Shown in pieces: positions 1 to 64,000 of a stretch of 64,000 nt of DNA. The stretch covers positions 2,968-66,967 of the IMG/VR virus record IMGVR_UViG_3300045283_000349. The stretch is one strand, 5' to 3'. The position numbers and the translations under genes are program-made. Under the pieces are notes generated by a model that saw only the letters and a program-made list of their open reading frames with translations, did no database searches and had not been told where the DNA came from. The stretch comes from a virus. Each line of letters starts with the position of its first letter. Position 1 is the first letter of the stretch.

Positions 1-8
1 GGCGGCGG

Positions 9-287
9 TCACCACGTGGGGTCCTCCTCTGGCACCCAGCCCCCGAGCGGGCGCAGATTCAGGCTGGCCTGGATGAGCGCCAGCTCCTTCTTCAGAATGG
101 CGAACCGGGCGGTCTCAAAGCCGGTCAGCGTGATGCAGCGGCAGTGCCCGTGCGTGACGTCGCCCTTGACCCCCTCGAAGCGCAGGTCGATGCCGTCGCC
201 GTCGTGGAGCGTGAAGCTCAGCTGCGGATCCCGAAAGCCCGCTGCCTTGGCCTGCTTGAGGAACGCGATGATGTCGTCGCTGGTCAT
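9..287 (-). CDS. hypothetical protein
   Basis: ATG at 287 overlaps upstream stop (ATGA); GC3-biased codons. Confidence 0.65.
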   Translation of the reverse strand: MTSDDIIAFLKQAKAAGFRDPQLSFTLHDGDGIDLRFEGVKGDVTHGHCRCITLTGFETARFAILKKELALIQASLNLRPLGGWVPEEDPTW

Positions 288-523
288 GGGAACAGCCGGC
301 TCCAATCTGCCTCCCAGGGCGGCCGCGCCGGCTCGGCCTGGATCTCCCGGGCCTTGGCCGCCAGCGCCGACGGCGTGACGAGCATGTCAGCCGCGGGTGT
401 CTTCGTCTTGTCCTGCACCAGCGCCCACTGATCCGCGGGCATCAACGGGCAGACCATCAGCGAGAAGGGCGAGCCGGGGACCTGCTCCTCGGCGTGCTCG
501 CTGCCGCACACGGGGCACCTCAT
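284..523 (-). CDS. hypothetical protein with CxxC motif
   Basis: 79-aa ORF with 4-nt overlaps on both sides. Confidence 0.6.
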   Translation of the reverse strand: MRCPVCGSEHAEEQVPGSPFSLMVCPLMPADQWALVQDKTKTPAADMLVTPSALAAKAREIQAEPARPPWEADWSRLFP

Positions 524-879
524 GGCCGCAGCCTCGGCGGCATCGGGAAGTCGAAGACCACGTGATATTCGCGGGTCACAACCTGCTTGCCATTCTCGGC
601 GACCAGCAGCCCGACCGGCGTCCAGTGGATCGTCATACGCTTGCCATCGGTGCCGAGGTAGAGGTCGCGCCCCACCAGGATGTCGACGACCCGGCAGGGC
701 GGGCGGCCCCCGAGATCGCCGAGCGCTTCAACCGCGGCCTGCGCCGCGCTCAGGCGCTTATTTACGACCTCAAGGATGACGTCGGCCGTGGCCCGAAGAT
801 CGCGCATCGACTTGGTCAGCTCGTCCACGTCCTGGCGCAGGTCGGTCTTGCGGCCGGTCCGCACGCCGCCCGACATCAT
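520..879 (-). CDS. hypothetical protein
   Basis: 119-aa ORF, overlap-coupled. Confidence 0.65.
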   Translation of the reverse strand: MMSGGVRTGRKTDLRQDVDELTKSMRDLRATADVILEVVNKRLSAAQAAVEALGDLGGRPPCRVVDILVGRDLYLGTDGKRMTIHWTPVGLLVAENGKQVVTREYHVVFDFPMPPRLRP

Positions 880-1145
880 GACCGCCCCCCGCCCGCATCA
901 CACCAGGCCTTGAGCTTCGCGGCGGCCCGCGAGCCGCAGTGGATGGTGTCCACCTTGCCCGTCTCGATCATGGCCATGAGACCAGCCAGCTTGTGGTCGC
1001 CGCCCTCGCGCTTAGCCTTGTCCTCGGCGGCGCGGATAGCCGCGTGCTCGGCCTCGGTCAGGCCGCGCGGCTGGGCGAAGAGCGCGTCGGGCTCGATGAA
1101 CTTGTTGACCAGGATGCGCACCTGGCCGGGCAGCGCGGTGATCAA
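876..1145 (-). CDS. hypothetical protein
   Basis: 3' part of track ORF 876..1523; TTG start overlaps upstream TGA. Confidence 0.55.
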   Translation of the reverse strand: MITALPGQVRILVNKFIEPDALFAQPRGLTEAEHAAIRAAEDKAKREGGDHKLAGLMAMIETGKVDTIHCGSRAAAKLKAWCDAGGGRS

Positions 1146-1354
1146 CCCCAGCCCCCGTACCGCGCGTAGCCGTCGTGCTGGGCGAATTCGATCGCCTCGT
1201 CCGCTATGGCCTGGTGGTGCTCCCGCTCGGCCCGCACGCAATCGCGCGCCCCGCACACCAGGAAGTCCCGGGCCTCGCGCGGGCAGACGCCCAGGCTTTC
1301 CCCGCAGTTGTCGCAGAACTGCTCTTTGTCGGGTCGCTTGTCGTGGATCGCCAT
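1142..1354 (-). CDS. small Cys-containing hypothetical protein
   Basis: GAAAGGG SD before ATG 1354; CxxC and Cx4C. Confidence 0.6.
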   Translation of the reverse strand: MAIHDKRPDKEQFCDNCGESLGVCPREARDFLVCGARDCVRAEREHHQAIADEAIEFAQHDGYARYGGWG

Positions 1355-1365
1355 TGATGTCCCTT

Positions 1366-2088
1366 TCACCGCGCGGGCCGGATGACTGCGCCCATAACGA
1401 ACGGGTAGAGCTTCGCGGCCTTGCCCTCCGACCGGAGGACCACGCCGGGGATCTTCCCCTTGCTGGCCCAGTGGTAGATGCTATTGCGGGCCGACGTGGG
1501 CGAGCTGTAGTGGCCGCGGCCAAGCTGGCTGATCAGCTCCTTGATGGTCATCCCGGGGCGCTCAGCGACCAGGCGCCCCACCGTGCGGCACGTGTCCTTA
1601 AATGGCGTCCAGAAGCCGCCGCCGTTGCCGCCGGCCTCGACGCCGGTGATCTGCTCGGCCCGCAGGTGCGCGCGCAAAGACCGGGTGTGCTCACGCACGC
1701 GCATCAGCTTCGCGTCGAGCTGCTCGCGCACCGGCCGGCCGTATCCGTCGCCGCCGGTGACCTGCAGCCAGCCGATGCCGTTGTCCTTGCAATACGACTC
1801 GAGGACCCAGTGCGGCCGGCTGACAGGCGTTGCGACCGAGACCAGGTTCGCGCGCCACAGCCAGCCGGCCGCCTGGCCGATTACAGACGTCCCGAACTGC
1901 AGCTTGGTCTCGATTGCCCAGGTGAGCGGTCCCCGCGTCGCTACCACGTCGCAGGTTGAGCTGCCATCGTGCACCTCCTGATACACCGTCCAGCCCTCGG
2001 ACCTGAGCCAGGCCACGAGGACGCGAGCCAGTCCTGACTCGCTGCTGAACAAAGACATGCGGCGCGTGCTCACGTTTTCCTCAGCCAC
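1366..2088 (-). CDS. PD-(D/E)xK nuclease-fold protein (MmcB-like)
   Basis: YQEV...CDVVA...IETK..Q motif pattern. Confidence 0.6.
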   Translation of the reverse strand: MAEENVSTRRMSLFSSESGLARVLVAWLRSEGWTVYQEVHDGSSTCDVVATRGPLTWAIETKLQFGTSVIGQAAGWLWRANLVSVATPVSRPHWVLESYCKDNGIGWLQVTGGDGYGRPVREQLDAKLMRVREHTRSLRAHLRAEQITGVEAGGNGGGFWTPFKDTCRTVGRLVAERPGMTIKELISQLGRGHYSSPTSARNSIYHWASKGKIPGVVLRSEGKAAKLYPFVMGAVIRPAR

Positions 2089-2201
2089 TCGGCGATGGCG
2101 CCGATCAGCAGCACGATGCCGAAGATCACAAACAGCCCCCAGGGCGGTGGGCCGGGCGGTACGTGGTGGCCTTCGGGCATGGCGAGGCGCTGGTGGTTCA
2201 T
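2070..2201 (-). CDS. small membrane protein
   Basis: ATGA-coupled start; one hydrophobic helix. Confidence 0.5.
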   Translation of the reverse strand: MNHQRLAMPEGHHVPPGPPPWGLFVIFGIVLLIGAIAEWLRKT

Positions 2202-2389
2202 CGGCACATCCAGCGGCACGTGCGCTCGGTCATCGCGCTGCGCCCCGTGCACTCGTCCGTGCAGGCCGACCAGCGGCGCCACTGGTAGACCGCGAGACCC
2301 AGTGTCACGACCACCAGCACGGCGGTCCACGCGCCCCAGCCCCAGCGGCTGACCAGTGCGCGGCGTGATGTCGGCTGCAAAATGGTCAT
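2198..2389 (-). CDS. small membrane protein
   Basis: ATGA-coupled; TM helix followed by Cys-rich tail. Confidence 0.55.
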   Translation of the reverse strand: MTILQPTSRRALVSRWGWGAWTAVLVVVTLGLAVYQWRRWSACTDECTGRSAMTERTCRWMCR

Positions 2390-2556
2390 GGGCGAAAGTC
2401 CCGCGGCTCGGCGCCCTTCTCGATCGCGCGCTGGAACCGACGCATGAGCGCAACGACGCGACTGGCGGCCACCATCACCGCCACGTTCGCCACGATGCAC
2501 ACGAGCACGAGGACGGGGACCAGCAGGTCGGCGATGCCGGAACAGGTCAGCGTCAC
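2386..2556 (-). CDS. small membrane protein
   Basis: GTGA-coupled; hydrophobic stretch. Confidence 0.5.
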   Translation of the reverse strand: MTLTCSGIADLLVPVLVLVCIVANVAVMVAASRVVALMRRFQRAIEKGAEPRDFRP

Positions 2557-2768
2557 GATTTTCCCTCCCGCATCGACAGGCTGAGCCCGAGCTTGGCCCG
2601 TGGGTTGAGCGCGTTCACGGCCTGGCGCAGGGCCGTCTCGGCCGCCTCGAGCTCGACCATGCCCTGGTGCCGGAGCCGCTTGAACCGCTTGCGGTACTCG
2701 GGCTCGACGCCGAATTTGGCGGCGCTGCGCAGGCCGCGCGCGAAGTGCTTGAGGTCGCCGGGTTTCAT
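2553..2768 (-). CDS. hypothetical protein
   Basis: ATGA-coupled to queD stop. Confidence 0.55.
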   Translation of the reverse strand: MKPGDLKHFARGLRSAAKFGVEPEYRKRFKRLRHQGMVELEAAETALRQAVNALNPRAKLGLSLSMREGKS

Positions 2769-3178
2769 GGGCGCCACGACGCCCCCGATGTGGCGTCCTC
2801 CTGCAGGTCGATGCGGTCAAGCCAGAGGCGCCGGTCCGGGGCGGCCGACGCGATTAGGCTTTCGAGCCGGACCGCCAACCATGCCGCGAACCGCTCAACG
2901 GTGGGGTTCTCGGCCACCCATGCGGCGGTCGGCGTTGAACACCGCTCGGCCAACGTGTTGAGGCTGTGATGGTCGACGGCCCGGAGCACCGGTCGGATCA
3001 CGCGGTCGAGGTCGTCATACTCGATCAGCATGCCGTCCGCGTTTAGCTCACCGCCCACGTGCAGGGTGAGCTCGTAGCGATGCCCATGCAGCCGTCGGCA
3101 TTTGTGGCCCTCAGGCACCCCCGCCGTGAGGAGGTGCGCGACCTCGAGGTCATAGCGGCGTCGAATCAGAATTGCCAT
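2765..3178 (-). CDS. queD: 6-carboxy-5,6,7,8-tetrahydropterin synthase (QueD, PTPS family)
   Basis: AH-L...C-RRL-HGH-RY (CxxxHGH), DHxxLN and NPTxE motifs. Confidence 0.88.
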   Translation of the reverse strand: MAILIRRRYDLEVAHLLTAGVPEGHKCRRLHGHRYELTLHVGGELNADGMLIEYDDLDRVIRPVLRAVDHHSLNTLAERCSTPTAAWVAENPTVERFAAWLAVRLESLIASAAPDRRLWLDRIDLQEDATSGASWRP

Positions 3179-3777
3179 GCCGACTGTCTCCTGGCGCTGT
3201 CGAGCATCGGGATCGTGGTCGCGAACCGGGTGGCGCTGGTGCCATCGAAGCTGTCAGCGCCGGCCATCACGCACATCTGGATCCGGCGGGCGCTGTTGAC
3301 CCGGCCCACGTGGCAGTAGGCGCCGTGCGCGCGAGCCAACGCCGCCCAGCTGGCCATCGTGCGCAGTTTCCACTCTGTCGAACCGCCAACAAAAACGCCG
3401 ACATCACCGCCCAGCAGCGACCGCACGTCCGCAGGCTGCATCCCGTCCTGGACCGGGACCAGGCGTCGGCGACCAATCCGGTCCAGGCGTGGCAGCCAGG
3501 TCTCGGACAATCGTAGCGAGCGCAGGCCGCCGGCAACGACGTCCGGCACCACGACGAAGGCAGCGCCCGCGCCGAGCTTGTCGATCACCTCTTCGAACGC
3601 GGCGGGTTCCCACGGTCGGCCCTGCTGGTGCGCGGTCCAGGCGCCGTTGTCGATGCCGTAAACATCAAACCCTTCTGTGCGGTGAACGCCCGAGGCGCTG
3701 ACGAGCAGTCCCCATCCGCGCGCGCGCAAGGCATCGAGGTTGCGTCGCGTGCCTGTGCGGCTCGCGTACGCCATCAC
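3166..3777 (-). CDS. small tRNA-guanine transglycosylase-fold protein, DpdA-like (putative DNA base-exchange enzyme)
   Basis: IDNGAW, PDVV, VQDG, FVGGS, HVGRVN and SFDGT motifs resemble the TGT barrel; overlaps queD. Confidence 0.68.
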   Translation of the reverse strand: MMAYASRTGTRRNLDALRARGWGLLVSASGVHRTEGFDVYGIDNGAWTAHQQGRPWEPAAFEEVIDKLGAGAAFVVVPDVVAGGLRSLRLSETWLPRLDRIGRRRLVPVQDGMQPADVRSLLGGDVGVFVGGSTEWKLRTMASWAALARAHGAYCHVGRVNSARRIQMCVMAGADSFDGTSATRFATTIPMLDSARRQSAWQF

Positions 3778-3875
3778 GGCACGCCCCAGTCGAAGACCTT
3801 GACCGCCAGGCCCAGGATCGCGACGGCCGCCAACATGAACGTGATGCCCAGCAGGGCGAGGCCTTCGCGGGTCAT
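3774..3875 (-). CDS. 33-aa membrane peptide
   Basis: 4-nt overlaps on both sides; hydrophobic. Confidence 0.5.
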   Translation of the reverse strand: MTREGLALLGITFMLAAVAILGLAVKVFDWGVP

Positions 3876-4069
3876 GGCGTGGCTCCGAGCTTTGCGGCCA
3901 GCTTTTGGATCTGCTCTTCGACCTCGTCTTCGGGGAAGACCTGCCGCAAAGCGGCCGCGGCTTCGGCGAAGGTCTCGAAGCGCTTCATGTGCGCGCTGTG
4001 CTCGGCCAGCGTGCAGGTGCGTGACACGCCCGCGACGGAACGCAGGTAGATGGCGGCCTCCGGGCTCAC
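3872..4069 (-). CDS. hypothetical protein
   Basis: 65-aa ORF, overlap-coupled. Confidence 0.6.
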   Translation of the reverse strand: MSPEAAIYLRSVAGVSRTCTLAEHSAHMKRFETFAEAAAALRQVFPEDEVEEQIQKLAAKLGATP

Positions 4070-4272
4070 GTCCCACCTGCCGCCTCTGACGTAGCCGCCT
4101 CATCATCGGGCGGCGGCGGCGGAAGCTCCCTCCACGTCGTGTCCCTTGGGCGGGGATTGAATGCAACCCAGACCCGGCCTTCGTCGTCGAGGGCGTAAAG
4201 GGCGGGGTACCATGTGTTGTCGGGACCCTCGTGCGGCGACGTCACTGCGATCTGGACGAACTTGCGCTTCAT
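4066..4272 (-). CDS. hypothetical protein
   Basis: ATGA-coupled start at 4272 (MKRKFVQIAV...). Confidence 0.6.
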   Translation of the reverse strand: MKRKFVQIAVTSPHEGPDNTWYPALYALDDEGRVWVAFNPRPRDTTWRELPPPPPDDEAATSEAAGGT

Positions 4273-5066
4273 GTGCCCCCCCCTCCGGCCTTCGTCGGCT
4301 GGCGCATGAGCATGGCCCCCAGCATCTGCTCGGTGACCCCCGGGGGCAGCTCGCCGCGCGCCAGCTGCTCGAGCTGCTCGGCCGTCAGCTCTGGTGCCTC
4401 GGGCTCGGGCGCCAACGCGCCGTTGCCCAGCAGGTAGCGCATCGCCATCGGCGCGGTCTGAAAGCACTTGCACCACAGGGCCGTGGCGTGGATGACGGCA
4501 CCGCCATCGACGTAGGCCTGATCGATCTCGACCACGTTCTTGTCTTTGTCGAAGCTCTTGACCCTGCGATACCTGATGAACGTGGCGGCCCCAACGGCGG
4601 TGCGCAACTTCCGACCGAGCTCGCCCACCAGATCGGGGGCCATCTCGGCTACGGGCATCCACTTCTCCTGGTACTCGCGCCAGCGGGTCGCGCTGGTCTT
4701 GCCCGCGTCCTCGGCGGCCGCCCTGTCGCGTTCGAGCTCCTTTTCCCGGGCAGCCTCGGCCTGCTTGTCGAACAGCTTCCAGCGCTCCCGCATGGCGGGC
4801 CAATTGTTGCCAGGCCATCCGCGTTGAATCGCCGTGCAGGCCATCCGAACCGAAACGCCGGTCCGCCTCGCAAGGGAATGGTCGGTCCGAGCCCCCGCTC
4901 GAAAGGCCGACCACATCGCCGCGTAGACCCCCTCGGGGGGCGCCTCTTCGATCCAGCCACCCTTCGGGGCCTCTACTCGTTCCGGCCCGTCATCGAGGGT
5001 CGGGATAGGGCGGATTGGGTGGATTGGGCCAATGGGCGGTTTGCTCTCATCGCTCTCATCGGACAT
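4269..5066 (-). CDS. HTH-containing late protein; candidate displaced terminase small subunit
   Basis: ATG 6 nt after late-promoter -10; HTH-like TDHSLARRTGVSVRMACTAIQRGW followed by coiled coil; the TerS role is inference. Confidence 0.5.
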   Translation of the reverse strand: MSDESDESKPPIGPIHPIRPIPTLDDGPERVEAPKGGWIEEAPPEGVYAAMWSAFRAGARTDHSLARRTGVSVRMACTAIQRGWPGNNWPAMRERWKLFDKQAEAAREKELERDRAAAEDAGKTSATRWREYQEKWMPVAEMAPDLVGELGRKLRTAVGAATFIRYRRVKSFDKDKNVVEIDQAYVDGGAVIHATALWCKCFQTAPMAMRYLLGNGALAPEPEAPELTAEQLEQLARGELPPGVTEQMLGAMLMRQPTKAGGGGT

Positions 5067-5072
5067 GCAACC

Positions 5073-5109
5073 AGCGTTGCCACACGCGCGCGCCCGCCCC
5101 AAGGTTTCG
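5073..5109 (-). promoter_or_regulatory. phage late promoter, copy 1
   Basis: CGAAACC TTGGGG N18 AACGCT N6 ATG. Confidence 0.7.
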
Positions 5110-5243
5110 GGTCTCGTTTTTCTCGCTGGTTGGGTTGTTGTGGGGAACCCTGTGGGCACGTGGTGGAGAGCCGGGGGTGGGATAGCGTGCAGGTTCGAAA
5201 CATGGAACTGAACGCCCTTGCGCAAGTCGTTTAGTTCACGCGG

Positions 5244-5501
5244 ATGCCCCTGGGAACAGGCACGGAGGCGCGGCTATCGTGGGCCATGCTTCGTCGCACC
5301 TCGTTCCCCAAGCTGCCGCGCGCGCGGGGCCAGCGCCTCACATGGCTGGCAGACGAGCTGGGCTGCCCGCGGGCGGGCTTTTGGGAGCATGTCCCGCTGT
5401 TGGGCGACTGGCTGCTGCGGCGGCGTATACGGCACACCAGGCTCGTCAGGCTGGCCACGGACCGGCCGGTGAGCCGGCTCTTGTCCTGGCTGGGCAAGTA
5501 G
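5244..5501 (+). CDS. hypothetical protein
   Basis: 85-aa ORF filling the gap. Confidence 0.45.
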   Translation: MPLGTGTEARLSWAMLRRTSFPKLPRARGQRLTWLADELGCPRAGFWEHVPLLGDWLLRRRIRHTRLVRLATDRPVSRLLSWLGK

Positions 5502-5544
5502 CCCCCTTTACTTCTGACGCGGTACTCGGCTAGACCTGCAGCCG

Positions 5545-6267
5545 ATGGCCCTCATCCGCCGCGACGATCTCCTCCGCAAGGTGAAGATCCGCACATTCGA
5601 CTACGCCACGGCGCTCCGAGAGCACGCGGCCAAGCTCATCGGGGCGCCCATCACGTGCGGCAAGGGCTGCGCTTACTGCTGCTACTCGAAGATCTGCATC
5701 GACGCCGGCACCGGCATGGTGATCGCGCTCGAGCTGGTGGCGCAGGGGCGCTGGACGCCCGCGCTGGTGGCAAAGCTGACCGCGGCCGATGCGGCCATGA
5801 CCCGCACGAACCACCACGACTGGTTCAACTTGCGCCGGCCCTGCGTGTTCTTGGCCGAGGACGAGTGGGGCAGGGGCACCTGCACGATCCACGCGGTTCG
5901 GCCCTACAGCTGCGTGACCACGTTCTCGGCAAGGCCCGCCATCGAATGCAGCGTGGGCGACAACGTCGCCAGCTTCCAGGTCGCTGACGAGCAGATCGTC
6001 GAGCACCTCATGCCCTACCACGAGGCGCTGCTCAACGGCGCGGGCGAGACCCGGACATGGTTGATGACCATCCCCGGCGCCGTGCTGTACGGCTACTCGC
6101 TGGCGGCCAAGGAGCCACCACCATCGTCGGTCCTGCGACTGGACCAGGACCAGGGGCCGCGCGGCGATTCGATGACGCTAGTCGAATGGCTGGACAAGCA
6201 CGGGGCCGCCCATGGGGCGCGGATGGCCGAGGCCGCGGCGCGGGCACCGCTGCTGGGCGCATCGTGA
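5545..6267 (+). CDS. YkgJ-family cysteine-cluster (Fe-S or Zn) protein
   Basis: CxxGCxxCC ... CVFL ... CTIHAVRPYSC. Confidence 0.8.
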   Translation: MALIRRDDLLRKVKIRTFDYATALREHAAKLIGAPITCGKGCAYCCYSKICIDAGTGMVIALELVAQGRWTPALVAKLTAADAAMTRTNHHDWFNLRRPCVFLAEDEWGRGTCTIHAVRPYSCVTTFSARPAIECSVGDNVASFQVADEQIVEHLMPYHEALLNGAGETRTWLMTIPGAVLYGYSLAAKEPPPSSVLRLDQDQGPRGDSMTLVEWLDKHGAAHGARMAEAAARAPLLGAS

Positions 6268-7730
6268 GCGAGAGCGGACGCAAGCCGCCCTACAGCGAGA
6301 GCGCCGAGCGCGCGGTGCTGGGCGGCATCCTGGCCAAGCCCACCAACGCGTTCGAGGTGATCCCGGTCCTCGACGGGGACGACCTCTTCCTACCCGTGCA
6401 CCGCGAGGTCTTCGCCGTCATGTGCGAGCTGATCACCACCGGGGTTGGGATCGATGCCGTCACGGTCGCGAACCGGATCAAGAGCCGCGGCGCCTACGCG
6501 CTCGAGGGCGGGGCCGAGGCATTCTGTTTGCGCCTGATGGACGACCAGAGCGTGCTGGCCTCGGACAACATCATGCATTGGGTGGGGATCGTCATCCGCA
6601 AGGCCAAGGAGCGGAAGGCCATCTCCATCTGTGCGGACATCCAGGCCCGGGCCTACCAGGGCGACGAGGACGACTCGCTCTTCGACGACTTCGAGACGTC
6701 CGTCTTCGCCCTCAACGCCCAGCGCTCGAGCAAGCAAAGCTTCAGGGCCGACGTCACCCGGGCCCTCGAGCGCTACGAGCGGCGCGGCCTCAGCAAGCGC
6801 GACCTGCTCGGCATCCCGAGCGGCATCTACCCGCTCGACCGCCTAACCCAGGGCTGGCAGGCAGAACACTTCATCGTGCTGGCGGGCCGGCCAGGCATGG
6901 GCAAGAGCGCCTTCGTCTTCGACAACTGCGCCCTCAATGCGGCCGTCCACCTCAACCATCCCGTCCTGATCTTCTCGCTCGAGATGGGCCGCAACGAGCT
7001 GACGGATCGCATGATCGGGGCGCGGGCCCGCATCGATACGCGCCGCCTCGTGCGCGGGGAGATCACACAGAACGAATGGTCCCACCAGCTCTACCCCGCC
7101 AGCGAGCAGCTGCAGGCCGCGCCGATCGAGCTCGAGGACACCCCGGGCATGTCGATTGCCCAGATGACCGCGAAGATCAGGCGGTTCCGGGCCGACGAGC
7201 GCTACTTTCCCCGCGGCGTGGAACTCACGCCCGAGGGCGAGCCGCTGCCGGGCCTGGTCATCGTCGACTATGCCCAGTTGGCGACGGCGCCCGGGGGCAA
7301 GGGGCAGAGCCGCGAGCAGGAGGTGGCGGCCATCACCCGAGGCCTCAAGAGCGCGGCCAAGAGCACGCGCCTGCCCATCATCGCGGTGTCGCAACTGAAC
7401 CGCGGCCTCGAGAAGCGCGAGGACAAACGGCCCGGCCTGGCCGACCTGCGCGAGAGCGGCGCCATCGAGCAGGACGCGGACATCATCATCTTCATCCACC
7501 GCGAGTCGTACTACTTCAACGACGACGAGAAGGCCGCGGCCATCGCCAAGGGCGACGACATGACCACCACCGAGTTCATCGTGGGCAAGAACCGCCACGG
7601 CGACGTCGGGGTGGCCAGCGCGCGCTGGATCAAGAACCTGGTCCGTTTCGAGGGCATCGAGAATCGTCCGGGCTACACCCAGGATCCCGAGGCCAGCGCC
7701 GAGGACGGCGAGCACTGGTCGTCGCGCTGA
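6264..7730 (+). CDS. dnaB: replicative DNA helicase
   Basis: PPYSESAERAVLG N-terminus, Walker A GRPGMGKS, FSLEM, IVDYAQL, SQLNR, DLRESGAIEQDAD, KNRHG. Confidence 0.96.
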   Translation: MSESGRKPPYSESAERAVLGGILAKPTNAFEVIPVLDGDDLFLPVHREVFAVMCELITTGVGIDAVTVANRIKSRGAYALEGGAEAFCLRLMDDQSVLASDNIMHWVGIVIRKAKERKAISICADIQARAYQGDEDDSLFDDFETSVFALNAQRSSKQSFRADVTRALERYERRGLSKRDLLGIPSGIYPLDRLTQGWQAEHFIVLAGRPGMGKSAFVFDNCALNAAVHLNHPVLIFSLEMGRNELTDRMIGARARIDTRRLVRGEITQNEWSHQLYPASEQLQAAPIELEDTPGMSIAQMTAKIRRFRADERYFPRGVELTPEGEPLPGLVIVDYAQLATAPGGKGQSREQEVAAITRGLKSAAKSTRLPIIAVSQLNRGLEKREDKRPGLADLRESGAIEQDADIIIFIHRESYYFNDDEKAAAIAKGDDMTTTEFIVGKNRHGDVGVASARWIKNLVRFEGIENRPGYTQDPEASAEDGEHWSSR

Positions 7731-7925
7731 TCAGTCAAGCTCGTGCAGCAGCTCGTCGGCGAGGCCGATCGGGTCGGTCTCATCGGGCTTCGCGTACCGC
7801 CGCAGCCATTCATTGAGCGCGATGCGGGCGCCCCGCCTGAGGTCCTCTTCGGTCACGTCGGGCTGGTCGATGCGCGCGTCCTTGCTCGCGCTGGCGGCCC
7901 GCTTGATGAGCGTCGACATCTTCAC
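7731..7925 (-). CDS. hypothetical protein
   Basis: 64-aa ORF with coding-like codon use. Confidence 0.55.
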   Translation of the reverse strand: MKMSTLIKRAASASKDARIDQPDVTEEDLRRGARIALNEWLRRYAKPDETDPIGLADELLHELD

Positions 7926-8191
7926 GAATTTCCGCTCCGAAGCGGCCGCGGCGGGGAATTTAGTGCGGGTCGTGGCGTTCTACGATCGCGCGCCCGCAGC
8001 TTGGCCATCTCCCAGGCGGCCTCGCAGCGGGGCTTGCTGCAGCAGTGGCGCTCCGGTCTTTCATGCGGGCGCTGCTCGTACTCCTCCTCGCAGAAGGCGC
8101 AGATTTTCTTCCCCTCGACCAGGCGGCGGACCCGGATCGAGGGGCGACGAGACTCCATCAAACTGGCGAAGGCATAGGTTACGACCGGCAA
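7922..8191 (-). CDS. small Cys-rich (Zn-finger-like) protein
   Basis: GGAGAGGAG SD before TTG 8191; CxxC ... CCxxxxC. Confidence 0.5.
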   Translation of the reverse strand: MPVVTYAFASLMESRRPSIRVRRLVEGKKICAFCEEEYEQRPHERPERHCCSKPRCEAAWEMAKLRARDRRTPRPALNSPPRPLRSGNS

Positions 8192-8398
8192 GGGGCATCT
8201 CCTCTCCGTGCGTTGCGGCCGAGCAACAGGATCGTTGCAGCGGCGGACGAACCTTTTACAAAGCCAAGCGCCTTGGGCGAAAGGCCCCAAAGCGAGGGCC
8301 CCTCAAATTTGGACGCAAGTGCCCGACAGGTCGCCGGCACGTGCGTCCAAGGTCATGTTAACAAAGTGCACGATGTCCGCACCTGAAGCGCAGGTGCA

Positions 8399-8686
8399 CT
8401 ACTTGGGCTGTTTCAGCTTCGGATCATCAGGCACGAGACTTAACGTTTTTGACTTCGGTCGTGTCGTCGGAGCCGGTGGTAGCGCCCACCGATCCATCGC
8501 AGCCTGGACCTGACGAAGGACCGAGCGCACCCGCGAGCGTAGGCGCACGCCCGAGGCGATGTGCGCGTCGATGTCGACCACCAACGCCTCGAGATCGGCC
8601 TGCTTGAGGACGGGCACCTCGATCAGCATCGGCTGGACCGCGATGCCGACGGGCGCCGGCGCCGGTGTTTTCTCGCCCGCAGCCAT
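8399..8686 (-). CDS. hypothetical protein
   Basis: 95-aa ORF abutting upstream stop. Confidence 0.55.
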   Translation of the reverse strand: MAAGEKTPAPAPVGIAVQPMLIEVPVLKQADLEALVVDIDAHIASGVRLRSRVRSVLRQVQAAMDRWALPPAPTTRPKSKTLSLVPDDPKLKQPK

Positions 8687-9966
8687 CAGCCCTCGCTGCC
8701 GGGCTCGGGCGGGTCAGCTGGCGTGCCTTGCCCGATCATGCTCTCGTGCAGCTTGTCCAGCTCGGGCGGCGTCGCGCCCGCGGGCAGGGGCGGCACCTTC
8801 TCGGTCTTGCCGGCCCAGTCGAACGTGGTGCGGCCTGCCGCGCGCGCCTTCGCGATGGCGGCGGCGCGCGGATCGCCGGCGGCGGCCGCGATGGCTTCGC
8901 GCGCAGCCTTCGACTGGGCCGCGACGTCGTTGAGGCTAGCGGGCTTCGACTTGCCGGCGGCCGCGCCCGCCTCGGCTGCTGTCTGCGGCGGCGTGGCCGC
9001 GCCGGGCGTTGCGGGGTCAGCGGCCGGCGGCGTCCCAGTGAAGGCGGCAGCGTTGGCCCGCCCACGCTGCTCGAGCTTGTGGGCGATCGCCTCGTCCCAG
9101 GTGGCCTCGCCGTCCTGGATCGTCGTGAACAGGCTGCGCAGCTCCTGCATCTCGCCCACGTTGACCGTCGCGACCGGGTGGCCCAGGTACTCCACCAACT
9201 GGGCCTCGTTGACCTTCAGCTCGGACAGGTATGCCGCACGCATCCGCTTGACGCTGTCCGGGTCTGACGCCAGCGCCTTTTCGCGCGTGGCATAGCAGGC
9301 CTCCATCGCCTCCTGCAGGATGTCGCCAGGCACCACCCGCAGCAGCAGCGTGCGCAGGGCCTTGCTGACCAGGCTATTGTTCTTGTTCAAGGTCTCGTCG
9401 TCGGTCGCGGCGACCTCGAAGACCTGATAGCCCTTGCTGTTGTAGCGACTGCTGATCGCGGTCTGCCCCTTGCCCACCTTGCTGCGCTCGACGGTCTTGG
9501 TCACCACGACGCTCATGGGATAGGTCAGGTTGGCCTCAAGATCGGTCACGCTGACCTGGAGGATCCGCCGCTCCCGGTCCTCGTAGATCGTCATCACGTT
9601 CGTGTCGATGTTGCCCATGGCCCGGGCCGCCTCCTCGGCCAGCCGGATCGACGGCCCCTCGATGCCCTCGCCGACGGGCTTGCGGTAGATCGCCACGTCC
9701 GCGAACTTGGGCCGCGCGCAGGCCTTGAGCAGGTTGGTGCGCGTGCGGTCGATGTCCCGCGGATATTGCCGGGCCATGACGAAGCGGGCCTCGATGCCGG
9801 CGCGGGCCGCCGCCGCGATCGATGCGGTCGCGGTCTCCCCGCTGATCTGCATCTCGGCCCCCATGGCCCCCGTGCGCTGGGTGCCGACAGCCATCGAGCT
9901 GCCGTTGTTGCGGGGGACGTTGACCAGGGTGCCGGTGGCGGGCTGCTCGGGAGGATTCGCGCTCAT
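8686..9966 (-). CDS. putative single-strand annealing / recombination protein (partner of YqaJ exonuclease)
   Basis: Coupled to YqaJ; ARQYPRD...EGPSIRLAE...GNI core, low-complexity tail; function inferred from context. Confidence 0.5.
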   Translation of the reverse strand: MSANPPEQPATGTLVNVPRNNGSSMAVGTQRTGAMGAEMQISGETATASIAAAARAGIEARFVMARQYPRDIDRTRTNLLKACARPKFADVAIYRKPVGEGIEGPSIRLAEEAARAMGNIDTNVMTIYEDRERRILQVSVTDLEANLTYPMSVVVTKTVERSKVGKGQTAISSRYNSKGYQVFEVAATDDETLNKNNSLVSKALRTLLLRVVPGDILQEAMEACYATREKALASDPDSVKRMRAAYLSELKVNEAQLVEYLGHPVATVNVGEMQELRSLFTTIQDGEATWDEAIAHKLEQRGRANAAAFTGTPPAADPATPGAATPPQTAAEAGAAAGKSKPASLNDVAAQSKAAREAIAAAAGDPRAAAIAKARAAGRTTFDWAGKTEKVPPLPAGATPPELDKLHESMIGQGTPADPPEPGSEG

Positions 9967-11045
9967 GCTGCTTTGCCTTTCTTGCTCGGTTTGCGGGCGG
10001 CCTTGCGGGCCACGGTCAGATCGTCACTGGGCACCGGCGCCAGCTCGGGCGGGCCCCCAGGCGGCGGCTCGGGCGCGCGCTCAGCGGGCAGCGGCTCCTT
10101 GGTCTGTCGAAGCATCCGGTAGGAGTAGGGCGGGACCACGTTCGTGTAGCCCGGGTTGTCGATCGTCTTGTAGGACAGGCGGGTGCCGTCAGGCAGGACG
10201 CCGAACGTGTTCGGCCCCAGCCAGGCCTTCACCCGCGCCTCAGCCACGGCCTGCAGGCGCTCGGCCGCCTTGCCCGCCTCCTTGGCTGCGCGCAGTTGGT
10301 CCCAGGCCTCCAGGGCCCCGCCGGGCAGGTTGACCACGCAGCCGTTGTCCTTGGGATGCAGGCGCTTGAGCGCCTCGAGCGTGCGGGGGTGGCCGTCGAC
10401 CTCGGGCTCTTGGCCCGATTGCACCGACTCCCAGAACGTCTCGACCTGGATCTGCAGCTCCTCGATGAACCCGTCCATGCGGGGCACGTCCCAGGTCATC
10501 AGCTTGTTGCCCATGGCCAGCGTCGCGACCGTCGCGTAGTCGCGGCCCGTGACCGCCAGCTCGTGCTGGACCTGGATCTGGACGTGTTGGGGCACGCCCG
10601 CGGACCAGCCGTCGGGGTCGAAGACGTTCGCCGTGTTCTTGATCTGGAGCGTGCCCTCCTCGGCCAGGCCCAATGCCCGGCGGTCCGGCGCCTCGATGAT
10701 GAACCCATCGGGGGTGGCGAACATGCACGGAAGCTGCGGGTGCTGGGCGATGCAGAAGCTCGAGAAGCGCCACAGCTTGCGGCCCGTGCGCAGGGCGTGC
10801 TCGTCGGCAATTGGCCCCTCCAGCAACTGGCCCCAGCGCAGGCGCTCGGCCACGTCGCCCTCGGGCTCCCACTCGGGCACGCGCCCCGACTTTATCAGCC
10901 AGAGCGAAAACCGGCTCTGGTAGGGCGACAGGCCGAAAAGGGCCGCGCTCTCGCTGGCGCCGATGCCGCTGCGCCGGGCCGCCAGCCAGTCGGCGCGGTT
11001 GCCGTAGTCCACCACGTGTTCGACCGGGAGCCGTTCAGTTGCCAT
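9963..11045 (-). CDS. YqaJ / lambda-exonuclease-family protein
   Basis: WLAARRSGIGASE, WG..LE, ATPDG, LQIK, QVQHELAVTG. Confidence 0.92.
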   Translation of the reverse strand: MATERLPVEHVVDYGNRADWLAARRSGIGASESAALFGLSPYQSRFSLWLIKSGRVPEWEPEGDVAERLRWGQLLEGPIADEHALRTGRKLWRFSSFCIAQHPQLPCMFATPDGFIIEAPDRRALGLAEEGTLQIKNTANVFDPDGWSAGVPQHVQIQVQHELAVTGRDYATVATLAMGNKLMTWDVPRMDGFIEELQIQVETFWESVQSGQEPEVDGHPRTLEALKRLHPKDNGCVVNLPGGALEAWDQLRAAKEAGKAAERLQAVAEARVKAWLGPNTFGVLPDGTRLSYKTIDNPGYTNVVPPYSYRMLRQTKEPLPAERAPEPPPGGPPELAPVPSDDLTVARKAARKPSKKGKAA

Positions 11046-11291
11046 CTACGTCGCCTCCGTGCTGCTGCTTGGGTCTTCGGCCTCTGGGGGCTTGATGTGC
11101 GGGTACGCCGCGAACAGGCTCTCGAGCTCGACGAAGTGGAACATGCCGCTGCGGCGCCCGCGCAGGGTGCCGCGCTCGATCCGCTTGTAGAGCGTGGTCA
11201 TGGTGTGTCCGGTCATCCGGGCCGCCTCACAGATCGAGATGAACCCGTCCTGACGCATTAGATCCTGGGTGCGTTGCGACGTCTTTGGCAT
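11046..11291 (-). CDS. excisionase-like HTH DNA-binding protein
   Basis: ISICEAARMTGHTMTTLYKRIERGTL. Confidence 0.7.
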   Translation of the reverse strand: MPKTSQRTQDLMRQDGFISICEAARMTGHTMTTLYKRIERGTLRGRRSGMFHFVELESLFAAYPHIKPPEAEDPSSSTEAT

Positions 11292-11667
11292 GTGGGACCT
11301 GGGGACCTGGGGGACTACTTGTTGACTTGTTGACAGGCAGGACGCCGTCAACTGCCAGGTCACTCTCAACTGGTCGAAGGGGTTCTTCAAGGTATCGACC
11401 ACCCGAAGCCGCCGCGCTCGCCACCAGCGCGCAGGCTGTGTGCGCGAGGCCCTTGCCGGCGAAGGGCAGGCCGTCCTCATGCCGGTCCACGAACCGCCCG
11501 CAACACGCGCACAGGGCCGCGCAGCCCTCGCACAGGGGCACCTCGCCGGCCAGCAGGTCGGCCGCATGGCCGCATCGGCAGAGGGCCCGAACGCGGCCCT
11601 TGCCAGCGCAGGCGTCGCATTTCGCACCAAGGCAAGCGGGGCAGGTGATTTTGACTCCTTTTGCCAT
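11227..11667 (-). CDS. Cys-rich Zn-finger protein (3' end uncertain)
   Basis: GGGAGG SD; CxxCxG repeats and further CxxC; tail runs through a repeat array and into the next gene. Confidence 0.55.
   Translation of the reverse strand: MAKGVKITCPACLGAKCDACAGKGRVRALCRCGHAADLLAGEVPLCEGCAALCACCGRFVDRHEDGLPFAGKGLAHTACALVASAAASGGRYLEEPLRPVESDLAVDGVLPVNKSTSSPPGPQVPHAKDVATHPGSNASGRVHLDL
11294..11337 (+). repeat. 8-bp unit array A
   Basis: GGGACCTG GGGACCTG ... TTGACTTG TTGACAGG. Confidence 0.55.
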
Positions 11668-11769
11668 CGTGGTCCTCCCTATCGGGGTTGCGCATCTATG
11701 AGATGCGCTCGCATGCTAATAGGTGCGTGTTTGATTTTCAAGCCCGAGGTGTGCTATTGCAGCTTAGAG

Positions 11770-11970
11770 ATGGCATTAGCATCCAAGAGCACCCGGCCCA
11801 AGAAATCGCCCGCGGTCCGCCGCTGGACCATCCAGTTCGACAAAGAGCGCGGCGACGAGATCCTGGCCCTGGCCACCAAGCGGGGCACCAAGCCGGCCAT
11901 CTGGATCCGCGAGGCCGCCTTCGAGCGCCTGCAGCGAGACGTTGCAGACCCGGTCCCGCCCCGCCGGTAA
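11770..11970 (+). CDS. ribbon-helix-helix (Arc/CopG-like) regulator
   Basis: RWTIQF strand followed by two helices; TTGATT-N18-TATTGC just upstream. Confidence 0.6.
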   Translation: MALASKSTRPKKSPAVRRWTIQFDKERGDEILALATKRGTKPAIWIREAAFERLQRDVADPVPPRR

Positions 11971-12085
11971 AAGGGGGCATGGTGGTGGGCGGTCCGCTCT
12001 TCAGCACCACCCCCCAGGCGCCTCAGCGCCCACGCCGACGAAACATTCGAAACACCACCTTGCATGTTCCTGCCGGGTGCCGCGC

Positions 12086-12445
12086 ATGACTATCAAGCTG
12101 CGCAGCCGCCTGCTGGGCGCCCACGTGCATGTAGGCGTGTTCCTGGGGACCGACGCCGATCACCTCCAGAACAGCGGCGATCTCGTCATGGACGTGGGCC
12201 AGTGGTGCAAGCTGACCATCCTGCTGGCCTCGGGCCATCTCGAGAGCCGGCGCGGCCCCGATCCTGTCGACTTTCACTTCGAGGACGCCGACCCCCGCCT
12301 GACTCAATTCCTGCTCGACCACTGCGACCGCGCTCGGCAGATGCTGGCCGAACGCGCCGCCCAAGAAGAGGAAGACCAATGCCCAAGCCCAAACCCGTCA
12401 AGACCCGACGACGCTTCACCACCCAAGAAAAGCACGGCCTCGTGA
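12086..12445 (+). CDS. hypothetical protein
   Basis: ATG 12086; coding-like codon use. Confidence 0.6.
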   Translation: MTIKLRSRLLGAHVHVGVFLGTDADHLQNSGDLVMDVGQWCKLTILLASGHLESRRGPDPVDFHFEDADPRLTQFLLDHCDRARQMLAERAAQEEEDQCPSPNPSRPDDASPPKKSTAS

Positions 12446-12777
12446 TCCGACTCCGGACCCGGCCCAGCAACGAGACGATCAAGGCGTTCGCGGCAAAGCA
12501 CGGCGTCACGCCCGGCGTGCTGCACTACTGGAACAACGACCCGCGATTCGCCAGCAATGATCCCGTGGGCGAGGCCCGGTCCGTGCGGAAGAACACCGGC
12601 AAGCGCGGCCCCGGCCGGCCCAAGGGCTCCCAGAACGGCGTCAGCCAGGGCAACGACCGTCTCGTGCAGGCCGAGCAAGAGCTGGAGGTCTTGCGGCTGA
12701 TGGTCGAGTTGGCCTTCGCGCAGGGCTTTCTCAAACTGTCGAACCGGATGCACTTTCTGCAGGGGGGGCCGCGGTGA
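12379..12777 (+). CDS. transposase-type HTH protein with AT-hook
   Basis: RRRFTTQEK...FAAKHGVTPGVLHYW; KRGPGRPKGS; C-terminal coiled coil; no catalytic domain. Confidence 0.6.
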   Translation: MPKPKPVKTRRRFTTQEKHGLVIRLRTRPSNETIKAFAAKHGVTPGVLHYWNNDPRFASNDPVGEARSVRKNTGKRGPGRPKGSQNGVSQGNDRLVQAEQELEVLRLMVELAFAQGFLKLSNRMHFLQGGPR

Positions 12778-13085
12778 TCAAGCTCGACGTGCCCGACGCC
12801 AAGGACGATCCAGAGCGGGGTCCCGGTTACACCGTCCAGGAGGTCTGGGCCTATGTCGCCGTGGATCCTGAGACTGGGTCCGAGGGCGTGATCGCGGTGG
12901 GGGGCACCGTGCTCGGCGAGCGCACCTTGCTACCGTTGGTGTTCACCGACAGGAAGCGCGCCTTCTCGCCCGCGATGCGCGAGCATGCGATCCGCGCCGG
13001 GCGCATGGACCGCAAGGAGGTGCGCTTCCTGCACTTCACCAACCGCGAGAAGGTCGAGACCGTGTACGTTCCGCCGGGGGCATGA
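12774..13085 (+). CDS. hypothetical protein
   Basis: GTGA-coupled 103-aa ORF. Confidence 0.65.
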   Translation: MIKLDVPDAKDDPERGPGYTVQEVWAYVAVDPETGSEGVIAVGGTVLGERTLLPLVFTDRKRAFSPAMREHAIRAGRMDRKEVRFLHFTNREKVETVYVPPGA

Positions 13086-13089
13086 CCAA

Positions 13090-13794
13090 ATGAACGAGAG
13101 GGCGCTTCCCGACTCTGCCGAAGGCGCGGCTTCGCTCCTCGCCATGGCCAAGGAGCGCGCTGAGCGCGACATCGCGAAAGGCGCCGAGATGATGGCCAGC
13201 GCCGTGATCTGCGGCCTCCGCGATTCGAAGACCGGCAAGACCCTGGACAAGGCGGGTCTGACGTTCATGATGATCACCCCAGACTGCTTCGACCCTCGCC
13301 GTGGTGGGCAGCGGTCCGTCGCAGCCATGCTGAGACGGACATGCATGATGGCTGACGCCGTTGGCTTCGTGTTCGCGAGCGAGATCTGGAAGCTCCCTCG
13401 GCGCGACATCATGCCGGTGGATTTCTCCGAAGACCCCGAACGCCAGGAGGCCGTGCGGCTGCAGTTCGAGCACCGGCCGAGCGGACAGTACTTCGTCGAG
13501 GAGGCGCTGGTAATCCGGGACGGCGACAAGGCCAGCCTCGGCCCCTGGGAGCGGGAGGTTCTCGGCGGGCCATCGTTCCTGTTCACTGAGAAGCTGCGGA
13601 CAGCCGAGCAGCACGGCCTCGCCGCACTTGCGGCGTCGGCTGGGCCGTTGCTGCCCGCGGAGCGTTCGGCCCGTCTGATGGCAGCGGCAGCCAATCTGGC
13701 CCGGCTCTTCCCCGACGAGCGCCGCAACCTGATCGCCGAGCTAATGGTGTTCCTGCGCGGGGCTTTGGAAGAGCGAGGGGTTACTTTCGAGTGA
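13090..13794 (+). CDS. hypothetical protein
   Basis: ATG 13090 after upstream stop. Confidence 0.65.
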   Translation: MNERALPDSAEGAASLLAMAKERAERDIAKGAEMMASAVICGLRDSKTGKTLDKAGLTFMMITPDCFDPRRGGQRSVAAMLRRTCMMADAVGFVFASEIWKLPRRDIMPVDFSEDPERQEAVRLQFEHRPSGQYFVEEALVIRDGDKASLGPWEREVLGGPSFLFTEKLRTAEQHGLAALAASAGPLLPAERSARLMAAAANLARLFPDERRNLIAELMVFLRGALEERGVTFE

Positions 13795-13837
13795 GGGAAG
13801 ATGCAGCGCCGAGCGAGCCGAAGAAAAAGAAGGAGAA

Positions 13838-14284
13838 TTGACCATGGGTGACCGCCGTTTCCCCGTCGCCTACAAGGTGGTCGTCAACGAGAAGCTGACC
13901 GCGAACGAGCTGAAGGCCCGCGAGCTTGGCGGCTGCGACGCGGTCATCATCCATTCGATCATCTATCCGGCCGACGGCAGCCGCAGCGAGGTGATCATCG
14001 GCCATGATGGCCGGACCGACACGGACCTCTCCGAGGACGAGCTGTTCAAGTCCTGGGCGATGCTGGGGCATCGACTGGCCCAGTCCACCACGCTCGGCAT
14101 CGGCCGCAAGGCCCTCTGCGAAATGGTCCACGAGGCCCTCCGGCGGGTGGTGGCAGGCAAGTGCAACCATCCCGCCGTGTTCGTGAAGCCCACGGTCGTC
14201 GACGACGACACCGAGGTCATGTGCTGGCTCTGCCAAAAAACCGGTCGGAGCTGTGACGGAGGTTTAGCCTCCGACCTGTTGTAA
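13838..14284 (+). CDS. hypothetical protein
   Basis: AAGGAG SD; 148 aa. Confidence 0.65.
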   Translation: MTMGDRRFPVAYKVVVNEKLTANELKARELGGCDAVIIHSIIYPADGSRSEVIIGHDGRTDTDLSEDELFKSWAMLGHRLAQSTTLGIGRKALCEMVHEALRRVVAGKCNHPAVFVKPTVVDDDTEVMCWLCQKTGRSCDGGLASDLL

Positions 14285-14316
14285 CGCGAATTACCACGTG
14301 TCCGATATAAAACATT

Positions 14317-14565
14317 ATGTCAACTAGCGACCCAGATCTGATCAACGGCCTGGTCAACCGCATGAAGGATGCGGCCACCGGTCCCGATGGACGCATCGAC
14401 GCCAAGGCGGTGGTCGTTGCGTGCAGCAAGCTCGCGATGCTGGTGCTCATCGAGATGTCCAAGCGTGGCCCCGAGGGGCTCCGCGAGGCGACGGCTGGCG
14501 CCAGCATCGCAGCCTTGGGTTTCCGTGGCCTCGCCTTGGACCTGGAGCAAGGGCGCCCGTCGTGA
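14317..14565 (+). CDS. hypothetical protein
   Basis: AT-rich TATAAA just upstream; 82 aa. Confidence 0.6.
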   Translation: MSTSDPDLINGLVNRMKDAATGPDGRIDAKAVVVACSKLAMLVLIEMSKRGPEGLREATAGASIAALGFRGLALDLEQGRPS

Positions 14566-14726
14566 AGACGATCTCCCGGATCGCGATCGACGACGCCTGC
14601 GACCTGTGCGGGCCCACCGCCAAGGGCCGTCTGGGCATCCTGATCAAGGTCCGCGGGCTGTTCTTGGTGATCTGCCAGCGCTGCATCGAACGAGCCGCGG
14701 GGCTCCTGCGAGGTGATGCCACATGA
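14562..14726 (+). CDS. small CxxC...CxxC protein
   Basis: GTGA-coupled; CDLC...CQRC. Confidence 0.55.
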   Translation: MKTISRIAIDDACDLCGPTAKGRLGILIKVRGLFLVICQRCIERAAGLLRGDAT

Positions 14727-14860
14727 GCAACGACTGCCCAGACGAGAAGTCCCGGAGCGGTGAAGACAACCGCCAGGAGGCTGTGCGTGGCGCAAGCATC
14801 GCAGCCCTCGGCTTTGCCGGCCTCGCCGTGGATCTGGAGAAGGGGCCGCCGCCGCAATGA
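14723..14860 (+). CDS. 45-aa peptide, partial paralog of 14317..14565
   Basis: ATGA overlaps at both ends; GASIAALGFAGLAVDLE. Confidence 0.5.
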   Translation: MSNDCPDEKSRSGEDNRQEAVRGASIAALGFAGLAVDLEKGPPPQ

Positions 14861-15556
14861 CAAGGGCTGCAACAGGAGAGCGCCGCTTTTCGGGCAGAGC
14901 TATACCGGCGGCCCTCGCGCTCTGCCCGAATCTTCGAGAGTTCCATCCCGAAAGCGCGACCGTGATCTACTTTCTATTGAAGGGACGCGAGGTCGTCTAC
15001 GTCGGTCAGACTAGAAACCTGCCCAGACGCGATCAAACCGATGCCCTAGATTTTTCCTGTGCGCATCGATTCGTTCGTCCCTCTCGTCTCGATTGACCGG
15101 CGTGTACAGGACGAAGTCGAACGCACCTTCATCGCGTGGCTGAATCCCCGGCTCAACAGGATGTGCAGTCCGGGCGATTACCACGCCCCTCCTCCGTACC
15201 TTGCCATGGGCTGCGGCAGCGCCGCAGAGGCTGCCCAACTGTCGCCGATCGAGGCGTCTCTGAGGGCAACATCGGCTGATCACCGCCTAGGCAAAACCAC
15301 TTGCCGGGGCTGCGGCCGGAGACTTCGCTTTGTATCCGGCGACGACCGCTGCAAGCAATGCTTCGGCAGGGTTGCCGGCGCCGAGGATCACGCAATGTGG
15401 AGGGCAGAGATCCAGCGTCTTCGATCACTCGGATTGCCCCACGTGCACCTGCGCGACCCAGAGAAATGGCGGGAATACCAGAATCAACCTTCGATCACGC
15501 TGGGACCGAGATGGGGCTACTTTGCGAAGGAGAAAAAGCGTGGGAGCCAGCCTTGA
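14857..15556 (+). pseudogene. GIY-YIG nuclease, split across two frames
   Basis: VIYFL...VYVGQTRNL..R in one frame, E..FI..LNP.LN in the +1 frame; break at about 15030-15060. Confidence 0.6.
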
Positions 15557-15580
15557 GTCGCGAGTCTACAGGGTAGGACA

Positions 15581-15943
15581 ATGAAGAACGAAGGTCTGTC
15601 CCATCACTGGACCCTGCAGTCATCCGAGGGCGCGGGCGGCGTGTTCACCATCGTCGACCGCATGAACAGCGTGGTAGGCACCGTCGAGTTCTGGGGCGGA
15701 CCCGAAGGTGAATCCGCACGCACCAACGCTGCGGCAATCGAGGAAGCTCCGGCGATGGTTCGCTTGTTGCGCGATTACTTGGAGACCGGCGCAATGAACG
15801 CAGAGCACGTCAGGCGAATCATCGCCCACGTCGATGCCCAAGAGGCGCCGCACATCGACACGCTCGAGGAGATACATCAGCGGGTTGACGAAGAGTTTGC
15901 GGCGGCGCGCTGGGCCTCTGGTGAAGGCAAGGACGATGTCTGA
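15581..15943 (+). CDS. hypothetical protein
   Basis: 120-aa ORF with SD. Confidence 0.6.
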   Translation: MKNEGLSHHWTLQSSEGAGGVFTIVDRMNSVVGTVEFWGGPEGESARTNAAAIEEAPAMVRLLRDYLETGAMNAEHVRRIIAHVDAQEAPHIDTLEEIHQRVDEEFAAARWASGEGKDDV

Positions 15944-16202
15944 CCACGAATGCCCTGACGAGATGGCGATCGCCGCCGAGGCCGGGCTCGAGCTGTTCCG
16001 GGTGCGTGCCCAAATCGGCCGGGCCGTACACCAGGAAGACCCGCACGTCATCATCGCCGCCATCGGCCTGCTGATGTGCGACCTGCTCGAGCAGGTCAGC
16101 AAAGCGGACATGGACGAGGACCTGCGGCAGCTTTTCATCGCGCAGGCGCGTGACCTGGGCGAGACCATCGTCGAGTCAACGAAGCGGCGCCGAAACCTTT
16201 AG
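15936..16202 (+). CDS. hypothetical protein
   Basis: AAGGA SD before ATG 15936. Confidence 0.6.
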   Translation: MSDHECPDEMAIAAEAGLELFRVRAQIGRAVHQEDPHVIIAAIGLLMCDLLEQVSKADMDEDLRQLFIAQARDLGETIVESTKRRRNL

Positions 16203-16226
16203 GCCGCGCCCGGGCCGGTGCAGGCT
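16191..16226 (+). promoter_or_regulatory. phage late promoter, copy 2
   Basis: CGAAACC TTTAGG N17 CAGGCT N7 ATG. Confidence 0.75.
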
Positions 16227-16233
16227 CGGGTGC

Positions 16234-16722
16234 ATGGACGAAGAGCTGATCACCCCCCACTTCCCGTGGTCCGGAACGCTCTGCCACGACGGCACGCCGA
16301 TCCCCGACGAGCTGAGGCCGAACGCGGTCCGCCTGGCCGGCCAGCTCGAGATCATCCGAGCCGCCTGGGCGCTGGTGGTGGCGCCCGCGTCGCCGGCGAT
16401 CATCCCGGTCTGCTGGTACAGGACCCCCGCGCACAATGCGGCCCTGCGCGAGGCCAAGCTGGCCCAGGGGCTGGTGCCGGGGACCGCGGTCAACAGCCAG
16501 CACATGACCGGGGGGGCCATCGACGCGCGGCCGGTGCGGCTGGCCGACCTGACCCGCTTCGAGGGCTGCATCGCCGATCTTCTAGCCCAGGGGCAACTGC
16601 CGCTGATCGGCGGCTGGGGCTTCTACTCACATCAATGGATTCACCTGGATGTGCGGCCGAGGCCGACCAGCGGTCACGTCGCGTTCTGGGAGGGCAACGG
16701 CGTCGCGAGCGAGATGGCCTAG
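16234..16722 (+). CDS. peptidase M15A-family Zn peptidase, probable endolysin
   Basis: YRTPAHN...SQH..G.AID...WIHLDVR. Confidence 0.85.
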   Translation: MDEELITPHFPWSGTLCHDGTPIPDELRPNAVRLAGQLEIIRAAWALVVAPASPAIIPVCWYRTPAHNAALREAKLAQGLVPGTAVNSQHMTGGAIDARPVRLADLTRFEGCIADLLAQGQLPLIGGWGFYSHQWIHLDVRPRPTSGHVAFWEGNGVASEMA

Positions 16723-17186
16723 CTTCCGTTGAAGCGGCCGACCTTGGCCCGCCAGGAGGCTAGGCAGATCCCGTCCGCCTCGTCCTCGAGCGCGACGATC
16801 CCGAACGTGCTCTTGACCCAGATCGCCGCGGCCCTCTTGCGGGCCTCGCGCGGCGACCGGTTGGTGATCAGGCCGGCCAGCAGCTGCATCTGCCACTGCG
16901 ACGCCGTGAAGGTCTCGAAGGCCAGCGCGGCACGATCGCATTCCTGCATCCAGCGTCCGACGACCGTCCCCAGCTTGAGCGCCGTGTCGGGGTTGACCGA
17001 GACGTAGGGGAACTCGATCGCGGCCTTGGCCGCGCCGAGCTTGATTGCGGCCCCCACCACCGCCGTCAGGCTCCGGTAGTTGCCCACCTTGGCGATGCCG
17101 AAGTCCAGCAGGCGCGGCCGGCCCGCCGTGGTGTCGACGATGCCCCAGCCGCTCTTGGCGGCCGCGTCGATCCCGAGGACGATCAC
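16719..17186 (-). CDS. ruvC: RuvC-like Holliday junction resolvase
   Basis: VLGID, AIE, K, EDEADG catalytic pattern. Confidence 0.8.
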   Translation of the reverse strand: MIVLGIDAAAKSGWGIVDTTAGRPRLLDFGIAKVGNYRSLTAVVGAAIKLGAAKAAIEFPYVSVNPDTALKLGTVVGRWMQECDRAALAFETFTASQWQMQLLAGLITNRSPREARKRAAAIWVKSTFGIVALEDEADGICLASWRAKVGRFNGS

Positions 17187-17452
17187 CGCCGGCGGCGCCC
17201 CGGCAGCGGCGGCTCGATACGGCGGGCCGTGTCGTGCAGCTTGCCAGCCCGCTCGATCAGGTGGTCGGCGGCCTTGCGCAGCTGCTGCGCCACGAACGAT
17301 GCGGCGGGGCTGCCCTCCGTCCTGGCCTTCACCACCGAGGCCCGCAAGTTCTTCTCGTCCTCTCGGAGCTGGCGCCAGAGGGCCAGCAGCACGTCGGCGG
17401 CCGCCTCGAGCTCAACCGAGACGTTCGGTTCGGTCACTTCATCTTTTTCCAC
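17183..17452 (-). CDS. hypothetical protein
   Basis: helical 89-aa ORF. Confidence 0.55.
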   Translation of the reverse strand: MEKDEVTEPNVSVELEAAADVLLALWRQLREDEKNLRASVVKARTEGSPAASFVAQQLRKAADHLIERAGKLHDTARRIEPPLPGRRRR

Positions 17453-17696
17453 TGGGCCCCTCTTTCGACGGCTTGTTCTCCACCGGGTCCCTCGCCTCGA
17501 TCTCGGCCATCAGCACGTTGATGACCATGCGCATGTTGTTGAAGTCGTGCCGGAGCTGCTTCACCTCCAGCGTCATCGATTCGATCTGAGCCTTGGTCCC
17601 GCTCTCGAGAGCCGAGGCCCTTCGCTCCAGCACCTCCAGCAGCTCATTGGCCTCGATAACCCTGCGTCTGAGGTCCTCCGGCATCGGCAGCGTCAT
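17439..17696 (-). CDS. coiled-coil hypothetical protein
   Basis: 85-aa ORF with heptad pattern. Confidence 0.6.
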   Translation of the reverse strand: MTLPMPEDLRRRVIEANELLEVLERRASALESGTKAQIESMTLEVKQLRHDFNNMRMVINVLMAEIEARDPVENKPSKEGPSGKR

Positions 17697-17718
17697 TCGC
17701 TACCTGCGGCCCGCTGGC

Positions 17719-18732
17719 CTACGTGGTCACCGAGGGCATCAGGTTGCACGCCATGTTGAGCGGCCCGTGATAAAGGTCGCCCGGATTCGACCGGAGGATG
17801 GTTGCGCCCGCCGTGTTCTTGGCAGCCATCAGCGGGGCCGCACTGCCCGTGATGGGCACCGTCGTCGTGTTGGTCGCGACCAAGGCCTGGCCAATGTAGA
17901 AATACACGGCCTTGGTGCCGCCATCGTTCACGTTGGCGCCGCGGTACTCGATCCGCATCCGCATGTTGGCGCCCGCGCTAACGGCAACGCCGGTGTCGGT
18001 CATGGTCTCGCTGGTCGCGTCGCGCGTGACCGCCTGCCAATTCGCCTTCGTGATGTCGCGCAGGAAATAGCAGCCCGGGATCGTCCTCGGATCGCCGACG
18101 AAAACGTCGGTGATTCCAGCCATCACGTCCGGCCTGGTCGCGCCAGCATCGTCGCCGACATTGAGGATCGTCTCCCAGGCGATGTCCGCATCGGCGTGAA
18201 AAGCGCACATGGGCGCAGCCTGCAGGCCGTAGAACTGATTGAGCACGTCCCCGGCGCAGATGCGGACCATGCCCATCCGATCGTTGGGCACGCCGGCGTA
18301 GGTAGCAGCGGGCGGATGCACGAACACGATGCCGCTGGCGACGGCGCTGCAGATGTTGACCCAGTTGACGCCCGGATAGTTGGGCAGCACGCGGCCGCTG
18401 GGATCGCCCGACAGCCCGGTGACGAAGGGCCAGCGCTCCTGCATCTGCAGGTATGTGCCGGCGGGCAGGCCATTGCGGTCGAGCGCCCAGCGCGTGTGAC
18501 CCAAGGAGGTGCGGCCGCGGTACAGGTGGCGGACCGCCGCGCTGGTGCTGCCCTTAGGCTTCATAGCCCGGGCCAGGTGATTAGCGAGCACCTTGAACGC
18601 CTGGGCGATCGAGGCAGCATTGGCCAGATCGCCATCGGCCGGCAGCGTGATCGCCGGCGTTGCCTCGGGCTTTTGCCCAGCGTCGGGAGCCAGCGGCGCT
18701 GCATCCGGATCGGCTGTGTAAGTCGTCGACAT
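17719..18732 (-). CDS. putative tail fibre / receptor-binding protein
   Basis: AGGAG SD; follows baseplate wedge genes; beta-rich C-terminus. Confidence 0.55.
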   Translation of the reverse strand: MSTTYTADPDAAPLAPDAGQKPEATPAITLPADGDLANAASIAQAFKVLANHLARAMKPKGSTSAAVRHLYRGRTSLGHTRWALDRNGLPAGTYLQMQERWPFVTGLSGDPSGRVLPNYPGVNWVNICSAVASGIVFVHPPAATYAGVPNDRMGMVRICAGDVLNQFYGLQAAPMCAFHADADIAWETILNVGDDAGATRPDVMAGITDVFVGDPRTIPGCYFLRDITKANWQAVTRDATSETMTDTGVAVSAGANMRMRIEYRGANVNDGGTKAVYFYIGQALVATNTTTVPITGSAAPLMAAKNTAGATILRSNPGDLYHGPLNMACNLMPSVTT

Positions 18733-18744
18733 TCTCGTGCTCTC

Positions 18745-19434
18745 CTATCGCGGCGGGATAAACGATCCCGTGCCGCCCCAATTGAACGATCCCCAGGTGC
18801 GCGTTGTCGGCCAGCCCCACGTCGCGCCCGAGGCGATGATTGCGGTCCCGATGAAGTCGGCCTTGGCCGGGCGCCAGCGCCACACGATCCGGTTCAGCTT
18901 GGCGGCCGCCGCGCTGAATAGACCGGTCAACGCGTCCCACGTGAGCGATGGTTGCGCGGCCACGAAGAGCAGGCCGAATTCCGCGTATGCCTCGGGCGGC
19001 TTTCCGCTCCAGGTCCACACCGGCCCATCCGTGATCGTGGTCGCGCCGAGGCTCGTCCGCGTCGAGCGGCGGCCGCTGCGCTGGATCACGTACAGATTGG
19101 CGCGGTCGTAGCCCGCGATGTCGAGCTGCCCCAACAGCGCCCCGTGCGAGCCCATGCGCGGGAACACGTCCCAGGCCAGGCGCAGCCGCTCGCCATACTG
19201 CGCATTGGTCTCGGTCGGGCCGCGCTCGAGCTGGCGTTCGGCACCGATCTTGGCCAGCGCCTCGGTCGCCGGGGTCATCGTCGAGACGACGCCGGGCATC
19301 GACAGCTTGCGCGCCTGGATCATCTCGTCCGTGCACTCGTCGAGCTCGGCACCGAGCGCCTTGATCAGTCGCCCGCTCCAGGTGCCCTGCAGCGCGGGGG
19401 GCGCGAGCTTTGGCAGCCAGTCCTCGTAGAGCAT
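18745..19434 (-). CDS. baseplate wedge protein (gpI/gp48-like)
   Basis: ATG 19434 coupled to baseplate J; L..IG.ER.L.RGP.ET..QY..RL. Confidence 0.65.
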   Translation of the reverse strand: MLYEDWLPKLAPPALQGTWSGRLIKALGAELDECTDEMIQARKLSMPGVVSTMTPATEALAKIGAERQLERGPTETNAQYGERLRLAWDVFPRMGSHGALLGQLDIAGYDRANLYVIQRSGRRSTRTSLGATTITDGPVWTWSGKPPEAYAEFGLLFVAAQPSLTWDALTGLFSAAAAKLNRIVWRWRPAKADFIGTAIIASGATWGWPTTRTWGSFNWGGTGSFIPPR

Positions 19435-20894
19435 CAGAGCACGATCCAGTTGAGCAAGGTGGCCAGCGAGCTGCCGGCCAAGGCCTGCATCACCTCGGTG
19501 CTGAGCACCGTGAAATCCGGATAGATCGCACTGCCGGTGGGGCCGATGAAGATGTCGAAATAATCGACCGCACCGGCGTCCATCAGGATCTGGATCAGCT
19601 TGGCCGCGCGGACAGTTCCGCCGATCGGCAGGCCCGCGATGTAGACCTGCCAGGCCAACTGCGCCTCGGTCTGGATCCGGGTCAGGTCGGCCGCGTTGAC
19701 CTCCACGTTGCCAGCGCTCTCGATGTCGACCACCGTGGCGGCGGCGACGAACGGGTGGTCTGTCACGCCGGCCCGCTGATCGATGTAGGCCTGCACTGTG
19801 CTGACAATGCCGGTCAGATCCGAGAGGCCAGCGATCAGAATATCCGTGCGGCCCGGGTGCGCGGCCGTGTTGTTGGGATTGACGGTCACCTTGGTGACCT
19901 GGGTCGAGGCCAGGCGCGCCCACTGCTCGTAGATGTCCGTGGTCGGGACCTCGGCCAGCGAGGGCCAGCGGGCCATCATCCGCGCGCCCAGCGCCTCCTT
20001 GGTCTCCTCATCCAGGCCTTGGAGCGCGATGGGTGATCCGGGCGTGCTGAAGTCGTAGGTGTCGAGGTAGACGAACGAGGGGTTAGCGGTGCCCGCCACG
20101 AACGCCACCACCGTCCCCCCGGGCAGCACCACGCCCCCGCTGGCGCAGCTGCCGGCGGGAATGTAGGGCGCGCCGTCCTGGCTGTACTCGAACGTGGCGA
20201 CGTCGGGCTGGCCCGATGCCGTGATCCGCAGCGTGAACCGCGCCGGGCCCGTAGGCGTCCCGCCCAGCGACAGGGTGCCGGTCCCACTGCCGGCGTGGCC
20301 AACCGCGGAGAAGGTCGGCGCGCCGTTGATCGCGCTCACGCCCGGCAGCTGCTTGGTCAGCAGGGTGGTGATCTCACCGGCCACATCGGCGTAGGCCGCC
20401 CCCGGGCTCTCGGCTTTGAACTGCAGCGCCTTGTAGTCGGTGCCGTCGACCGCGGTGGGGCCGACACCGAGCGCGGTGCCGATCGGGATCGTCCCGGCCT
20501 GAGCCAGGATGTAGCGGTTGCCCGACAGCGCCTGCACCACGAGATCGCCGGCGGCGACGGTGTAGGGTCCCACGCCCGGAGCCGCGTACAGCTTGACGGT
20601 CTGGACCGTGAAGCTGGCGCCGATCTTGTCGATCGCGTAGTTCTGCTGGGCCAGCAGCGTCAGCCAATCATCGTCGGCCTCGTCGACGAAGCCGCCGCCG
20701 GCGATGCGCGGCACGAGGCCCGCCACGTTGTCGGCGATGCCGGCAGCGGCCATCTCAACGAAGGTCCGGCCGTTCGCCCCGGGGGCGAAATCGGTGATGG
20801 GGAAGCCGTCGCTGTTGAGCCGGCCGAACAGCCGCTCGCGGATCTGGTCCTGGGTCAGCCCCGCGAGTAGCTGGTCGAATGTCAGGAGCGCCAC
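19434..20894 (-). CDS. baseplate J-like protein
   Basis: A...WL.LLA, AESPG, G.DEET...L..R, Y..WA motifs. Confidence 0.8.
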   Translation of the reverse strand: MALLTFDQLLAGLTQDQIRERLFGRLNSDGFPITDFAPGANGRTFVEMAAAGIADNVAGLVPRIAGGGFVDEADDDWLTLLAQQNYAIDKIGASFTVQTVKLYAAPGVGPYTVAAGDLVVQALSGNRYILAQAGTIPIGTALGVGPTAVDGTDYKALQFKAESPGAAYADVAGEITTLLTKQLPGVSAINGAPTFSAVGHAGSGTGTLSLGGTPTGPARFTLRITASGQPDVATFEYSQDGAPYIPAGSCASGGVVLPGGTVVAFVAGTANPSFVYLDTYDFSTPGSPIALQGLDEETKEALGARMMARWPSLAEVPTTDIYEQWARLASTQVTKVTVNPNNTAAHPGRTDILIAGLSDLTGIVSTVQAYIDQRAGVTDHPFVAAATVVDIESAGNVEVNAADLTRIQTEAQLAWQVYIAGLPIGGTVRAAKLIQILMDAGAVDYFDIFIGPTGSAIYPDFTVLSTEVMQALAGSSLATLLNWIVL

Positions 20895-20900
20895 GACCCG

Positions 20901-20936
20901 ACTCTACGGGGCCGGGACGGCAGCCTAAAGGTTTCG
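20901..20936 (-). promoter_or_regulatory. phage late promoter, copy 3
   Basis: CGAAACC TTTAGG N17 TAGAGT N6 GTG. Confidence 0.75.
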
Positions 20937-20976
20937 TTGACCTATTGAGCTATGGACCTGGGTACCCGTGGACCGG
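20937..20976 (+). repeat. 8-bp unit array B
   Basis: TTGACCTA TTGAGCTA TGGACCTG GGTACCCG TGGACCGG in exact 8-nt phase. Confidence 0.7.
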
Positions 20977-20994
20977 GCGACACCAGGACCCGCA

Positions 20995-21633
20995 TCAGTA
21001 AGCGCACTCGTCGCAGCTCGCCACGCAGAGGATCCGCGAGACGTCGTGATAGTCGGCCGTGTACGAGCCGGGCGGGCTGGCCTTGGTGCAACCGCTGGCC
21101 GGCTCAGGGGCAGCTTTCGAGCCAGTCGCGCAGGTGGCGCAGCGGCTGCCGTCCTTGCGCTGCCAGCGGAAGTAGCCGGGGACACCCAGGTCAGCAACGC
21201 CGCAGCTGCCCGTGAACTGGACCCCGTTTTCGCAGCCCGGGTAGACCACATGCGCGGGCGGGTCGGCGTCGACCATCACCACCGGCGGGGTGCCGCCGTC
21301 TGCGGCGCCGGCGTCCGCCGCGCCCGTTTGCCCGCCGGTGCCCGGCATCGCGTCCGGCGCGGCCGGCAGCGCGTCCGGGGCCGCTTCCCCGCCCTGGCCA
21401 CCCTGCCCGCCCTCGCCCGCCTGCGCGCCGCCTGTGCCCGTTTCCGGGGGCGTGGCGACGGGATCCTTCATGACGACCGGCTTGCCCTTCTCGGGGTCCT
21501 TCTTCACGTCGGGCATCGCGCCAACGCCCGCGTCACTTTGCAGCTCGGCGACGGGCGCGGCGGCGTCCGTCGTGGACATGTCGCAGGCGGCGAAAAGCAG
21601 TGCGGCGAGGGCGATAATGCGGCTCTTGTTCAT
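20995..21633 (-). CDS. lipoprotein with low-complexity linker and Cys-rich C-terminal domain
   Basis: signal peptide with lipobox LFAA-C; G/A/D/P-rich linker; 8 Cys in the C-terminal domain. Confidence 0.75.
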   Translation of the reverse strand: MNKSRIIALAALLFAACDMSTTDAAAPVAELQSDAGVGAMPDVKKDPEKGKPVVMKDPVATPPETGTGGAQAGEGGQGGQGGEAAPDALPAAPDAMPGTGGQTGAADAGAADGGTPPVVMVDADPPAHVVYPGCENGVQFTGSCGVADLGVPGYFRWQRKDGSRCATCATGSKAAPEPASGCTKASPPGSYTADYHDVSRILCVASCDECAY

Positions 21634-21690
21634 GGGTTCGGCTCCGTACCCCTGAACAACGGCAGGACCATAACGAAGCTTGAGCCCCGG

Positions 21691-21708
21691 CTATAACCGG
21701 GGTTATAG
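21691..21708. promoter_or_regulatory. palindromic TA operator
   Basis: CTATAACC-GG-GGTTATAG directly upstream of the antitoxin start. Confidence 0.7.
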
Positions 21709-21715
21709 TTAACCC

Positions 21716-21946
21716 ATGTTGAACAAGCGTCTCATCAAGGTGGGCCAGTCTCTCGCCCTCATCATCGACAAGCCGATCCTGGAACTCCTGGGCCTGAACG
21801 GCGAATCGGATCTGGAGATCACCACGGACGGCCGCGCGCTGAAGATCGTGCCCAAGGTTCGCCACGCGACCCGTGAGCAGCTGGAAGCGGCCATGCAGCA
21901 GGTCTTCACCGACCACGCCGAAACCTTCGCCAAGCTGGCCAAGTGA
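21716..21946 (+). CDS. AbrB/MazE-type antitoxin
   Basis: KVGQSLALIIDKPIL..LGL; overlaps the toxin start. Confidence 0.85.
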   Translation: MLNKRLIKVGQSLALIIDKPILELLGLNGESDLEITTDGRALKIVPKVRHATREQLEAAMQQVFTDHAETFAKLAK

Positions 21947-22329
21947 TGACCGAGCCAGTCTTCCTCACGGTCGAAGACGTGGAGCTGATGCATGCGCGCG
22001 GCATCGCCCTTCATGGGGGCCAGCACGGCGTGCGCGATCGCGGGAGCCTCGAATCCGCGGTCGCCACGCCCCAGGCTGGCTTCGGCGGCGAGTACGCGCA
22101 CCCCACGCTCTGGCTGATGGCCGCGGCGTACGCCTTCCACATCGCCGAAAACCAGGCCTTCCTCGACGGCAACAAGCGGGCCGGGCTGGCTGCCGCGCTC
22201 GCCTTTCTCAACGTCAACGGCCACCCGGTGCGAACCACCACCGGCCTGTACGAGGCCATGATCGCGATCAGCGCGCGCAAGCTCGACAAGGTCGGGCTGG
22301 CCGCCCTGCTCGAATCGCTGGCCAGTTAG
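21943..22329 (+). CDS. doc: Doc (Fic-family) toxin
   Basis: GVRD.G.LESAV..P, AA.Y, QAFLDGNKR. Confidence 0.88.
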   Translation: MMTEPVFLTVEDVELMHARGIALHGGQHGVRDRGSLESAVATPQAGFGGEYAHPTLWLMAAAYAFHIAENQAFLDGNKRAGLAAALAFLNVNGHPVRTTTGLYEAMIAISARKLDKVGLAALLESLAS

Positions 22330-23849
22330 GCCGCGTCGAGCAGGCCGAGGATCTCGACGGTCACGGCCGAGATGCCCAGCACCAGCGTGAAGGGCCCGGC
22401 CGCGGTCGTGCCCCGGATCGTCACCTTCATCGTCTCGGACGACCGCACGAACAGGACGTCCGCCGTGATGGCCTGCACGCGCTCGTCCTTGGCGCACTCG
22501 GCGGCGATCTCGTCGGGCAGCACCGCCATCTGCGAGTCGGTGACGCCCGCGTTCAGGTAGTCCCGCAGGTCGAAGCCGTAGCTCGGATCGTAGAACAGCC
22601 TGCCCCGCGGCGTGATCAACCGGCGGGCCAGCGCCATGCCGAGATTCTGCAGGCCCGACGCCAGCGCGAAGGTCGGGGTGATGTCGGTCACGCCGGCGAA
22701 GTCCACGCCTAGGTCCACGCGAGCGTCCGGCGTCCGGCCCGACAGCGGCGCCACATAGGTGGGCGTCACCACCGGCGGCGCGGGGGGATAGACCGGCAAG
22801 GCCGGGCAAGCGGCGCAGCCTGGGAACACGTAGATCGGCACGTCGGTCCCGCTCGTGGTACTGCCGTCCCAGGGCACGAGGAGCCCAAACTGATCGGCGG
22901 GCCCGTACTTGAACGACTTCTTGCCGTCGCGGGTTGCGAAGTCGCTGGAGGCCGGCGCGGTGGCGCTGCAGATGTAGACGTCGGGCATCCAGTAGCGGGC
23001 GTCGTGCGTGGTCAGCGAGCGCAGCCCGATCTTGTGCACCGGGTAGGCCGCCCGCCACGGGTCCAGCCGGTTGAGCCAGAGGCTCGCGTGATCGATGTCC
23101 ATCGACCGGTGCTCTTGCAGCGTCCCGTCCTGCAGCCGGCCCACGCAGCTGCCGTTCGTACCGGTGAAGAGAAACGGCGTCGCGCCGAAGGTCTGGTTGT
23201 TGCCGATGAAGGCGAGGTAGGGGTTGAGGTCGGCGGCGTGCGGCAGCTCGAGCGGGAAATAGCCCAGCAGCAGGCCGTCGGCGGTCAGGTCGGGCGTGGT
23301 GTCTCGATAGACGCCGCTGTAAAAGCCGCGGCCATCCTTGCGCACAGCCAGATAGAAGTACTCGTTCGACGTCGACTGCGGCGTGAAGGTGACGCCGGCC
23401 GTGTTCAGCTCCCGCGCCGCGGTCGGTGACGAGGTGACGTCCGTGGGCCGCGTGGCGGTCCCAGTGCCCCCGCCGCGCCAGGCGCCGCCGGTCTCAAACT
23501 TGTTGAGGGCGAACACGACCGTGATCACGGACACGGGCCCGCTGCTAGTGCCGAGCAGGAAGCAGACCTGGTGCCCGGTCGCGATGTTCTCGGCCACGGC
23601 CCAAATCGGGTTACCCGCGCCGGCGACCTCGGTCTGCAGTTTGCCGGTCAGATAGTCGACGCCGTCGGGGGTCGCGCTGTAGGCCGCGCCCAGGGTGCCG
23701 TTGCGGGAGGTGCCGCGCACGCGCCACGGGCTCACCGGGTCAGCGAGCAGCCCGCTCCACATGGCCAGGAACCAGTTCCAGCGCAGGATCGTCGCGGATG
23801 CGCCCGTGATCGATTGCTTGGGCGTGATGGTGTAGTCAGTGTTGGCCAT
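22326..23849 (-). CDS. large N-terminal domain fused to gp25/gpW-like baseplate domain
   Basis: C-terminal LARRLITPRG.L.YDPSYG.DL...DERV; Pro-rich linker. Confidence 0.7.
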   Translation of the reverse strand: MANTDYTITPKQSITGASATILRWNWFLAMWSGLLADPVSPWRVRGTSRNGTLGAAYSATPDGVDYLTGKLQTEVAGAGNPIWAVAENIATGHQVCFLLGTSSGPVSVITVVFALNKFETGGAWRGGGTGTATRPTDVTSSPTAARELNTAGVTFTPQSTSNEYFYLAVRKDGRGFYSGVYRDTTPDLTADGLLLGYFPLELPHAADLNPYLAFIGNNQTFGATPFLFTGTNGSCVGRLQDGTLQEHRSMDIDHASLWLNRLDPWRAAYPVHKIGLRSLTTHDARYWMPDVYICSATAPASSDFATRDGKKSFKYGPADQFGLLVPWDGSTTSGTDVPIYVFPGCAACPALPVYPPAPPVVTPTYVAPLSGRTPDARVDLGVDFAGVTDITPTFALASGLQNLGMALARRLITPRGRLFYDPSYGFDLRDYLNAGVTDSQMAVLPDEIAAECAKDERVQAITADVLFVRSSETMKVTIRGTTAAGPFTLVLGISAVTVEILGLLDAA

Positions 23850-24076
23850 CAGCTGATGGTTCCCGTGGCCGCGCCGGTGACAGGCCCGCCCGCAGTGCCT
23901 GGTGGGGCCAGCAGCCCGGCGGGGTTCACGGTGACGACCCCCGCGGTTGTGAGGTGCTGGATCACGGCATCGGCCAGGGCCTCGAACGTCTTGGCCCTAT
24001 CGGCTTTGTCCTCATTGCTGAGGGCGTCCATTTTGGAATGCATCAAGGCGCCGAGGACGGTCTTGCTCAGAGCCAT
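23849..24076 (-). CDS. small baseplate / spike-tip-like protein
   Basis: ATG 24076 directly after spike gene; ALADAVI.HL...GGPVTG..TGTI. Confidence 0.5.
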   Translation of the reverse strand: MALSKTVLGALMHSKMDALSNEDKADRAKTFEALADAVIQHLTTAGVVTVNPAGLLAPPGTAGGPVTGAATGTIS

Positions 24077-24080
24077 GGCA

Positions 24081-24551
24081 TCACTTCGCGTAGACCTTTG
24101 CGGCCAGGTTGCCGGCCACGTAGTGGGGCGCGCCCGTGAACTGGCAGGGCGTCCGCCCGACCACCAGCTGATCGAGCAACGGCTGCAGGTCCTCGGCCCC
24201 CAGCTCGATCTTCGCCGCCGTGATGCTGATCGTGAACACCTCTGCCCCCTTCTGGAAAAGGAAAGCATAGGCGCGCTGCGGATCCCCGTTTCTCCAGCCC
24301 ACCATCACCATCGCCCCGGCCGGGATCGCGACCGTCGCCCCGGGGATTCCGAGGTCGAGGGGCACCTGCGCCATGGCCGACGGCAGGCGCGAATCCTCGG
24401 GGGCCACGTCGACCGTGCTCCGGTCAGCCGACTGCACCACGACCTTGGCGCTGTAGTATGCGAAGTAGTCAACGGTCGGTCTGCTGCTGCGGACGATCGC
24501 GAACAGCGCCTTCTTCATCGCGTCGGCCGCGGCCGAGGTCATGCCAGCCAT
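24081..24551 (-). CDS. baseplate spike (gpV/gp138-like)
   Basis: OB-fold-like N-terminus, G..V.V...NGDP; C-terminal C..TG.PH. Confidence 0.65.
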   Translation of the reverse strand: MAGMTSAAADAMKKALFAIVRSSRPTVDYFAYYSAKVVVQSADRSTVDVAPEDSRLPSAMAQVPLDLGIPGATVAIPAGAMVMVGWRNGDPQRAYAFLFQKGAEVFTISITAAKIELGAEDLQPLLDQLVVGRTPCQFTGAPHYVAGNLAAKVYAK

Positions 24552-25198
24552 GCCGTCGCCCTCGCGCCTTCGCGGCCGATCCGGTGCTCGACGTAGTCGA
24601 TCCGGTCATCGCCCAGGACCGTCGCCGGCAGCAGCGCGGGGCTGTTCAGGCCCAGCTCGAGGCGCCCCTCCCGCGGCATCCGGTCAAGTTCCCGCCACTC
24701 GCTGAGCGTCGAGTCGGGCCAGGTCTCGGCGCCGATCCAAAGTGTCCCGTCCGGCAGGAACCGCCAGGCCGTGCCGGCTGGCATCCCCGTCCCGACCAGG
24801 GCCGCCAGGGCCTCGCCCACCGGCATGCGCAGCGTGGTCCAGCCCGCGAGCGGCCGGCTCAGCAGGGCAGGATCGATCGTGGACGACAGGGTCTCGCCTG
24901 CCGACGCGACGAGGTCAGTCAGCACGGTGCGCACGGTCCCGCCGCCGTAGTGCTTGGGCGCCGTCTCCTTGCCGAGGCCGGCCTGGCCGGCAACGATGCG
25001 CGTGCACAGATAGCCGTAGGCCATGGTGCCGGCCACCACGGTGCCGACCAGGGTCGGACCCTCGGCGATCTCGATCGAGATGGAGCCCTTGATGTCGATG
25101 GTGGCGTCCAGCTCGAGGTCGGCCGCCCAGACACCCACCCGCGGCAGCAGGATGTTCCCGCCCCGGACCGCGTAGCCCCCGGCCGTGAGCAGCGCCAT
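24539..25198 (-). CDS. baseplate hub-like protein
   Basis: position before spike; WRFLPDGTLWIG. Confidence 0.55.
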   Translation of the reverse strand: MALLTAGGYAVRGGNILLPRVGVWAADLELDATIDIKGSISIEIAEGPTLVGTVVAGTMAYGYLCTRIVAGQAGLGKETAPKHYGGGTVRTVLTDLVASAGETLSSTIDPALLSRPLAGWTTLRMPVGEALAALVGTGMPAGTAWRFLPDGTLWIGAETWPDSTLSEWRELDRMPREGRLELGLNSPALLPATVLGDDRIDYVEHRIGREGARATAWLA

Positions 25199-25906
25199 CT
25201 AGTCCGCCCCCTGGCGGCCCGCGGGCAGGGATCCCTGCGTCGTGCCCGACGTCGTGCTCTGCCCCGGGCTCTTGCCCGCCTGGTTGACGGTGGCCGCAGG
25301 CAAGGTGTGCGTCGGCTTCAGCAGAGGCTCGTCGCCCTTGACTACCTTGGTTTTGCCGCTCTTGGGAGACGGCACGAATTCGAGGCACTTGATGTTGACG
25401 ATCCGGCTCTGCGGCGCCGGGCCCGGCTTGGGCAGCGAGCGGCCGGTGATGACGACCAGGTTGATCTTCGCCTCCTGCAAGGTCGGGTGCCCGATCGTGA
25501 CCGCCCTCTGCTCGGCCAGCGCGGCGCCCTTGGCGATCTGGCTGCGCTCGGCGCCCGTCTTGTCGATCGAGCTGAAGAACTGCACGCCGCGCTCGGAGAA
25601 GCCCGACGAGATCTTGCCTGGCCTGGTCCAGACCAGATCCATCACCTGTTGGAACACGGCCCATTGCTCCTCGGTCCACATGAGGACCTCGATATCGATG
25701 GGCCCGGGCAGGTAACCCTGCAGGATGATGGCCGCGCCGTCCCGGCCGGGGGCCTTCTCACGGCCATACTCCAGCGTCGGCAGCGCCTCGACCGAGCACT
25801 TGCCCGGCAGCTTCCTGCCGCCCAGGACAACGAGATCGTGGGGGTTGGGTGCGTACAGCGGCCCCTCGTAGCCCTGGGTTCCGCGGCCCCAGAATGTGGC
25901 GGCCAC
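25199..25906 (-). CDS. tail tube initiator / baseplate protein
   Basis: K.PG.DGA....G..P motif; position after TMP. Confidence 0.5.
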   Translation of the reverse strand: MAATFWGRGTQGYEGPLYAPNPHDLVVLGGRKLPGKCSVEALPTLEYGREKAPGRDGAAIILQGYLPGPIDIEVLMWTEEQWAVFQQVMDLVWTRPGKISSGFSERGVQFFSSIDKTGAERSQIAKGAALAEQRAVTIGHPTLQEAKINLVVITGRSLPKPGPAPQSRIVNIKCLEFVPSPKSGKTKVVKGDEPLLKPTHTLPAATVNQAGKSPGQSTTSGTTQGSLPAGRQGAD

Positions 25907-26446
25907 CTACGGCACCTCTTGTAGGTTGGAGGGCAAGATGTCGGGCCGCCAATCGATGGTCAGCTCGGAGTTTTCACCACCCTCGATCTCGGCCGTGCCG
26001 TAGATGATCGTGGTCGGATCCAAGGTGACCCGCACCTTGTTGGCCTCGTTGCCGTCCTGGCCGCTGAAGTCGATGTCGGTGATGCGGCAGCCTCGGATCA
26101 CATGGGTCGTCACACCCTCGGGCGCGGCCGTCTTGGTCGATGCCGACTCGTACATGAGCGGCTCGGCGAAGGCGACCTGGATGTCGAACGGGATGAGCCC
26201 GAAGCCGGGGCCCAACGTCTCGAGCAAGGCCTGAAACTCGTGTTGCAACATGTCGATGTCGCAGCGGTGATCGGCATCGCCCGGCGTCCGCCCCAGCTTC
26301 TCCGCGTCGGTGCCGCGGATGATCCCGGGCTTGAGGCTCGAGCCGTAGGCGATGCGGGTGATGCCGAGAAAGAGGCGGTTGTTCGCGGTCAGATCGATGC
26401 TCGCGAAGCTGTACCGGTGGCCGTTGATGAGCGCGCTGTCCGCCAT
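25907..26446 (-). CDS. second tail-tube-like protein
   Basis: paralog of 28890..29369 (I.G..YSFASI, GT..KLG.T.G, V.FAE, TH...GCRI). Confidence 0.7.
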   Translation of the reverse strand: MADSALINGHRYSFASIDLTANNRLFLGITRIAYGSSLKPGIIRGTDAEKLGRTPGDADHRCDIDMLQHEFQALLETLGPGFGLIPFDIQVAFAEPLMYESASTKTAAPEGVTTHVIRGCRITDIDFSGQDGNEANKVRVTLDPTTIIYGTAEIEGGENSELTIDWRPDILPSNLQEVP

Positions 26447-26450
26447 GACG

Positions 26451-28313
26451 TCACGTCGTCCCGGTCTCGAGCGCGATCCTGGTGAAGGCGCTTTGCAGCT
26501 GCCCCGGCAGGAGATCCTTGATCATGTCGGCGATCTCCTGGGCTGCCGCCTCGCCGCCGGCGCCGCTGTAGTTGATCGTGATCGGCGCGCTGACGCTGAC
26601 CGCCCCGACCGTCCCGCCGGCACCGCGCTTGGCGTTGCGGATGTCCTGTGACGGTGCGGGGATCGCTCGGGCCGTGGCATCAGCAACACGCCCGCCCATG
26701 CCCTCGATGCCTGCCGCAAACCCCTCGCCACTCATCCGGCCATAGCGCTCGAACACCTTCGAGGGCGAGTGCATCTCGAGGACGGCTGGGGGGATCGCCT
26801 TGAGGTCCTCCATCATGTTGAAGAGCGCCGCCGGCGCCTTTCCGCCGGCGATGCCGTCCGCGACGCCCTGGTCGATGCCGCTACCGAACCGGTTCACGTC
26901 GGGCAGCAGTGAATCCAGCGCGTTCATCATCAGCTGCACCGACGGCGGTAAAAAGCTGTTGGTCGAGACGCCCGCGGCCAGGCCGCCTGGCGGCCTGCTC
27001 TTCACCACGTGCGGCGCCATGGCGATGCTCATGGCGTTCTTGGGATTGAAGACATCCTCGACGAATCCGGTCTGGCCCGCGCGCGAGGCGGCGCCCGCCG
27101 TTGGTCCTCCCACCTCCTTCTTGCCGCCGGGCAGCTTGCCCAGGAACTCCAGGAACGCGACCCCCGCCTTCGTCGTCCCTTCGATGAGCCCGGGCAGCTT
27201 GGTGAAAAGATTGATCAGCGAATCGGACAGACCCTTGATGTCGATCGCCGCCAGCGACTTCGCCACGCTCTGGAGCATCTGATCGAGCGAGTCGACGATC
27301 CGCTTGCCGTTGGGGCTATCGGGATCGAGCATGTCGGCGATGCGGCCAAAGGCGTTGCCCAGCTCGGTCACGCCCTTCGAATCAGCTAGGCCTTTGAAAA
27401 GCTCCTCTTTGGAGCCCAAGAGTCGGTCGAGCTGGGCCATCGGCGTCTTGCCCATTGCATCGGCCGTCGCTCCAGCCTGAGCACCTTTCGTGACCTTTTT
27501 CAGTGTGCGCTGGATGGCTCCGAAGATCAGGTCTGGCTTCACCCCGCCCTCGGGACCCATCTCCACGCGCTTCTGCGCCTCCAGTGAGCTGACGCCCATG
27601 TGCTTGGCGATGTCGCCGAAAAAATCCTTGTCGCTGACGCCCACGCCTCGGAGCAGCCTGTTGTCAAAACCGCCCTTTCGCTGCGCCCTCGCCAGTTCGG
27701 CACCGACCTCCAAAGCCTTGGAGGTCTTGGCCGCCCTGTCAGGCAGACCAGGAGTGAGCGCAGTGATATCCGCGGCGATCGCGAAAGCTTTGTCGAGCTT
27801 GTCGACCGCCATCCCGGCCCGCAGCAGACCGGCCGCCATGCCTGTAAACGCCTCGTCCTCAATGCCTGTGGCGGAGCGCATGGCATCCGCGAGCGCCTGA
27901 ATCCGTTTGGCGTCGGCGGGTCCGGCTATCGTCGACAGGATCCGGTTCGTCTCGCTGGCGATGCTCGACAGCTTGATCATGTCGACGCCTAGGTCGATGG
28001 CGCCGCGGCCCATAGCCTTGAGGCCTTCGAACGTTGCGAACCCCAGGAACGAGGAGCCAGCGTCGCGGAAGAAGGTCCCGACCTGCCGGCCCAAGGCGCC
28101 CAAAACCTTCCCCATCCCGGTGCCCATGGCATCGACCGCCTTGTTGGCGCCGGCCGCCGCAATGGGCAGGGCGTTGAACGCCCGCAGGGTCATCTTCATG
28201 CCCGGATCGATCTTGACCAGCTGCTTGGTGATGCTGTTGAGCACCTTGTCCAGCGCCGGCAACGAGCCGAGCTTGGCGTCGAGAGCGAGGATGAATTTTA
28301 GCGGGGCGGCCAT
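26451..28313 (-). CDS. tape measure protein
   Basis: 620 aa, Ala/Gly-rich helical; HSPSKVF motif; follows chaperone. Confidence 0.85.
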   Translation of the reverse strand: MAAPLKFILALDAKLGSLPALDKVLNSITKQLVKIDPGMKMTLRAFNALPIAAAGANKAVDAMGTGMGKVLGALGRQVGTFFRDAGSSFLGFATFEGLKAMGRGAIDLGVDMIKLSSIASETNRILSTIAGPADAKRIQALADAMRSATGIEDEAFTGMAAGLLRAGMAVDKLDKAFAIAADITALTPGLPDRAAKTSKALEVGAELARAQRKGGFDNRLLRGVGVSDKDFFGDIAKHMGVSSLEAQKRVEMGPEGGVKPDLIFGAIQRTLKKVTKGAQAGATADAMGKTPMAQLDRLLGSKEELFKGLADSKGVTELGNAFGRIADMLDPDSPNGKRIVDSLDQMLQSVAKSLAAIDIKGLSDSLINLFTKLPGLIEGTTKAGVAFLEFLGKLPGGKKEVGGPTAGAASRAGQTGFVEDVFNPKNAMSIAMAPHVVKSRPPGGLAAGVSTNSFLPPSVQLMMNALDSLLPDVNRFGSGIDQGVADGIAGGKAPAALFNMMEDLKAIPPAVLEMHSPSKVFERYGRMSGEGFAAGIEGMGGRVADATARAIPAPSQDIRNAKRGAGGTVGAVSVSAPITINYSGAGGEAAAQEIADMIKDLLPGQLQSAFTRIALETGTT

Positions 28314-28317
28314 CTGC

Positions 28318-28508
28318 TCACGAGCCTCCTTTCAGGAACCGGCGCACGCCGCGCAGGCAATCGATGAGGTCTCCCACCACCAGCTCGCCAACCTCCGCTA
28401 GGTCGCTTTCCTCGTTGTGCAGGACCCATCGCAGCCAGGCCGTCACGGCCTCCCCGGTTTCGCGCAGGTCGGCGCGCGACCGTTGGAGACCGGCTACAAT
28501 TTTTTTTC
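28318..28508 (-). other. programmed -1 frameshift site and gpGT-like extension
   Basis: A8 run 28500-28507; -1 frame open (IVAGLQRSRADL...FLKGGS) to TGA at 28318, just before TMP. Confidence 0.8.
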
Positions 28509-28886
28509 GGTGGCCTCTTGCCCCGAGCCGGACCAGCCGGCCAGCTTGTCGCCCCAGACCTCGGCCCAGCCAGGCCGCCGCTCGAGCATGGCGCTCAGCT
28601 CGGCGGTGGGCGGATGCACGCAGCAGCCGAACACCAGGGTCTCGAGCGCCATGGCCCGCTGGTTGGGGTCCACGACCATGGACCGGAAGCGCTTGTACTC
28701 GCCCCGGCTGGGGGCCTTGCAGATGATGGCACCGCCCTCCTCGGTCACGATCTGGCGCAGCTCGGTGGTGGGGAAGCGAGCCTTGACCGCTTCGATCACC
28801 TCCGGCGGGAACGCGGTCGGGATCAGATCGGTCACATCGTCTTGGGCTCGGCGTGCCGCAAGTTCATCCATGGTCCTGTCCTCCAT
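28494..28886 (-). CDS. tail assembly chaperone (gpG-like)
   Basis: between tube and TMP; ends GAA AAA AAA TTG TAG. Confidence 0.8.
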   Translation of the reverse strand: MEDRTMDELAARRAQDDVTDLIPTAFPPEVIEAVKARFPTTELRQIVTEEGGAIICKAPSRGEYKRFRSMVVDPNQRAMALETLVFGCCVHPPTAELSAMLERRPGWAEVWGDKLAGWSGSGQEATEKKL

Positions 28887-28889
28887 TGT

Positions 28890-29369
28890 CTAGAAGCCGA
28901 TCCCGATGGGAGCGGCGATCATCCCGTCGACGCCCTCGATGACGCGCATGACGTTCAGGGTGAGCGAGACCTTCGTGGGGTCGGTGCCGTCGGCGTTGTT
29001 GTAGTCCGCCTTGACGATCCGGCAGCCCAGCAGCGTGTGGGTGACCACCGGCATCTGCGCCTCCGCGAACTGGACCACGACCGGGAACCGCACCTCGCCA
29101 TAGCCCTGCCCCGCCAGGAACCCCACGGCGTTCAGGCTGGCCCGGAACACCTCCCAGGCGCGCAGGTACATCTCGAGCGTGCCGTCCGCGGTCTGCTTGC
29201 CGCGGGTGGTGCCGAGCTTCTGCGAGCGCGTCCCATAGACGTCGGCGACGTCGAGGCCGGTCGAGTAGTTGATCGCGGTGAAGTCCACGATCTTGATCCC
29301 AGGCAGCCCCGCCTCGATGGAGGCGAAGCTGTAGAAGTTGCCCTGAATCAGCGGGTTTTGCAGCGGCAT
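28890..29369 (-). CDS. tail tube protein
   Basis: 159 aa directly after sheath. Confidence 0.8.
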   Translation of the reverse strand: MPLQNPLIQGNFYSFASIEAGLPGIKIVDFTAINYSTGLDVADVYGTRSQKLGTTRGKQTADGTLEMYLRAWEVFRASLNAVGFLAGQGYGEVRFPVVVQFAEAQMPVVTHTLLGCRIVKADYNNADGTDPTKVSLTLNVMRVIEGVDGMIAAPIGIGF

Positions 29370-29382
29370 GGTGTCCCTTTCC

Positions 29383-31041
29383 TCAACCGATCGCGGGGTT
29401 GCTGAAGCCGATGCTGGTGGTGATGTGTTTGAGGTAGGCCTTCGGGATCACGCGCACCGTGACCGGCTGGGAGGCGCCCTCCAGCAGGTTCGCAGTCCGC
29501 GACATCACCACCTGGGCCGACGAGGCCATGCCGGGCGCGATGAGGCCGGCCCTCAGCTGGCTGTTGACGTCGGCCTCGAAGCGCTGGGCCTCTTTCTCAT
29601 CGATGAACCCGTTGGCGGCGATCGTCACCTCCTGGTTCAGGTACGGCAGCTCGGCCTGGCGGGTGATCCTGCAAGCCGTGTCCATGACCCGGCGGTTCAT
29701 GCCGTAGGTGAAGTCGGACCCGCCGGGCGCCATCATCCGGAAATTGGTGATGAAGTAGCCCTCTTTGCCCCGCTGCCTGGTGAGCGTGGTGAAGCGCTGC
29801 TCGTCGAGGCCCGGCGTGGCGCCCTCGTTGCGGTAGATCGAGGTGACCCCGGGCAAGGCGCCGCGGCCCACCCAGGCGGGATCCTCCTCCTGCGAGATGA
29901 GGGCGATCCGGGCCGCCACCACCCAGGCGCAGTTGCGGCGGTTGATCTTGGACGTGAGCGGCGAGACCAAGGCGGCGTCGCCCGCGCAGACCGTCACCCG
30001 CTTGGAGACGTAGGAGGCGAAGGTGCTGATCAGCACGCTGTCGGCCTCGGTCGTCGGGCACTCGGTGAGTGCATAGGTGTAACGGAATGCCGTCTCCATC
30101 CCGGTCAACTTGGTGTCCACCGCGACCGCCAAGGTGTAGGCGTTGGCCGCGCTGCTGGGCGCTCCCACGACGTGGATGTGATCCCACTCCGTGGCCTGGC
30201 CGCTGAGGACGTCCATGGCGCTGTTGACGTCGCTGACCGTGAAGGCAGCGGCCACCGAGGTGAAGCTGTAGGTGTCGCCAGCGGTGAAGGTCCCGGCGAA
30301 GGTCAGTACCAAGCCGGTGCCCGGGATCGCATAGACCCCGCCGCCCGGGATGGCGATGATCGGCGAGACGCTGTTGCCGCCGTCGGTGCTGTAGATGAAG
30401 GCGCCGACACCGAGGCCGCCCGCGGTGTTGATCTGGACGATCGCATCGAAGGCGTCGTCGGGCGACGAGGCCTGCGTGACGGTCGGGCCACCGCCCGCGT
30501 TGGTCACGACGCCGTTGGTCCCGACCGTGTAGGTGGCGTTGAGGACGTAGGTCCCCGCCGGGAACGTCAGGACGGTCAGTGTCCCGGGCACCAGGATCGT
30601 GGCGGCCGTCGGGACGGGCGCGCTGTAGGCACCGCCGTCCACGCTGAACTGCACCTGCGACGTGGCCAGGATGCCCGCGGTCGAGATCTTGGCCACGATC
30701 ACCCGGTCGGGCGCGAGGCTCACCGCCACGGTGCCTGTGCCGGGGCCCACGTGGGTGGTGCCGCCGCCGGTGCCGTTGACGCCCGCCGTGCCCGGCGTGG
30801 TGGGGTTCGCGGGGCAGGCATAGACGGGCCCCCCGGCGACGTTAAGCACCTGGCCGATGGCCTCGACCAGCGGCCCAGAGCCGAGGTCGGCCGAGAGCTG
30901 GTTGATGTCGCTGTACCCCTTGACCGTGTTGGGCACGCCCTTGCTGCAGATCCCGATCTTGGCCGAGGCGCCGGCGACGTTTGGCGGGAGCGTGCCGAGC
31001 GCCCCGTCCTCGATCGTCATTGTGATCCCTGGTAGTGCCAT
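29383..31041 (-). CDS. tail sheath protein (DUF2586-like)
   Basis: DGALG, LG.GPLVEA, LDEQRFTTL...G.FITN, RRVMD.ACR. Confidence 0.85.
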   Translation of the reverse strand: MALPGITMTIEDGALGTLPPNVAGASAKIGICSKGVPNTVKGYSDINQLSADLGSGPLVEAIGQVLNVAGGPVYACPANPTTPGTAGVNGTGGGTTHVGPGTGTVAVSLAPDRVIVAKISTAGILATSQVQFSVDGGAYSAPVPTAATILVPGTLTVLTFPAGTYVLNATYTVGTNGVVTNAGGGPTVTQASSPDDAFDAIVQINTAGGLGVGAFIYSTDGGNSVSPIIAIPGGGVYAIPGTGLVLTFAGTFTAGDTYSFTSVAAAFTVSDVNSAMDVLSGQATEWDHIHVVGAPSSAANAYTLAVAVDTKLTGMETAFRYTYALTECPTTEADSVLISTFASYVSKRVTVCAGDAALVSPLTSKINRRNCAWVVAARIALISQEEDPAWVGRGALPGVTSIYRNEGATPGLDEQRFTTLTRQRGKEGYFITNFRMMAPGGSDFTYGMNRRVMDTACRITRQAELPYLNQEVTIAANGFIDEKEAQRFEADVNSQLRAGLIAPGMASSAQVVMSRTANLLEGASQPVTVRVIPKAYLKHITTSIGFSNPAIG

Positions 31042-31059
31042 CGTCTATTCCCCCGCCTG

Positions 31060-31087
31060 TTGACCTGTTCGTTGACCTGTTGACCTA
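31060..31087 (+). repeat. 8-bp unit array C
   Basis: TTGACCTG ttcg TTGACCTG TTGACCTA. Confidence 0.75.
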
Positions 31088-31098
31088 CGGGCGCGCGT

Positions 31099-31386
31099 CT
31101 ACTGGATCCCGACCTGCCCCGCCTCCATCACCGCGGCGTCGAACTCGGCCTCGGTCACCTCTTTGCCCTCGGGCCACTTCCTGTGGGCCTTGGCCTGCGT
31201 GTAGAGCACGAGGTTCGGGTTCTGCCGGGGCATCTGCACCTGCCGGCTGCCCATGCGCGCGGGCGTTGTGATGAGCGCGGGCAACATCCCCTTGGCCGTC
31301 GCCCACTCCTCGATCGTCTTGACCGGGCCCGGGGCTTGCGCCGGGGGGCCGCTGCTGGTCTTCTCTTCTTCGTCGTCGCTGATCAT
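31099..31386 (-). CDS. small structural-region protein
   Basis: AAGGAGG SD; W..GKEVTEAEFDAAV. Confidence 0.65.
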   Translation of the reverse strand: MISDDEEEKTSSGPPAQAPGPVKTIEEWATAKGMLPALITTPARMGSRQVQMPRQNPNLVLYTQAKAHRKWPEGKEVTEAEFDAAVMEAGQVGIQ

Positions 31387-31402
31387 GGCTGCGCGGCCTC
31401 CT

Positions 31403-31840
31403 TTAGCTGGGCGGATCGATGACGGGCACGAGCGGCCCGTCCGTGAAAGGCGCCGTCAATTCGCGGCGGTTGATCGGGATCAAGAACGACATCTCCTGCG
31501 TGACCAGGAAGCCGCGGCCGCTGAGCGCCTTGAGCGTCCAGGCGCCGGTCCCAGGCCGCACGGTCCAGCTGACCGCGGCGATGATCGCGTTGATCAGCTG
31601 CTCCTCGAGGTCCTCGACCGCATCCATCGAGTCGGCCCAGATGTGCATCCGGACATTTTCGACCTTGGTCAAAAGCGAGCGCGGGGCGCCGTGGGACCCC
31701 TCGTAGGTGCGGGTCGATGGCTCCATGACGATCCGGTTCGAGGGATCGTTCTTGGCCAGCTCGTCGCGGCCGCCGACCCGGTAAACCACGGTGGGCGGCA
31801 GCTGCGCCTTGATGGCGTCGAAGATGGCCGACAGGCTCAC
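31403..31840 (-). CDS. putative tail terminator
   Basis: GTGA-coupled; position between neck and sheath genes. Confidence 0.55.
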   Translation of the reverse strand: MSLSAIFDAIKAQLPPTVVYRVGGRDELAKNDPSNRIVMEPSTRTYEGSHGAPRSLLTKVENVRMHIWADSMDAVEDLEEQLINAIIAAVSWTVRPGTGAWTLKALSGRGFLVTQEMSFLIPINRRELTAPFTDGPLVPVIDPPS

Positions 31841-32340
31841 GGCGTCCTCCCGGAGAACAGCGCCTTGATCCGCAAGCTTGCCTCGGCCCGGATCGCGGCG
31901 TCCCAGTAGGGGCCGATGTTGTCGATGGGCGGGATCATCATCCGCTGTGGGATCGTCACCGACTTGGCGAAGAAGCGTTTGCCGCCGACCTTCCAGGACA
32001 GGTTGCGCGCCCGCACGGGCCGGATGTTGGCCTTGCCGTATTGGTGCACAGGCGCGTACTGCGCCCCGATCACGAGCTCGAAGCCGTCGGGCCGTGGGAC
32101 CACCGTCGCCGAGGCCCGCATCCGACCGGTCCGCAGCAGGGGCTTGCCGGCGCGCAGGCGCAGCGGCTTCCAGGCATTGCCGTACGGGTCGCGGCTGTCC
32201 CGGAACTGGTCCATGAGCTGTTTGAGGGCGGCCACGCCCATGCCCTGGCAGAGCGAGGCCTGCCACTGGGGCGTGGCCACCAGGTTGACCCGGTTGATCA
32301 GCCTGGCCAGCCCGGTGAAGTCCCCCGACACGCCGGCCAT
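31837..32340 (-). CDS. phage virion morphogenesis protein (Mu gpG / tail completion S family)
   Basis: F....DPYG..W.PL...L..TG.M..S...YA.VHQYG...IPQR. Confidence 0.85.
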   Translation of the reverse strand: MAGVSGDFTGLARLINRVNLVATPQWQASLCQGMGVAALKQLMDQFRDSRDPYGNAWKPLRLRAGKPLLRTGRMRASATVVPRPDGFELVIGAQYAPVHQYGKANIRPVRARNLSWKVGGKRFFAKSVTIPQRMMIPPIDNIGPYWDAAIRAEASLRIKALFSGRTP

Positions 32341-32846
32341 CAGTCCCCCACAAACCCGCCGCGCGGGCCGTTGAGATCGAAGATGACCCCGTTGCCGTCG
32401 CCGCGGCTCGAGAAGCCCCGCGACGTGCCCGAGATGACCACCGGTCGGCGCGCGGCCTCGTTGACGTCGGGCGGGGCCGGCGTGGTGCCCACGGTTCCGT
32501 GCAAGGAGATGTCGCCGTCGCGCACGCCCTCGAACCACTTGATCGCGTCCTTGTAGCGCGACTCGTAGATGTTGTCGGCGCCGTTCTCGGGCGCATAGCC
32601 AACGCTCGAAAGCAGCAGGTAAGCGGCGATCCAGCTGACGTACATCGCGACGTCCGTCCCCACCGCCAGCAGGGGCAGCGTGAAGGGGTAGCCGTCGCGG
32701 TTGCTCAGATACCCGTCCGCCACGCGCGACGCTGCCTCGAGATCCCGGCCCACCATGTCTGTGGTGATCCCCTGGTCCTCGAGCAAATTCGGGCCGACCC
32801 CGAAATTTTCGAAGTCGGCTTCGGTGGCGTAGACGGTGACGGGCAA
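32340..32846 (-). CDS. head-tail adaptor (Mu gp36 / DUF1320)
   Basis: YAT..D, AS..ADGYL..R..LPL, IAAY.L, RYKDAI.W. Confidence 0.85.
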   Translation of the reverse strand: MPVTVYATEADFENFGVGPNLLEDQGITTDMVGRDLEAASRVADGYLSNRDGYPFTLPLLAVGTDVAMYVSWIAAYLLLSSVGYAPENGADNIYESRYKDAIKWFEGVRDGDISLHGTVGTTPAPPDVNEAARRPVVISGTSRGFSSRGDGNGVIFDLNGPRGGFVGD

Positions 32847-32859
32847 CTACGTGGTCCCT

Positions 32860-33258
32860 TCAGCGACGCTTGCGCGCGGCCTGTTCCTCGGACAGCACAC
32901 CCTCGGTCGACGCGCCTTCCCTGGGTCCACCGGCGTGTGCCAGCACGGCACCCTCGCCGCCCCGGAGGCGCGCGTTCTCCTCTTTGAGGCGCGCGTTCTC
33001 GGCCACCAGGGCCGCGTGGTCCTGGGCCACGGTCAGCGGATCACCGGGCGCGCGGACCGTGAGGTGCGGGTCCTTCTTCAGGATCTCGTAGGTCGCCTTG
33101 CCGATCCGAACGCCCTTGGCGGGATCGTGCGCAGGATCCTCGTCCTGATCGAGGACCTCCACCGGCGTGGGAGCCCCGCTCGGCCACTTGCGCCCGGCCC
33201 GGTAGGAGCCGTCGTGGCCGGGCCGGGGGACGGCTTGGACGTGAAATTTCGTTGCCAT
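32860..33258 (-). CDS. Mu-like post-capsid protein (HI1506-like)
   Basis: G.YRAG..W ... L..DP.L.V, then coiled coil. Confidence 0.6.
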   Translation of the reverse strand: MATKFHVQAVPRPGHDGSYRAGRKWPSGAPTPVEVLDQDEDPAHDPAKGVRIGKATYEILKKDPHLTVRAPGDPLTVAQDHAALVAENARLKEENARLRGGEGAVLAHAGGPREGASTEGVLSEEQAARKRR

Positions 33259-33283
33259 GAATGTCGCCCTTTCTGTTGCTGGG

Positions 33284-33381
33284 AAAAACCCCGCGGACAC
33301 CGGCGCAACGGTCCACTTCGACCAGCAGCCCCTTGCAGGGCCGCCGGGAGAATGCCTAGGACCAGCACCGGCATCCGCGAG
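33284..33381 (-). terminator. branched RNA structure ending in U5 after the capsid gene
   Basis: 17-bp stem with four G-U pairs enclosing inner stems, then GTTTTT. Confidence 0.55.
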
Positions 33382-33386
33382 AAAAG

Positions 33387-34310
33387 CTAGACCGTGACCG
33401 CTCGGATCGCGGTGAAGGGCAGGCCGTAGCCGGCCGCACCGCGGGCGTCCGAGCCGAACTCGTACTCCTTGCGGTAGAACACGTTGTCGAGAGACGCGTC
33501 CGTCCGGGTGATGAAGTCCGGCTCCTTGCGGACCTGCAGGATGATCGGCTTGAGCCGGGTCGTGCTGAGGAGGTAGTAAACCGTCGGCTCGTTTTCGAGC
33601 CGCGGAATCACCAGCACCTTCATCGGCCGGCCGCCCGCAATGCCCGCCAGCAGCGGGTTCGGGATGGCGGCGTTGTTGGACGCGACGACCGGCGCCATCG
33701 CCGTGGCAGCGTCCAGCGCGAGCGAGGGGGGCACCACGAGCAGGTCGGGGTAGATCTCCAACGACCGTCCCGACTCGCCCTTGAACGCCAGCATCTTGTT
33801 GGACAAGAAGGCCAGGTTCGTGGGGGTGATCGGCTTGGCCGTGAACAGGTTGGCGTACGTGCCAGCGCTGTCGTCGTCCAGGTTGATCGGGTGGTCGGTG
33901 TCGAAGAAGAACTGGCCGTCGAAGGCCGTGGTGGTCGAGCCCGCCTGCAAGCAGTCGAACACGAGGTTGTCCCACAGCGCCTTGGCCGCGTCGCCCAGCA
34001 GCTCGGCGTGCCGGCTGTAGATGCCGAACTGATCGTCTTCGATCTTGTTCCGTGAAACGGTGAAGCCGTCCTCCCAGTCCTTGTTGACGATCGAGTAGGC
34101 GCGGCTTGCCAGGTTGTGGAAGACCCGGGGGCCGATCCATTCCCGGAAGCCCGGGATCTCGGCCAGCCACGCGTACGTGTTCGACTCGGTCGTCGACGGC
34201 AACCGTTCGGCCAACTGCGGCCAGAAGATCGTCCGGTTGGCGAGGCCGAGGTCGAAGTCATTGTGGAACTGCGTGAAGAGGAAATTGAGCGATGCCGGTG
34301 TGATCTGCAT
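33387..34310 (-). CDS. major capsid protein (Mu gpT-like)
   Basis: Y.WL...PG.REWIG.R, RNKIEDDQ.GIY, DGQ.FFDTDHP, KP.I.Q.RK. Confidence 0.95.
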   Translation of the reverse strand: MQITPASLNFLFTQFHNDFDLGLANRTIFWPQLAERLPSTTESNTYAWLAEIPGFREWIGPRVFHNLASRAYSIVNKDWEDGFTVSRNKIEDDQFGIYSRHAELLGDAAKALWDNLVFDCLQAGSTTTAFDGQFFFDTDHPINLDDDSAGTYANLFTAKPITPTNLAFLSNKMLAFKGESGRSLEIYPDLLVVPPSLALDAATAMAPVVASNNAAIPNPLLAGIAGGRPMKVLVIPRLENEPTVYYLLSTTRLKPIILQVRKEPDFITRTDASLDNVFYRKEYEFGSDARGAAGYGLPFTAIRAVTV

Positions 34311-34323
34311 GGTCGTCTCTCCC

Positions 34324-34752
34324 TCAGCTCGCGTGCTTCATCTGGACCCAGACGCCTTGGGCGTCGACCGCGATGATTTTTCCGGCTGCGGAGCGCGCGC
34401 CGCTGTTGTCCGTCTTGGCGACCGTGTGATCGTCGACGATGTAGCAGATGTTGCCGACGTCGGCCTGGGCGATGAGATCGCCCGAGGCGCTGTTGTCCCA
34501 GCGGAAGATCCCGCTGTCGACGGCGCACTTGAACGCCTCGGCGGCGCCCCCCGTGTTGTCGTACGTGTCGCGCGAGCGCCCCACGCAGATGAGGCCCGTG
34601 GTGGTGGTGCCGGGCACCAGGCGCTTGTTGGTCCCGTCGATGCACGCGATCGAGCCCAGCCACACCTTGGCGTTGGCCGCGATCGGGAAATCGTACGGGG
34701 CAATGTCCTGCCCCAGGCGGGGCGTGCTTCGTGGCTTTGTCAGAGCGGCCAT
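34324..34752 (-). CDS. head decoration protein
   Basis: GAGGAGG SD; DNTGGA, YIVDDHTV, R.AAGKI..VD..GVWV. Confidence 0.75.
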   Translation of the reverse strand: MAALTKPRSTPRLGQDIAPYDFPIAANAKVWLGSIACIDGTNKRLVPGTTTTGLICVGRSRDTYDNTGGAAEAFKCAVDSGIFRWDNSASGDLIAQADVGNICYIVDDHTVAKTDNSGARSAAGKIIAVDAQGVWVQMKHAS

Positions 34753-34762
34753 GTCGTCCTCC

Positions 34763-35401
34763 TCACTTCCCCTGCGCGGCAGCGTCGCGGCCGCAGACCT
34801 TTGCGATGTGGGCCTCGAGCGGATCGGGCATGCCGCCGCCTTCGACGTTCGGCGGCTTGAGGCCGCCCGGCGGGATGGCCACCTTGAGCGACAGGCAGGT
34901 CCGCAAAAACGCGATCCCGTCGTGGGTGATGCGCCCGCCGTTGAGCTTGAGCGCGTCCGCCTTGAGCTTGGTCCGGTCCGCCGGGGAGAGGCCCTTCGCG
35001 CTGGCCTCGTTGAGGACGCCCTCGAACTCGCCGCTGAGCTTCTCGTTTTCCAGCTCGGTGACCCGCGCCGAGAGCCGCTCGACCTCGCCGTGCGAGGCTT
35101 TCCAGGAGTGGATTTTTCCGATCGCCACCGCATCGCTGTCAGCGCCGGTGAGGCCGCGGACGTTGCTGCGGAACGTGGACAGGGCGGTGACCGCCGCGGT
35201 CCGATCGGGAGCGCCGGCCGTTGCACCCAGCGACAGCACTGCGGTCAACGTCTTGACCTCTTCGACGGCTGTCTGGCCATCGCCCGCGGCCGTTGACAGC
35301 TTCGCCGTCAGGTCGGCGTTGGTTGCCTCCAGCGCAGTCAGTTTTGCGGTGAGCTGCTCGTGCGCGGCCTGCAGCTCCTTGTAGAGCTTCTCGTAATCCA
35401 T
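34763..35401 (-). CDS. nested in-frame scaffolding protein (Mu gpZ-like)
   Basis: internal ATG 35401 preceded by GAGGAGG; coiled coil follows. Confidence 0.65.
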   Translation of the reverse strand: MDYEKLYKELQAAHEQLTAKLTALEATNADLTAKLSTAAGDGQTAVEEVKTLTAVLSLGATAGAPDRTAAVTALSTFRSNVRGLTGADSDAVAIGKIHSWKASHGEVERLSARVTELENEKLSGEFEGVLNEASAKGLSPADRTKLKADALKLNGGRITHDGIAFLRTCLSLKVAIPPGGLKPPNVEGGGMPDPLEAHIAKVCGRDAAAQGK

Positions 35402-35896
35402 GCTGGTCCCCTCCTCTGTTCCGGTCGTTTGTCTCCGCGAGGCCGCGACGAGCGGCGCGATCCCGCGCATGGCGGGGATATTCGTAAGCGCGAGGTTGAG
35501 GACCTCCTTGATGCGGCCCTCGTCGGTGTGTGAAAAAGCCGGCGAGAAGTAGCGGTACTCGCCCGACGACAGGTAGCCCGCGGCGCGGTCGGTCCACTTG
35601 CACTCGGTGGCCCACAGCTCGCCGTTTCGGATCTGCGGCACCCAGCTCATGCACGACGCCGGCGCCTCGATGGGCGGCTCGGTGAGCGCCTGGTGCTCGT
35701 AGTCCATGGTCAGGTCGACCTTGCGGCGCCCGTACGACTCCATCACCGTGCGGGCCGCTTCCTCGTCGAACGTGAAGTCGCCCTTCTCCGTCTCGTTCAC
35801 GCCGGCCCGGAAGATCCGGAACTCCGACGGCGGCACACGCAGCTCGAGCCCGACGAGGGCGTCGAACATCGTGGGCGCGGCGTAGAGCGGATTCAC
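34763..35896 (-). CDS. prohead protease / scaffold (Mu gpI)
   Basis: DYEHQ, APA..W, WT..A...L...EYRY.SP.F, ALTN.PA. Confidence 0.93.
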   Translation of the reverse strand: MNPLYAAPTMFDALVGLELRVPPSEFRIFRAGVNETEKGDFTFDEEAARTVMESYGRRKVDLTMDYEHQALTEPPIEAPASCMSWVPQIRNGELWATECKWTDRAAGYLSSGEYRYFSPAFSHTDEGRIKEVLNLALTNIPAMRGIAPLVAASRRQTTGTEEGTSMDYEKLYKELQAAHEQLTAKLTALEATNADLTAKLSTAAGDGQTAVEEVKTLTAVLSLGATAGAPDRTAAVTALSTFRSNVRGLTGADSDAVAIGKIHSWKASHGEVERLSARVTELENEKLSGEFEGVLNEASAKGLSPADRTKLKADALKLNGGRITHDGIAFLRTCLSLKVAIPPGGLKPPNVEGGGMPDPLEAHIAKVCGRDAAAQGK

Positions 35897-35903
35897 CAGT
35901 CGC

Positions 35904-35940
35904 AGCGTGCAGGCGCGCGCAGGTCGCCTTCAAGGTTTCG
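35904..35940 (-). promoter_or_regulatory. phage late promoter, copy 4
   Basis: CGAAACC TTGAAG N18 CACGCT N7 GTG; overlapped by palindrome TTTCGCATGCGAAA (35936-35949). Confidence 0.75.
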
Positions 35941-36093
35941 CATGCGAAAAGCTCAATATTCTCAAATGCTTACAGCTTCAAGACAACCGGGACTGGGTGG
36001 ACTGTTACTAGATTCAGGAGAGGCAATATCAAATGCGCCCTCGCCCGGCGCCGCGCCCTGTGGGCTGGCTGCTGCGCGTGCGACGCTTGGCAG

Positions 36094-36432
36094 GTGTGGA
36101 TCACCCTGTGCGAGGGCCTCGGCGCGGACGATCCGATCAAGCTGCTGGCCAGCTACGGCCTGGCCGGTCTGGTCATCATCGCCCTGGTGGTCGATCGCAA
36201 GTACATGCAGGCAAAGCTCAACGCGGCCGAGGCCAAGTACGACGCGCAGACCGAGCGCCATCGCCTCGAGATGGACGCCTTCCACCAGCGCCACGAAGCG
36301 AAGGCCGAGAACTGGGCCGAGCACCTCAGCCAGATCGCGGCCAAGAACCAGGAGAACGATGTAAAGATCATCGCCCTGCTCGAGGCGATGTTGCGCACGC
36401 GGGACAAGCGCGCGCCGGGCAGCAAGCCATGA
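36094..36432 (+). CDS. putative holin-like protein
   Basis: one N-terminal TM helix then charged coiled coil (BhlA/UviB-like layout). Confidence 0.5.
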   Translation: MWITLCEGLGADDPIKLLASYGLAGLVIIALVVDRKYMQAKLNAAEAKYDAQTERHRLEMDAFHQRHEAKAENWAEHLSQIAAKNQENDVKIIALLEAMLRTRDKRAPGSKP

Positions 36433-36707
36433 CCGATGACGATCTGCCGAGCCCGCGCCGGCCGCGCCTCACGCCCGCGCACGAGGCGCGCCTTGAGCCC
36501 GTAGACGCCCGCAGCCGCGCCAGCTACGAGGACGCCGAGGCCGCGTTGCTGACCAAGGGCGAAGCGGGCGAGAAGCTCGACGAGCTGCTGGCCCTAATCA
36601 ACGACGGCGGCGGCGTGCCGCAGGCCATGCTCGAGATGTCCGACTCGACCGTGCACACGCTGACGCTTGTGCTGCACCCGAAGCCCAAACCGGACGACGA
36701 GCGGTAA
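36429..36707 (+). CDS. hypothetical protein
   Basis: ATGA-coupled. Confidence 0.55.
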   Translation: MTDDDLPSPRRPRLTPAHEARLEPVDARSRASYEDAEAALLTKGEAGEKLDELLALINDGGGVPQAMLEMSDSTVHTLTLVLHPKPKPDDER

Positions 36708-36914
36708 CTCGCAGTGGCGGGCCGCCGTGGTAACGTCGCGGCCCATGACGCCTCACCCCAGCGACTGCGACTGCTCCGCGTGCACGGTCTCGGCTGATCT
36801 GCGTCCCTCCGAACCGCCGCCGCTGCCCGTTTTCGAGCCGCCGACGGTGACTTTTCTCGGCACCGTCGACGACCTGCTGGCCATGACCTGCGGGCACGCC
36901 GCTCGCAGCGACGA

Positions 36915-37202
36915 CTAGGGTTCCGGTTCGGGGTCGGGTTCCTGCAGGTCCATGGCCGCGCCGATCTCCTCGTACGTCGTCGCGCTCGGGTTGTCCTGCA
37001 CCGCCTGCTCGAACCCGCTGATCAACTGGCCACGCAGCTCTGCCAGTTCGCTCTGCACCGTCGTTCGCTCCTCGGTCAACGCCCCCCACTCTGCGTCTAT
37101 CGGCACTCTGAGCGCCGCCAGCTCTTCGATACGCGCGTTGATCTCGAGCACACGCGCGGCGCGCGGGGTGATATCGCCGGTGATCTCCGTCAATGGCAGC
37201 AT
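36915..37202 (-). CDS. coiled-coil protein, possible fibre chaperone
   Basis: 95 aa directly after fibre gene; SD present. Confidence 0.6.
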   Translation of the reverse strand: MLPLTEITGDITPRAARVLEINARIEELAALRVPIDAEWGALTEERTTVQSELAELRGQLISGFEQAVQDNPSATTYEEIGAAMDLQEPDPEPEP

Positions 37203-37219
37203 GGTGGTGGGTCCCTTTC

Positions 37220-40200
37220 CTAAAGCGCCCCATCCTGGAGCGATGACACGTTATCCGCTTTCCAGATCACCCGCGCGGTCGAACCGCTCGGGTTGAACGT
37301 CTTGCCGAGGCGGAGCTTCCGCTGGGTGCCAGTGCTGGGCGAGGTCGTCGTCGCAACCTTCGATGTGGTTGGCGACAGATACGACATCACGCCCGACGCG
37401 GGGGCTGCGGCGAAGTTGACCAGGGGCGCGCCGCCGGTCGCAATGTACCCCAGCGCACCGCTGGCAGGCGGCGTGACCATCACGCCATCGGCGTATGCGT
37501 TGCCGATCGCATCGGCCAGCGAGCCGGTGACCTGGTTGGTGGTGCCGTTGAACCGCACCACGTCTCCCACGTTGAGAGCGCCGCCCGAGCTATTGGTGAC
37601 GGGGACGAAACCCGATGCGATCGCAGTACCGGTGCCCAGGATCTTGTTGGCCGCGCTGTCCTCGAACCCGACAGAGGTCAAGGCCGTATGCGACGTGATC
37701 GCTGGGCCTGCGACCCGGATGTCGCCCGCGGTGCCGCTGACCGTGTTGGCCGAGCTGCGGCCAGTGATTAGGGCACAGCCCACCGCCGCAGACATGTCGA
37801 TCCCGACATCCGTGTTGCCCGAGGTGCCGGTGCAGCCATCCACGGACAACGTGCAGCCGATCGCGGTCAGTTTGATTGCGCCAGTGGTGGAGTTGGTGAC
37901 GTCCACCCGACGAATGCCCATGGTCGACTGGTTGACCGCGATCTGGCCGGAGACCACGCGCGGCGCCGCGTTCGTGGCCGACGTGTCCCCGAACACGAAG
38001 CCCGATGTCTCGCCCAGGTTGGCGCCGCCCGGCGGGCCGCAGAGCGTGAACGACGGTGCAGTTTGAAAGTACGACCTGGGGCCGATGCCACCATTGGTGG
38101 ATTGGCATTGCGACACCGCGAAGGTCGCGCTGGCTCGCATCGCTCCCAGGCACGTGACGTTCTGGGAGAACACGCGATTGATGTTGCCGTTGCAGGCCAG
38201 GCGTAGGCCCATGCCGAGAGTTATCGCCGTCAGCGCCTCGGTGTTGAACGTGTCGCGGACCGAGAAATTGAACATGTCCGACGCAGTGAAGACCGTCGTA
38301 TTGGTGGCTCCGGATAGCTCGACAAAGGCGAGCCCCGTGCCAGGCGCGCTCACCTTGAAGGCGTTTGCCGTGGTGCTCGCGGTCCGCACGCCCGTGAGGT
38401 AGTTGAAGAACAGGCCAAAGCCGCTGGACTGTGGGATGCCGTGCGCCCAGTCGATCTTGTCGACGATGCAGCCCGGCCGTTCGATGAAGAACTGGTCTCC
38501 CGCCGAGCCCGTCGCAGGCGCGGTCGAGGTCGCGCTGCCCGGGGTGACGGACCCTGTCGCATTCAACGTTACGACCCGGCATTGATTGCGCAGCGCCACC
38601 GTGACGGTCGTGGGCGAGAAGCGAATCCGGTACTGCACAGCCGCCGGATCGGCGCTGATCGACCCAGCGTTCAGGTTGAGCAGCGTGGTGGTACTGCCAG
38701 CGCCAACCGTGAATGACCCGTCGCCGTTGGGGCCGGTGGCCACCTGGACGCAGCCCTGGGTGATCTGGTCGCTGGCCGAGTTCGTGAGGTCTGTTGACCC
38801 CGACACGCGGAAGTACGGGTAGCCGGACAGTCCGCCGGTCAGGATGGAATCGGCCGTGACGCCGTCCTGTTTGAGGTACGTGCCTCCATCCGAGCGGTTC
38901 TTCCACAGCGCCACGATCCAGCGCCCAGCGCCGAGCTTCGGGACGATCTGAAAGAAGCGCTCCCAGGTCTTGATAGCGATGCCGGCCGGTGAGAGCGCCG
39001 CGCCGGCGGCCGCATCGATATAGCCGACGTTTGTGTCGAGACCGTTCTCGTTGTCGAGCACGTAGTAGCGGACCTGCTGCACGCCAGCGACGGTGATGGG
39101 CCACGTGGCAACGAGGGCTTGGAGCTTGGCGAAATCGGCCGCGCTCAGATAGCCGTCCGCGGTCGGCGTGGCGAGCGGCAGCAGCGGGTGCTGGTGGTTC
39201 CAAGGCGACGCCTCGGTCCCATTGCCGGGATCGCCACCAGCCACGCTACCCAAGGGCGTGTTGGTCGAAAGAGGCGGCTGCGGGCCGGCGGGTCCCGTTG
39301 CGCCCGTAGCACCTGTCGGGCCTGTCGGGCCAGGGGCGCCGTCCGCGCCTGCTGGGCCCACAGGACCCGTCGCTCCCGTCGCTCCAGTTGCGCCTGTTGC
39401 ACCAGTGGGACCTGGCGCCCCGTCGGCTCCAGGTGGGCCATCCGCTCCAGCTGGGCCGGCTGCACCCGTTGGCCCCGTCGCGCCAGCGGGACCCGTGGGA
39501 CCGAGAGGGCCTTGCGGGCCGGTTGGTCCCGGCGGCCCATCGGCGCCGGCGGGCCCATCGGCCCCGTCTGCACCAGCGGGTCCGGTCGCGCCGTCCGCAC
39601 CATCCACACCGTCGGCCCCCGCTGGTCCCTGTGGCCCGGTCGCGCCCGGCGCGCCGTCGGCCCCCGCCGGGCCGGTTGCACCAGGCGGTCCGATGAGCGA
39701 CGTCGGATCCCCCCAGTCGCCGGCGGTCTTGTCGCCATAGATGTCGTACACCGTCCTGTCGATGCACCAGTCGCCATTGAAACCGAGCCCGGGCAGCGGC
39801 GGCCCATCGCTCGTTCGCAGCGTCCGGCCGCCGATCAAATCGAGCAGTTCCGGCGGGACCGTGTCTGGCTCACCCAGTAGGCCCACCGATTCTCGAATCT
39901 CGAAAAAGCTGAGCGGCACCACCTGGGACCGCACGTCCAAGGCGTCGGTCCAAAACACGTCGTAGTGGTAGCGGCCCCAGGGCAAGCCGGCCGTGTCGCC
40001 CTGAATAAGTATGAATTTCGCGGCGCCGCCCTCCAGGCTGATGGGCACAGCGGTGCGCACAATCGTTGGCACTAGGTCTGACGGCCGTCTCCGGACGCTG
40101 AGCACCAGCTCGCCGCCAGTCAGATCTACCGGCTCGCGATTCGAAGAGACGAGGGTAACTACGATCGTGGCGTCTTCAGCGATGACGAGTTCGAGTCGCT

Positions 40201-40285
40201 GAGGAGTCGCTTGCGCGGGCGCCCCGATAGCCGGCACGCTGCCATCGTTGAGAACCGCGCTGATCTGAAGATTGAGCACGGTCAC
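37220..40285 (-). CDS. collagen-like fibre protein
   Basis: BppU-like N-terminus, long Gly-X-Y run, S/T/G-rich beta C-terminus. Confidence 0.85.
39276..39692 (-). repeat. 9-nt-period collagen Gly-X-Y coding repeat
   Basis: [12 protein letters not shown] triplets. Confidence 0.9.
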
Positions 40286-40993
40286 TCAGCCCAATGCCAT
40301 GGCATCGCACTCATCGCCGGCGTAGTTGGCCGACTTGCGGTCTCCCGCTGGGCGCGCACGCGTGATGTGCACGGCCGTCACCTCTCCGATGTGCTGCACG
40401 ATGTGCGGCAGGAGCATTCCGAATCGCAGGCCCTTGAAGTAGTAGCGCAGGGCGAACAGGCGCCCGAACTGCTTCTCGCCCGGCTCGTGCGACACGACGA
40501 TCTCCGCGTGCTGCTTGTCCGGCCACATGAGCGCAAGCGAGCGCAGGGGGATCTTGATCGCCTGCACCCCACTTTGAATGACCCCCTTGTCGGGCACCGC
40601 GCGCTCCTCCAAGCCTGCCTTCGCGCCCGCCGGTGTGTAGAAATCGAAGAACGAGACGAACGCGAGGTCCGCGGGCACCTCGTACTCGACGATCTTCTTC
40701 ACTGCGTTTTTGGACAACACGATGTCGTCCTCGAAGAAGGCCAGGTCTTGCTGGCGTTCGCGCGCCAGCTTCACGACGGCCTCCAGCCCCGGCAGCGTTC
40801 CGGTCGACTCGGCCGTGCTCCTCACGGTCCAGCCCTCCGGAGCGACGCCCTCGAAGGGCCCGTCGCAATAGATCAGCTTGTCTTCTTTCGGCAGACCGGC
40901 GCCCCCGGTCGCGTCGATCCGCTTGATTGTCTCGTTGAAGTACGAGAATCCATTCTCTCGCTTGGTGGTGTTGACGACGAGCAAAGTCGACAT
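40286..40993 (-). CDS. GT-A-fold glycosyltransferase
   Basis: IYCDG, FFEDDI (DxD-type), P.IVQHIG. Confidence 0.7.
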   Translation of the reverse strand: MSTLLVVNTTKRENGFSYFNETIKRIDATGGAGLPKEDKLIYCDGPFEGVAPEGWTVRSTAESTGTLPGLEAVVKLARERQQDLAFFEDDIVLSKNAVKKIVEYEVPADLAFVSFFDFYTPAGAKAGLEERAVPDKGVIQSGVQAIKIPLRSLALMWPDKQHAEIVVSHEPGEKQFGRLFALRYYFKGLRFGMLLPHIVQHIGEVTAVHITRARPAGDRKSANYAGDECDAMALG

Positions 40994-41039
40994 TGGGCGG
41001 GATCCTTTGAAGAGGGGGTTTTGATAGGGGGTGGGTGGG

Positions 41040-41888
41040 CTACTCGGGGGCGTCGCCGGGATAAACAGACGATCCGTCGCCGTTCAACAGCTCGACCACC
41101 CAACCGTTGCCGTGTCCCGCAACTCCGACGTTCCAGCGCATCTGCACGGACGCGACGCCATTCGTGTCACGAACGATCACGTGCGCGCCGACGTTGCCGC
41201 TGCTGGTACCGCCGGAGAGGCCGTCGATGATCGTGGCGTTGATGACGAGCTGGTTCGTAGCGTGGGGGGCCATCGTGCGGAACGTATGCGGCTGATGATC
41301 GGCCGTGCCATTGGGCAGCGTCAGCGTCACGGTTCCACCCGCAATCTCAACATCGGTGTGCGTCTTGGCCAGATCGACGGTGCCGTCCGCGAAGAAGAAC
41401 TGGTAGCCGCCAGCTCCGGCCGGGCCGGCCGGGCCAGTCGGGCCAGTTGGCCCTGTCGGACCTCTCGCACCCGTCAGACCGGTCGGGCCTGGCGACGATG
41501 GCAACAGACCCCAGGAGATCGTGCCCGTGGCGGGGCCGCCCAGATCACCCTTGGTCAGACGGCCGTTCGCATGCCAGACCTCCGGAATCGCATCACCATC
41601 GACCAGGAGCTGGATCACGGTGCGTGCGCCCAAAAATCCCACGCGGATCGGCGTCGGTACGCCGGGCGTAACCTCATCGCCAAAACCCTCGCCGTTCATC
41701 ACGCGGAGCTGACTGTCCGGAACCCCCTGCGCACCGGCCAGGATCCGGATCTGGACGGCGGTGTCGAACACCACGTCGCCCACGAACCCGCTGAAGTCCT
41801 TGTAGGTCCCGTCGCCCGTGTCCAACCACGTGATGATTCCGCCCTCGGTGGGCTGCGGAGGTTGCGCGATCAGGATGTCATCTTTCAT
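41040..41888 (-). CDS. short collagen-repeat fibre protein
   Basis: GPTGLTGARGPTGPTGPTGPAGPAG then beta-rich tip. Confidence 0.7.
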   Translation of the reverse strand: MKDDILIAQPPQPTEGGIITWLDTGDGTYKDFSGFVGDVVFDTAVQIRILAGAQGVPDSQLRVMNGEGFGDEVTPGVPTPIRVGFLGARTVIQLLVDGDAIPEVWHANGRLTKGDLGGPATGTISWGLLPSSPGPTGLTGARGPTGPTGPTGPAGPAGAGGYQFFFADGTVDLAKTHTDVEIAGGTVTLTLPNGTADHQPHTFRTMAPHATNQLVINATIIDGLSGGTSSGNVGAHVIVRDTNGVASVQMRWNVGVAGHGNGWVVELLNGDGSSVYPGDAPE

Positions 41889-41903
41889 TGGGTTCCCAGC
41901 TTG

Positions 41904-41927
41904 TTGACCTGTTGACCTATGGACCTG
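41904..41927 (+). repeat. 8-bp unit array D
   Basis: TTGACCTG TTGACCTA TGGACCTG. Confidence 0.75.
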
Positions 41928-41930
41928 CGC

Positions 41931-41966
41931 ATCGTCTCCCGGTCAGCCCCGAGCCTCAAGGTTTCA
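41931..41966 (-). promoter_or_regulatory. phage late promoter, copy 5
   Basis: TGAAACC TTGAGG N17 GACGAT; short leader containing array D. Confidence 0.65.
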
Positions 41967-42677
41967 GCCCCCGTTCTTGAGCCGCTCCTCCAACGTGTCG
42001 CGTATCTCCTCGGGGTAGTCCTGCAGGTCCGGCTCCCAGTCAGGGCCATCGATGGGCGGCGGGGACCCGAAGCCTTCGTCGGGCTCGCTGTCGGGCGGCT
42101 CGTCGTCGATCCCCTCGTCCGCAGCCTCGTCCGCCGATAGCGGCGTGACCACCGAGCGGCAATTGAAGTGCAGCGGCGGCGTGCGGTTCTCCCAGGCCGG
42201 GTCATCCGCAGCCAGGACGGTGCCATCGTTGTCGTGGCAGACCTCGGTCTGCGCGTCATCGTCGATCCCATCAAAGCGCAGGTAGGGCCGGAACTGCCGG
42301 ACCGACGGGGCCGAGATCACGGCATGGCGGCCGCCGTTGTAGGCAGTGAGCAGGTTGGTCCGGAAGATGGTCTCGAGCCGCCCGGGCTTGTCGGCCCCCC
42401 AGTGATCGACAAGCTTGGCCCCGGCGTCTGCCTTGAAGGTCTCGAAGGTCGTCCCCTGCTCGATCGCGGAGGCCAGGCCGTCGAACACCTCGGTGATGAT
42501 GTCGGCCAGCGCGACCTCCGAGACGGTGAAGGCGAACTGCTTTTGCCCCTCGTTGAGCTTGTCCCACTCCTCGCGTTTCATTGGTACGCGGGCGCGGAAT
42601 TTCTGGATCGCCTCGGTGAACTGGTTGGGGTCCGCAGGGATCCCGTCTTCGGCGCCGCCCCCTCCGCGCTTCGGCAT
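41964..42677 (-). CDS. head morphogenesis protein (Mu gpF / SPP1 gp7)
   Basis: AFTV, RLETIFRTN...AYN.G, PPLHFNCRS. Confidence 0.93.
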   Translation of the reverse strand: MPKRGGGGAEDGIPADPNQFTEAIQKFRARVPMKREEWDKLNEGQKQFAFTVSEVALADIITEVFDGLASAIEQGTTFETFKADAGAKLVDHWGADKPGRLETIFRTNLLTAYNGGRHAVISAPSVRQFRPYLRFDGIDDDAQTEVCHDNDGTVLAADDPAWENRTPPLHFNCRSVVTPLSADEAADEGIDDEPPDSEPDEGFGSPPPIDGPDWEPDLQDYPEEIRDTLEERLKNGG

Positions 42678-42684
42678 CGGGCGC

Positions 42685-44730
42685 TCAGAGTTCCTCGAGC
42701 ACGCCGAGGCGGCCCGCCATGTGGGCCATGATCTGCGCCCGCTCGACCACGCGCCGGAGCGCCGTTGCGTCGGCGCCCTTGTAGCGCCGGGTGAGGCGCG
42801 CCCTCAGATCGGCGGGGCTTGTGGCCTTGTCGACGTCCTCGAGAATGCCCGCGAGGTCCTGCTTGAGCGCCTGGGCGGCCCGCCGCTTGGCCGCCTTCTT
42901 GAGGGCATCGGCATACTTGGCGGTCCGCTTGTGGCCCGCCACCCCGGGACCTGGTGCCCCGCTGAGTCGTTCGATTTGCTCGTCGGGGTCCTGTTGACCT
43001 AGCGCCGTGGCTGTTGAAATGACTAGTTTGGCAAGGCCACTCTTCACACCTGGCGGCGTCGCCGCGCCGTCGGCCGGCAACTGCGGGGGCTCCTTACCAT
43101 CGGCCGGCAGCTGCGGCGGCGCTGCTGCTTGATCCCCTGCCCCGCTGGCCCCGTCCCCTGGCCCCGTCCCCGCCTCAGCCTGCGCCGCCGTGGCAACCGT
43201 GGCGGCATGTTTGGCCTGGAACTCGGCCACGGTCAAATCCCCATCGGGATTGCGGCCGCCGCCTTCGCCCTCGAGCGGTCCCATCCCGGCGGCCGCGCGC
43301 GCCTCGTTCACGGTCACGATCGCGCCCAGCGCGGACGGGGTCAGCGCCACGCGGCCACCGGCGCCTGGTGTCGCGCCCTCGTCCAGCTCGGCTGCGGCAA
43401 GCAGCGGGATTCCCCAGATGGCAGCGATGGCGTCCGTGTCGATCTCGAGGCCAGCCAGCTGCAGCGCCGTGACGGCCACGCCCACCGCCTCGAGCGTCTG
43501 CGCCTCTTTCAGCTCGTCCTCGGGCTCCTCCACTACGTAGCGCGCCCGCGGCGCCAGCGCCGGATCGCCATAGTTGCGCTCGGCCCAGTGGGTGAGCCCC
43601 TGCTTTTGCAGGGTGTCCGCGATCACCGCGTCCTCGAGAAGCTTGGTGAAAGCGACGCCGGCGTGGACATCGGCGGCAGCGCGTGAGCCTCCCTGCACCT
43701 CGGTGGTGAGGTTCTGGCCCAGGACTGTCACCGCGATGTTGACCTCGATCTTGCCGATCAGCCGCTCGAAGCCCTCCTCGCTGCGGCCCATGGGCTCGAC
43801 GATGCTGAACTTGTATCTTGGCGCGTCCTTGTCGCCGGTCACGGGCAGGAACAACGCGGTCTCGGATCCCCGATTGGCGACGTCCTGCATGACCTTCTGC
43901 TTTTCGTCGTCGGGCGCGTTGTCCGGCACCTCGAGCACGTCGGCGGGCATGCCGTGCTTTTCGCTGTAGCGGGACCAGTCGCGGTATGCCCACTGCCGGC
44001 ACAGGTACAGCATAGCCAGCGGGCGCAGCATGGCGCGCCGCCAAGGCGATCGGAACCCGTACGGCATGTAGATGATCCACTTGCCATCACTGCGGGCATT
44101 CTCCTCGGTCGAGGGCAGATCGATGAGGCCCTCCATGGTCCGCAGCTGGTAGATGCCCTTCTGGTAATTCCAGCGCAGGAACTGCGGGTGCCACACGCGC
44201 GTGGTGAAGGTCGAGAAGGTCGGATCGCTGTAGTCCCACATGATCTCGGCTACGCCGATGCCGAGAAGGCGACCCCAGTGCAGCAGCTCGGAGACCACGT
44301 CTTTGGGGAACATGGTCGACCACAGCCCGGGCTCGTCGTCGCTGCCCTGGATCAGCTCGGCGATCTTTTTGGCCTTGAGCTTGGGCTTGACCGTCGATGC
44401 CTTGATCGCCAGATCGGAGGCCACGAGCGCGCCCCAGCGCGTGGAAGTCGTGCCGCTGATCCGGTCATCCCTCAACATGGCGTCGGCCAGCTTGGCGGCG
44501 TCCTCGAAGGACGTGCCCTCCTCGAAGGTCCTCAACACCGACTTGATTTGGCCCACACGGTCCAGTTCGAGGAAGCCAGCCACCGGGGGCATCTGCTGCA
44601 GAGTCCCCGCGCGGATGGTTTCACGGGCGGGCGGCCGGGCCTTCAGGACGGTGACCGCCGCGCCATCACGGGCGGTCCCTGTGGCCACCACGGCCAACTT
44701 CCCTCGCTGCCTGTTCCTGCGCTTGGACAC
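42685..44730 (-). CDS. portal protein (DUF935, Mu gp29-like) with long C-terminal extension
   Basis: G..VAEI.W, W..Y.EK.GMP, VLGQNLTT..GGS.AA..VH; start placed at GTG 44730 from promoter spacing. Confidence 0.9.
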   Translation of the reverse strand: MSKRRNRQRGKLAVVATGTARDGAAVTVLKARPPARETIRAGTLQQMPPVAGFLELDRVGQIKSVLRTFEEGTSFEDAAKLADAMLRDDRISGTTSTRWGALVASDLAIKASTVKPKLKAKKIAELIQGSDDEPGLWSTMFPKDVVSELLHWGRLLGIGVAEIMWDYSDPTFSTFTTRVWHPQFLRWNYQKGIYQLRTMEGLIDLPSTEENARSDGKWIIYMPYGFRSPWRRAMLRPLAMLYLCRQWAYRDWSRYSEKHGMPADVLEVPDNAPDDEKQKVMQDVANRGSETALFLPVTGDKDAPRYKFSIVEPMGRSEEGFERLIGKIEVNIAVTVLGQNLTTEVQGGSRAAADVHAGVAFTKLLEDAVIADTLQKQGLTHWAERNYGDPALAPRARYVVEEPEDELKEAQTLEAVGVAVTALQLAGLEIDTDAIAAIWGIPLLAAAELDEGATPGAGGRVALTPSALGAIVTVNEARAAAGMGPLEGEGGGRNPDGDLTVAEFQAKHAATVATAAQAEAGTGPGDGASGAGDQAAAPPQLPADGKEPPQLPADGAATPPGVKSGLAKLVISTATALGQQDPDEQIERLSGAPGPGVAGHKRTAKYADALKKAAKRRAAQALKQDLAGILEDVDKATSPADLRARLTRRYKGADATALRRVVERAQIMAHMAGRLGVLEEL

Positions 44731-44737
44731 CGTTGCC

Positions 44738-44773
44738 AGCATGCCGACATGGCCACGGGCCCTCAACGTTTCG
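44738..44773 (-). promoter_or_regulatory. phage late promoter, copy 6
   Basis: CGAAACG TTGAGG N17 CATGCT N7 GTG. Confidence 0.72.
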
Positions 44774-44797
44774 TGGACCTATTGATTTGTTGGCTTG
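44774..44797 (+). repeat. 8-bp unit array E
   Basis: TGGACCTA TTGATTTG TTGGCTTG; imperfect inverted copy follows (44809-44826). Confidence 0.55.
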
Positions 44798-44833
44798 GCC
44801 GTAGACCCCAACCAACCAATAGGCCAGCCGTTT

Positions 44834-46237
44834 TTAGATGCGCCGGGGGGCGTGCACCGTGGGCAGGGGCCTACCGACTCGTGGTGCCGAGCCACTCAAC
44901 ATGAGGTGGGTTAGGGCCCAGACGTTGGCATCGAGCCGGTCGGGACTCTTGCGGGCCAACAGCGGGTTCCACGTGGTCATCTGGTCCTCGAGCCTTGCAT
45001 GCACACCGACGTGGTGCACCTCGCCCTTCTCGTAGAGCGTCGCGATCGGCTCGGCGCGGATGGCTTTGCCTCGCGATGCCGTGACGGCCTGGTAGGCCAC
45101 GGGCCGGTCGCGCGCGTAGGCCCGCAGGGTCGATCCCACCAGGGCGCCACCGTTGTTGACCTCGGCGATGATCTTGTCCATCTGCTGATCGTGGTAGGCG
45201 TCGACCGCGATTTTCGCCCACTCCTCGGGCTGGTAGTAGCCCGACAGGTCGCCCAGCACGAAGCCGTGCATGCCCTCCTTGTTCTGGCAGATGCAGCGGC
45301 CGACGCCCGCGTAGACGATGCCGGTCTCGGCGGTGAAGATCTCGGTCTCGGCGGCACGCTTGCGATCGGCCTCGTCGGCCGTGGCTGGATCGATCGCCAG
45401 CACCATGCGCAGCAGATCGAAGGGCGGCACGACCACGCGCGACTTTTCGATCGTCGACATCTTGAACATGGCGCCCGGCGTGTCGCCGAGTAGCTCGCCG
45501 CGGATCTCCTGCTGGCCAAGGCGCGTGCCCTCGAATTCGTCGCGGATCGCCTCGAAGAACTTGCGGTCGAGGTTCTTGGCATTGTCGTAGGTGCTGCCGC
45601 CCTGGACGATGCTGCCCGGGTTGATGACGAGCTGGCGGATCAGAGCCGTGGGCCGCGGGGTCATCGTGATCACCATCTGGGGGCTGTCGCCCCGCGGGCC
45701 GGTGATGCGGAGGGCGAGCCGGATCAGCTTCCAGGTCATCTCGGCATTTCGCCAAGACCCGAGCTCGTCGGCCCAGAGGTAGTCGTGGTTGCCACCGCGG
45801 GCACGCTCGGGCTCCTCGGAGCTGTAGAGATGGGCCACGGCGCCGTTGGGCCAGTGCAGCTCGCGGTCCTTGGCGATCCAGGTTGGCCGATCAATTTCCG
45901 GCGTGATGGCCAGGATCCCGCTCGGTCCCTCGATCATCAGCTTGCGGCCGTCGCCGAGGGTGGGGGCAACCAGCGCGATGTTGCGCCGCCGGCCCTGGGC
46001 GACCTGGGCGCGCACCGTCTGCGCACCGGTCATCGTCTTGCCCCAGCCGCGGCCGGCCTTGATGATCCAATAATCCCAGTCCTTCCTCGCCAGCGCCGCG
46101 CCCGGCTCGCCAGGCGGGATCTGCTCGGGCCGCGCCATCGAGGTCCAGTCATAGGCGTTGACGGCGCGCCGGTGGGCGGCCTGCCGTTCGGAAAGGATGC
46201 TCGCAACGAGCCGGAGGCGGGCAGCGAAGGCGGTCAC
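44834..46237 (-). CDS. terL: terminase large subunit
   Basis: AGRGWGKT Walker A, WADE Walker B, STYDN..NL, AIDPA, EVNNGG, SPDRLDA. Confidence 0.96.
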   Translation of the reverse strand: MTAFAARLRLVASILSERQAAHRRAVNAYDWTSMARPEQIPPGEPGAALARKDWDYWIIKAGRGWGKTMTGAQTVRAQVAQGRRRNIALVAPTLGDGRKLMIEGPSGILAITPEIDRPTWIAKDRELHWPNGAVAHLYSSEEPERARGGNHDYLWADELGSWRNAEMTWKLIRLALRITGPRGDSPQMVITMTPRPTALIRQLVINPGSIVQGGSTYDNAKNLDRKFFEAIRDEFEGTRLGQQEIRGELLGDTPGAMFKMSTIEKSRVVVPPFDLLRMVLAIDPATADEADRKRAAETEIFTAETGIVYAGVGRCICQNKEGMHGFVLGDLSGYYQPEEWAKIAVDAYHDQQMDKIIAEVNNGGALVGSTLRAYARDRPVAYQAVTASRGKAIRAEPIATLYEKGEVHHVGVHARLEDQMTTWNPLLARKSPDRLDANVWALTHLMLSGSAPRVGRPLPTVHAPRRI

Positions 46238-46968
46238 CGCAGCGTGGTTTTCCTGTTCATTGTCGCGCGCGCGGCCGCGAAAGCATCCTGCGCCTGCACC
46301 TCGATCTGCCGGACCCGCTCGTGGCTGATGCCCAGGTTCTTGGCCGTCTCCGAGAGCGACGAGACGCCGGCGGCGGCGAGGTCAAGCGAGCAGGTGTGCT
46401 TCATGTCCTCGAGCGCAACGCCTGGGTGATTCAGCCGGATCGCCCCGCTGGTCGCGTGCACTTCGAGGAACAGGTGGTGCCGGCAGCTGACCCAGGGGCA
46501 GGGGCGGATCCCGCCTTCGCATTCCTCGCGGCTCTGCGGCCGCGGGTTCTCCGCGAAGAGCGCGCGCAGCTGCAGCGGCGTCAGCTCGCCATCGCTGATC
46601 CCGTCGAGTGCGGTCTGGCTCTTGGCCGAGACCCGGCCGCGCCGGCCGATCACGGGCAGCTTTACGGTCCGCATCCGCTGCAACGGCGCCGGGCCGATCG
46701 CGAACGGCAGCAGGGATCCGCGCAACACCAACAGCTGCTCGAGCCGCGCGCGGCGCGGATGGCGGAACAGGAAGGGCGCGCGCGGCCGCCGCGCCGGCAG
46801 GGACGGATCGCGGTCCTCGCGCCGGATCAACGCCACCGCTGCAGCACCACGTAACCACGGCTGACAAGGCGGCTCGGGCGGCGGCGGGGCCATAGCATGC
46901 GGCCCGACCACCGCCAGCCCCGGGCGTACAGGCACCCACGTCTCAACTGGCTGACTCGCTGGCATCAT
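46234..46968 (-). CDS. sigma-70 region-4-type HTH protein with Cys/His cluster; candidate late activator
   Basis: RP..R.EC..G.RPCPWVSCRHHL...TCSLD...SLSETAKNLGISHERVRQIE; start uncertain. Confidence 0.75.
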   Translation of the reverse strand: MMPASQPVETWVPVRPGLAVVGPHAMAPPPPEPPCQPWLRGAAAVALIRREDRDPSLPARRPRAPFLFRHPRRARLEQLLVLRGSLLPFAIGPAPLQRMRTVKLPVIGRRGRVSAKSQTALDGISDGELTPLQLRALFAENPRPQSREECEGGIRPCPWVSCRHHLFLEVHATSGAIRLNHPGVALEDMKHTCSLDLAAAGVSSLSETAKNLGISHERVRQIEVQAQDAFAAARATMNRKTTLR

Positions 46969-46998
46969 GGCGTCACCCCCTTTCTCGATACCCATGTG

Positions 46999-47038
46999 GG
47001 TACTCGCTGACATGTGGACCTGTTGACTTATTGATTGT
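46999..47038 (+). repeat. 8-bp unit array F
   Basis: GGTACTCG CTGACATG TGGACCTG TTGACTTA TTGATTGT in 8-nt phase. Confidence 0.65.
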
Positions 47039-47099
47039 GAGCTTGCATCCCAAGAAAACTCTACGGTGACGCGCAGGCGCGGCTAGCGGAAAGCGGTGA

Positions 47100-48932
47100 T
47101 CAACCCCGGCCCCCGGCTGCGGTTGGCTGGGTCTTCGCCTCAAGGCGCTCCACGCGGCCGCCCAGGCGCTGCAGGCGCTGCAGAAGCTCGAGGGCGGGGT
47201 CTGGCGCCGCGGGCGCGGGCTGGCCGACCAGGCGCAAGCCAACGACGCCGGCGCCGGGGGCGTCCGTGAAGCGCGGGGGCCATGCCCCGGCCGGGATGTG
47301 GGCGCGGCGGGGTGGGGCGGGCGGCGGCAGCGGCGCGGCGGGGGCTGGCGCGGGCGGCGCCTGGGCCGCTAGGTACTCGCGCAGGATCCGCGGCAGCGGC
47401 TGGGCGGGGTAGGCGGCACGGAATTCGGTCACCCGCTGGGCCATGACCGCGTTGACCACCGCGGCGATCGCGGGATCGGCCGGCGCGTGATACCCGAGGC
47501 CGGCGCAGTTGCGGTCCTTGCGGAAGTCGGTCCAGTCGAGTGCCCGCTGCCGGGCAGCCTCCTCGCGGCTGGGCGCGGCTGCGCGTTCGGCGCGCTCGGC
47601 CTCGATGGCGCGGGCTGTGCGCGCCGACGATGCGGCCAGAGCTTTTGCGCGCGCCTGCTTGTCGCGCTCGCGCCGCTCGGCCTCGAAATCGCGGGGCGCG
47701 CCGCGCGCCGCTGGCTTCTCGGCCTCTGGGTTTGCGGGCTTTGGGTCGGACCACTGGCGCTTGTGGAGGTAGCGCTCGAAGTAGGGGACGCCGATGCCGT
47801 CCGCCCAATGTGTGGGGACCTTCCAGGCGAGGTGTTCCATCACGCGGTCGAACAGCACCTGCTCGCCCAGCTCGGCGGCCAGCGCCAGCCAGACCCCGTG
47901 GGCTTGGATCTTGGTGCCGCGGTGGTTCGGGTAGGCCGAGAAGGCGGTCTCGAACCGGGCCGGAAAGCCGGAAGCCGGCATTGGCACGGCCGCTGGCATC
48001 CGCGGCTCCCGGGTGTGCCGCCGCCGGACGGACGCATGGGCGGCTCGGCGGGTCTCGGCTGGGTCCCGGCCTGAAAAAAGCTCGGCCTGACCCCCCCCCG
48101 TCCCCGGGGGGTTAGGGGGGATCTGATCTTCAGATCGTTCGTTCGTTCGATCCCCCGAACGAGAAGTGAATGGTTGCGCGGGGTTAACCGACTTCTCAGT
48201 GGGACGTCGGTGGGACGTCAGTGGGACGTCAGTGGGACGTCGGTGGGACGTCAGTGGGGAATCGGCGGCCTCGTCTGCAGGCTGCGCGGGTTGGAAACGG
48301 GCGAAGTTTTTGATCTGCAGCCAGGTCGGCCCGGCGCTGGGGTGGGGCACCAAATAGCCGTCTGCCAACAGTTCGCCGACCCAGCCGGCGAGCAGGCCGC
48401 GCTCGCGGATATGACGCTCGCCGCCCCAGGCCAAGCGCTGCATGATCTGGTCGGGATCGGCGTCGATCTCCCCGTCGTCGCCGGCGATGCGCAACAGCTG
48501 GTGCGCGAAGGCCTTGGTCATCATGGGCAGACGAGCGAACGAGGGCGACTCGTGGACGAAGCAGATGCGGAAGGCCCGGTGTGTGCGAATTCCGCCACCC
48601 CATCCCATGGCCGCTATTTCACTCCACGTGGGAATTTCCAGGCATCCGTCCGTTAGGACGATGAGCCCCGCGGCTTCGAGGCGCGCCAGAGCGTTGCGGA
48701 TGTAGCGATCGTCAACCTGGTTGACCCGACCGAGGACGCGGAACAGGTGGCGCTCGGCTTGCCGGAGCAGCGACAAGCTGGCTACGGCCGGAAAGTAGAT
48801 GCGGCCCTTGTGGGCGTGCGCGGTCTTCTTCATGAGGTCGAAGACCATTTGCGCGGTGGCGCCGATCTGCGCCTCTTTGCCGGTGGCCGCCCCCCGCTCG
48901 ATGCGGATAAAGGGTAGGCGGTCATACCGCAT
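47100..48932 (-). CDS. putative replication initiator protein
   Basis: winged-helix-like N-terminus, internal iterons, F..A...YP....K..A...W domain as in phage replisome organisers. Confidence 0.65.
   Translation of the reverse strand: MRYDRLPFIRIERGAATGKEAQIGATAQMVFDLMKKTAHAHKGRIYFPAVASLSLLRQAERHLFRVLGRVNQVDDRYIRNALARLEAAGLIVLTDGCLEIPTWSEIAAMGWGGGIRTHRAFRICFVHESPSFARLPMMTKAFAHQLLRIAGDDGEIDADPDQIMQRLAWGGERHIRERGLLAGWVGELLADGYLVPHPSAGPTWLQIKNFARFQPAQPADEAADSPLTSHRRPTDVPLTSHRRPTEKSVNPAQPFTSRSGDRTNERSEDQIPPNPPGTGGGQAELFSGRDPAETRRAAHASVRRRHTREPRMPAAVPMPASGFPARFETAFSAYPNHRGTKIQAHGVWLALAAELGEQVLFDRVMEHLAWKVPTHWADGIGVPYFERYLHKRQWSDPKPANPEAEKPAARGAPRDFEAERRERDKQARAKALAASSARTARAIEAERAERAAAPSREEAARQRALDWTDFRKDRNCAGLGYHAPADPAIAAVVNAVMAQRVTEFRAAYPAQPLPRILREYLAAQAPPAPAPAAPLPPPAPPRRAHIPAGAWPPRFTDAPGAGVVGLRLVGQPAPAAPDPALELLQRLQRLGGRVERLEAKTQPTAAGGRG
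48197..48260. repeat. 11-bp tandem repeat C[A/G]GTGGGACGT, five copies plus a partial; iteron-like origin
   Basis: read directly; lies inside the putative rep gene. Confidence 0.85.
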
Positions 48933-49126
48933 GGACGGGCCTCGATGGCGCCACGCAACAAGCTAATGAAATTGCTTGCTTACGTGACAGTTCACAACCC
49001 GGAAAAATAATAATTCGGGCGAGGCTGTGGTAGCCTCTTTCGAGTTCACGGCGTCGGCGCATTGGAGTTCACGGCTCCTTGATTGGCTGGGGTGCTAGCC
49101 CCTGTTGAATGCACAGATGCCTGGGC

Positions 49127-49194
49127 CGCGAACCCCTCGTCTCGTGCTTCAGGCTGGGCGGCCTGTCGCGCAAAAAAGGGACGAGGGGTTCGCG
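49127..49194. repeat. perfect 15-bp inverted repeat upstream of rep
   Basis: CGCGAACCCCTCGTC-N38-GACGAGGGGTTCGCG. Confidence 0.85.
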
Positions 49195-49513
49195 CCTGGT
49201 TCGTTGCGCTGATCCCCCCGTGCGGCCGGTCAGCACCGGCGCAGTGGTGGTAGTGTCGAGGAATCGGATCGCGATCGGCGGCGCCGCGTGGAACGTCTGA
49301 GATGCATGGCCGCCGGTCAGATGGCATCGATGCTGACTCCGAACCCCTACCGGGGCTGGTCTATTAGCACAACAGGTGAGAGTGGCTCTATTCGAGCCGT
49401 TTCCCCGATTGCGCTACGGTTGGCGCGAGAGGTTCATCCCGCCGCCGCATCGTCAAGCAAGGTCGCTGACGAGATCAACGTCAAAGCGTTCCCGCTGAAA
49501 AAAGACGACGGTG

Positions 49514-49903
49514 TCAGCGCCGCGTCTGGGTCTTGTTGCGCCTGGCTACCCAGGCCCGGGCCTCCTTTTCGTGATCGAGCCAAAAGTCGAGTGCGTCGCG
49601 CAACACCGCGCTGAGATCGAACTTGTTGGTGTAGCCGAGCTGCTTGCGCTCCCAGGCGTGGTTGTCGAGCGCCTTGCGGTGTCGGTCGGCGATCGAGAAG
49701 GACGTGTAGATCTTCGCCGGCATCGGCTCGAGCTCGGCGCCGTCAGCGGGAGCGGCCTCTTTGCGGGCGCGCTTGGCCCGCGCGCCGGTCGACCCCAGGA
49801 TGAAGTCGGGCTCGGTTGCTCGCTTGGCCGCAGCGGCCCCCACGGTCTCTGCCATCTGCTCTGCCGATCGCTTTGCCACGCGCACCCTTTCAGCGGCTCG
49901 CAA
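49514..49903 (-). CDS. putative centromere-binding protein (ParG-like, C-terminal RHH)
   Basis: follows parA; flexible N-terminus then IYTSFSI strand and helices (DLSAVLRDALD). Confidence 0.6.
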   Translation of the reverse strand: MRAAERVRVAKRSAEQMAETVGAAAAKRATEPDFILGSTGARAKRARKEAAPADGAELEPMPAKIYTSFSIADRHRKALDNHAWERKQLGYTNKFDLSAVLRDALDFWLDHEKEARAWVARRNKTQTRR

Positions 49904-50657
49904 GCCGCGCCTTCGTCTCTTTCAAAATCGCCGTGTAGTCCTCGGCCCCGCGCGGGTCGGCGCCGTGGTCGAAGGCCACCGCGCCGGTCTCTGGCAGCTT
50001 CTTGCCCGCGGTCGACAGCCGGACCTCCGCATTGAACAGGCGGGCCGCGCCCAGCTGGCGGACGCTGGCCCGGGTCCCCTCGGTCACGCCTTCCCGATCA
50101 TCGCCGCCGAAGATGACCGCGCCGGTGATATCCACCTTCACGCGCGCGCGGGCGCGGATCTGGTCGACCAGCTTGCGGATGTCGACCAGGCCGTTGATGC
50201 CCATAAAACCAGGCAACACCGGCACAAGGACGCTATCCGAGGCGAAGATCGCGGACTGGGTCAGGAAGGCCACCCCGGGCGGGCAGTCGAACACCACGAG
50301 ATCGAAGACCTTGCGGTGTGGCTTGAGGATCTCGCGCAGCACGGTCTCGCGACCGAAGGTCTGCGACAGCGTCGCCTCCACGGTCTGCAGGCCGTTCGAG
50401 GCTCGCGCCATGTAGAGACCGGGCCGGGCCTCGATGTGGTCGATGTGCTCCTGCTCGAGGGCGCCTTGCACCATGGCCTCGGCGATCCCCTTGGGCGCGC
50501 GGCCCCCCAGCAGCCAGGTGCTGGCGTGGGCCCCGTGGTCGAGGTCGGCCAGCAGCACGCGCTCGCCTGCGGCGGCGGCGCCGGCGGCGATGTGCACAGC
50601 GAGCGATGTCTTGCCGACCCCGCCCTTGCCGCTGGCCACCGCGATCGAGCGCATCAC
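49890..50657 (-). CDS. parA: ParA partition ATPase (type Ib)
   Basis: KGGVGKTS, LADLD, VFDCPP; no N-terminal HTH. Confidence 0.93.
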   Translation of the reverse strand: MMRSIAVASGKGGVGKTSLAVHIAAGAAAAGERVLLADLDHGAHASTWLLGGRAPKGIAEAMVQGALEQEHIDHIEARPGLYMARASNGLQTVEATLSQTFGRETVLREILKPHRKVFDLVVFDCPPGVAFLTQSAIFASDSVLVPVLPGFMGINGLVDIRKLVDQIRARARVKVDITGAVIFGGDDREGVTEGTRASVRQLGAARLFNAEVRLSTAGKKLPETGAVAFDHGADPRGAEDYTAILKETKARLASR

Positions 50658-50875
50658 TCGTCCTTGGCTTTGGCCGCTCTGGGCCCTTTGCGTCTCTCGG
50701 CGGCGAATCGCTCGACATCGGCTCGCTTCATGAACCGGGTGCCCCGGGTCGTCAACATGCAGGGCAAAACGCCGTTGTCGCAGAAGTCGCGGACGGTCTC
50801 GGCCGACACCATCAGGATGTGCGAGGCGTCCGTGGTTCCGACGATCTCCTCCTGGTCAGGCTTCTTCTTTGGCAT
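50654..50875 (-). CDS. MerR/excisionase-like HTH protein
   Basis: TTDASHILMVSAETVR..CDNG.LP...T..G.R. Confidence 0.75.
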   Translation of the reverse strand: MPKKKPDQEEIVGTTDASHILMVSAETVRDFCDNGVLPCMLTTRGTRFMKRADVERFAAERRKGPRAAKAKDE

Positions 50876-50988
50876 GGCCGGCAAGGCAGCTCTCCTGTGG
50901 TGAGGGGTTGGTTCCAATGGTTGAGAAACCCCAACCAAGGTGCTGCGAGATTTGATCCGCTGCGGCCCGGAGTCAACTTTTCTTCTGC

Positions 50989-51025
50989 CGAAACCTTGAG
51001 GGTGGCCCAGGCCGCGCCGCACGAT
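50989..51025 (+). promoter_or_regulatory. phage late promoter, copy 7
   Basis: CGAAACC TTGAGG N18 CACGAT N7 ATG. Confidence 0.75.
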
Positions 51026-51032
51026 GGGCCGC

Positions 51033-51443
51033 ATGCGAACCCCTCAAGCAACGCTCCGCACCCTGCTGGCCCTGGTGGTTCTCTGGTTGGCGCCGCTGGC
51101 GCTGGTCCCGGCCTGCAAGACCACGGGCATCGGCGGCGTCGGCGCGAAAATCGTTGACTGCGCCGAGAAGGCCATCCGCGACAAGGCCATGACCTACCTC
51201 GGGAAGGTCAACGACATCCTGAGCAACACGGGCGTGACCGACCAGACGGCCGAGTCCCGGCTGATCGACCTCGGGGTCGAGGCGGGCGAGGACGTGATCG
51301 GCTGCCTGCTGACGGACCAGGCGCCGAAATTCGCCGAGGCCGCGGCGGGCAACCCGACCGATCAGGTGGCCAAGGCGGCGGCGAAGAGATCGCAGACCCG
51401 GCTCGAGGAGCTACAGGCCGCCGGCTGGCGCTTCACCAAATGA
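51033..51443 (+). CDS. late lipoprotein-like membrane protein (spanin candidate)
   Basis: hydrophobic signal ending LVPA-C; under late promoter. Confidence 0.55.
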   Translation: MRTPQATLRTLLALVVLWLAPLALVPACKTTGIGGVGAKIVDCAEKAIRDKAMTYLGKVNDILSNTGVTDQTAESRLIDLGVEAGEDVIGCLLTDQAPKFAEAAAGNPTDQVAKAAAKRSQTRLEELQAAGWRFTK

Positions 51444-51862
51444 CCCTAAACCAGCTGCGCAAACGCGGGATCCAATTGCACTCACCGCAATACCAGGCCG
51501 CGCGGCTCGCGATCAAAGGGCTCTCGCAGGTGCTGATCGCCAACGAGCTGGGCATCAGCGCAAGCGCGGTGGGCCTGTTGATCGAGGAGGCCGAGGCGGT
51601 GCTGGGCGAGAAGTTGCCACGGACGTCTGGGCTGACGTCGCACGCCCACACGCCCGAGCTGGTCGCGCGCCACCGCCGGCGCCTGGCCAAGAAGGCAGAG
51701 ATGCCCGACGTCGACGTGGCGCCCGGGACGATCGAGACCTGCGGCTTCTGCGGGCTGCGCTGGCACAGCGAGGACTGGCCGAACGGTCAACCACGCTGCG
51801 ATCTCAAGATCAGGCGGCTGCACGAGGCGTACATCGGCAGCGCGCTGGGCGCGGAGACCTAG
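51440..51862 (+). CDS. HTH protein with C-terminal Cys motif
   Basis: GLSQVLIANELGISASAV; CGFC. Confidence 0.65.
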   Translation: MTLNQLRKRGIQLHSPQYQAARLAIKGLSQVLIANELGISASAVGLLIEEAEAVLGEKLPRTSGLTSHAHTPELVARHRRRLAKKAEMPDVDVAPGTIETCGFCGLRWHSEDWPNGQPRCDLKIRRLHEAYIGSALGAET

Positions 51863-52105
51863 ATGGCCAGTGTCATGGGCAAGTGCCGCAGCTGCGGCAA
51901 GGAGCTGATCTGGGCGAACACCGCGGCCGGCAAGAAGATGCCGCTCGAGGCCTGCTCGCTCGCCGAGGGCAACCTCAGGATCGATCAACACGGGATCGCC
52001 CGCGTGGGCAAGGTCGGCACCGGGCCGTACCGATCACATTTCGCAACCTGTCCGAGCGCCGCTGACTGGCGCAAGGGCAACTCGGACGGAGGAGACGCGG
52101 CATGA
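51863..52105 (+). CDS. small Zn-binding phage protein
   Basis: CRSCG..LIW....GK.MPL...SHFATCP. Confidence 0.7.
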   Translation: MASVMGKCRSCGKELIWANTAAGKKMPLEACSLAEGNLRIDQHGIARVGKVGTGPYRSHFATCPSAADWRKGNSDGGDAA

Positions 52106-52674
52106 ACATCGAGCTGAGCATCAACGCCACGATCGCGAAGATCACCCTGCGCGTGCGGCAAAAGGATGACGTTGTCCGCCGCATCTGCAGCGTCGCCTTC
52201 GAGCGCGAGTTCGACAGCACCATCGCCTCGGCGCTGGGCGAGGACGCCCGCCAGGCGCTCGAGTCGTTGCACACGCACGGCATCACCGAGGTCAAGATCC
52301 CGCTCGACGACATCCAGGCCCGCTGCAAGCTGACGGCGGGCGATTTGCCTGATTCGCCGAAGGTCGAGATCATGCACATGCGCGGGATCAAGGCGGTGGG
52401 CACGGTCAAGAGCGGCGATGCGGCCCCGCCCATGATCCGCCTGCACTTCGAGTTCGACTTCGCCGAGGCCCCCTGGGTCTTCGTGGGCCGGCACTGCCTC
52501 TCCTGGGTGGACGCGCAGATCACGGCCCTGCAGGCCGAGCTGCCGCTGACCGCCTCGGCCGAGCCGCCCAAGCCCAACGGCAAGGGCAAGCGCAAGGGCA
52601 AGAAGGCCGACGAGGACGGCGAGGGCCACGACGAGGGCGACCGGTACGTGCCGGGCCCGGGCGAGGCGTTCTGA
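52102..52674 (+). CDS. hypothetical protein
   Basis: 190-aa ORF, ATGA-coupled. Confidence 0.7.
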   Translation: MNIELSINATIAKITLRVRQKDDVVRRICSVAFEREFDSTIASALGEDARQALESLHTHGITEVKIPLDDIQARCKLTAGDLPDSPKVEIMHMRGIKAVGTVKSGDAAPPMIRLHFEFDFAEAPWVFVGRHCLSWVDAQITALQAELPLTASAEPPKPNGKGKRKGKKADEDGEGHDEGDRYVPGPGEAF

Positions 52675-52925
52675 TGGACCCCGTGGCCAAGGTCGGCGCG
52701 ACTGGAATCGTCGCTCTGTGGTGCTGGATCAAGTCTCTCGTCTGCAGGGTGGTCGGCCACGAGGAGCGCTCGTTCGTTGTCGGCTCTTGGGCGCTCGGCC
52801 GACTGATCCCATACCACCGCTGCAACCGCTGCTGGCGGATCGTCGAGATCCCGGTCCCCCCGCTGCCCGAGAGCGGGCCGTTCCTCGACTGCGCGGCCTA
52901 CCTGAGATCGAGGCAGGGCGAGTGA
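52674..52925 (+). CDS. hypothetical protein
   Basis: LVCRVVGH...CNRC. Confidence 0.55.
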   Translation: MDPVAKVGATGIVALWCWIKSLVCRVVGHEERSFVVGSWALGRLIPYHRCNRCWRIVEIPVPPLPESGPFLDCAAYLRSRQGE

Positions 52926-53147
52926 CCAAGCTCGAAGACTTCCACCTCAACCGGCGTCGAGGCCGGCTACGCGCAGGGCCTGCCGCGCAAGCGCCGGCGC
53001 GCGCTGCTGGCAGCGTTCCGCCGCAAGAGCTTCAAGGAGCGCGAGGCGGTGGTGGGCAGGATCAAGGCCGAGGCGGCGCGCGAGATCGCCAAGAAGGTCG
53101 AGCAGGCACGCTTTCGCCACAGCATCACAGGAACGGGGGAACCATGA
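52922..53147 (+). pseudogene. basic hypothetical protein with apparent 1-nt insertion
   Basis: GTG ACC...CTC then +1 frame ACC GGC GTC GAG... to TGA overlapping the next ATG. Confidence 0.5.
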
Positions 53148-53458
53148 CCGATTACAGTTGGCTGGCAGAGGCTCCTGGCCTTCAGGAGTGGGTCGAGCAG
53201 CACAAGGCGGATGCGCCGCCGCCCCTTCGGCTCGAGGTCGCCAAGTTCGGCGAGGATCGCTGGCACGCCAGCGTGGTCGAGATCGAGGGCGCCGAGGGCT
53301 ACCGGGCGACCATCCAGGATTCCATCATCACCGCGGCCGCCCAGGCGCTGCAGGCCCTCGGACGTCAGATGATGAACGGCGCACCGGAGGCCATCGATCG
53401 GGGCTTGAGACTGTTCGACATCGTGGAGCCGAAGCCGGATCCGGAGACGAAGCCTTGA
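53144..53458 (+). CDS. hypothetical protein
   Basis: GGGGG SD; ATG 53144. Confidence 0.6.
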   Translation: MTDYSWLAEAPGLQEWVEQHKADAPPPLRLEVAKFGEDRWHASVVEIEGAEGYRATIQDSIITAAAQALQALGRQMMNGAPEAIDRGLRLFDIVEPKPDPETKP

Positions 53459-54180
53459 CTGGTGCCACGGTCCCGCACATCGCGGTCGTCCTGCACGTGC
53501 TCGACGATCCCGAGTTGACCAAGCAGGCGGCGCTCTGGACCGAGGCCTGCCGGATCCAGATGGAGAAGCACGTCGCGGTGGCCTGGCAGGGCTTCGCGCC
53601 GGCGCCGGGCGTGTTCTTCTACGGCACGGCCGCGGCCATTCCCAACGACCAGGCGGCCATCGTCGGCATCTTCGCCGACGCCGGCCAGGCCGACGCCGCT
53701 GGCTACCACTCGATCAGCTCGGACCTTGTGTTCGGCGCGGTCGACCTGTCGCGCTCGGAGAACCCATCCCGGACGCTCTCGCACGAATGCTGCGAGATCT
53801 TCGGCAACGCCTTTCTCGACTTCTGGGTGCCGGGGCCCGTGCCCGGGCGCGAGTACGCCCACGAGCTGTCAGACCCGGTCGAGGCCAACGACTATCAGAT
53901 CGCGGTCGACGTCATGGGCGAGAAGGCCAGCATCACCGTGGCCGACTTCGTCACGCCGGCCTGGTTCGATCCGAAGCTCACCGGGCTGCACAGCTGGTGC
54001 AACTCGGTCGACAAGGCCTTCATGATCGCGCCGGGCGGCTACCAGGTCGCGCGCGAGGGCGACAACATCCTGTATCTGCCGGCGCACGGTGAGGCCATCG
54101 GCCGCGCCACCATCACGCGCCCCCTGTCCCGAACGAAGCTCATCTCGGACGGCGTCCGGGTGAAGCGGAAAGGCCCGTGA
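53455..54180 (+). CDS. zincin-like metalloprotein
   Basis: AGYHS...TLSHECCE...ELSDPVE. Confidence 0.6.
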   Translation: MTGATVPHIAVVLHVLDDPELTKQAALWTEACRIQMEKHVAVAWQGFAPAPGVFFYGTAAAIPNDQAAIVGIFADAGQADAAGYHSISSDLVFGAVDLSRSENPSRTLSHECCEIFGNAFLDFWVPGPVPGREYAHELSDPVEANDYQIAVDVMGEKASITVADFVTPAWFDPKLTGLHSWCNSVDKAFMIAPGGYQVAREGDNILYLPAHGEAIGRATITRPLSRTKLISDGVRVKRKGP

Positions 54181-54341
54181 TGCTGAACCTGTTGATCTGT
54201 GCCCTGGTTGCCGCCCTCGGCGGCGTCGCCTTCTCGGCCACCAAGGAGAACCAGCTGGTCAAGGAGTACGGCCGGGCCGCGATGGTCGCCGGTTTCGTCG
54301 TAGGGCTTGCGGTGGCGGTGTTCGGTCCGCGGCTGCACTGA
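54180..54341 (+). CDS. 53-aa two-TM membrane protein (holin candidate)
   Basis: MLNLLICALVAALGG...VVGLAVAVFGPRLH; not in the ORF track. Confidence 0.5.
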   Translation: MLNLLICALVAALGGVAFSATKENQLVKEYGRAAMVAGFVVGLAVAVFGPRLH

Positions 54342-54495
54342 TCTTCGACCAGGGCGCGCCGGTCGGGATCAGCAGGGTGTGGTTGCCGTCGTGCCCCTCA
54401 GGCAGCCCGCATTGCACCCGCGGGTTGATGGGCGGCTCGTCCCACGGCGTGAACGATGGGCAGCGGCCGGGGCCATCAACGAGGCGCTTCGTCAC
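54259..54495 (-). CDS. hypothetical protein
   Basis: CGLPEGHDGNH; GTGA-coupled. Confidence 0.45.
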   Translation of the reverse strand: MTKRLVDGPGRCPSFTPWDEPPINPRVQCGLPEGHDGNHTLLIPTGAPWSKISAAADRTPPPQALRRNRRPSRPGRTP

Positions 54496-54980
54496 CGCAG
54501 CCCCAGCCGCGCGACCCGGTTGATCGCGGCCTGCTCGACCCGCTTGGCTTCGAGGTCAGCGTCGACGGGCGCCTGCCACTTGTAGCCCGTCGGCTCGACC
54601 ACCACCTGCTCGGTGGCCTTGCACTCGCAGACGCTCAGATCCCCCGGCTTCCAGCTGCAGGGGATGAACCACTTCCGGATCCCCGCGCCGCTCTCGTGGT
54701 TGTCCTCGTCGGCGGGTTGCATGTCGAAGTCCCGCAGGGCGCGGGCCACCTCGTCGTCGGTGGCGTACTTGCCGCGCGCCGAGACAGAGATCATGTAGTG
54801 CCACTTCTCGACGCCGTGAAAAAGCGTCCAGGCCAGGGTCGAGAAGACGGTCAGGCGGCCGCGGGTCCACACGTGCACGAACGGGTCGCCGGGCAGGGGG
54901 CGCGGGCCCAGGTCCTCCCAATTGGCCCAGGCGGGCGGGCGCTTGGCGGTCAGGCCTTCGGGGACGGCGATGGTGGGCAT
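54492..54980 (-). CDS. hypothetical protein
   Basis: 162-aa ORF with strong GC3 bias. Confidence 0.65.
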   Translation of the reverse strand: MPTIAVPEGLTAKRPPAWANWEDLGPRPLPGDPFVHVWTRGRLTVFSTLAWTLFHGVEKWHYMISVSARGKYATDDEVARALRDFDMQPADEDNHESGAGIRKWFIPCSWKPGDLSVCECKATEQVVVEPTGYKWQAPVDADLEAKRVEQAAINRVARLGLR

Positions 54981-55189
54981 GGCTGAGGATTATGCCAGGG
55001 GCATGGCTCGGGCAACGAGCAGGGCGACTCCAGCACCACGCAGAAACAGCCGTCGTGTAGCGGCGGGGCGATGAGCTTCCAGACGTCGTGATCGGGCGGC
55101 GCCCGGTGGCCGTGATATTTCCGGCAGTCGGCGCACGCGAGCGGAGCCTCGCGACTTACGAAGACCCAGACCCGGTGCGCGCAACTCAC
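54950..55189 (-). CDS. Cys/His-rich small protein
   Basis: CADC...PPLHDGCFC. Confidence 0.5.
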   Translation of the reverse strand: MSCAHRVWVFVSREAPLACADCRKYHGHRAPPDHDVWKLIAPPLHDGCFCVVLESPCSLPEPCPWHNPQPCPPSPSPKA

Positions 55190-55575
55190 GCTTCCCCCCT
55201 CAGTCGGCGCAGCCAGGCCATGCCCGCCTCGCGCGCGTCGGCGCGGGCAGGATAGACCGCGGTGGTGACCAGCGGCCGGCCATGAACGGTCACCGAGGCG
55301 GTCCAGCCGCCTTCTGCTTCACTGAACGAGATTCCCTCGAAAAGCCGGTAAATCGGCTCGAAAGCCCCGCACATGACGGCCTGGTCCGCGCATGCCGGGC
55401 AGGCCTCGATGTGGTCGAGGAGCGACGCTGCGCCCTCCTCGGTCATGGGCCAGTGCTCGCAGGCACCGCAGGGCTGCAGGTAGTGCGGCCGGCGGGCACC
55501 AGCGGTCACGGTCCAGCCGCGACAATGGGGCGAGCAGGGCAGCGACGGCGGGGCGATGCAGGGGGCGGGGGTCAA
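55186..55575 (-). CDS. Cys-rich hypothetical protein
   Basis: TTGA-coupled; several CxxC. Confidence 0.5.
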   Translation of the reverse strand: MTPAPCIAPPSLPCSPHCRGWTVTAGARRPHYLQPCGACEHWPMTEEGAASLLDHIEACPACADQAVMCGAFEPIYRLFEGISFSEAEGGWTASVTVHGRPLVTTAVYPARADAREAGMAWLRRLRGEA

Positions 55576-55871
55576 TACTCAACCTCCTTTTCGCGCAGGA
55601 TAGCGCCCTGGCTCACGAGCCACGGGAACACCTTCGAGCGCATGCAGTCGGGGCAGATGTCCACGGTGGTCACGGTGAGATTGGTGCCCTCGGGATAGCG
55701 GTCGCCCTCTTCGAGGCTGATGGTCGTGTCCTCGACGTCGTAACCGTATTTCCACTTGTTGTCGCTGGTGCCACCCGGTCTGCCTGTGCGGTCGCAAAGC
55801 TCGCACTTGACCTCGACCTCGCGGGTTTCCTCGCGTGCGGGGATGACCTGCGTTTCGGAACGGCGGCTCAT
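55572..55871 (-). CDS. hypothetical protein
   Basis: CELC...ICPDC. Confidence 0.65.
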   Translation of the reverse strand: MSRRSETQVIPAREETREVEVKCELCDRTGRPGGTSDNKWKYGYDVEDTTISLEEGDRYPEGTNLTVTTVDICPDCMRSKVFPWLVSQGAILREKEVEY

Positions 55872-56089
55872 GGCAGCGGCCCCCCGTTGCGCCGCTCCTC
55901 AGGCGTGGCCGCGGCGATGCGAGCCTTGATGCATTCCGGGCAGAACTGGACCGGCTTGTCGTGCTCGCACCAGCCGCAGAGCCAATGGCCGAATTTGCCG
56001 GCTTCGGGGCAGTTGGCCCGCTCGAGGTCATCGCGGACCGCGAGGCAGCCGGTCGCACTCTCGAAGTCGTCGGCGGTCTTCGGCGTCAC
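55868..56089 (-). CDS. hypothetical protein
   Basis: DDLERANC...GH..CGWC. Confidence 0.65.
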   Translation of the reverse strand: MTPKTADDFESATGCLAVRDDLERANCPEAGKFGHWLCGWCEHDKPVQFCPECIKARIAAATPEERRNGGPLP

Positions 56090-56280
56090 TTCCGCTCCCG
56101 CGCGTCGTCGATCAGCACCACCAGCGCGGCGGCCAAGACCCGGTTCTCCGACAGGGACAGGGCGTCCATCACCTTTGTCCCCGCCGCGACCTCGGCCAGG
56201 ATGGGCCGCGCGCGCTCGAGCACGGCCGCACGGGCGGCAGCAGCAGCGGCGGCCTCGGCCTGGTCCTCAGCCTTGGCCAT
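56086..56280 (-). CDS. hypothetical protein
   Basis: 64-aa ORF with SD. Confidence 0.55.
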   Translation of the reverse strand: MAKAEDQAEAAAAAAARAAVLERARPILAEVAAGTKVMDALSLSENRVLAAALVVLIDDARERK

Positions 56281-56566
56281 GGGGTCCCTCGGGCGGCAGG
56301 CCGGCGTGGTAGCGGGCCAGCAGCGTGATCACCTGCATCGACGCGTCCTCGTTCTCGACCCGATCGCGCGGCTCGGTCAGCGCATCCCAGAACGCCGCCT
56401 TGCGGTCGTTGTGGGCCTGCTGGCGCTGGTTCCGGAAGGTCTGGTAGGCCTGCGTCACCAGGACCAGGAAGTGCGCCAGCGCTGGCCGCTCGACCGGATC
56501 GCCCGGCTTGTCGCCGTTGACGACCGCGGCGAGGTAATTCAGGAAGTGGTCAATCTCGGTGTCCAT
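56267..56566 (-). CDS. hypothetical protein
   Basis: ATG 56566 after AAGGGG. Confidence 0.6.
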   Translation of the reverse strand: MDTEIDHFLNYLAAVVNGDKPGDPVERPALAHFLVLVTQAYQTFRNQRQQAHNDRKAAFWDALTEPRDRVENEDASMQVITLLARYHAGLPPEGPHGQG

Positions 56567-56568
56567 GG

Positions 56569-56863
56569 TCACCCCTTGAGCTTGTGCAGTTGGATCGCCA
56601 GCGCGGCCGCGGGCTGCTCGCAGCGTTCCAGCAGCTGGACGCATTCATCGAGGATCTCGGCGCGGACCTTCGCCAGATCCCTGGCCAGCAGCTCGGCGGT
56701 GGCGTACAGGGCAGCCACGCGATCGCCGGTATCCCGCAGCGATGACACCATCACCGGTGCCCGCTCCCACGCCCCCTCCTCGACCTCGATGATGCGCGCA
56801 TGCAGTTTGTAGGTCTCCTTGACCAGGACCTCCGGCAGCGCGCTTGGCGTCGGCGAGGCTCAC
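56569..56863 (-). pseudogene. hypothetical protein with apparent frameshift near 56840
   Basis: GTG AGC CTC GCC GAC GCC AAG CGC then shifted frame LPEVLVKETYKL...LHKLKG. Confidence 0.45.
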
Positions 56864-57117
56864 GACCGGCCTCCCCGTATCGGCGGCCGGATCTCTCCCG
56901 GCTTGCGCAGCTTTTTCAGCAGCTCCTCGAGCGCCTCGATCATCGATGCGCGCTGGGCGTTCGACACGTAGGTCGCCCAGCCGTCGTTGCCGAATTCGAA
57001 CAGCCACACGACGAAACCGATGCCCTGGGGCAGGTCGTCGCCGATGGCGTGCCCCAGCTTGCGAGCCTGGGCCTCGAGCTTGGCCAGGGCAGCGATGCGG
57101 GCTGGATCGTCGCTCAC
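56860..57117 (-). CDS. hypothetical phage protein
   Basis: GF...LF.FG....YVSNA.R..MI. Confidence 0.65.
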   Translation of the reverse strand: MSDDPARIAALAKLEAQARKLGHAIGDDLPQGIGFVVWLFEFGNDGWATYVSNAQRASMIEALEELLKKLRKPGEIRPPIRGGRS

Positions 57118-58853
57118 TGCGCCAGCTCCGGGTGAATGCGCAGCTTGCCGCCGTCCCGCAAGAACAGCCCCGCGCCGACCAGCTCGCCCACGTAGGCCTT
57201 CCAGGTCCCGCCCGTGATCGTCATGGGCTCGTCCCCATCCTTGGAGCGCGAGCGGTTGACCGCATCGTTGAGCACCTGCGGCGTCGCCTCGTGGTTTACC
57301 GCCAGCTCCAGCAGGATGTCGACCGTCCCCTTGCGGAACTTGGACGCCCACTCGTCGAGGATCTCACTGCGGTTCAAGGTGGCGCGGGGCACCTCAAGGG
57401 CGACCCCAGCCGGGGTCAGGCCGAGCTTGCCGTCCTCGCGGTCGACGTAGCAGCCGCCGACCAGCTCGCCGATGTACGCCTTGAATGTGCCGCCCGTGAC
57501 CGTCATCACGGCCAGCACCGCCAGGTCGGCCGGGGCCACGCGCGCCGGGTGGTGCTGCTGAAGGATCGAGACGAGGCGCAGGACGCCCGCGCGCAGACGC
57601 TTGCCGCTGGCGCCGTTGGGCTGCGGCGACTTGCCGCCCACGATGCCAAGGCGGGCCGCCGACCCTGGGGGCGGCCCTTTGAGGATCACGGTGGCGGTGC
57701 TGCTGACCTGCGCGGGGAATCGCCGGGCCTTGAGGTCGCTCTGCAAGAGCTCGAATTCTCCGACGACCCTGCGCATGACGTCCAGGACCTCGCCCAGCGT
57801 CTCGCTGATCGACTCGACCCGGGCAAACACCGCGGGCGGGATCGGTGGCGGCGGCGGCGGCGCCGGGGGCCTCGCCATGCCCACCGCCGCCTTGAGCTTC
57901 CGCACCTCGGCCTTGAGCGCGTCGACGTCGTTGGCGGCGATCTCGGTCTCGACCGAGGCTAGCGCCGCGCGCACCTCATCGAGATCGATCGGCGGCAGCT
58001 TGCGCGTGGTCTCGCCCGCGCGCCCACCCGTGGGTGTGGCGCTGGCGTCGTAGGTCTCCTTGCGCAGGATCTTGTGCCTGCCGAAGGACCCCAGCCACTG
58101 CGGCGACCACACCAGCGCCGTGCCGGGCTTCAGGCTGGGCAGATCGTTGGCGATCTCGCGATCGCCCGCGCCGGTCTCCTGCACCCATCCCGTGATGGCC
58201 TTGCGCTCCTGGGGCCCGGTCAGCTGGAACGCCAGCATCACCTCGGCCTGGTTGAGGACGTCCTTGTTGACGGCCTGGGGCCGCTGCGAGATGAGCGAGC
58301 AGCCCACGCCGTAGTTGCGCCCGAGCTTGATCAGGCGCTCGACCGCGCCGACCATCTTGGCCATCTCGGGCCGGACCAGCTGGGGCACGAATTCCTGCGC
58401 CTCCTCGAACACGATGTGCAGGGGCGAGCGCGAGCGCTTCTTGGCGTGGAACAGCTCGAGGCAGAACTCTCCAACGAACTTGCGCTGTTCAGCCCCGGTC
58501 ATCTCCGAGACGTCGAGGACCATCGACGTCGAGCGGGTGACCACCATCTCGGCGAAGACTTTGCCCGCGGTGGGCGGCAGCGGCAGATCCCCGTGCGCCC
58601 CGCCGAACACCGGGACGTTGAGGCCCGAGGGCTTCTTGCCGTCGGCGGCGAAGCGCAGGCCCCACCACGTCCCGACCGGATCGATCACGACGACCTGGAC
58701 GCCCACGCCGATCAGCAGCTCGGCCATGCGGCCCGCGCCGTAGGTCTTGCCTGAACCACGGCGGCCCATCCAGGCATAGACCTGCGTGGCCGCGGTCTCG
58801 GCGGGCAGGTCCAGGTCCTCGCCGAGGGCGAGCTTCCAGCCGGCGGCGGTCAT
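57114..58853 (-). CDS. HerA/FtsK-superfamily ATPase with duplicated C-terminal winged-helix-like repeats
   Basis: GRRGSGKT, VIDPVG.W, VFEEAQEF.PQ, GRNYG, SQRP; repeats TVTGGTFKAYIGELVG / TITGGTWKAYVGELVG. Confidence 0.85.
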   Translation of the reverse strand: MTAAGWKLALGEDLDLPAETAATQVYAWMGRRGSGKTYGAGRMAELLIGVGVQVVVIDPVGTWWGLRFAADGKKPSGLNVPVFGGAHGDLPLPPTAGKVFAEMVVTRSTSMVLDVSEMTGAEQRKFVGEFCLELFHAKKRSRSPLHIVFEEAQEFVPQLVRPEMAKMVGAVERLIKLGRNYGVGCSLISQRPQAVNKDVLNQAEVMLAFQLTGPQERKAITGWVQETGAGDREIANDLPSLKPGTALVWSPQWLGSFGRHKILRKETYDASATPTGGRAGETTRKLPPIDLDEVRAALASVETEIAANDVDALKAEVRKLKAAVGMARPPAPPPPPPIPPAVFARVESISETLGEVLDVMRRVVGEFELLQSDLKARRFPAQVSSTATVILKGPPPGSAARLGIVGGKSPQPNGASGKRLRAGVLRLVSILQQHHPARVAPADLAVLAVMTVTGGTFKAYIGELVGGCYVDREDGKLGLTPAGVALEVPRATLNRSEILDEWASKFRKGTVDILLELAVNHEATPQVLNDAVNRSRSKDGDEPMTITGGTWKAYVGELVGAGLFLRDGGKLRIHPELAQ

Positions 58854-59167
58854 GGCGTGGCGGGCTCCGTGGCGTTGCACTCGGCGCACCCGCACCCAGG
58901 GATCCCAATACGGCGCCAATAGTCGTCGACGGGCAGCGCGCGGGCGGCCGCGATGGCCGATGTGAGCGCCTGGACGAAGCGCTCAGCGTGCTCTATCGAC
59001 AGACTCCCCTGGAATGAGAGGCCCTGGGTTCTGGCCTCGAACACCACGCGGGCGGCGACGAGAGGCGCGGCATGCGGCGTGGTTCGAAAAGGAGAACGGG
59101 AAACGACGTTCAGATTTACACCATCGCCCTCACCCGCATCGAACGAAGGGATCTCGGATCTGCCCAT
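58850..59167 (-). CDS. hypothetical protein
   Basis: ATG 59167 coupled to upstream stop. Confidence 0.5.
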   Translation of the reverse strand: MGRSEIPSFDAGEGDGVNLNVVSRSPFRTTPHAAPLVAARVVFEARTQGLSFQGSLSIEHAERFVQALTSAIAAARALPVDDYWRRIGIPGCGCAECNATEPATP

Positions 59168-59400
59168 CACTTCCCCTCCTTTGCGTCCCGCTCGGCCTTC
59201 TCGCGCTCCATGCGCTGCTCGCCTGCGCCGATGATCCAGGCGTTGAAGCTGAGGCCCACGCGCTTGGCTGCGCGCTTGAAGGCCTCGTGCAGCGGCCCGG
59301 GCAGGCGGATGCCGCGGACCGGATCGTTGCGCGTGATCGTCGGCTTGGCAGTGAACCTGTTCCCGCTCACCACAGCAACGTGTATCACACCATTCCTCAT
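59167..59400 (-). CDS. Arc/HicB-like ribbon-helix-helix protein
   Basis: IRLPGPLHEAFKRAAKRVGLSFNAWI. Confidence 0.7.
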   Translation of the reverse strand: MRNGVIHVAVVSGNRFTAKPTITRNDPVRGIRLPGPLHEAFKRAAKRVGLSFNAWIIGAGEQRMEREKAERDAKEGK

Positions 59401-59594
59401 CGCGGCAACCCACCGTCAGGAACGCCGCCATCTGGCACAGAAACCACGGACTGCGCCTCAGGGCATGGTGTCTTCCACTGACACACGGGCGCGGCCGGGT
59501 AGTTGGGCCGGCCCGGCCCGAGGTCGTCGTTCACCCCGTCGCCGCAGGCCGCGGCCGTGAGCGCCAGCAGCAGGGGCAGCGCGAGCCGGATCAC
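59397..59594 (-). CDS. small lipoprotein
   Basis: LLLALTAAA-C lipobox; PDGG repeats. Confidence 0.65.
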   Translation of the reverse strand: MIRLALPLLLALTAAACGDGVNDDLGPGRPNYPAAPVCQWKTPCPEAQSVVSVPDGGVPDGGLPR

Positions 59595-59692
59595 TTGGCC
59601 ACGTCCTCGCGCCAGGCCCGAAGGATCTCGCGCCCGACGAACACCCAGATGGGCGGCATGACGACCGCGACATAGACAGCAAGCGCGTTCAT
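59591..59692 (-). CDS. membrane peptide
   Basis: overlap-coupled on both sides. Confidence 0.45.
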   Translation of the reverse strand: MNALAVYVAVVMPPIWVFVGREILRAWREDVAK

Positions 59693-60036
59693 TGTTCGGT
59701 TTCCTCGCTGGCGGGGACATGGCTGATGTCGGGGCAGCGCTCCTGGTACAGGTAGCCGCACTCGCCGCCGCACACCTTGCGGATCTCACCGCCGAACATG
59801 ACCGTGGTGGGCACGCGGCTGTGGGTCTGGCTGTTGCCGTCGAGCGCAACCTCGAGCCGCACCAACGCGGCGAGGACCGCATCGACCGCGGGCGCGACGG
59901 AGTCGACATCGGCGTCGCCCTTCGCCCAGGCCTCCATCGCGTTGAGGACGCCGGCCTGTATGGCATGGATGCCGCCCGATCGGTCGTAGGCCAGCGCGAT
60001 CGAGACGGCCCGGATCAGGCGCTGATGGCGGTTCAC
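59689..60036 (-). CDS. hypothetical protein
   Basis: 115-aa ORF, GTGA-coupled. Confidence 0.55.
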   Translation of the reverse strand: MNRHQRLIRAVSIALAYDRSGGIHAIQAGVLNAMEAWAKGDADVDSVAPAVDAVLAALVRLEVALDGNSQTHSRVPTTVMFGGEIRKVCGGECGYLYQERCPDISHVPASEETEQ

Positions 60037-60188
60037 AGCCGCACCATCCGGGCATGTTCGCCGCGGGCGGCGAGGTCGGCGATCACCTCTTTGGCGCGCG
60101 CGGCGGTAACCCCGCGGGCCCAGGCGACGGTGGCCCAGCGGCCCCCCTTCTCGATTTGAACACTGTACTGACCCGATTTGAACAGCAT
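60033..60188 (-). CDS. hypothetical protein
   Basis: AAGGAG SD; ATG 60188. Confidence 0.55.
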   Translation of the reverse strand: MLFKSGQYSVQIEKGGRWATVAWARGVTAARAKEVIADLAARGEHARMVRL

Positions 60189-60321
60189 GGAATCAGGGCT
60201 CCTTGTCTCGTTCTTGGTGTAGCACACGAACCAGGGCTGAGCCGAAAAGTGCCGCGGAAGCCCGGGCGAATTGCCAAGGTGCCAGCATTGCCCCTTACGT
60301 GTACGTGTTGCACACCATCGC

Positions 60322-60804
60322 ATGGCACTAACACCAGAGCAGGCAGCGCAACGTTTTCGAGACCTTTTGACCAGCAACGGCTTTACGCCGGAGGACGTGA
60401 AAGTGAGCGTCGATTCGATGTCCCTGGGCAGCACGATCGACGTCACGATCATGCGGTTGGGCGTTCGCCTCGATGCGATAGACCGCTTGGCGAAGAAGCA
60501 CCTAGAAATTGAGGTCGACGACGCCGGCGAGCTGCTGCTGGGCTGGAACCGGCACGTGGACGTCCGGTATGCCCGGGCCGCGCTGGCGCCCCTGGAGGCC
60601 GAGGCAGCGGCCCGCATCGGCCTCCTGAAGCGCGGGCAGGGCGCCGAGCTCGGGTCCTACGTCGTTACTCGAAGCGACGTGGGCTGGGAGGTCGCGGTCA
60701 AACATCTGCCCGACGAGCTGCCGCGCGCCTTCCCAAGCCGGGAGCGCGCTGCGCTCTGGGTGGCGCAATGGGTGGCGGCCAGCGGAAAGAAGTCGATACC
60801 TTGA
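60322..60804 (+). CDS. hypothetical protein
   Basis: ATG 60322 in the divergent unit. Confidence 0.6.
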   Translation: MALTPEQAAQRFRDLLTSNGFTPEDVKVSVDSMSLGSTIDVTIMRLGVRLDAIDRLAKKHLEIEVDDAGELLLGWNRHVDVRYARAALAPLEAEAAARIGLLKRGQGAELGSYVVTRSDVGWEVAVKHLPDELPRAFPSRERAALWVAQWVAASGKKSIP

Positions 60805-61172
60805 GGGCGCTGGGTGGCAGCGCCATCTTGGTGGGCATGCTCCCCACCTGGCAGGCCTTGGGAAAGCTCGACGTGTCCATCGGCGGGCCCGAGCGGGCCG
60901 GATCGCTGGTCCGCTGCAACGGCTGCGGCGGGCGCGGCCGGCGCCTCGTGTACGTGCAAGACGGGCCCGAGGACGCCAGCCCGGACTGGGATTACTGCGC
61001 GATCTGCCAGGGCCAGGGGCAATTCGCGCTGCCCGTGGAGCGCTTCATCCTGGAACGCCAGGCTCGCCTGGGCGATGTCCATCCGGTCTTCGAGGACTTC
61101 CTGCCCGAGGACGAGGACGACATCGAGGCGCGGCCGCGGCGGGCCTTGCGTCGCCTAACTGACGCGGCATAA
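60801..61172 (+). CDS. DnaJ-type Zn-finger protein
   Basis: CNGCGGRG ... CAICQGQG. Confidence 0.6.
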   Translation: MRALGGSAILVGMLPTWQALGKLDVSIGGPERAGSLVRCNGCGGRGRRLVYVQDGPEDASPDWDYCAICQGQGQFALPVERFILERQARLGDVHPVFEDFLPEDEDDIEARPRRALRRLTDAA

Positions 61173-61182
61173 GCTGCACCGG

Positions 61183-61512
61183 GTGATGGCCAAAAGTAAG
61201 ACGGTCCCACCCTGCAAACGCTGTGGCCGCCGCAGGGTGGGCGCGAACCTGTTGATCAAGGGCAAGGACCGGCGGTGCCGACACTGCAACAACGAGTCGT
61301 GCCGGATCGCCATGCAACGGCAGCGCGATTCCCTCAAGTCGCCGCCCAAGCCCGCTCAGGTGCGGCAGCTCGAGCAGCTCGAAGCCGCGATCAAGGCGGT
61401 GGCCGAGGGCACAAAGTTTCTCCGGGCGCGCCGGCCCATGGTGGACTGGATCACGGGGCGCGTGGCGCGTGCGCACGAGATGTCCCAGCGCTTGGCCGAG
61501 GCGGCGCGGTGA
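61183..61512 (+). CDS. Zn-ribbon protein
   Basis: CKRC...CRHC. Confidence 0.55.
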   Translation: MMAKSKTVPPCKRCGRRRVGANLLIKGKDRRCRHCNNESCRIAMQRQRDSLKSPPKPAQVRQLEQLEAAIKAVAEGTKFLRARRPMVDWITGRVARAHEMSQRLAEAAR

Positions 61513-61838
61513 GGAAGCTTTCAGCCAAGGCCCGTCTCGACGAAAGCGCCAAGTGCAAGCGGGGCCATGTCCTGACCCTCGAAAACAGCGCCTTTACGAC
61601 CAAGGACGGACGCGTCCAGCGGCGCTGCCGCAAATGCCGCAATCAATATCACAAGGAGCTGGGACGGATCGTTCGGTGGGAAGCGCGGGTCAAGACGCGG
61701 ATGGAGGCGGCGCTCCGGGTCGTCGAGCAGGTGACGGCCAGGCCGTTGGACCATGCACCCGAAGTGGTCAAGGCGGCCATCGCATTTGGCGTCGAGGCGC
61801 GACGGCAGTGGCGGCGCCGCATAACGCCGCTCACGTGA
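61509..61838 (+). CDS. Zn-ribbon protein (CxRGH...RCRxC type, as appended to phage HNH proteins)
   Basis: KCKRGHVLTLENS...RRCRKCRN. Confidence 0.6.
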   Translation: MRKLSAKARLDESAKCKRGHVLTLENSAFTTKDGRVQRRCRKCRNQYHKELGRIVRWEARVKTRMEAALRVVEQVTARPLDHAPEVVKAAIAFGVEARRQWRRRITPLT

Positions 61839-61845
61839 AACGAGG

Positions 61846-62145
61846 TCACGACCGGGGCGGCCACCAGCGCCCGCCGCCGGGCAGGCCGCTGAGCGCGACC
61901 GCGTCGATGTGGCACTCCTCCATGTAGCGACGCAGATGATCGCCGGCCTCGGGCAGGGTCATCATCGGTATCTGCGTGGGCACTCCATGCGCCAGCGGGT
62001 GCCACGGGTCGATCTCGTAGGGCTGCCCATCCATCGATCCGGGCTCGGGCCGAGGAATCAGCGGGTGCTCGGCGATGAGCTGGGCGAAGGCCGCGCGGTT
62101 GCTGGCCTCGCGCTGGGCGCGCAGCCATGTGCGGATCGCGCTCAC
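61846..62145 (-). CDS. hypothetical protein
   Basis: GTGA-coupled. Confidence 0.5.
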   Translation of the reverse strand: MSAIRTWLRAQREASNRAAFAQLIAEHPLIPRPEPGSMDGQPYEIDPWHPLAHGVPTQIPMMTLPEAGDHLRRYMEECHIDAVALSGLPGGGRWWPPRS

Positions 62146-62363
62146 GGCGTGCCCGCCTCGACCCGCCGGCGCTCGGCACCGGCCGCGCACGAGCAGTAAA
62201 TCTCGCGGGCGTCCGGGATGAAGTCGTCCTCGGTGCCTGGGACCAGCTCGTAACGGATGCCGCGGCCGCCGCAGCACGGGAAGGCTTCGGGCGCTCCCAT
62301 GTTCCGGTGCATCACGTTTCGGTCGGGGTAGAGGCCAGGATCAAAGGGTGGGGCGGTCGGCAT
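62142..62363 (-). CDS. hypothetical protein
   Basis: GGAGG SD; CCGGRG...YCSC. Confidence 0.5.
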   Translation of the reverse strand: MPTAPPFDPGLYPDRNVMHRNMGAPEAFPCCGGRGIRYELVPGTEDDFIPDAREIYCSCAAGAERRRVEAGTP

Positions 62364-62523
62364 TGATGCTCGCCTCCTGCTCCTTGAGCCACTCGATGCA
62401 GCCCTCGCAGACGGTGTCGACCACCAGCGCGTTTTCGCACGCGCAGCCGAAATCAGGCGGATTGATGCGGTCGTCGAGGTCGTAGTCATCGACGCCAAAA
62501 TCGTCGCGGTCGTCGTCGTCCAT
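62341..62523 (-). CDS. acidic small protein
   Basis: ATG 62523; D-rich with Cys motifs. Confidence 0.45.
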   Translation of the reverse strand: MDDDDRDDFGVDDYDLDDRINPPDFGCACENALVVDTVCEGCIEWLKEQEASINADRPTL

Positions 62524-62531
62524 GGCGGCGA

Positions 62532-63871
62532 TCAGAATGCCACGTCGTCGTCGCCGTGCACGGGATCCAGCGGCCGGCCCACGTTCTCCGCGTGGTGGCA
62601 TTCCGCCTGGCGTCCGGTGAAGGCCTGCCAGCGGGAAACCGCCACATCCACGTATTTCGGCTCCAGCTCCATGGCGAAGACCCGGCGGCCGAGGCGCTCG
62701 CCGGCGATGATCTGCGAGCCGCTGCCGCTGAAGGGCTCGGCCACGACCTCGCCCTTCTCGGTGTGGTGCTCCTGGGGAATCTCGTAGAGCTCGACCGGCT
62801 TCTGCATGGGGTGCAGGTAGGCGGACGAAGCGACGCGACTGATCTCCCAGGTGGTCGTCTTGTCTCGCCCGCCGAACCAGCGATGATGCTCGCCCTTCCA
62901 GAAGCCATACCAGCAGGTCTCGTGCTTCCACTGGTAGTCAGCCTGGCCCAGCACGAGGGAGTTTTTCACCCAGATGATCTGGCCTTGCACGTGAATCCCT
63001 GCTGCACGAATTGCAGCAGCAGCAGCAGCAGCGCCCTCCGCCATCGGGGCGGTCCATACGTAGACGGCCGCTGAACGATCGATGTGTGGCAACCAGGCGG
63101 TGAGCGTGGCCGTGATGAAGGCTTGCAGGTCAGCACCCTGGAGCTTGTCGTTAGCGATCCCCTCCCATTCCTTCGCTCGGGGATTGAACTTGGCGCCCGA
63201 GAAGTCAACGCCGTATGGCGGATCGGTGGCCATGAGCAGCGCCTTCTTCCCATCCATGAGACGCGCGACGGCGGCCGGATCGGTCGAGTCACCGCACAGC
63301 AGCCTGTGATCGCCGAGGATCCACAGGTCGCCCGGCCGCGTGATCGCCACCTCGGGCGGCTCGGGCACGTCGTCCGGGTCCGTCGCCCCATCGGCCGGCA
63401 CGTCAGGCTCCGGGTGCTCCTCAGCCAGCAGCTCCTGCAGGGCATCGAGGCGCAGGGCCGTGAAGCGGGCGTCCTCCTCGAGCGCGGCGACCTGCTCGAG
63501 CGCGGCCGCGGTGAACTGACCCGCGACGGCCGGGTTGTTGGCGACGAGGTTTGCGATGCGCTGCATGCCCTCGTCCCAGTCGACGATGCGGATCGGGAAC
63601 ACGTCGCCCGTGATGGGTGGACGATGGCGCCCTGCTTGTCGTCTCCGACCCACACCTTGGCGCCGGCGAGGCCGAGGGCCGCCACGCGCTGGTGGCCGGT
63701 GACGAGCTGGCCTGTGCGTTTGTTCCATGTGATCCCGGACAAATCGCCGAAGTCTGCCAGCGAGTTGCGCAGGCCGCCGAAGTTCTCCTCGCTGATGACG
63801 CGGGGATTCGAGGGGTCCGCGGCGAGCTCGGACAGGTCGCGGTCAGCGGGGCGGGGGCTTGTTTTTGCCAT
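62532..63871 (-). pseudogene. ParB-like N-terminal domain plus N4/N6 DNA methyltransferase, split by one frameshift near 63615
   Basis: NPR, GHQR in frame 1; GDLW.LGDHRLLCGDST, TDPPY, HPMQKP, EPFSGSGS in frame 2. Confidence 0.85.
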
Positions 63872-64000
63872 GTAAATGCCTTGTTTTTATAACGGGGGAC
63901 GGTCGCGCTTCGCGGCGGCTGCCTCGCCCAGAAGCTCCTGGTAGGCGGTCAGCAGCCGCTCAAATTGGTCCTTCAGCTTGCGGTAGTACTCGGCCGCCCC

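Follow-up and report, generated by a model that had tools for sequence, protein, structure and literature searches.

Co-oriented octamer arrays in the late region of a soil phage: probable docking sites for a phage-encoded late-gene regulator

Octamer arrays at late gene junctions

A 67-kb soil phage (genome 66,967 bp), described here in the numbering of a window of 64,000 nucleotides, carries six arrays of a phased 8-bp unit, TKGACCTR on the + strand and YAGGTCMA on the coding strand. The arrays begin at 11294, 20937, 31060, 41904, 44774 and 47007, where a preliminary description of this DNA had placed them. That description had them all on one strand and at gene junctions, and both statements are true of 6/6 arrays; the spacing of about 10 kb that it gave for arrays 1-4 corresponds to start-to-start distances of 9,643, 10,123 and 10,844 bp. 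Each array occupies a non-coding gap (57-100 nt at arrays 2-6) and lies 2-46 nt upstream of a leftward gene, with which it is co-oriented in 6/6 cases.

Array 1 (11294-11337, minus strand) stops 2 nt short of the ATG (11291) that opens a gene for an 81-aa HTH_17/excisionase-like protein, and its other flank is a Cys-rich open frame. Its + strand reads GGGACCTG twice, a degenerate stretch, and then TTGACTTG TTGACAGG; on the coding strand this becomes CCTGTCAA CAAGTCAA, 12 degenerate nt, and CAGGTCCC CAGGTCCC. The second pair of units is shifted out of register with the first pair by four bases. Formally, the Cys-rich frame crosses the array.

Array 2 (20937-20976, minus strand) has five phased units, TTGACCTA TTGAGCTA TGGACCTG GGTACCCG TGGACCGG, within a 100-nt gap that runs from a gene end at 20995 to a baseplate-wedge-like gene (start 20894). 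It adjoins GAAACCTTTAGG (20924-20935), and 42 nt separate its end from the start codon. Three perfect units make up array 3 (31060-31087, minus strand), TTGACCTG, a 4-nt insert, and TTGACCTG TTGACCTA; a ribosome-binding-like GGGGGAA directly follows, and the ATG of the tail sheath gene (31041) is 18 nt away. Array 4 (41904-41927, minus strand) also consists of three perfect units, TTGACCTG TTGACCTA TGGACCTG, and ends 15 nt from the ATG (41888) of a collagen-repeat fiber-like gene, with GAAACCTTGAGG (41954-41965) 26 nt upstream.

Array 5 (44774-44797, minus strand) follows the large terminase stop (44834) and precedes the portal gene, adjoins GAAACGTTGAGG (44761-44772), and ends 31 nt from the in-frame portal ATG (44742). 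Of its three units, TGGACCTA TTGATTTG TTGGCTTG, two are degenerate in the window. An inverted partner upstream, at about 44805-44830, is able to pair with this array. Finally, array 6 (47007-47038, minus strand) contains four units, two of them good (CTGACATG TGGACCTG TTGACTTA TTGATTGT), in an 86-nt gap behind a 610-aa rep-like ORF. From its last good unit there are 46 nt to the homologue-supported start (46968) of a gene for a protein with a σ region 4-like domain.

Statistics, conservation and polarity of the unit

Exact TTGACCTR occurs seven times, 7/7 on the + strand, against 1.45 expected, and 0/100 shuffles reached seven. Runs were defined as at least 3 in-phase units with at least 6/8 positions matched per unit, and both strands of the complete 66,967-bp genome were compared with 200 dinucleotide-shuffled versions of it. 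There are 4 such runs, all on the + strand, whereas the shuffles average 0.05 and never exceed 1; the tandem arrays thus withstand the shuffle check. Two-unit runs number 22 (shuffle mean 10.4, maximum 19), which is noise level; the case for arrays 1 and 3 is accordingly made by their high unit scores and additional units, not by this count. Over the 21 units, coding-strand positions T5 and C6 are each present in 20/21 and G4 and A8 in 18/21. On the + strand, the corresponding T1, G3, A4 and C5 are conserved in 18-20/21 units and agree with letters 1-5 of the -35 hexamer, making the best conserved core, TKGAC, a look-alike of that element.

Arrays 3-6 are kept in close relatives: array 3 in L077, and array 4 in identical form in L001, over the extent of that contig. 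Among the close relatives, five base differences fall inside units and 5/5 are compatible with the consensus, two being C/T exchanges at the Y position and three giving the consensus base in the relative. In array 5, contigs from four other soil runs have T>C at 44786, and three of these four (X2-X4) additionally have T>C at 44787; jointly, the two changes restore a perfect unit. The number of units is constant among the relatives.

Elsewhere than in the arrays, TKGACCTR is found 4(+):4(-), with no strand bias. Single copies of GAGTCAAC lie on the + strand 11-12 nt upstream of each of the two rightward copies of a second motif, GAAACSTTKAGG. These unit-like singles before two rightward genes are on the strand opposite to the arrays, indicating that orientation tracks transcription rather than the genome.

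These observations bear on an option raised earlier, in which the arrays would be KOPS-like polar loading sites for a HerA/FtsK-like ATPase, and on the companion idea that they are functionless products of replication slippage. The window does encode a HerA_C-like ATPase (57114-58919), the unit is 8 bp, and the arrays all share one strand. However, the 4:4 count outside the arrays means that there is no KOPS-like skew. With the opposite-strand singles before rightward genes, this led to rejection of KOPS-like loading. Slippage can make such repeats, as octamer tandems of identical sequence in three unrelated viral contigs show, but the constant unit number in relatives and the consensus-compatible differences do not resemble slippage debris. 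In addition, one unit makes up six independent arrays, compared with an expectation of 0.05 runs. Together, the two ideas retain very little probability.

Position relative to start codons and to a second motif

The strict array-gene orientation (6/6), together with the 2-18 nt that separate arrays 1, 3 and 4 from start codons and the ribosome-binding-like sequences that they adjoin, could also be explained at the RNA level. The transcribed (YAGGUCMA)n would then be an unstructured stretch before ribosome-binding sites where a gap breaks translational coupling, acting as a ribosome standby or enhancer site or as a site for an RNA-binding protein or nuclease. Consistent with this, the folding energies of the array regions are not below those of shuffles (z from -1.36 to +1.35; 0.28, 1.35 and 0.67 for arrays 3, 4 and 6), and the AGGU in each unit may represent a short piece of a Shine-Dalgarno-like sequence. 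Arrays 2, 5 and 6, however, are 31-46 nt away from the start codon, no 8-nt period is known to us for any RNA-binding protein, and tandem periods of 7-8 bp typically mark the sites of DNA-binding proteins. An mRNA leader function is thus a live but rather unlikely rival.

The motif GAAACSTTKAGG has five exact copies compared with 0.01 expected. Three are leftward (20924-20935, 41954-41965 and 44761-44772, minus strand) and two rightward (16192-16203 and 50990-51001, plus strand), each oriented as the gene after it. The preliminary description regarded it as a late promoter. The motif itself is real, but the rightward genes at 16234 and 51024 have copies before them too, so it is not confined to late genes. 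Arrays 2 and 5 are directly upstream of the motif and arrays 4 and 1 are 26-47 nt downstream of it; at arrays 3 and 6 it is absent.

The presence of arrays on either side of GAAACSTTKAGG suits a roadblock better than an activator. It fits a stoperator-like explanation, which is a viable rival although on the whole improbable: a candidate phage repressor would coat the arrays and block initiation or elongation into each late block, either while the phage is carried as a ParA-maintained prophage or at an early stage of infection. The ParA encoded in the genome suggests such a plasmid-like carried state. Candidates for the repressor are two small HTH_17 proteins, a HicB-family protein or some immunity repressor, and since the 81-aa HTH_17 gene is right behind array 1, autoregulation would be possible. 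Cluster A mycobacteriophage stoperators, which are bound by the immunity repressor, are single 13-14-bp sites, at least two dozen per genome, located in both arms. Like the arrays, which follow transcription in 6/6 cases, they are asymmetric, dispersed in short intergenic gaps and placed in one orientation relative to transcription. The arrays differ in being tandem octamers, only six in number and confined to the late region, leaving the early regions without any, and in having only candidates for a repressor; that classical stoperators are single and far more numerous also counts against the comparison. A precedent for a repressor that binds direct repeats is Gp36 of phage D29, a small MerR/Xis-like protein that lowers expression of downstream genes (PMC12266134), and two HTH_17 proteins of this general type are encoded in the window. 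However, the Gp36 target is one main site of two 7-bp repeats with 13 bp between them, 20 bp from start to start, whereas the arrays are contiguous with an 8-bp period and occupy six sites (PMC12266134).

The ParA operon

A ParA (AAA_31, 1.8e-31) is encoded at the par operon (50657-51034), followed by a gene for a small basic protein, its 129-aa partner. It had been proposed that the arrays are a dispersed partition centromere doubling as a late-gene silencer, with this partner bound to the arrays and ParA segregating the prophage through them. The gene pair fits this proposal, as does the spacing of about 10 kb between arrays 1-4, and short tandem repeats are typical sites of type Ib centromere-binding proteins. 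The operators of such proteins (ω of pSM19035, ParG of TP228) and those of MetJ consist of tandem 7-8-bp units that are bound cooperatively, and ω sites are dispersed over several promoters. The arrays resemble these operators in their tandem units of 7-8 bp and in variable unit number. Nevertheless, type Ib arrays include the promoter of the par operon itself, and a centromere-operator of this type would be expected to lie within the ParA operon, close to it or upstream of it. Here, no array is present within, upstream or downstream of the par operon, which counts against a centromere. The units are all direct and the arrays all follow gene orientation, and partition needs neither; the arrays are also limited to the late region. 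The ribbon-helix-helix identity previously assigned to the 129-aa partner is not confirmed either: it has 0 Pfam/NCBIfam matches, and a single-sequence model shows helices only and lacks a ribbon strand. A role as centromere is therefore weakened to the point of being very unlikely.

P0120, a candidate reader of the arrays

The helix-turn-helix of σ70 region 4.2 is the module that reads -35 hexamers. Directly after array 6, the P0120 gene (46234..47013, minus strand) encodes a candidate array-binding protein of 259 aa with a Zn-ribbon-like Cys/His motif and a C-terminal helix-turn-helix of the σ70 region 4.2 type. Because most homologues start near residue 17, the true start is likely 46968. 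P0120 scores 26.0 bits against Pfam Sigma70_r4 (cut-off 24.1), and its helix-turn-helix aligns with region 4.2 of SigA, RpoS, RpoH and RpoD chains and, in the RpoH and RpoD NCBIfam models, with the corresponding positions. In 17 homologues, the recognition helix shows no variation at E232, R233, R235 and Q236. The nearest Atlas structural cluster is AsgB, with a TM of 0.39-0.44, below the 0.5 usually taken to indicate a shared fold; AsgB of Myxococcus xanthus is chromosomal and has 163 aa (PMC3986340), whereas P0120 is phage-encoded.

The P0120 gene and the start of the large terminase gene share 4 nt, which puts P0120 in the small-terminase position, and no other small terminase is recognized. 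With array 6 adjoining the gene and the same gene order recurring in L039/L101, L119, L141, L006 and L007, P0120 might be the small terminase and the arrays its pac-like recognition sites. However, members of the Zn-ribbon/σ region 4 family precede the large terminase in some phages only; at large, their neighbors are early, replication and DNA-metabolism genes, surroundings that fit a regulator better than a small terminase. Among the IMG/VR loci tested that have a large following ORF, the ORF after the P0120 homologue is a large terminase in only 2/10, the others being a methyltransferase, a helicase, an SbcC-like protein, NAMPT and proteins of unknown function. P0120 itself has no match among the PHROG terminase families, and six co-oriented sites at gene starts are unlike a pac or cos arrangement. 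Pac-like sites are thus highly improbable.

Other DNA binders are encoded as well. P0119 (11046..11291, minus strand), the 81-aa HTH_17/excisionase-family protein whose gene directly follows array 1, is a second candidate; further ones are a 73-aa HTH_17 protein encoded before parA and a 77-aa HicB-family protein. These three proteins are as well placed as P0120.

A proposed dispersed late-gene control system

The arrays most likely belong to the class of cis-regulatory DNA sites, rows of 2-5 asymmetric octamers bound by a phage-encoded protein of late-gene control. They are probably docking sites for a phage late-gene regulator and not a plasmid centromere or a motor-loading signal. Thus, of the earlier interpretation, the idea of phage-protein-bound tandem units for late control stands, while its three options fare unequally. 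Among the phage proteins, the most likely reader is the candidate P0120, and that P0120 acts through the arrays as a late-gene activator, in analogy to the Ltr activators, is a tentative proposal. Points in its favor include the array directly upstream of the P0120 gene and the likeness of TKGAC to the -35 hexamers that region 4.2 reads. A small amount of P0120 would be made via read-through from the rep-like gene upstream; the protein might then occupy the arrays cooperatively and switch on or boost transcription of its own operon. Five internal entry points in the 36-kb late region, at the portal, fiber-like, sheath, baseplate and Xis-like/RecE-like genes, would likewise be switched on or boosted.

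Several points count against this proposal. Arrays 1, 3 and 4 end 2, 18 and 15 nt before the starts, so that a conventional promoter would not fit between an upstream activator site and the gene. The -35-like core is on the strand opposite to a leftward -35 element, so P0120 cannot simply replace σ region 4. Its gene lies inside the operon to be activated, downstream of array 6, and the link between unit and helix-turn-helix is post hoc. In addition, distant relatives L006 and L007, in which a homologue of the core is present, have no array with at least 3 units. At 58 IMG/VR loci encoding the P0120 protein core, TKGAC tandem arrays gave 2 real clusters compared with 3 for reversed-pattern controls, and 0/58 had non-coding tandem repeats near the gene. 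This lack of arrays above control level also weighs against P0120 as the reader.

Work on Ltr regulators (RinA, ArpU, LtrA/Sigma70_r4, LtrB and LtrC, of phages of Gram-positive bacteria) describes proteins, including the Sigma70_r4 family, whose binding to 2-4 direct repeats of 7 nt turns on the late operon (PMC3753634). As described there, the likenesses are a phage DNA-binding protein with a module resembling σ70 region 4, whose gene borders the packaging genes, short direct repeats as its target (7 nt for Ltr, 8 nt in the arrays) and control of packaging and morphogenesis genes, the last two being proposals for the phage studied here (PMC3753634). By contrast, that work places the Ltr repeats next to the terminase genes in one block, just after the ltr gene and before a terminator and the terS promoter, whereas here six arrays extend over 36 kb, one precedes the P0120 gene and three adjoin start codons (PMC3753634). 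Ltr proteins are about 15 kDa and their hosts Gram-positive in this account, compared with 259 aa and a Zn-ribbon-like motif for P0120 and a host that is probably a high-GC soil bacterium (PMC3753634). If P0120 does activate late genes through the arrays, this phage would represent a dispersed variant of Ltr-type late activation.

Octamer arrays in the late region

The window contains six arrays of a phased 8-bp unit, TKGACCTR on the + strand and YAGGTCMA on the coding strand, and all six lie where the preliminary description had placed them. Each octamer was scored against TKGACCTR, a run being a set of in-phase units that each agree at 6 or more of the 8 positions, and 200 dinucleotide shuffles of the whole genome, read on both strands, served as the null. 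Checked in this way against shuffled sequence and against the opposite strand, tandem arrays stand out clearly: there are 4 three-unit runs, all on the + strand, versus a mean of 0.05 and a maximum of 1 in the shuffles. Exact TTGACCTR occurs 7 times, on the + strand every time, versus 1.45 expected. Two-unit runs are frequent by chance (shuffle mean 10.4), and thus arrays 1 and 3 rest on near-perfect units and extra copies. A coding-strand logo of 21 units reads Y-A-G-G-T-C-M-A, with T5 and C6 kept in 20 of 21 units and G4 and A8 in 18 of 21.

All of the arrays are non-coding, fall between 11 and 47 kb, and have the orientation of the downstream gene (6/6), as had been proposed. The last good unit of array 1 (start 11294) ends 2 nt before the start codon of an 81-aa HTH_17 protein; that of array 2 (20937), 42 nt before a baseplate-wedge-like protein; that of array 3 (31060), 18 nt before the sheath; that of array 4 (41904), 15 nt before a collagen-repeat fibre-like protein; that of array 5 (44774), 31 nt before the portal gene, counted to its in-frame ATG at 44742; and that of array 6 (47007), 46 nt before the homologue-supported start (46968) of P0120, the candidate array-binding protein discussed below. 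Roughly nine gaps of at least 45 nt are present in the late region; arrays 2 to 6 occupy five of these, and the others have no array. The spacing of about 10 kb reported for the first four arrays holds (9,643, 10,123, and 10,844 bp), and no explanation for its regularity was found beyond the lengths of the late-region blocks.

Over the whole window, TKGACCTR occurs 14 times on the + strand and 4 times on the - strand, and removing the ten array copies leaves 4:4. Array orientation follows transcription, not the genome. The octamer array is a real, statistically solid, and lineage-specific feature, and with a contiguous 8-bp period, protein binding at the DNA level is the most economical account of it.

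No sigma-70-type promoter was found at any of the six arrays, and a single weak terminator-like site precedes array 6. Between array 6 and the P0120 start lies an inverted repeat (46989-47002, TACCCA/TGGGTA, 6-bp arms with a 2-nt centre), which is identical in the close relative L001 and may be a separate operator. Upstream of array 1, a good sigma-70-type promoter (11713-11741, - strand; TTGAAA, 17 nt, TAGCAT) stands ahead of a 19-nt palindrome and a Cys-rich (CxxC-type) open frame of 146 aa (11227-11667, - strand), which formally spans array 1 and overlaps the 81-aa gene. HincII-type GTYRAC sites lie, by our own reading, inside many array units.

Phage genome and gene content

The record, of 66,967 bp, carries direct terminal repeats and is classified as complete, and the window covers its bases 2968-66967. 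The window has a G+C content of 68%, and the source assembly is a soil metagenome. Between about 47 kb and about 8.7 kb most genes run leftward, with tight packing in the structural blocks. These include a large terminase (44834-46237), a Mu-type DUF935 portal (42685-44766), Mu-type head genes for a minor head protein, a protease (34763-35896), and a major head protein (33387-34310), and genes for a contractile tail with a sheath (29383-31041), a tape measure, and baseplate proteins. Also encoded are a DnaB-like helicase, a RecE-like exonuclease, a HerA_C-like ATPase, and ParA (49890-50657). Further genes encode a QueD-like 6-pyruvoyl-tetrahydropterin synthase (2765-3178, - strand) and an N6/N4 DNA methyltransferase (62532-63728, - strand), and the DNA of the phage may be modified. 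Among named phages, Myxococcus phage Mx4 comes closest, with a portal protein of 35% identity, and thus the host is probably a soil bacterium of high GC content, perhaps a myxobacterium. Megablast of 12 kb of the phage against 50,697 phage records gave no match.

The reading favored in the preliminary description was a partition-coupled silencing system, in which the arrays would form a dispersed centromere. Type Ib centromeres, which are served by ParA and a small ribbon-helix-helix protein, consist of a repeat array at the par operon promoter that is both centromere and operator. The phage does encode ParA and a 129-aa partner, P0117; however, there is no octamer array within the par operon region (48.9-51.1 kb), and the tests that could be made gave silencing coupled to partition no support. 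A centromere role for the arrays is thus very improbable. Repeats of another kind lie at 48196-48258, where an 11-bp unit, TCAGTGGGACG, is present in 5.7 copies (TRF score 112-126) within a 610-aa open frame (47100-48932) that weakly matches a replication-initiation PHROG. These repeats look like iterons or are possibly the real centromere.

A second motif near the arrays

The 12-nt motif GAAACSTTKAGG, which had been called a late promoter, is present in 5 exact copies, versus 0.01 expected: 16192-16203(+), 20924-20935(-), 41954-41965(-), 44761-44772(-), and 50990-51001(+). Near-copies start at 5097(-), 35928(-), 60795(+), and 11385(-). The exact copies share the orientation of the following gene, 4 of the 5 lie 18-30 nt before its start codon, and they are found in late and rightward gene blocks alike. 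Many -35/-10 registers were tried by eye around the arrays and GAAACSTTKAGG, and none was consistent across sites. The motif may serve either in a promoter core or as a leader element.

Arrays 2 and 5 adjoin GAAACSTTKAGG on its upstream side, arrays 4 and 1 sit 26 and 47 nt downstream of a copy (the one near array 1 having 2 mismatches), and arrays 3 and 6 have no copy nearby. Each of the two rightward copies (16192 and 50990) is preceded, 11-12 nt upstream, by a single + strand GAGTCAAC, which is the array unit flipped to match gene direction. This flip, together with the 4:4 strand ratio outside the arrays, disposes of the idea that the octamers are polar, KOPS-like loading sites for the HerA/FtsK-like motor, since such sites would be strand-skewed across the replicon, within genes as well; we give a KOPS-like role, or no function at all, hardly any weight.

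Placement on either side of GAAACSTTKAGG would suit a repressor that blocks the passage of RNA polymerase, as had been suggested by analogy with stoperators. The stoperators of Cluster A mycobacteriophages are many single sites of 13-14 bp, spread over both genome arms and matching the operator of the immunity repressor. The arrays resemble them in being asymmetric, intergenic, and oriented with transcription (6/6), but differ in site number, type, and genome spread: no more than six loci are present, all of them tandem arrays of octamers and all confined to 11-47 kb. In addition, no repressor gene was recognised in the window. Roadblock repression is rather unlikely; if true, it would represent a second, independently evolved stoperator-like system.

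Strict orientation and closeness to ribosome-binding sites are also what would be expected of an element acting in the mRNA leader. We know of no precedent for a leader element with an 8-nt period, however, and this explanation, too, we consider unlikely. The RNA folds of the six array regions are no more stable than those of shuffled sequences; in L001 the array 5 hairpin is shorter (judged by eye). The arm that pairs with array 5 contains an exact copy of TTGGTTGGGGT (44805-44815, - strand), and the only other exact copy is at 50928-50938(-), upstream of the small gene before parA; allowing up to 1 mismatch gives 5 matches versus 0.48 expected, among them one at 49083(+) with 1 mismatch.

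Relatives and the octamer elsewhere

Close relatives retain the arrays. Arrays 4, 5, and 6 are kept in L001 (portal 92% identical in amino acids) and array 3 is kept in L077 (sheath 98%). Nucleotide identity with these contigs is 0.89-0.98 in the neighboring genes and 0.885-1.0 in four intergenic stretches, and conservation of the array stretches as such says little. Five base differences fall within units, and all are compatible with the consensus: two are C/T at the Y position, and in the other three the relative has the consensus base where the window is degenerate. For array 5, contigs of four other soil runs have T>C at 44786, and three of these (X2-X4) also have T>C at 44787; the two changes together give a perfect unit. 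Unit number did not differ in any relative compared.

In the distant relatives L030 and L031 (35-43% amino acid identity), the sheath gene is tightly joined to the preceding gene, with neither gap nor array, and so the arrays belong to a sub-lineage. L031, a single case, also has no Sigma70_r4 protein before its large terminase. With a portal profile, the 29 metagenome loci included a single close fragment, L001 (92%), no locus of the 17 from IMG/VR exceeded 37%, and genomes gave one distant locus; the sheath query gave nothing beyond the L077 contig again. Contigs of about 65 kb carry homologues of both the portal and P0120, at 45-74% identity. Mx4 has no such arrays (2 weak, 3-mismatch matches versus 3 control matches), and the protein that it encodes ahead of its large terminase has no relationship to P0120.

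Searches for the array itself across IMG/VR gave 38 matches to a two-unit pattern, which by our estimate is roughly the number expected by chance and includes L077 as the sole relative. A three-unit pattern gave 3 matches, L063 (7049-7080), L080 (3503-3542), and L086 (9819-9866), unrelated contigs with 4-6 tandem copies of a TKGACCTR-type octamer. In L063 the array immediately precedes the ribosome-binding site of a gene that is separated by two ORF positions from a downstream ORF of 1886 aa, probably a tape measure, and a host-level element was considered. This idea was dropped: L063 has no protein similarity to the window, the base composition of L086 (52% GC) and L080 (48% GC) differs strongly from that of the window (68%), and the L086 array is oriented opposite to the following gene. 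Coincidental minisatellites are the best account of the three arrays. A search of cultured phages with 35 nt of array sequence gave only two matches, both at chance level.

P0120, a candidate reader of the arrays

P0120 is a protein of 259 aa, or about 244 from its likely start, whose gene (46234-47013, - strand) starts after array 6, overlaps the start of the large terminase gene, and lies directly upstream of it; no separate small terminase was recognised. The protein scores 26.0 bits against Pfam Sigma70_r4 (cut-off 24.1), and its helix-turn-helix aligns over 25 residues with region 4.2 of SigA, RpoS, RpoH, and RpoD chains (E 0.04-0.3) and also aligns with the corresponding positions of the NCBIfam RpoH/RpoD models. 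Invariant in 17 homologues are a Cys/His motif (C165, C172, C177, H180, C208) and the recognition-helix residues E232, R233, R235, and Q236; the residue just before ER-RQ is H in close homologues and R in more distant ones. The AlphaFold model is poor (mean pLDDT 49.7). Foldseek with this model found nothing in the PDB at E <= 0.001, and phmmer with the whole protein found nothing among PDB chains; the Atlas places its own model of P0120 nearest to the AsgB cluster of Myxococcota (TM 0.39-0.44). According to PMC3986340, AsgB binds DNA and is similar to sigma-70 region 4 at its C terminus.

Region 4.2 is established as the module that reads the -35 hexamer, as PMC3753634 also states. The best-kept + strand letters of the unit, T-K-G-A-C, are the first five of the -35 hexamer as printed in the promoter search. 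This apparent likeness, noticed after the fact, is the only sequence-specific link found between an array and any protein.

A profile scan of IMG/VR with the P0120 core gave 58 loci, and in 11 of these the start of an ORF of 400 aa or more follows the homologue within 600 nt. Ten of the eleven ORFs were tested: two (L119 and L141) are large terminases and the others are a methyltransferase, a helicase, an SbcC-like nuclease, NAMPT, and proteins of unknown function. The eleventh (L101) is the L039 terminase. Four terminase queries matched in 7 of the 58 loci, 3 times downstream of the gene and 4 times upstream by 3.5-6.6 kb. Shorter homologues consisting of the core alone (136-148 aa) precede the large terminase in L039/L101, where the two genes adjoin, and in L006, where a 157-aa ORF separates them; in L007 such a homologue is found about 1.9 kb upstream of the portal. 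Judging from gene context, the family is therefore a general phage DNA-binding protein that stands at the early-late border in some phages. TKGAC arrays are not above control in these loci (2 real clusters versus 3 control clusters), and the only tandem repeats near the gene are coding-type, with periods that are multiples of 3. This absence therefore counts against a general rule linking arrays to P0120.

Like the Ltr-type late activators, which have a C-terminal DNA-binding domain of the sigma-70 region 4 (or RinA/ArpU) kind, P0120 ends in a sigma-70 region 4-like domain, and the placement of its family at the early-late border in some phages is likewise Ltr-like (PMC3753634). In Ltr systems the activator gene is directly followed by its site, a set of two to four direct repeats, and then come a terminator and the late promoter. 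In contrast, array 6 precedes the P0120 gene, none follows it since the gene overlaps the large terminase start, and five further arrays lie elsewhere in the window. Direct repeats are present 15-65 nt after the homologue stop codon in L119 (552-573, 11 nt twice in tandem) and L141 (4761-4790, 12 nt twice with 18-nt spacing), in the order homologue, gap, large terminase; these short two-copy repeats recall Ltr sites, though they may have arisen by chance.

A genome has a single pac site, the region recognised by the small terminase, and it lies within or next to the gene for that protein. Array 6 would fit this position, but six sites do not, the other five lying up to 36 kb away, and a pac or terminase site is accordingly a very remote prospect.

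Other candidate readers

Four further small proteins are candidates for binding the arrays: P0119, the 81-aa HTH_17/excisionase-family product of the gene right after array 1; P0118, a 77-aa protein with a HicB-family match at the cut-off; P0117; and a 73-aa HTH_17/excisionase-like protein. P0117 has no family match; we read a ribbon-helix-helix pattern in its sequence, but its single-sequence model is all-helical (mean pLDDT 66). The gene for the 73-aa protein, absent from the preliminary description, is directly upstream of parA and overlaps its start (50657-50875, - strand); the protein may regulate the par operon. Repression by a small MerR/Xis-like phage protein through direct repeats is described for D29 Gp36 (PMC12266134), whose repeats, however, are 20 bp apart.

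Proposed late-gene control by short direct repeats

The arrays are best filed under phage late-gene control by short direct repeats, as a new form. Tentatively, we propose that they are read by P0120 as a predicted late-gene activator. Activation by P0120 would account for the array before its own gene, for the placement of arrays at the heads of late blocks, and for the -35 look-alike core. Three points strain this reading: three of the arrays lie very close to start codons, the core is on the inverted strand, and the wider family has no arrays. What remains of our confidence goes to some explanation outside those discussed here. A bolder version, which we think improbable, holds that P0120 is a free-standing "fourth domain of sigma," a zinc ribbon plus region 4.2 protein that would read rows of inverted -35 look-alike octamers before late genes, would recruit the host RNA polymerase, or re-orient it, at six entry points inside the 36-kb late region, and would sit in, and possibly also fill, the small-terminase slot. 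If so, late transcription would be coupled to packaging, and the AsgB-type family, common both among phages (58 IMG/VR loci) and in Myxococcota, would have its first defined DNA target; the available part of PMC3986340 defines none.

Whether they serve activation or repression, the arrays would be a compact, portable, and orientation-dependent control element. If P0120 reads the arrays, they would reveal how late transcription is timed and distributed in a large, non-model soil phage that has no recognisable sigma factor or Q-type protein, and they would provide a concrete DNA motif for the AsgB-type family. They would also mean that the Ltr paradigm of an activator and short direct repeats reaches beyond the phages of Gram-positive bacteria.
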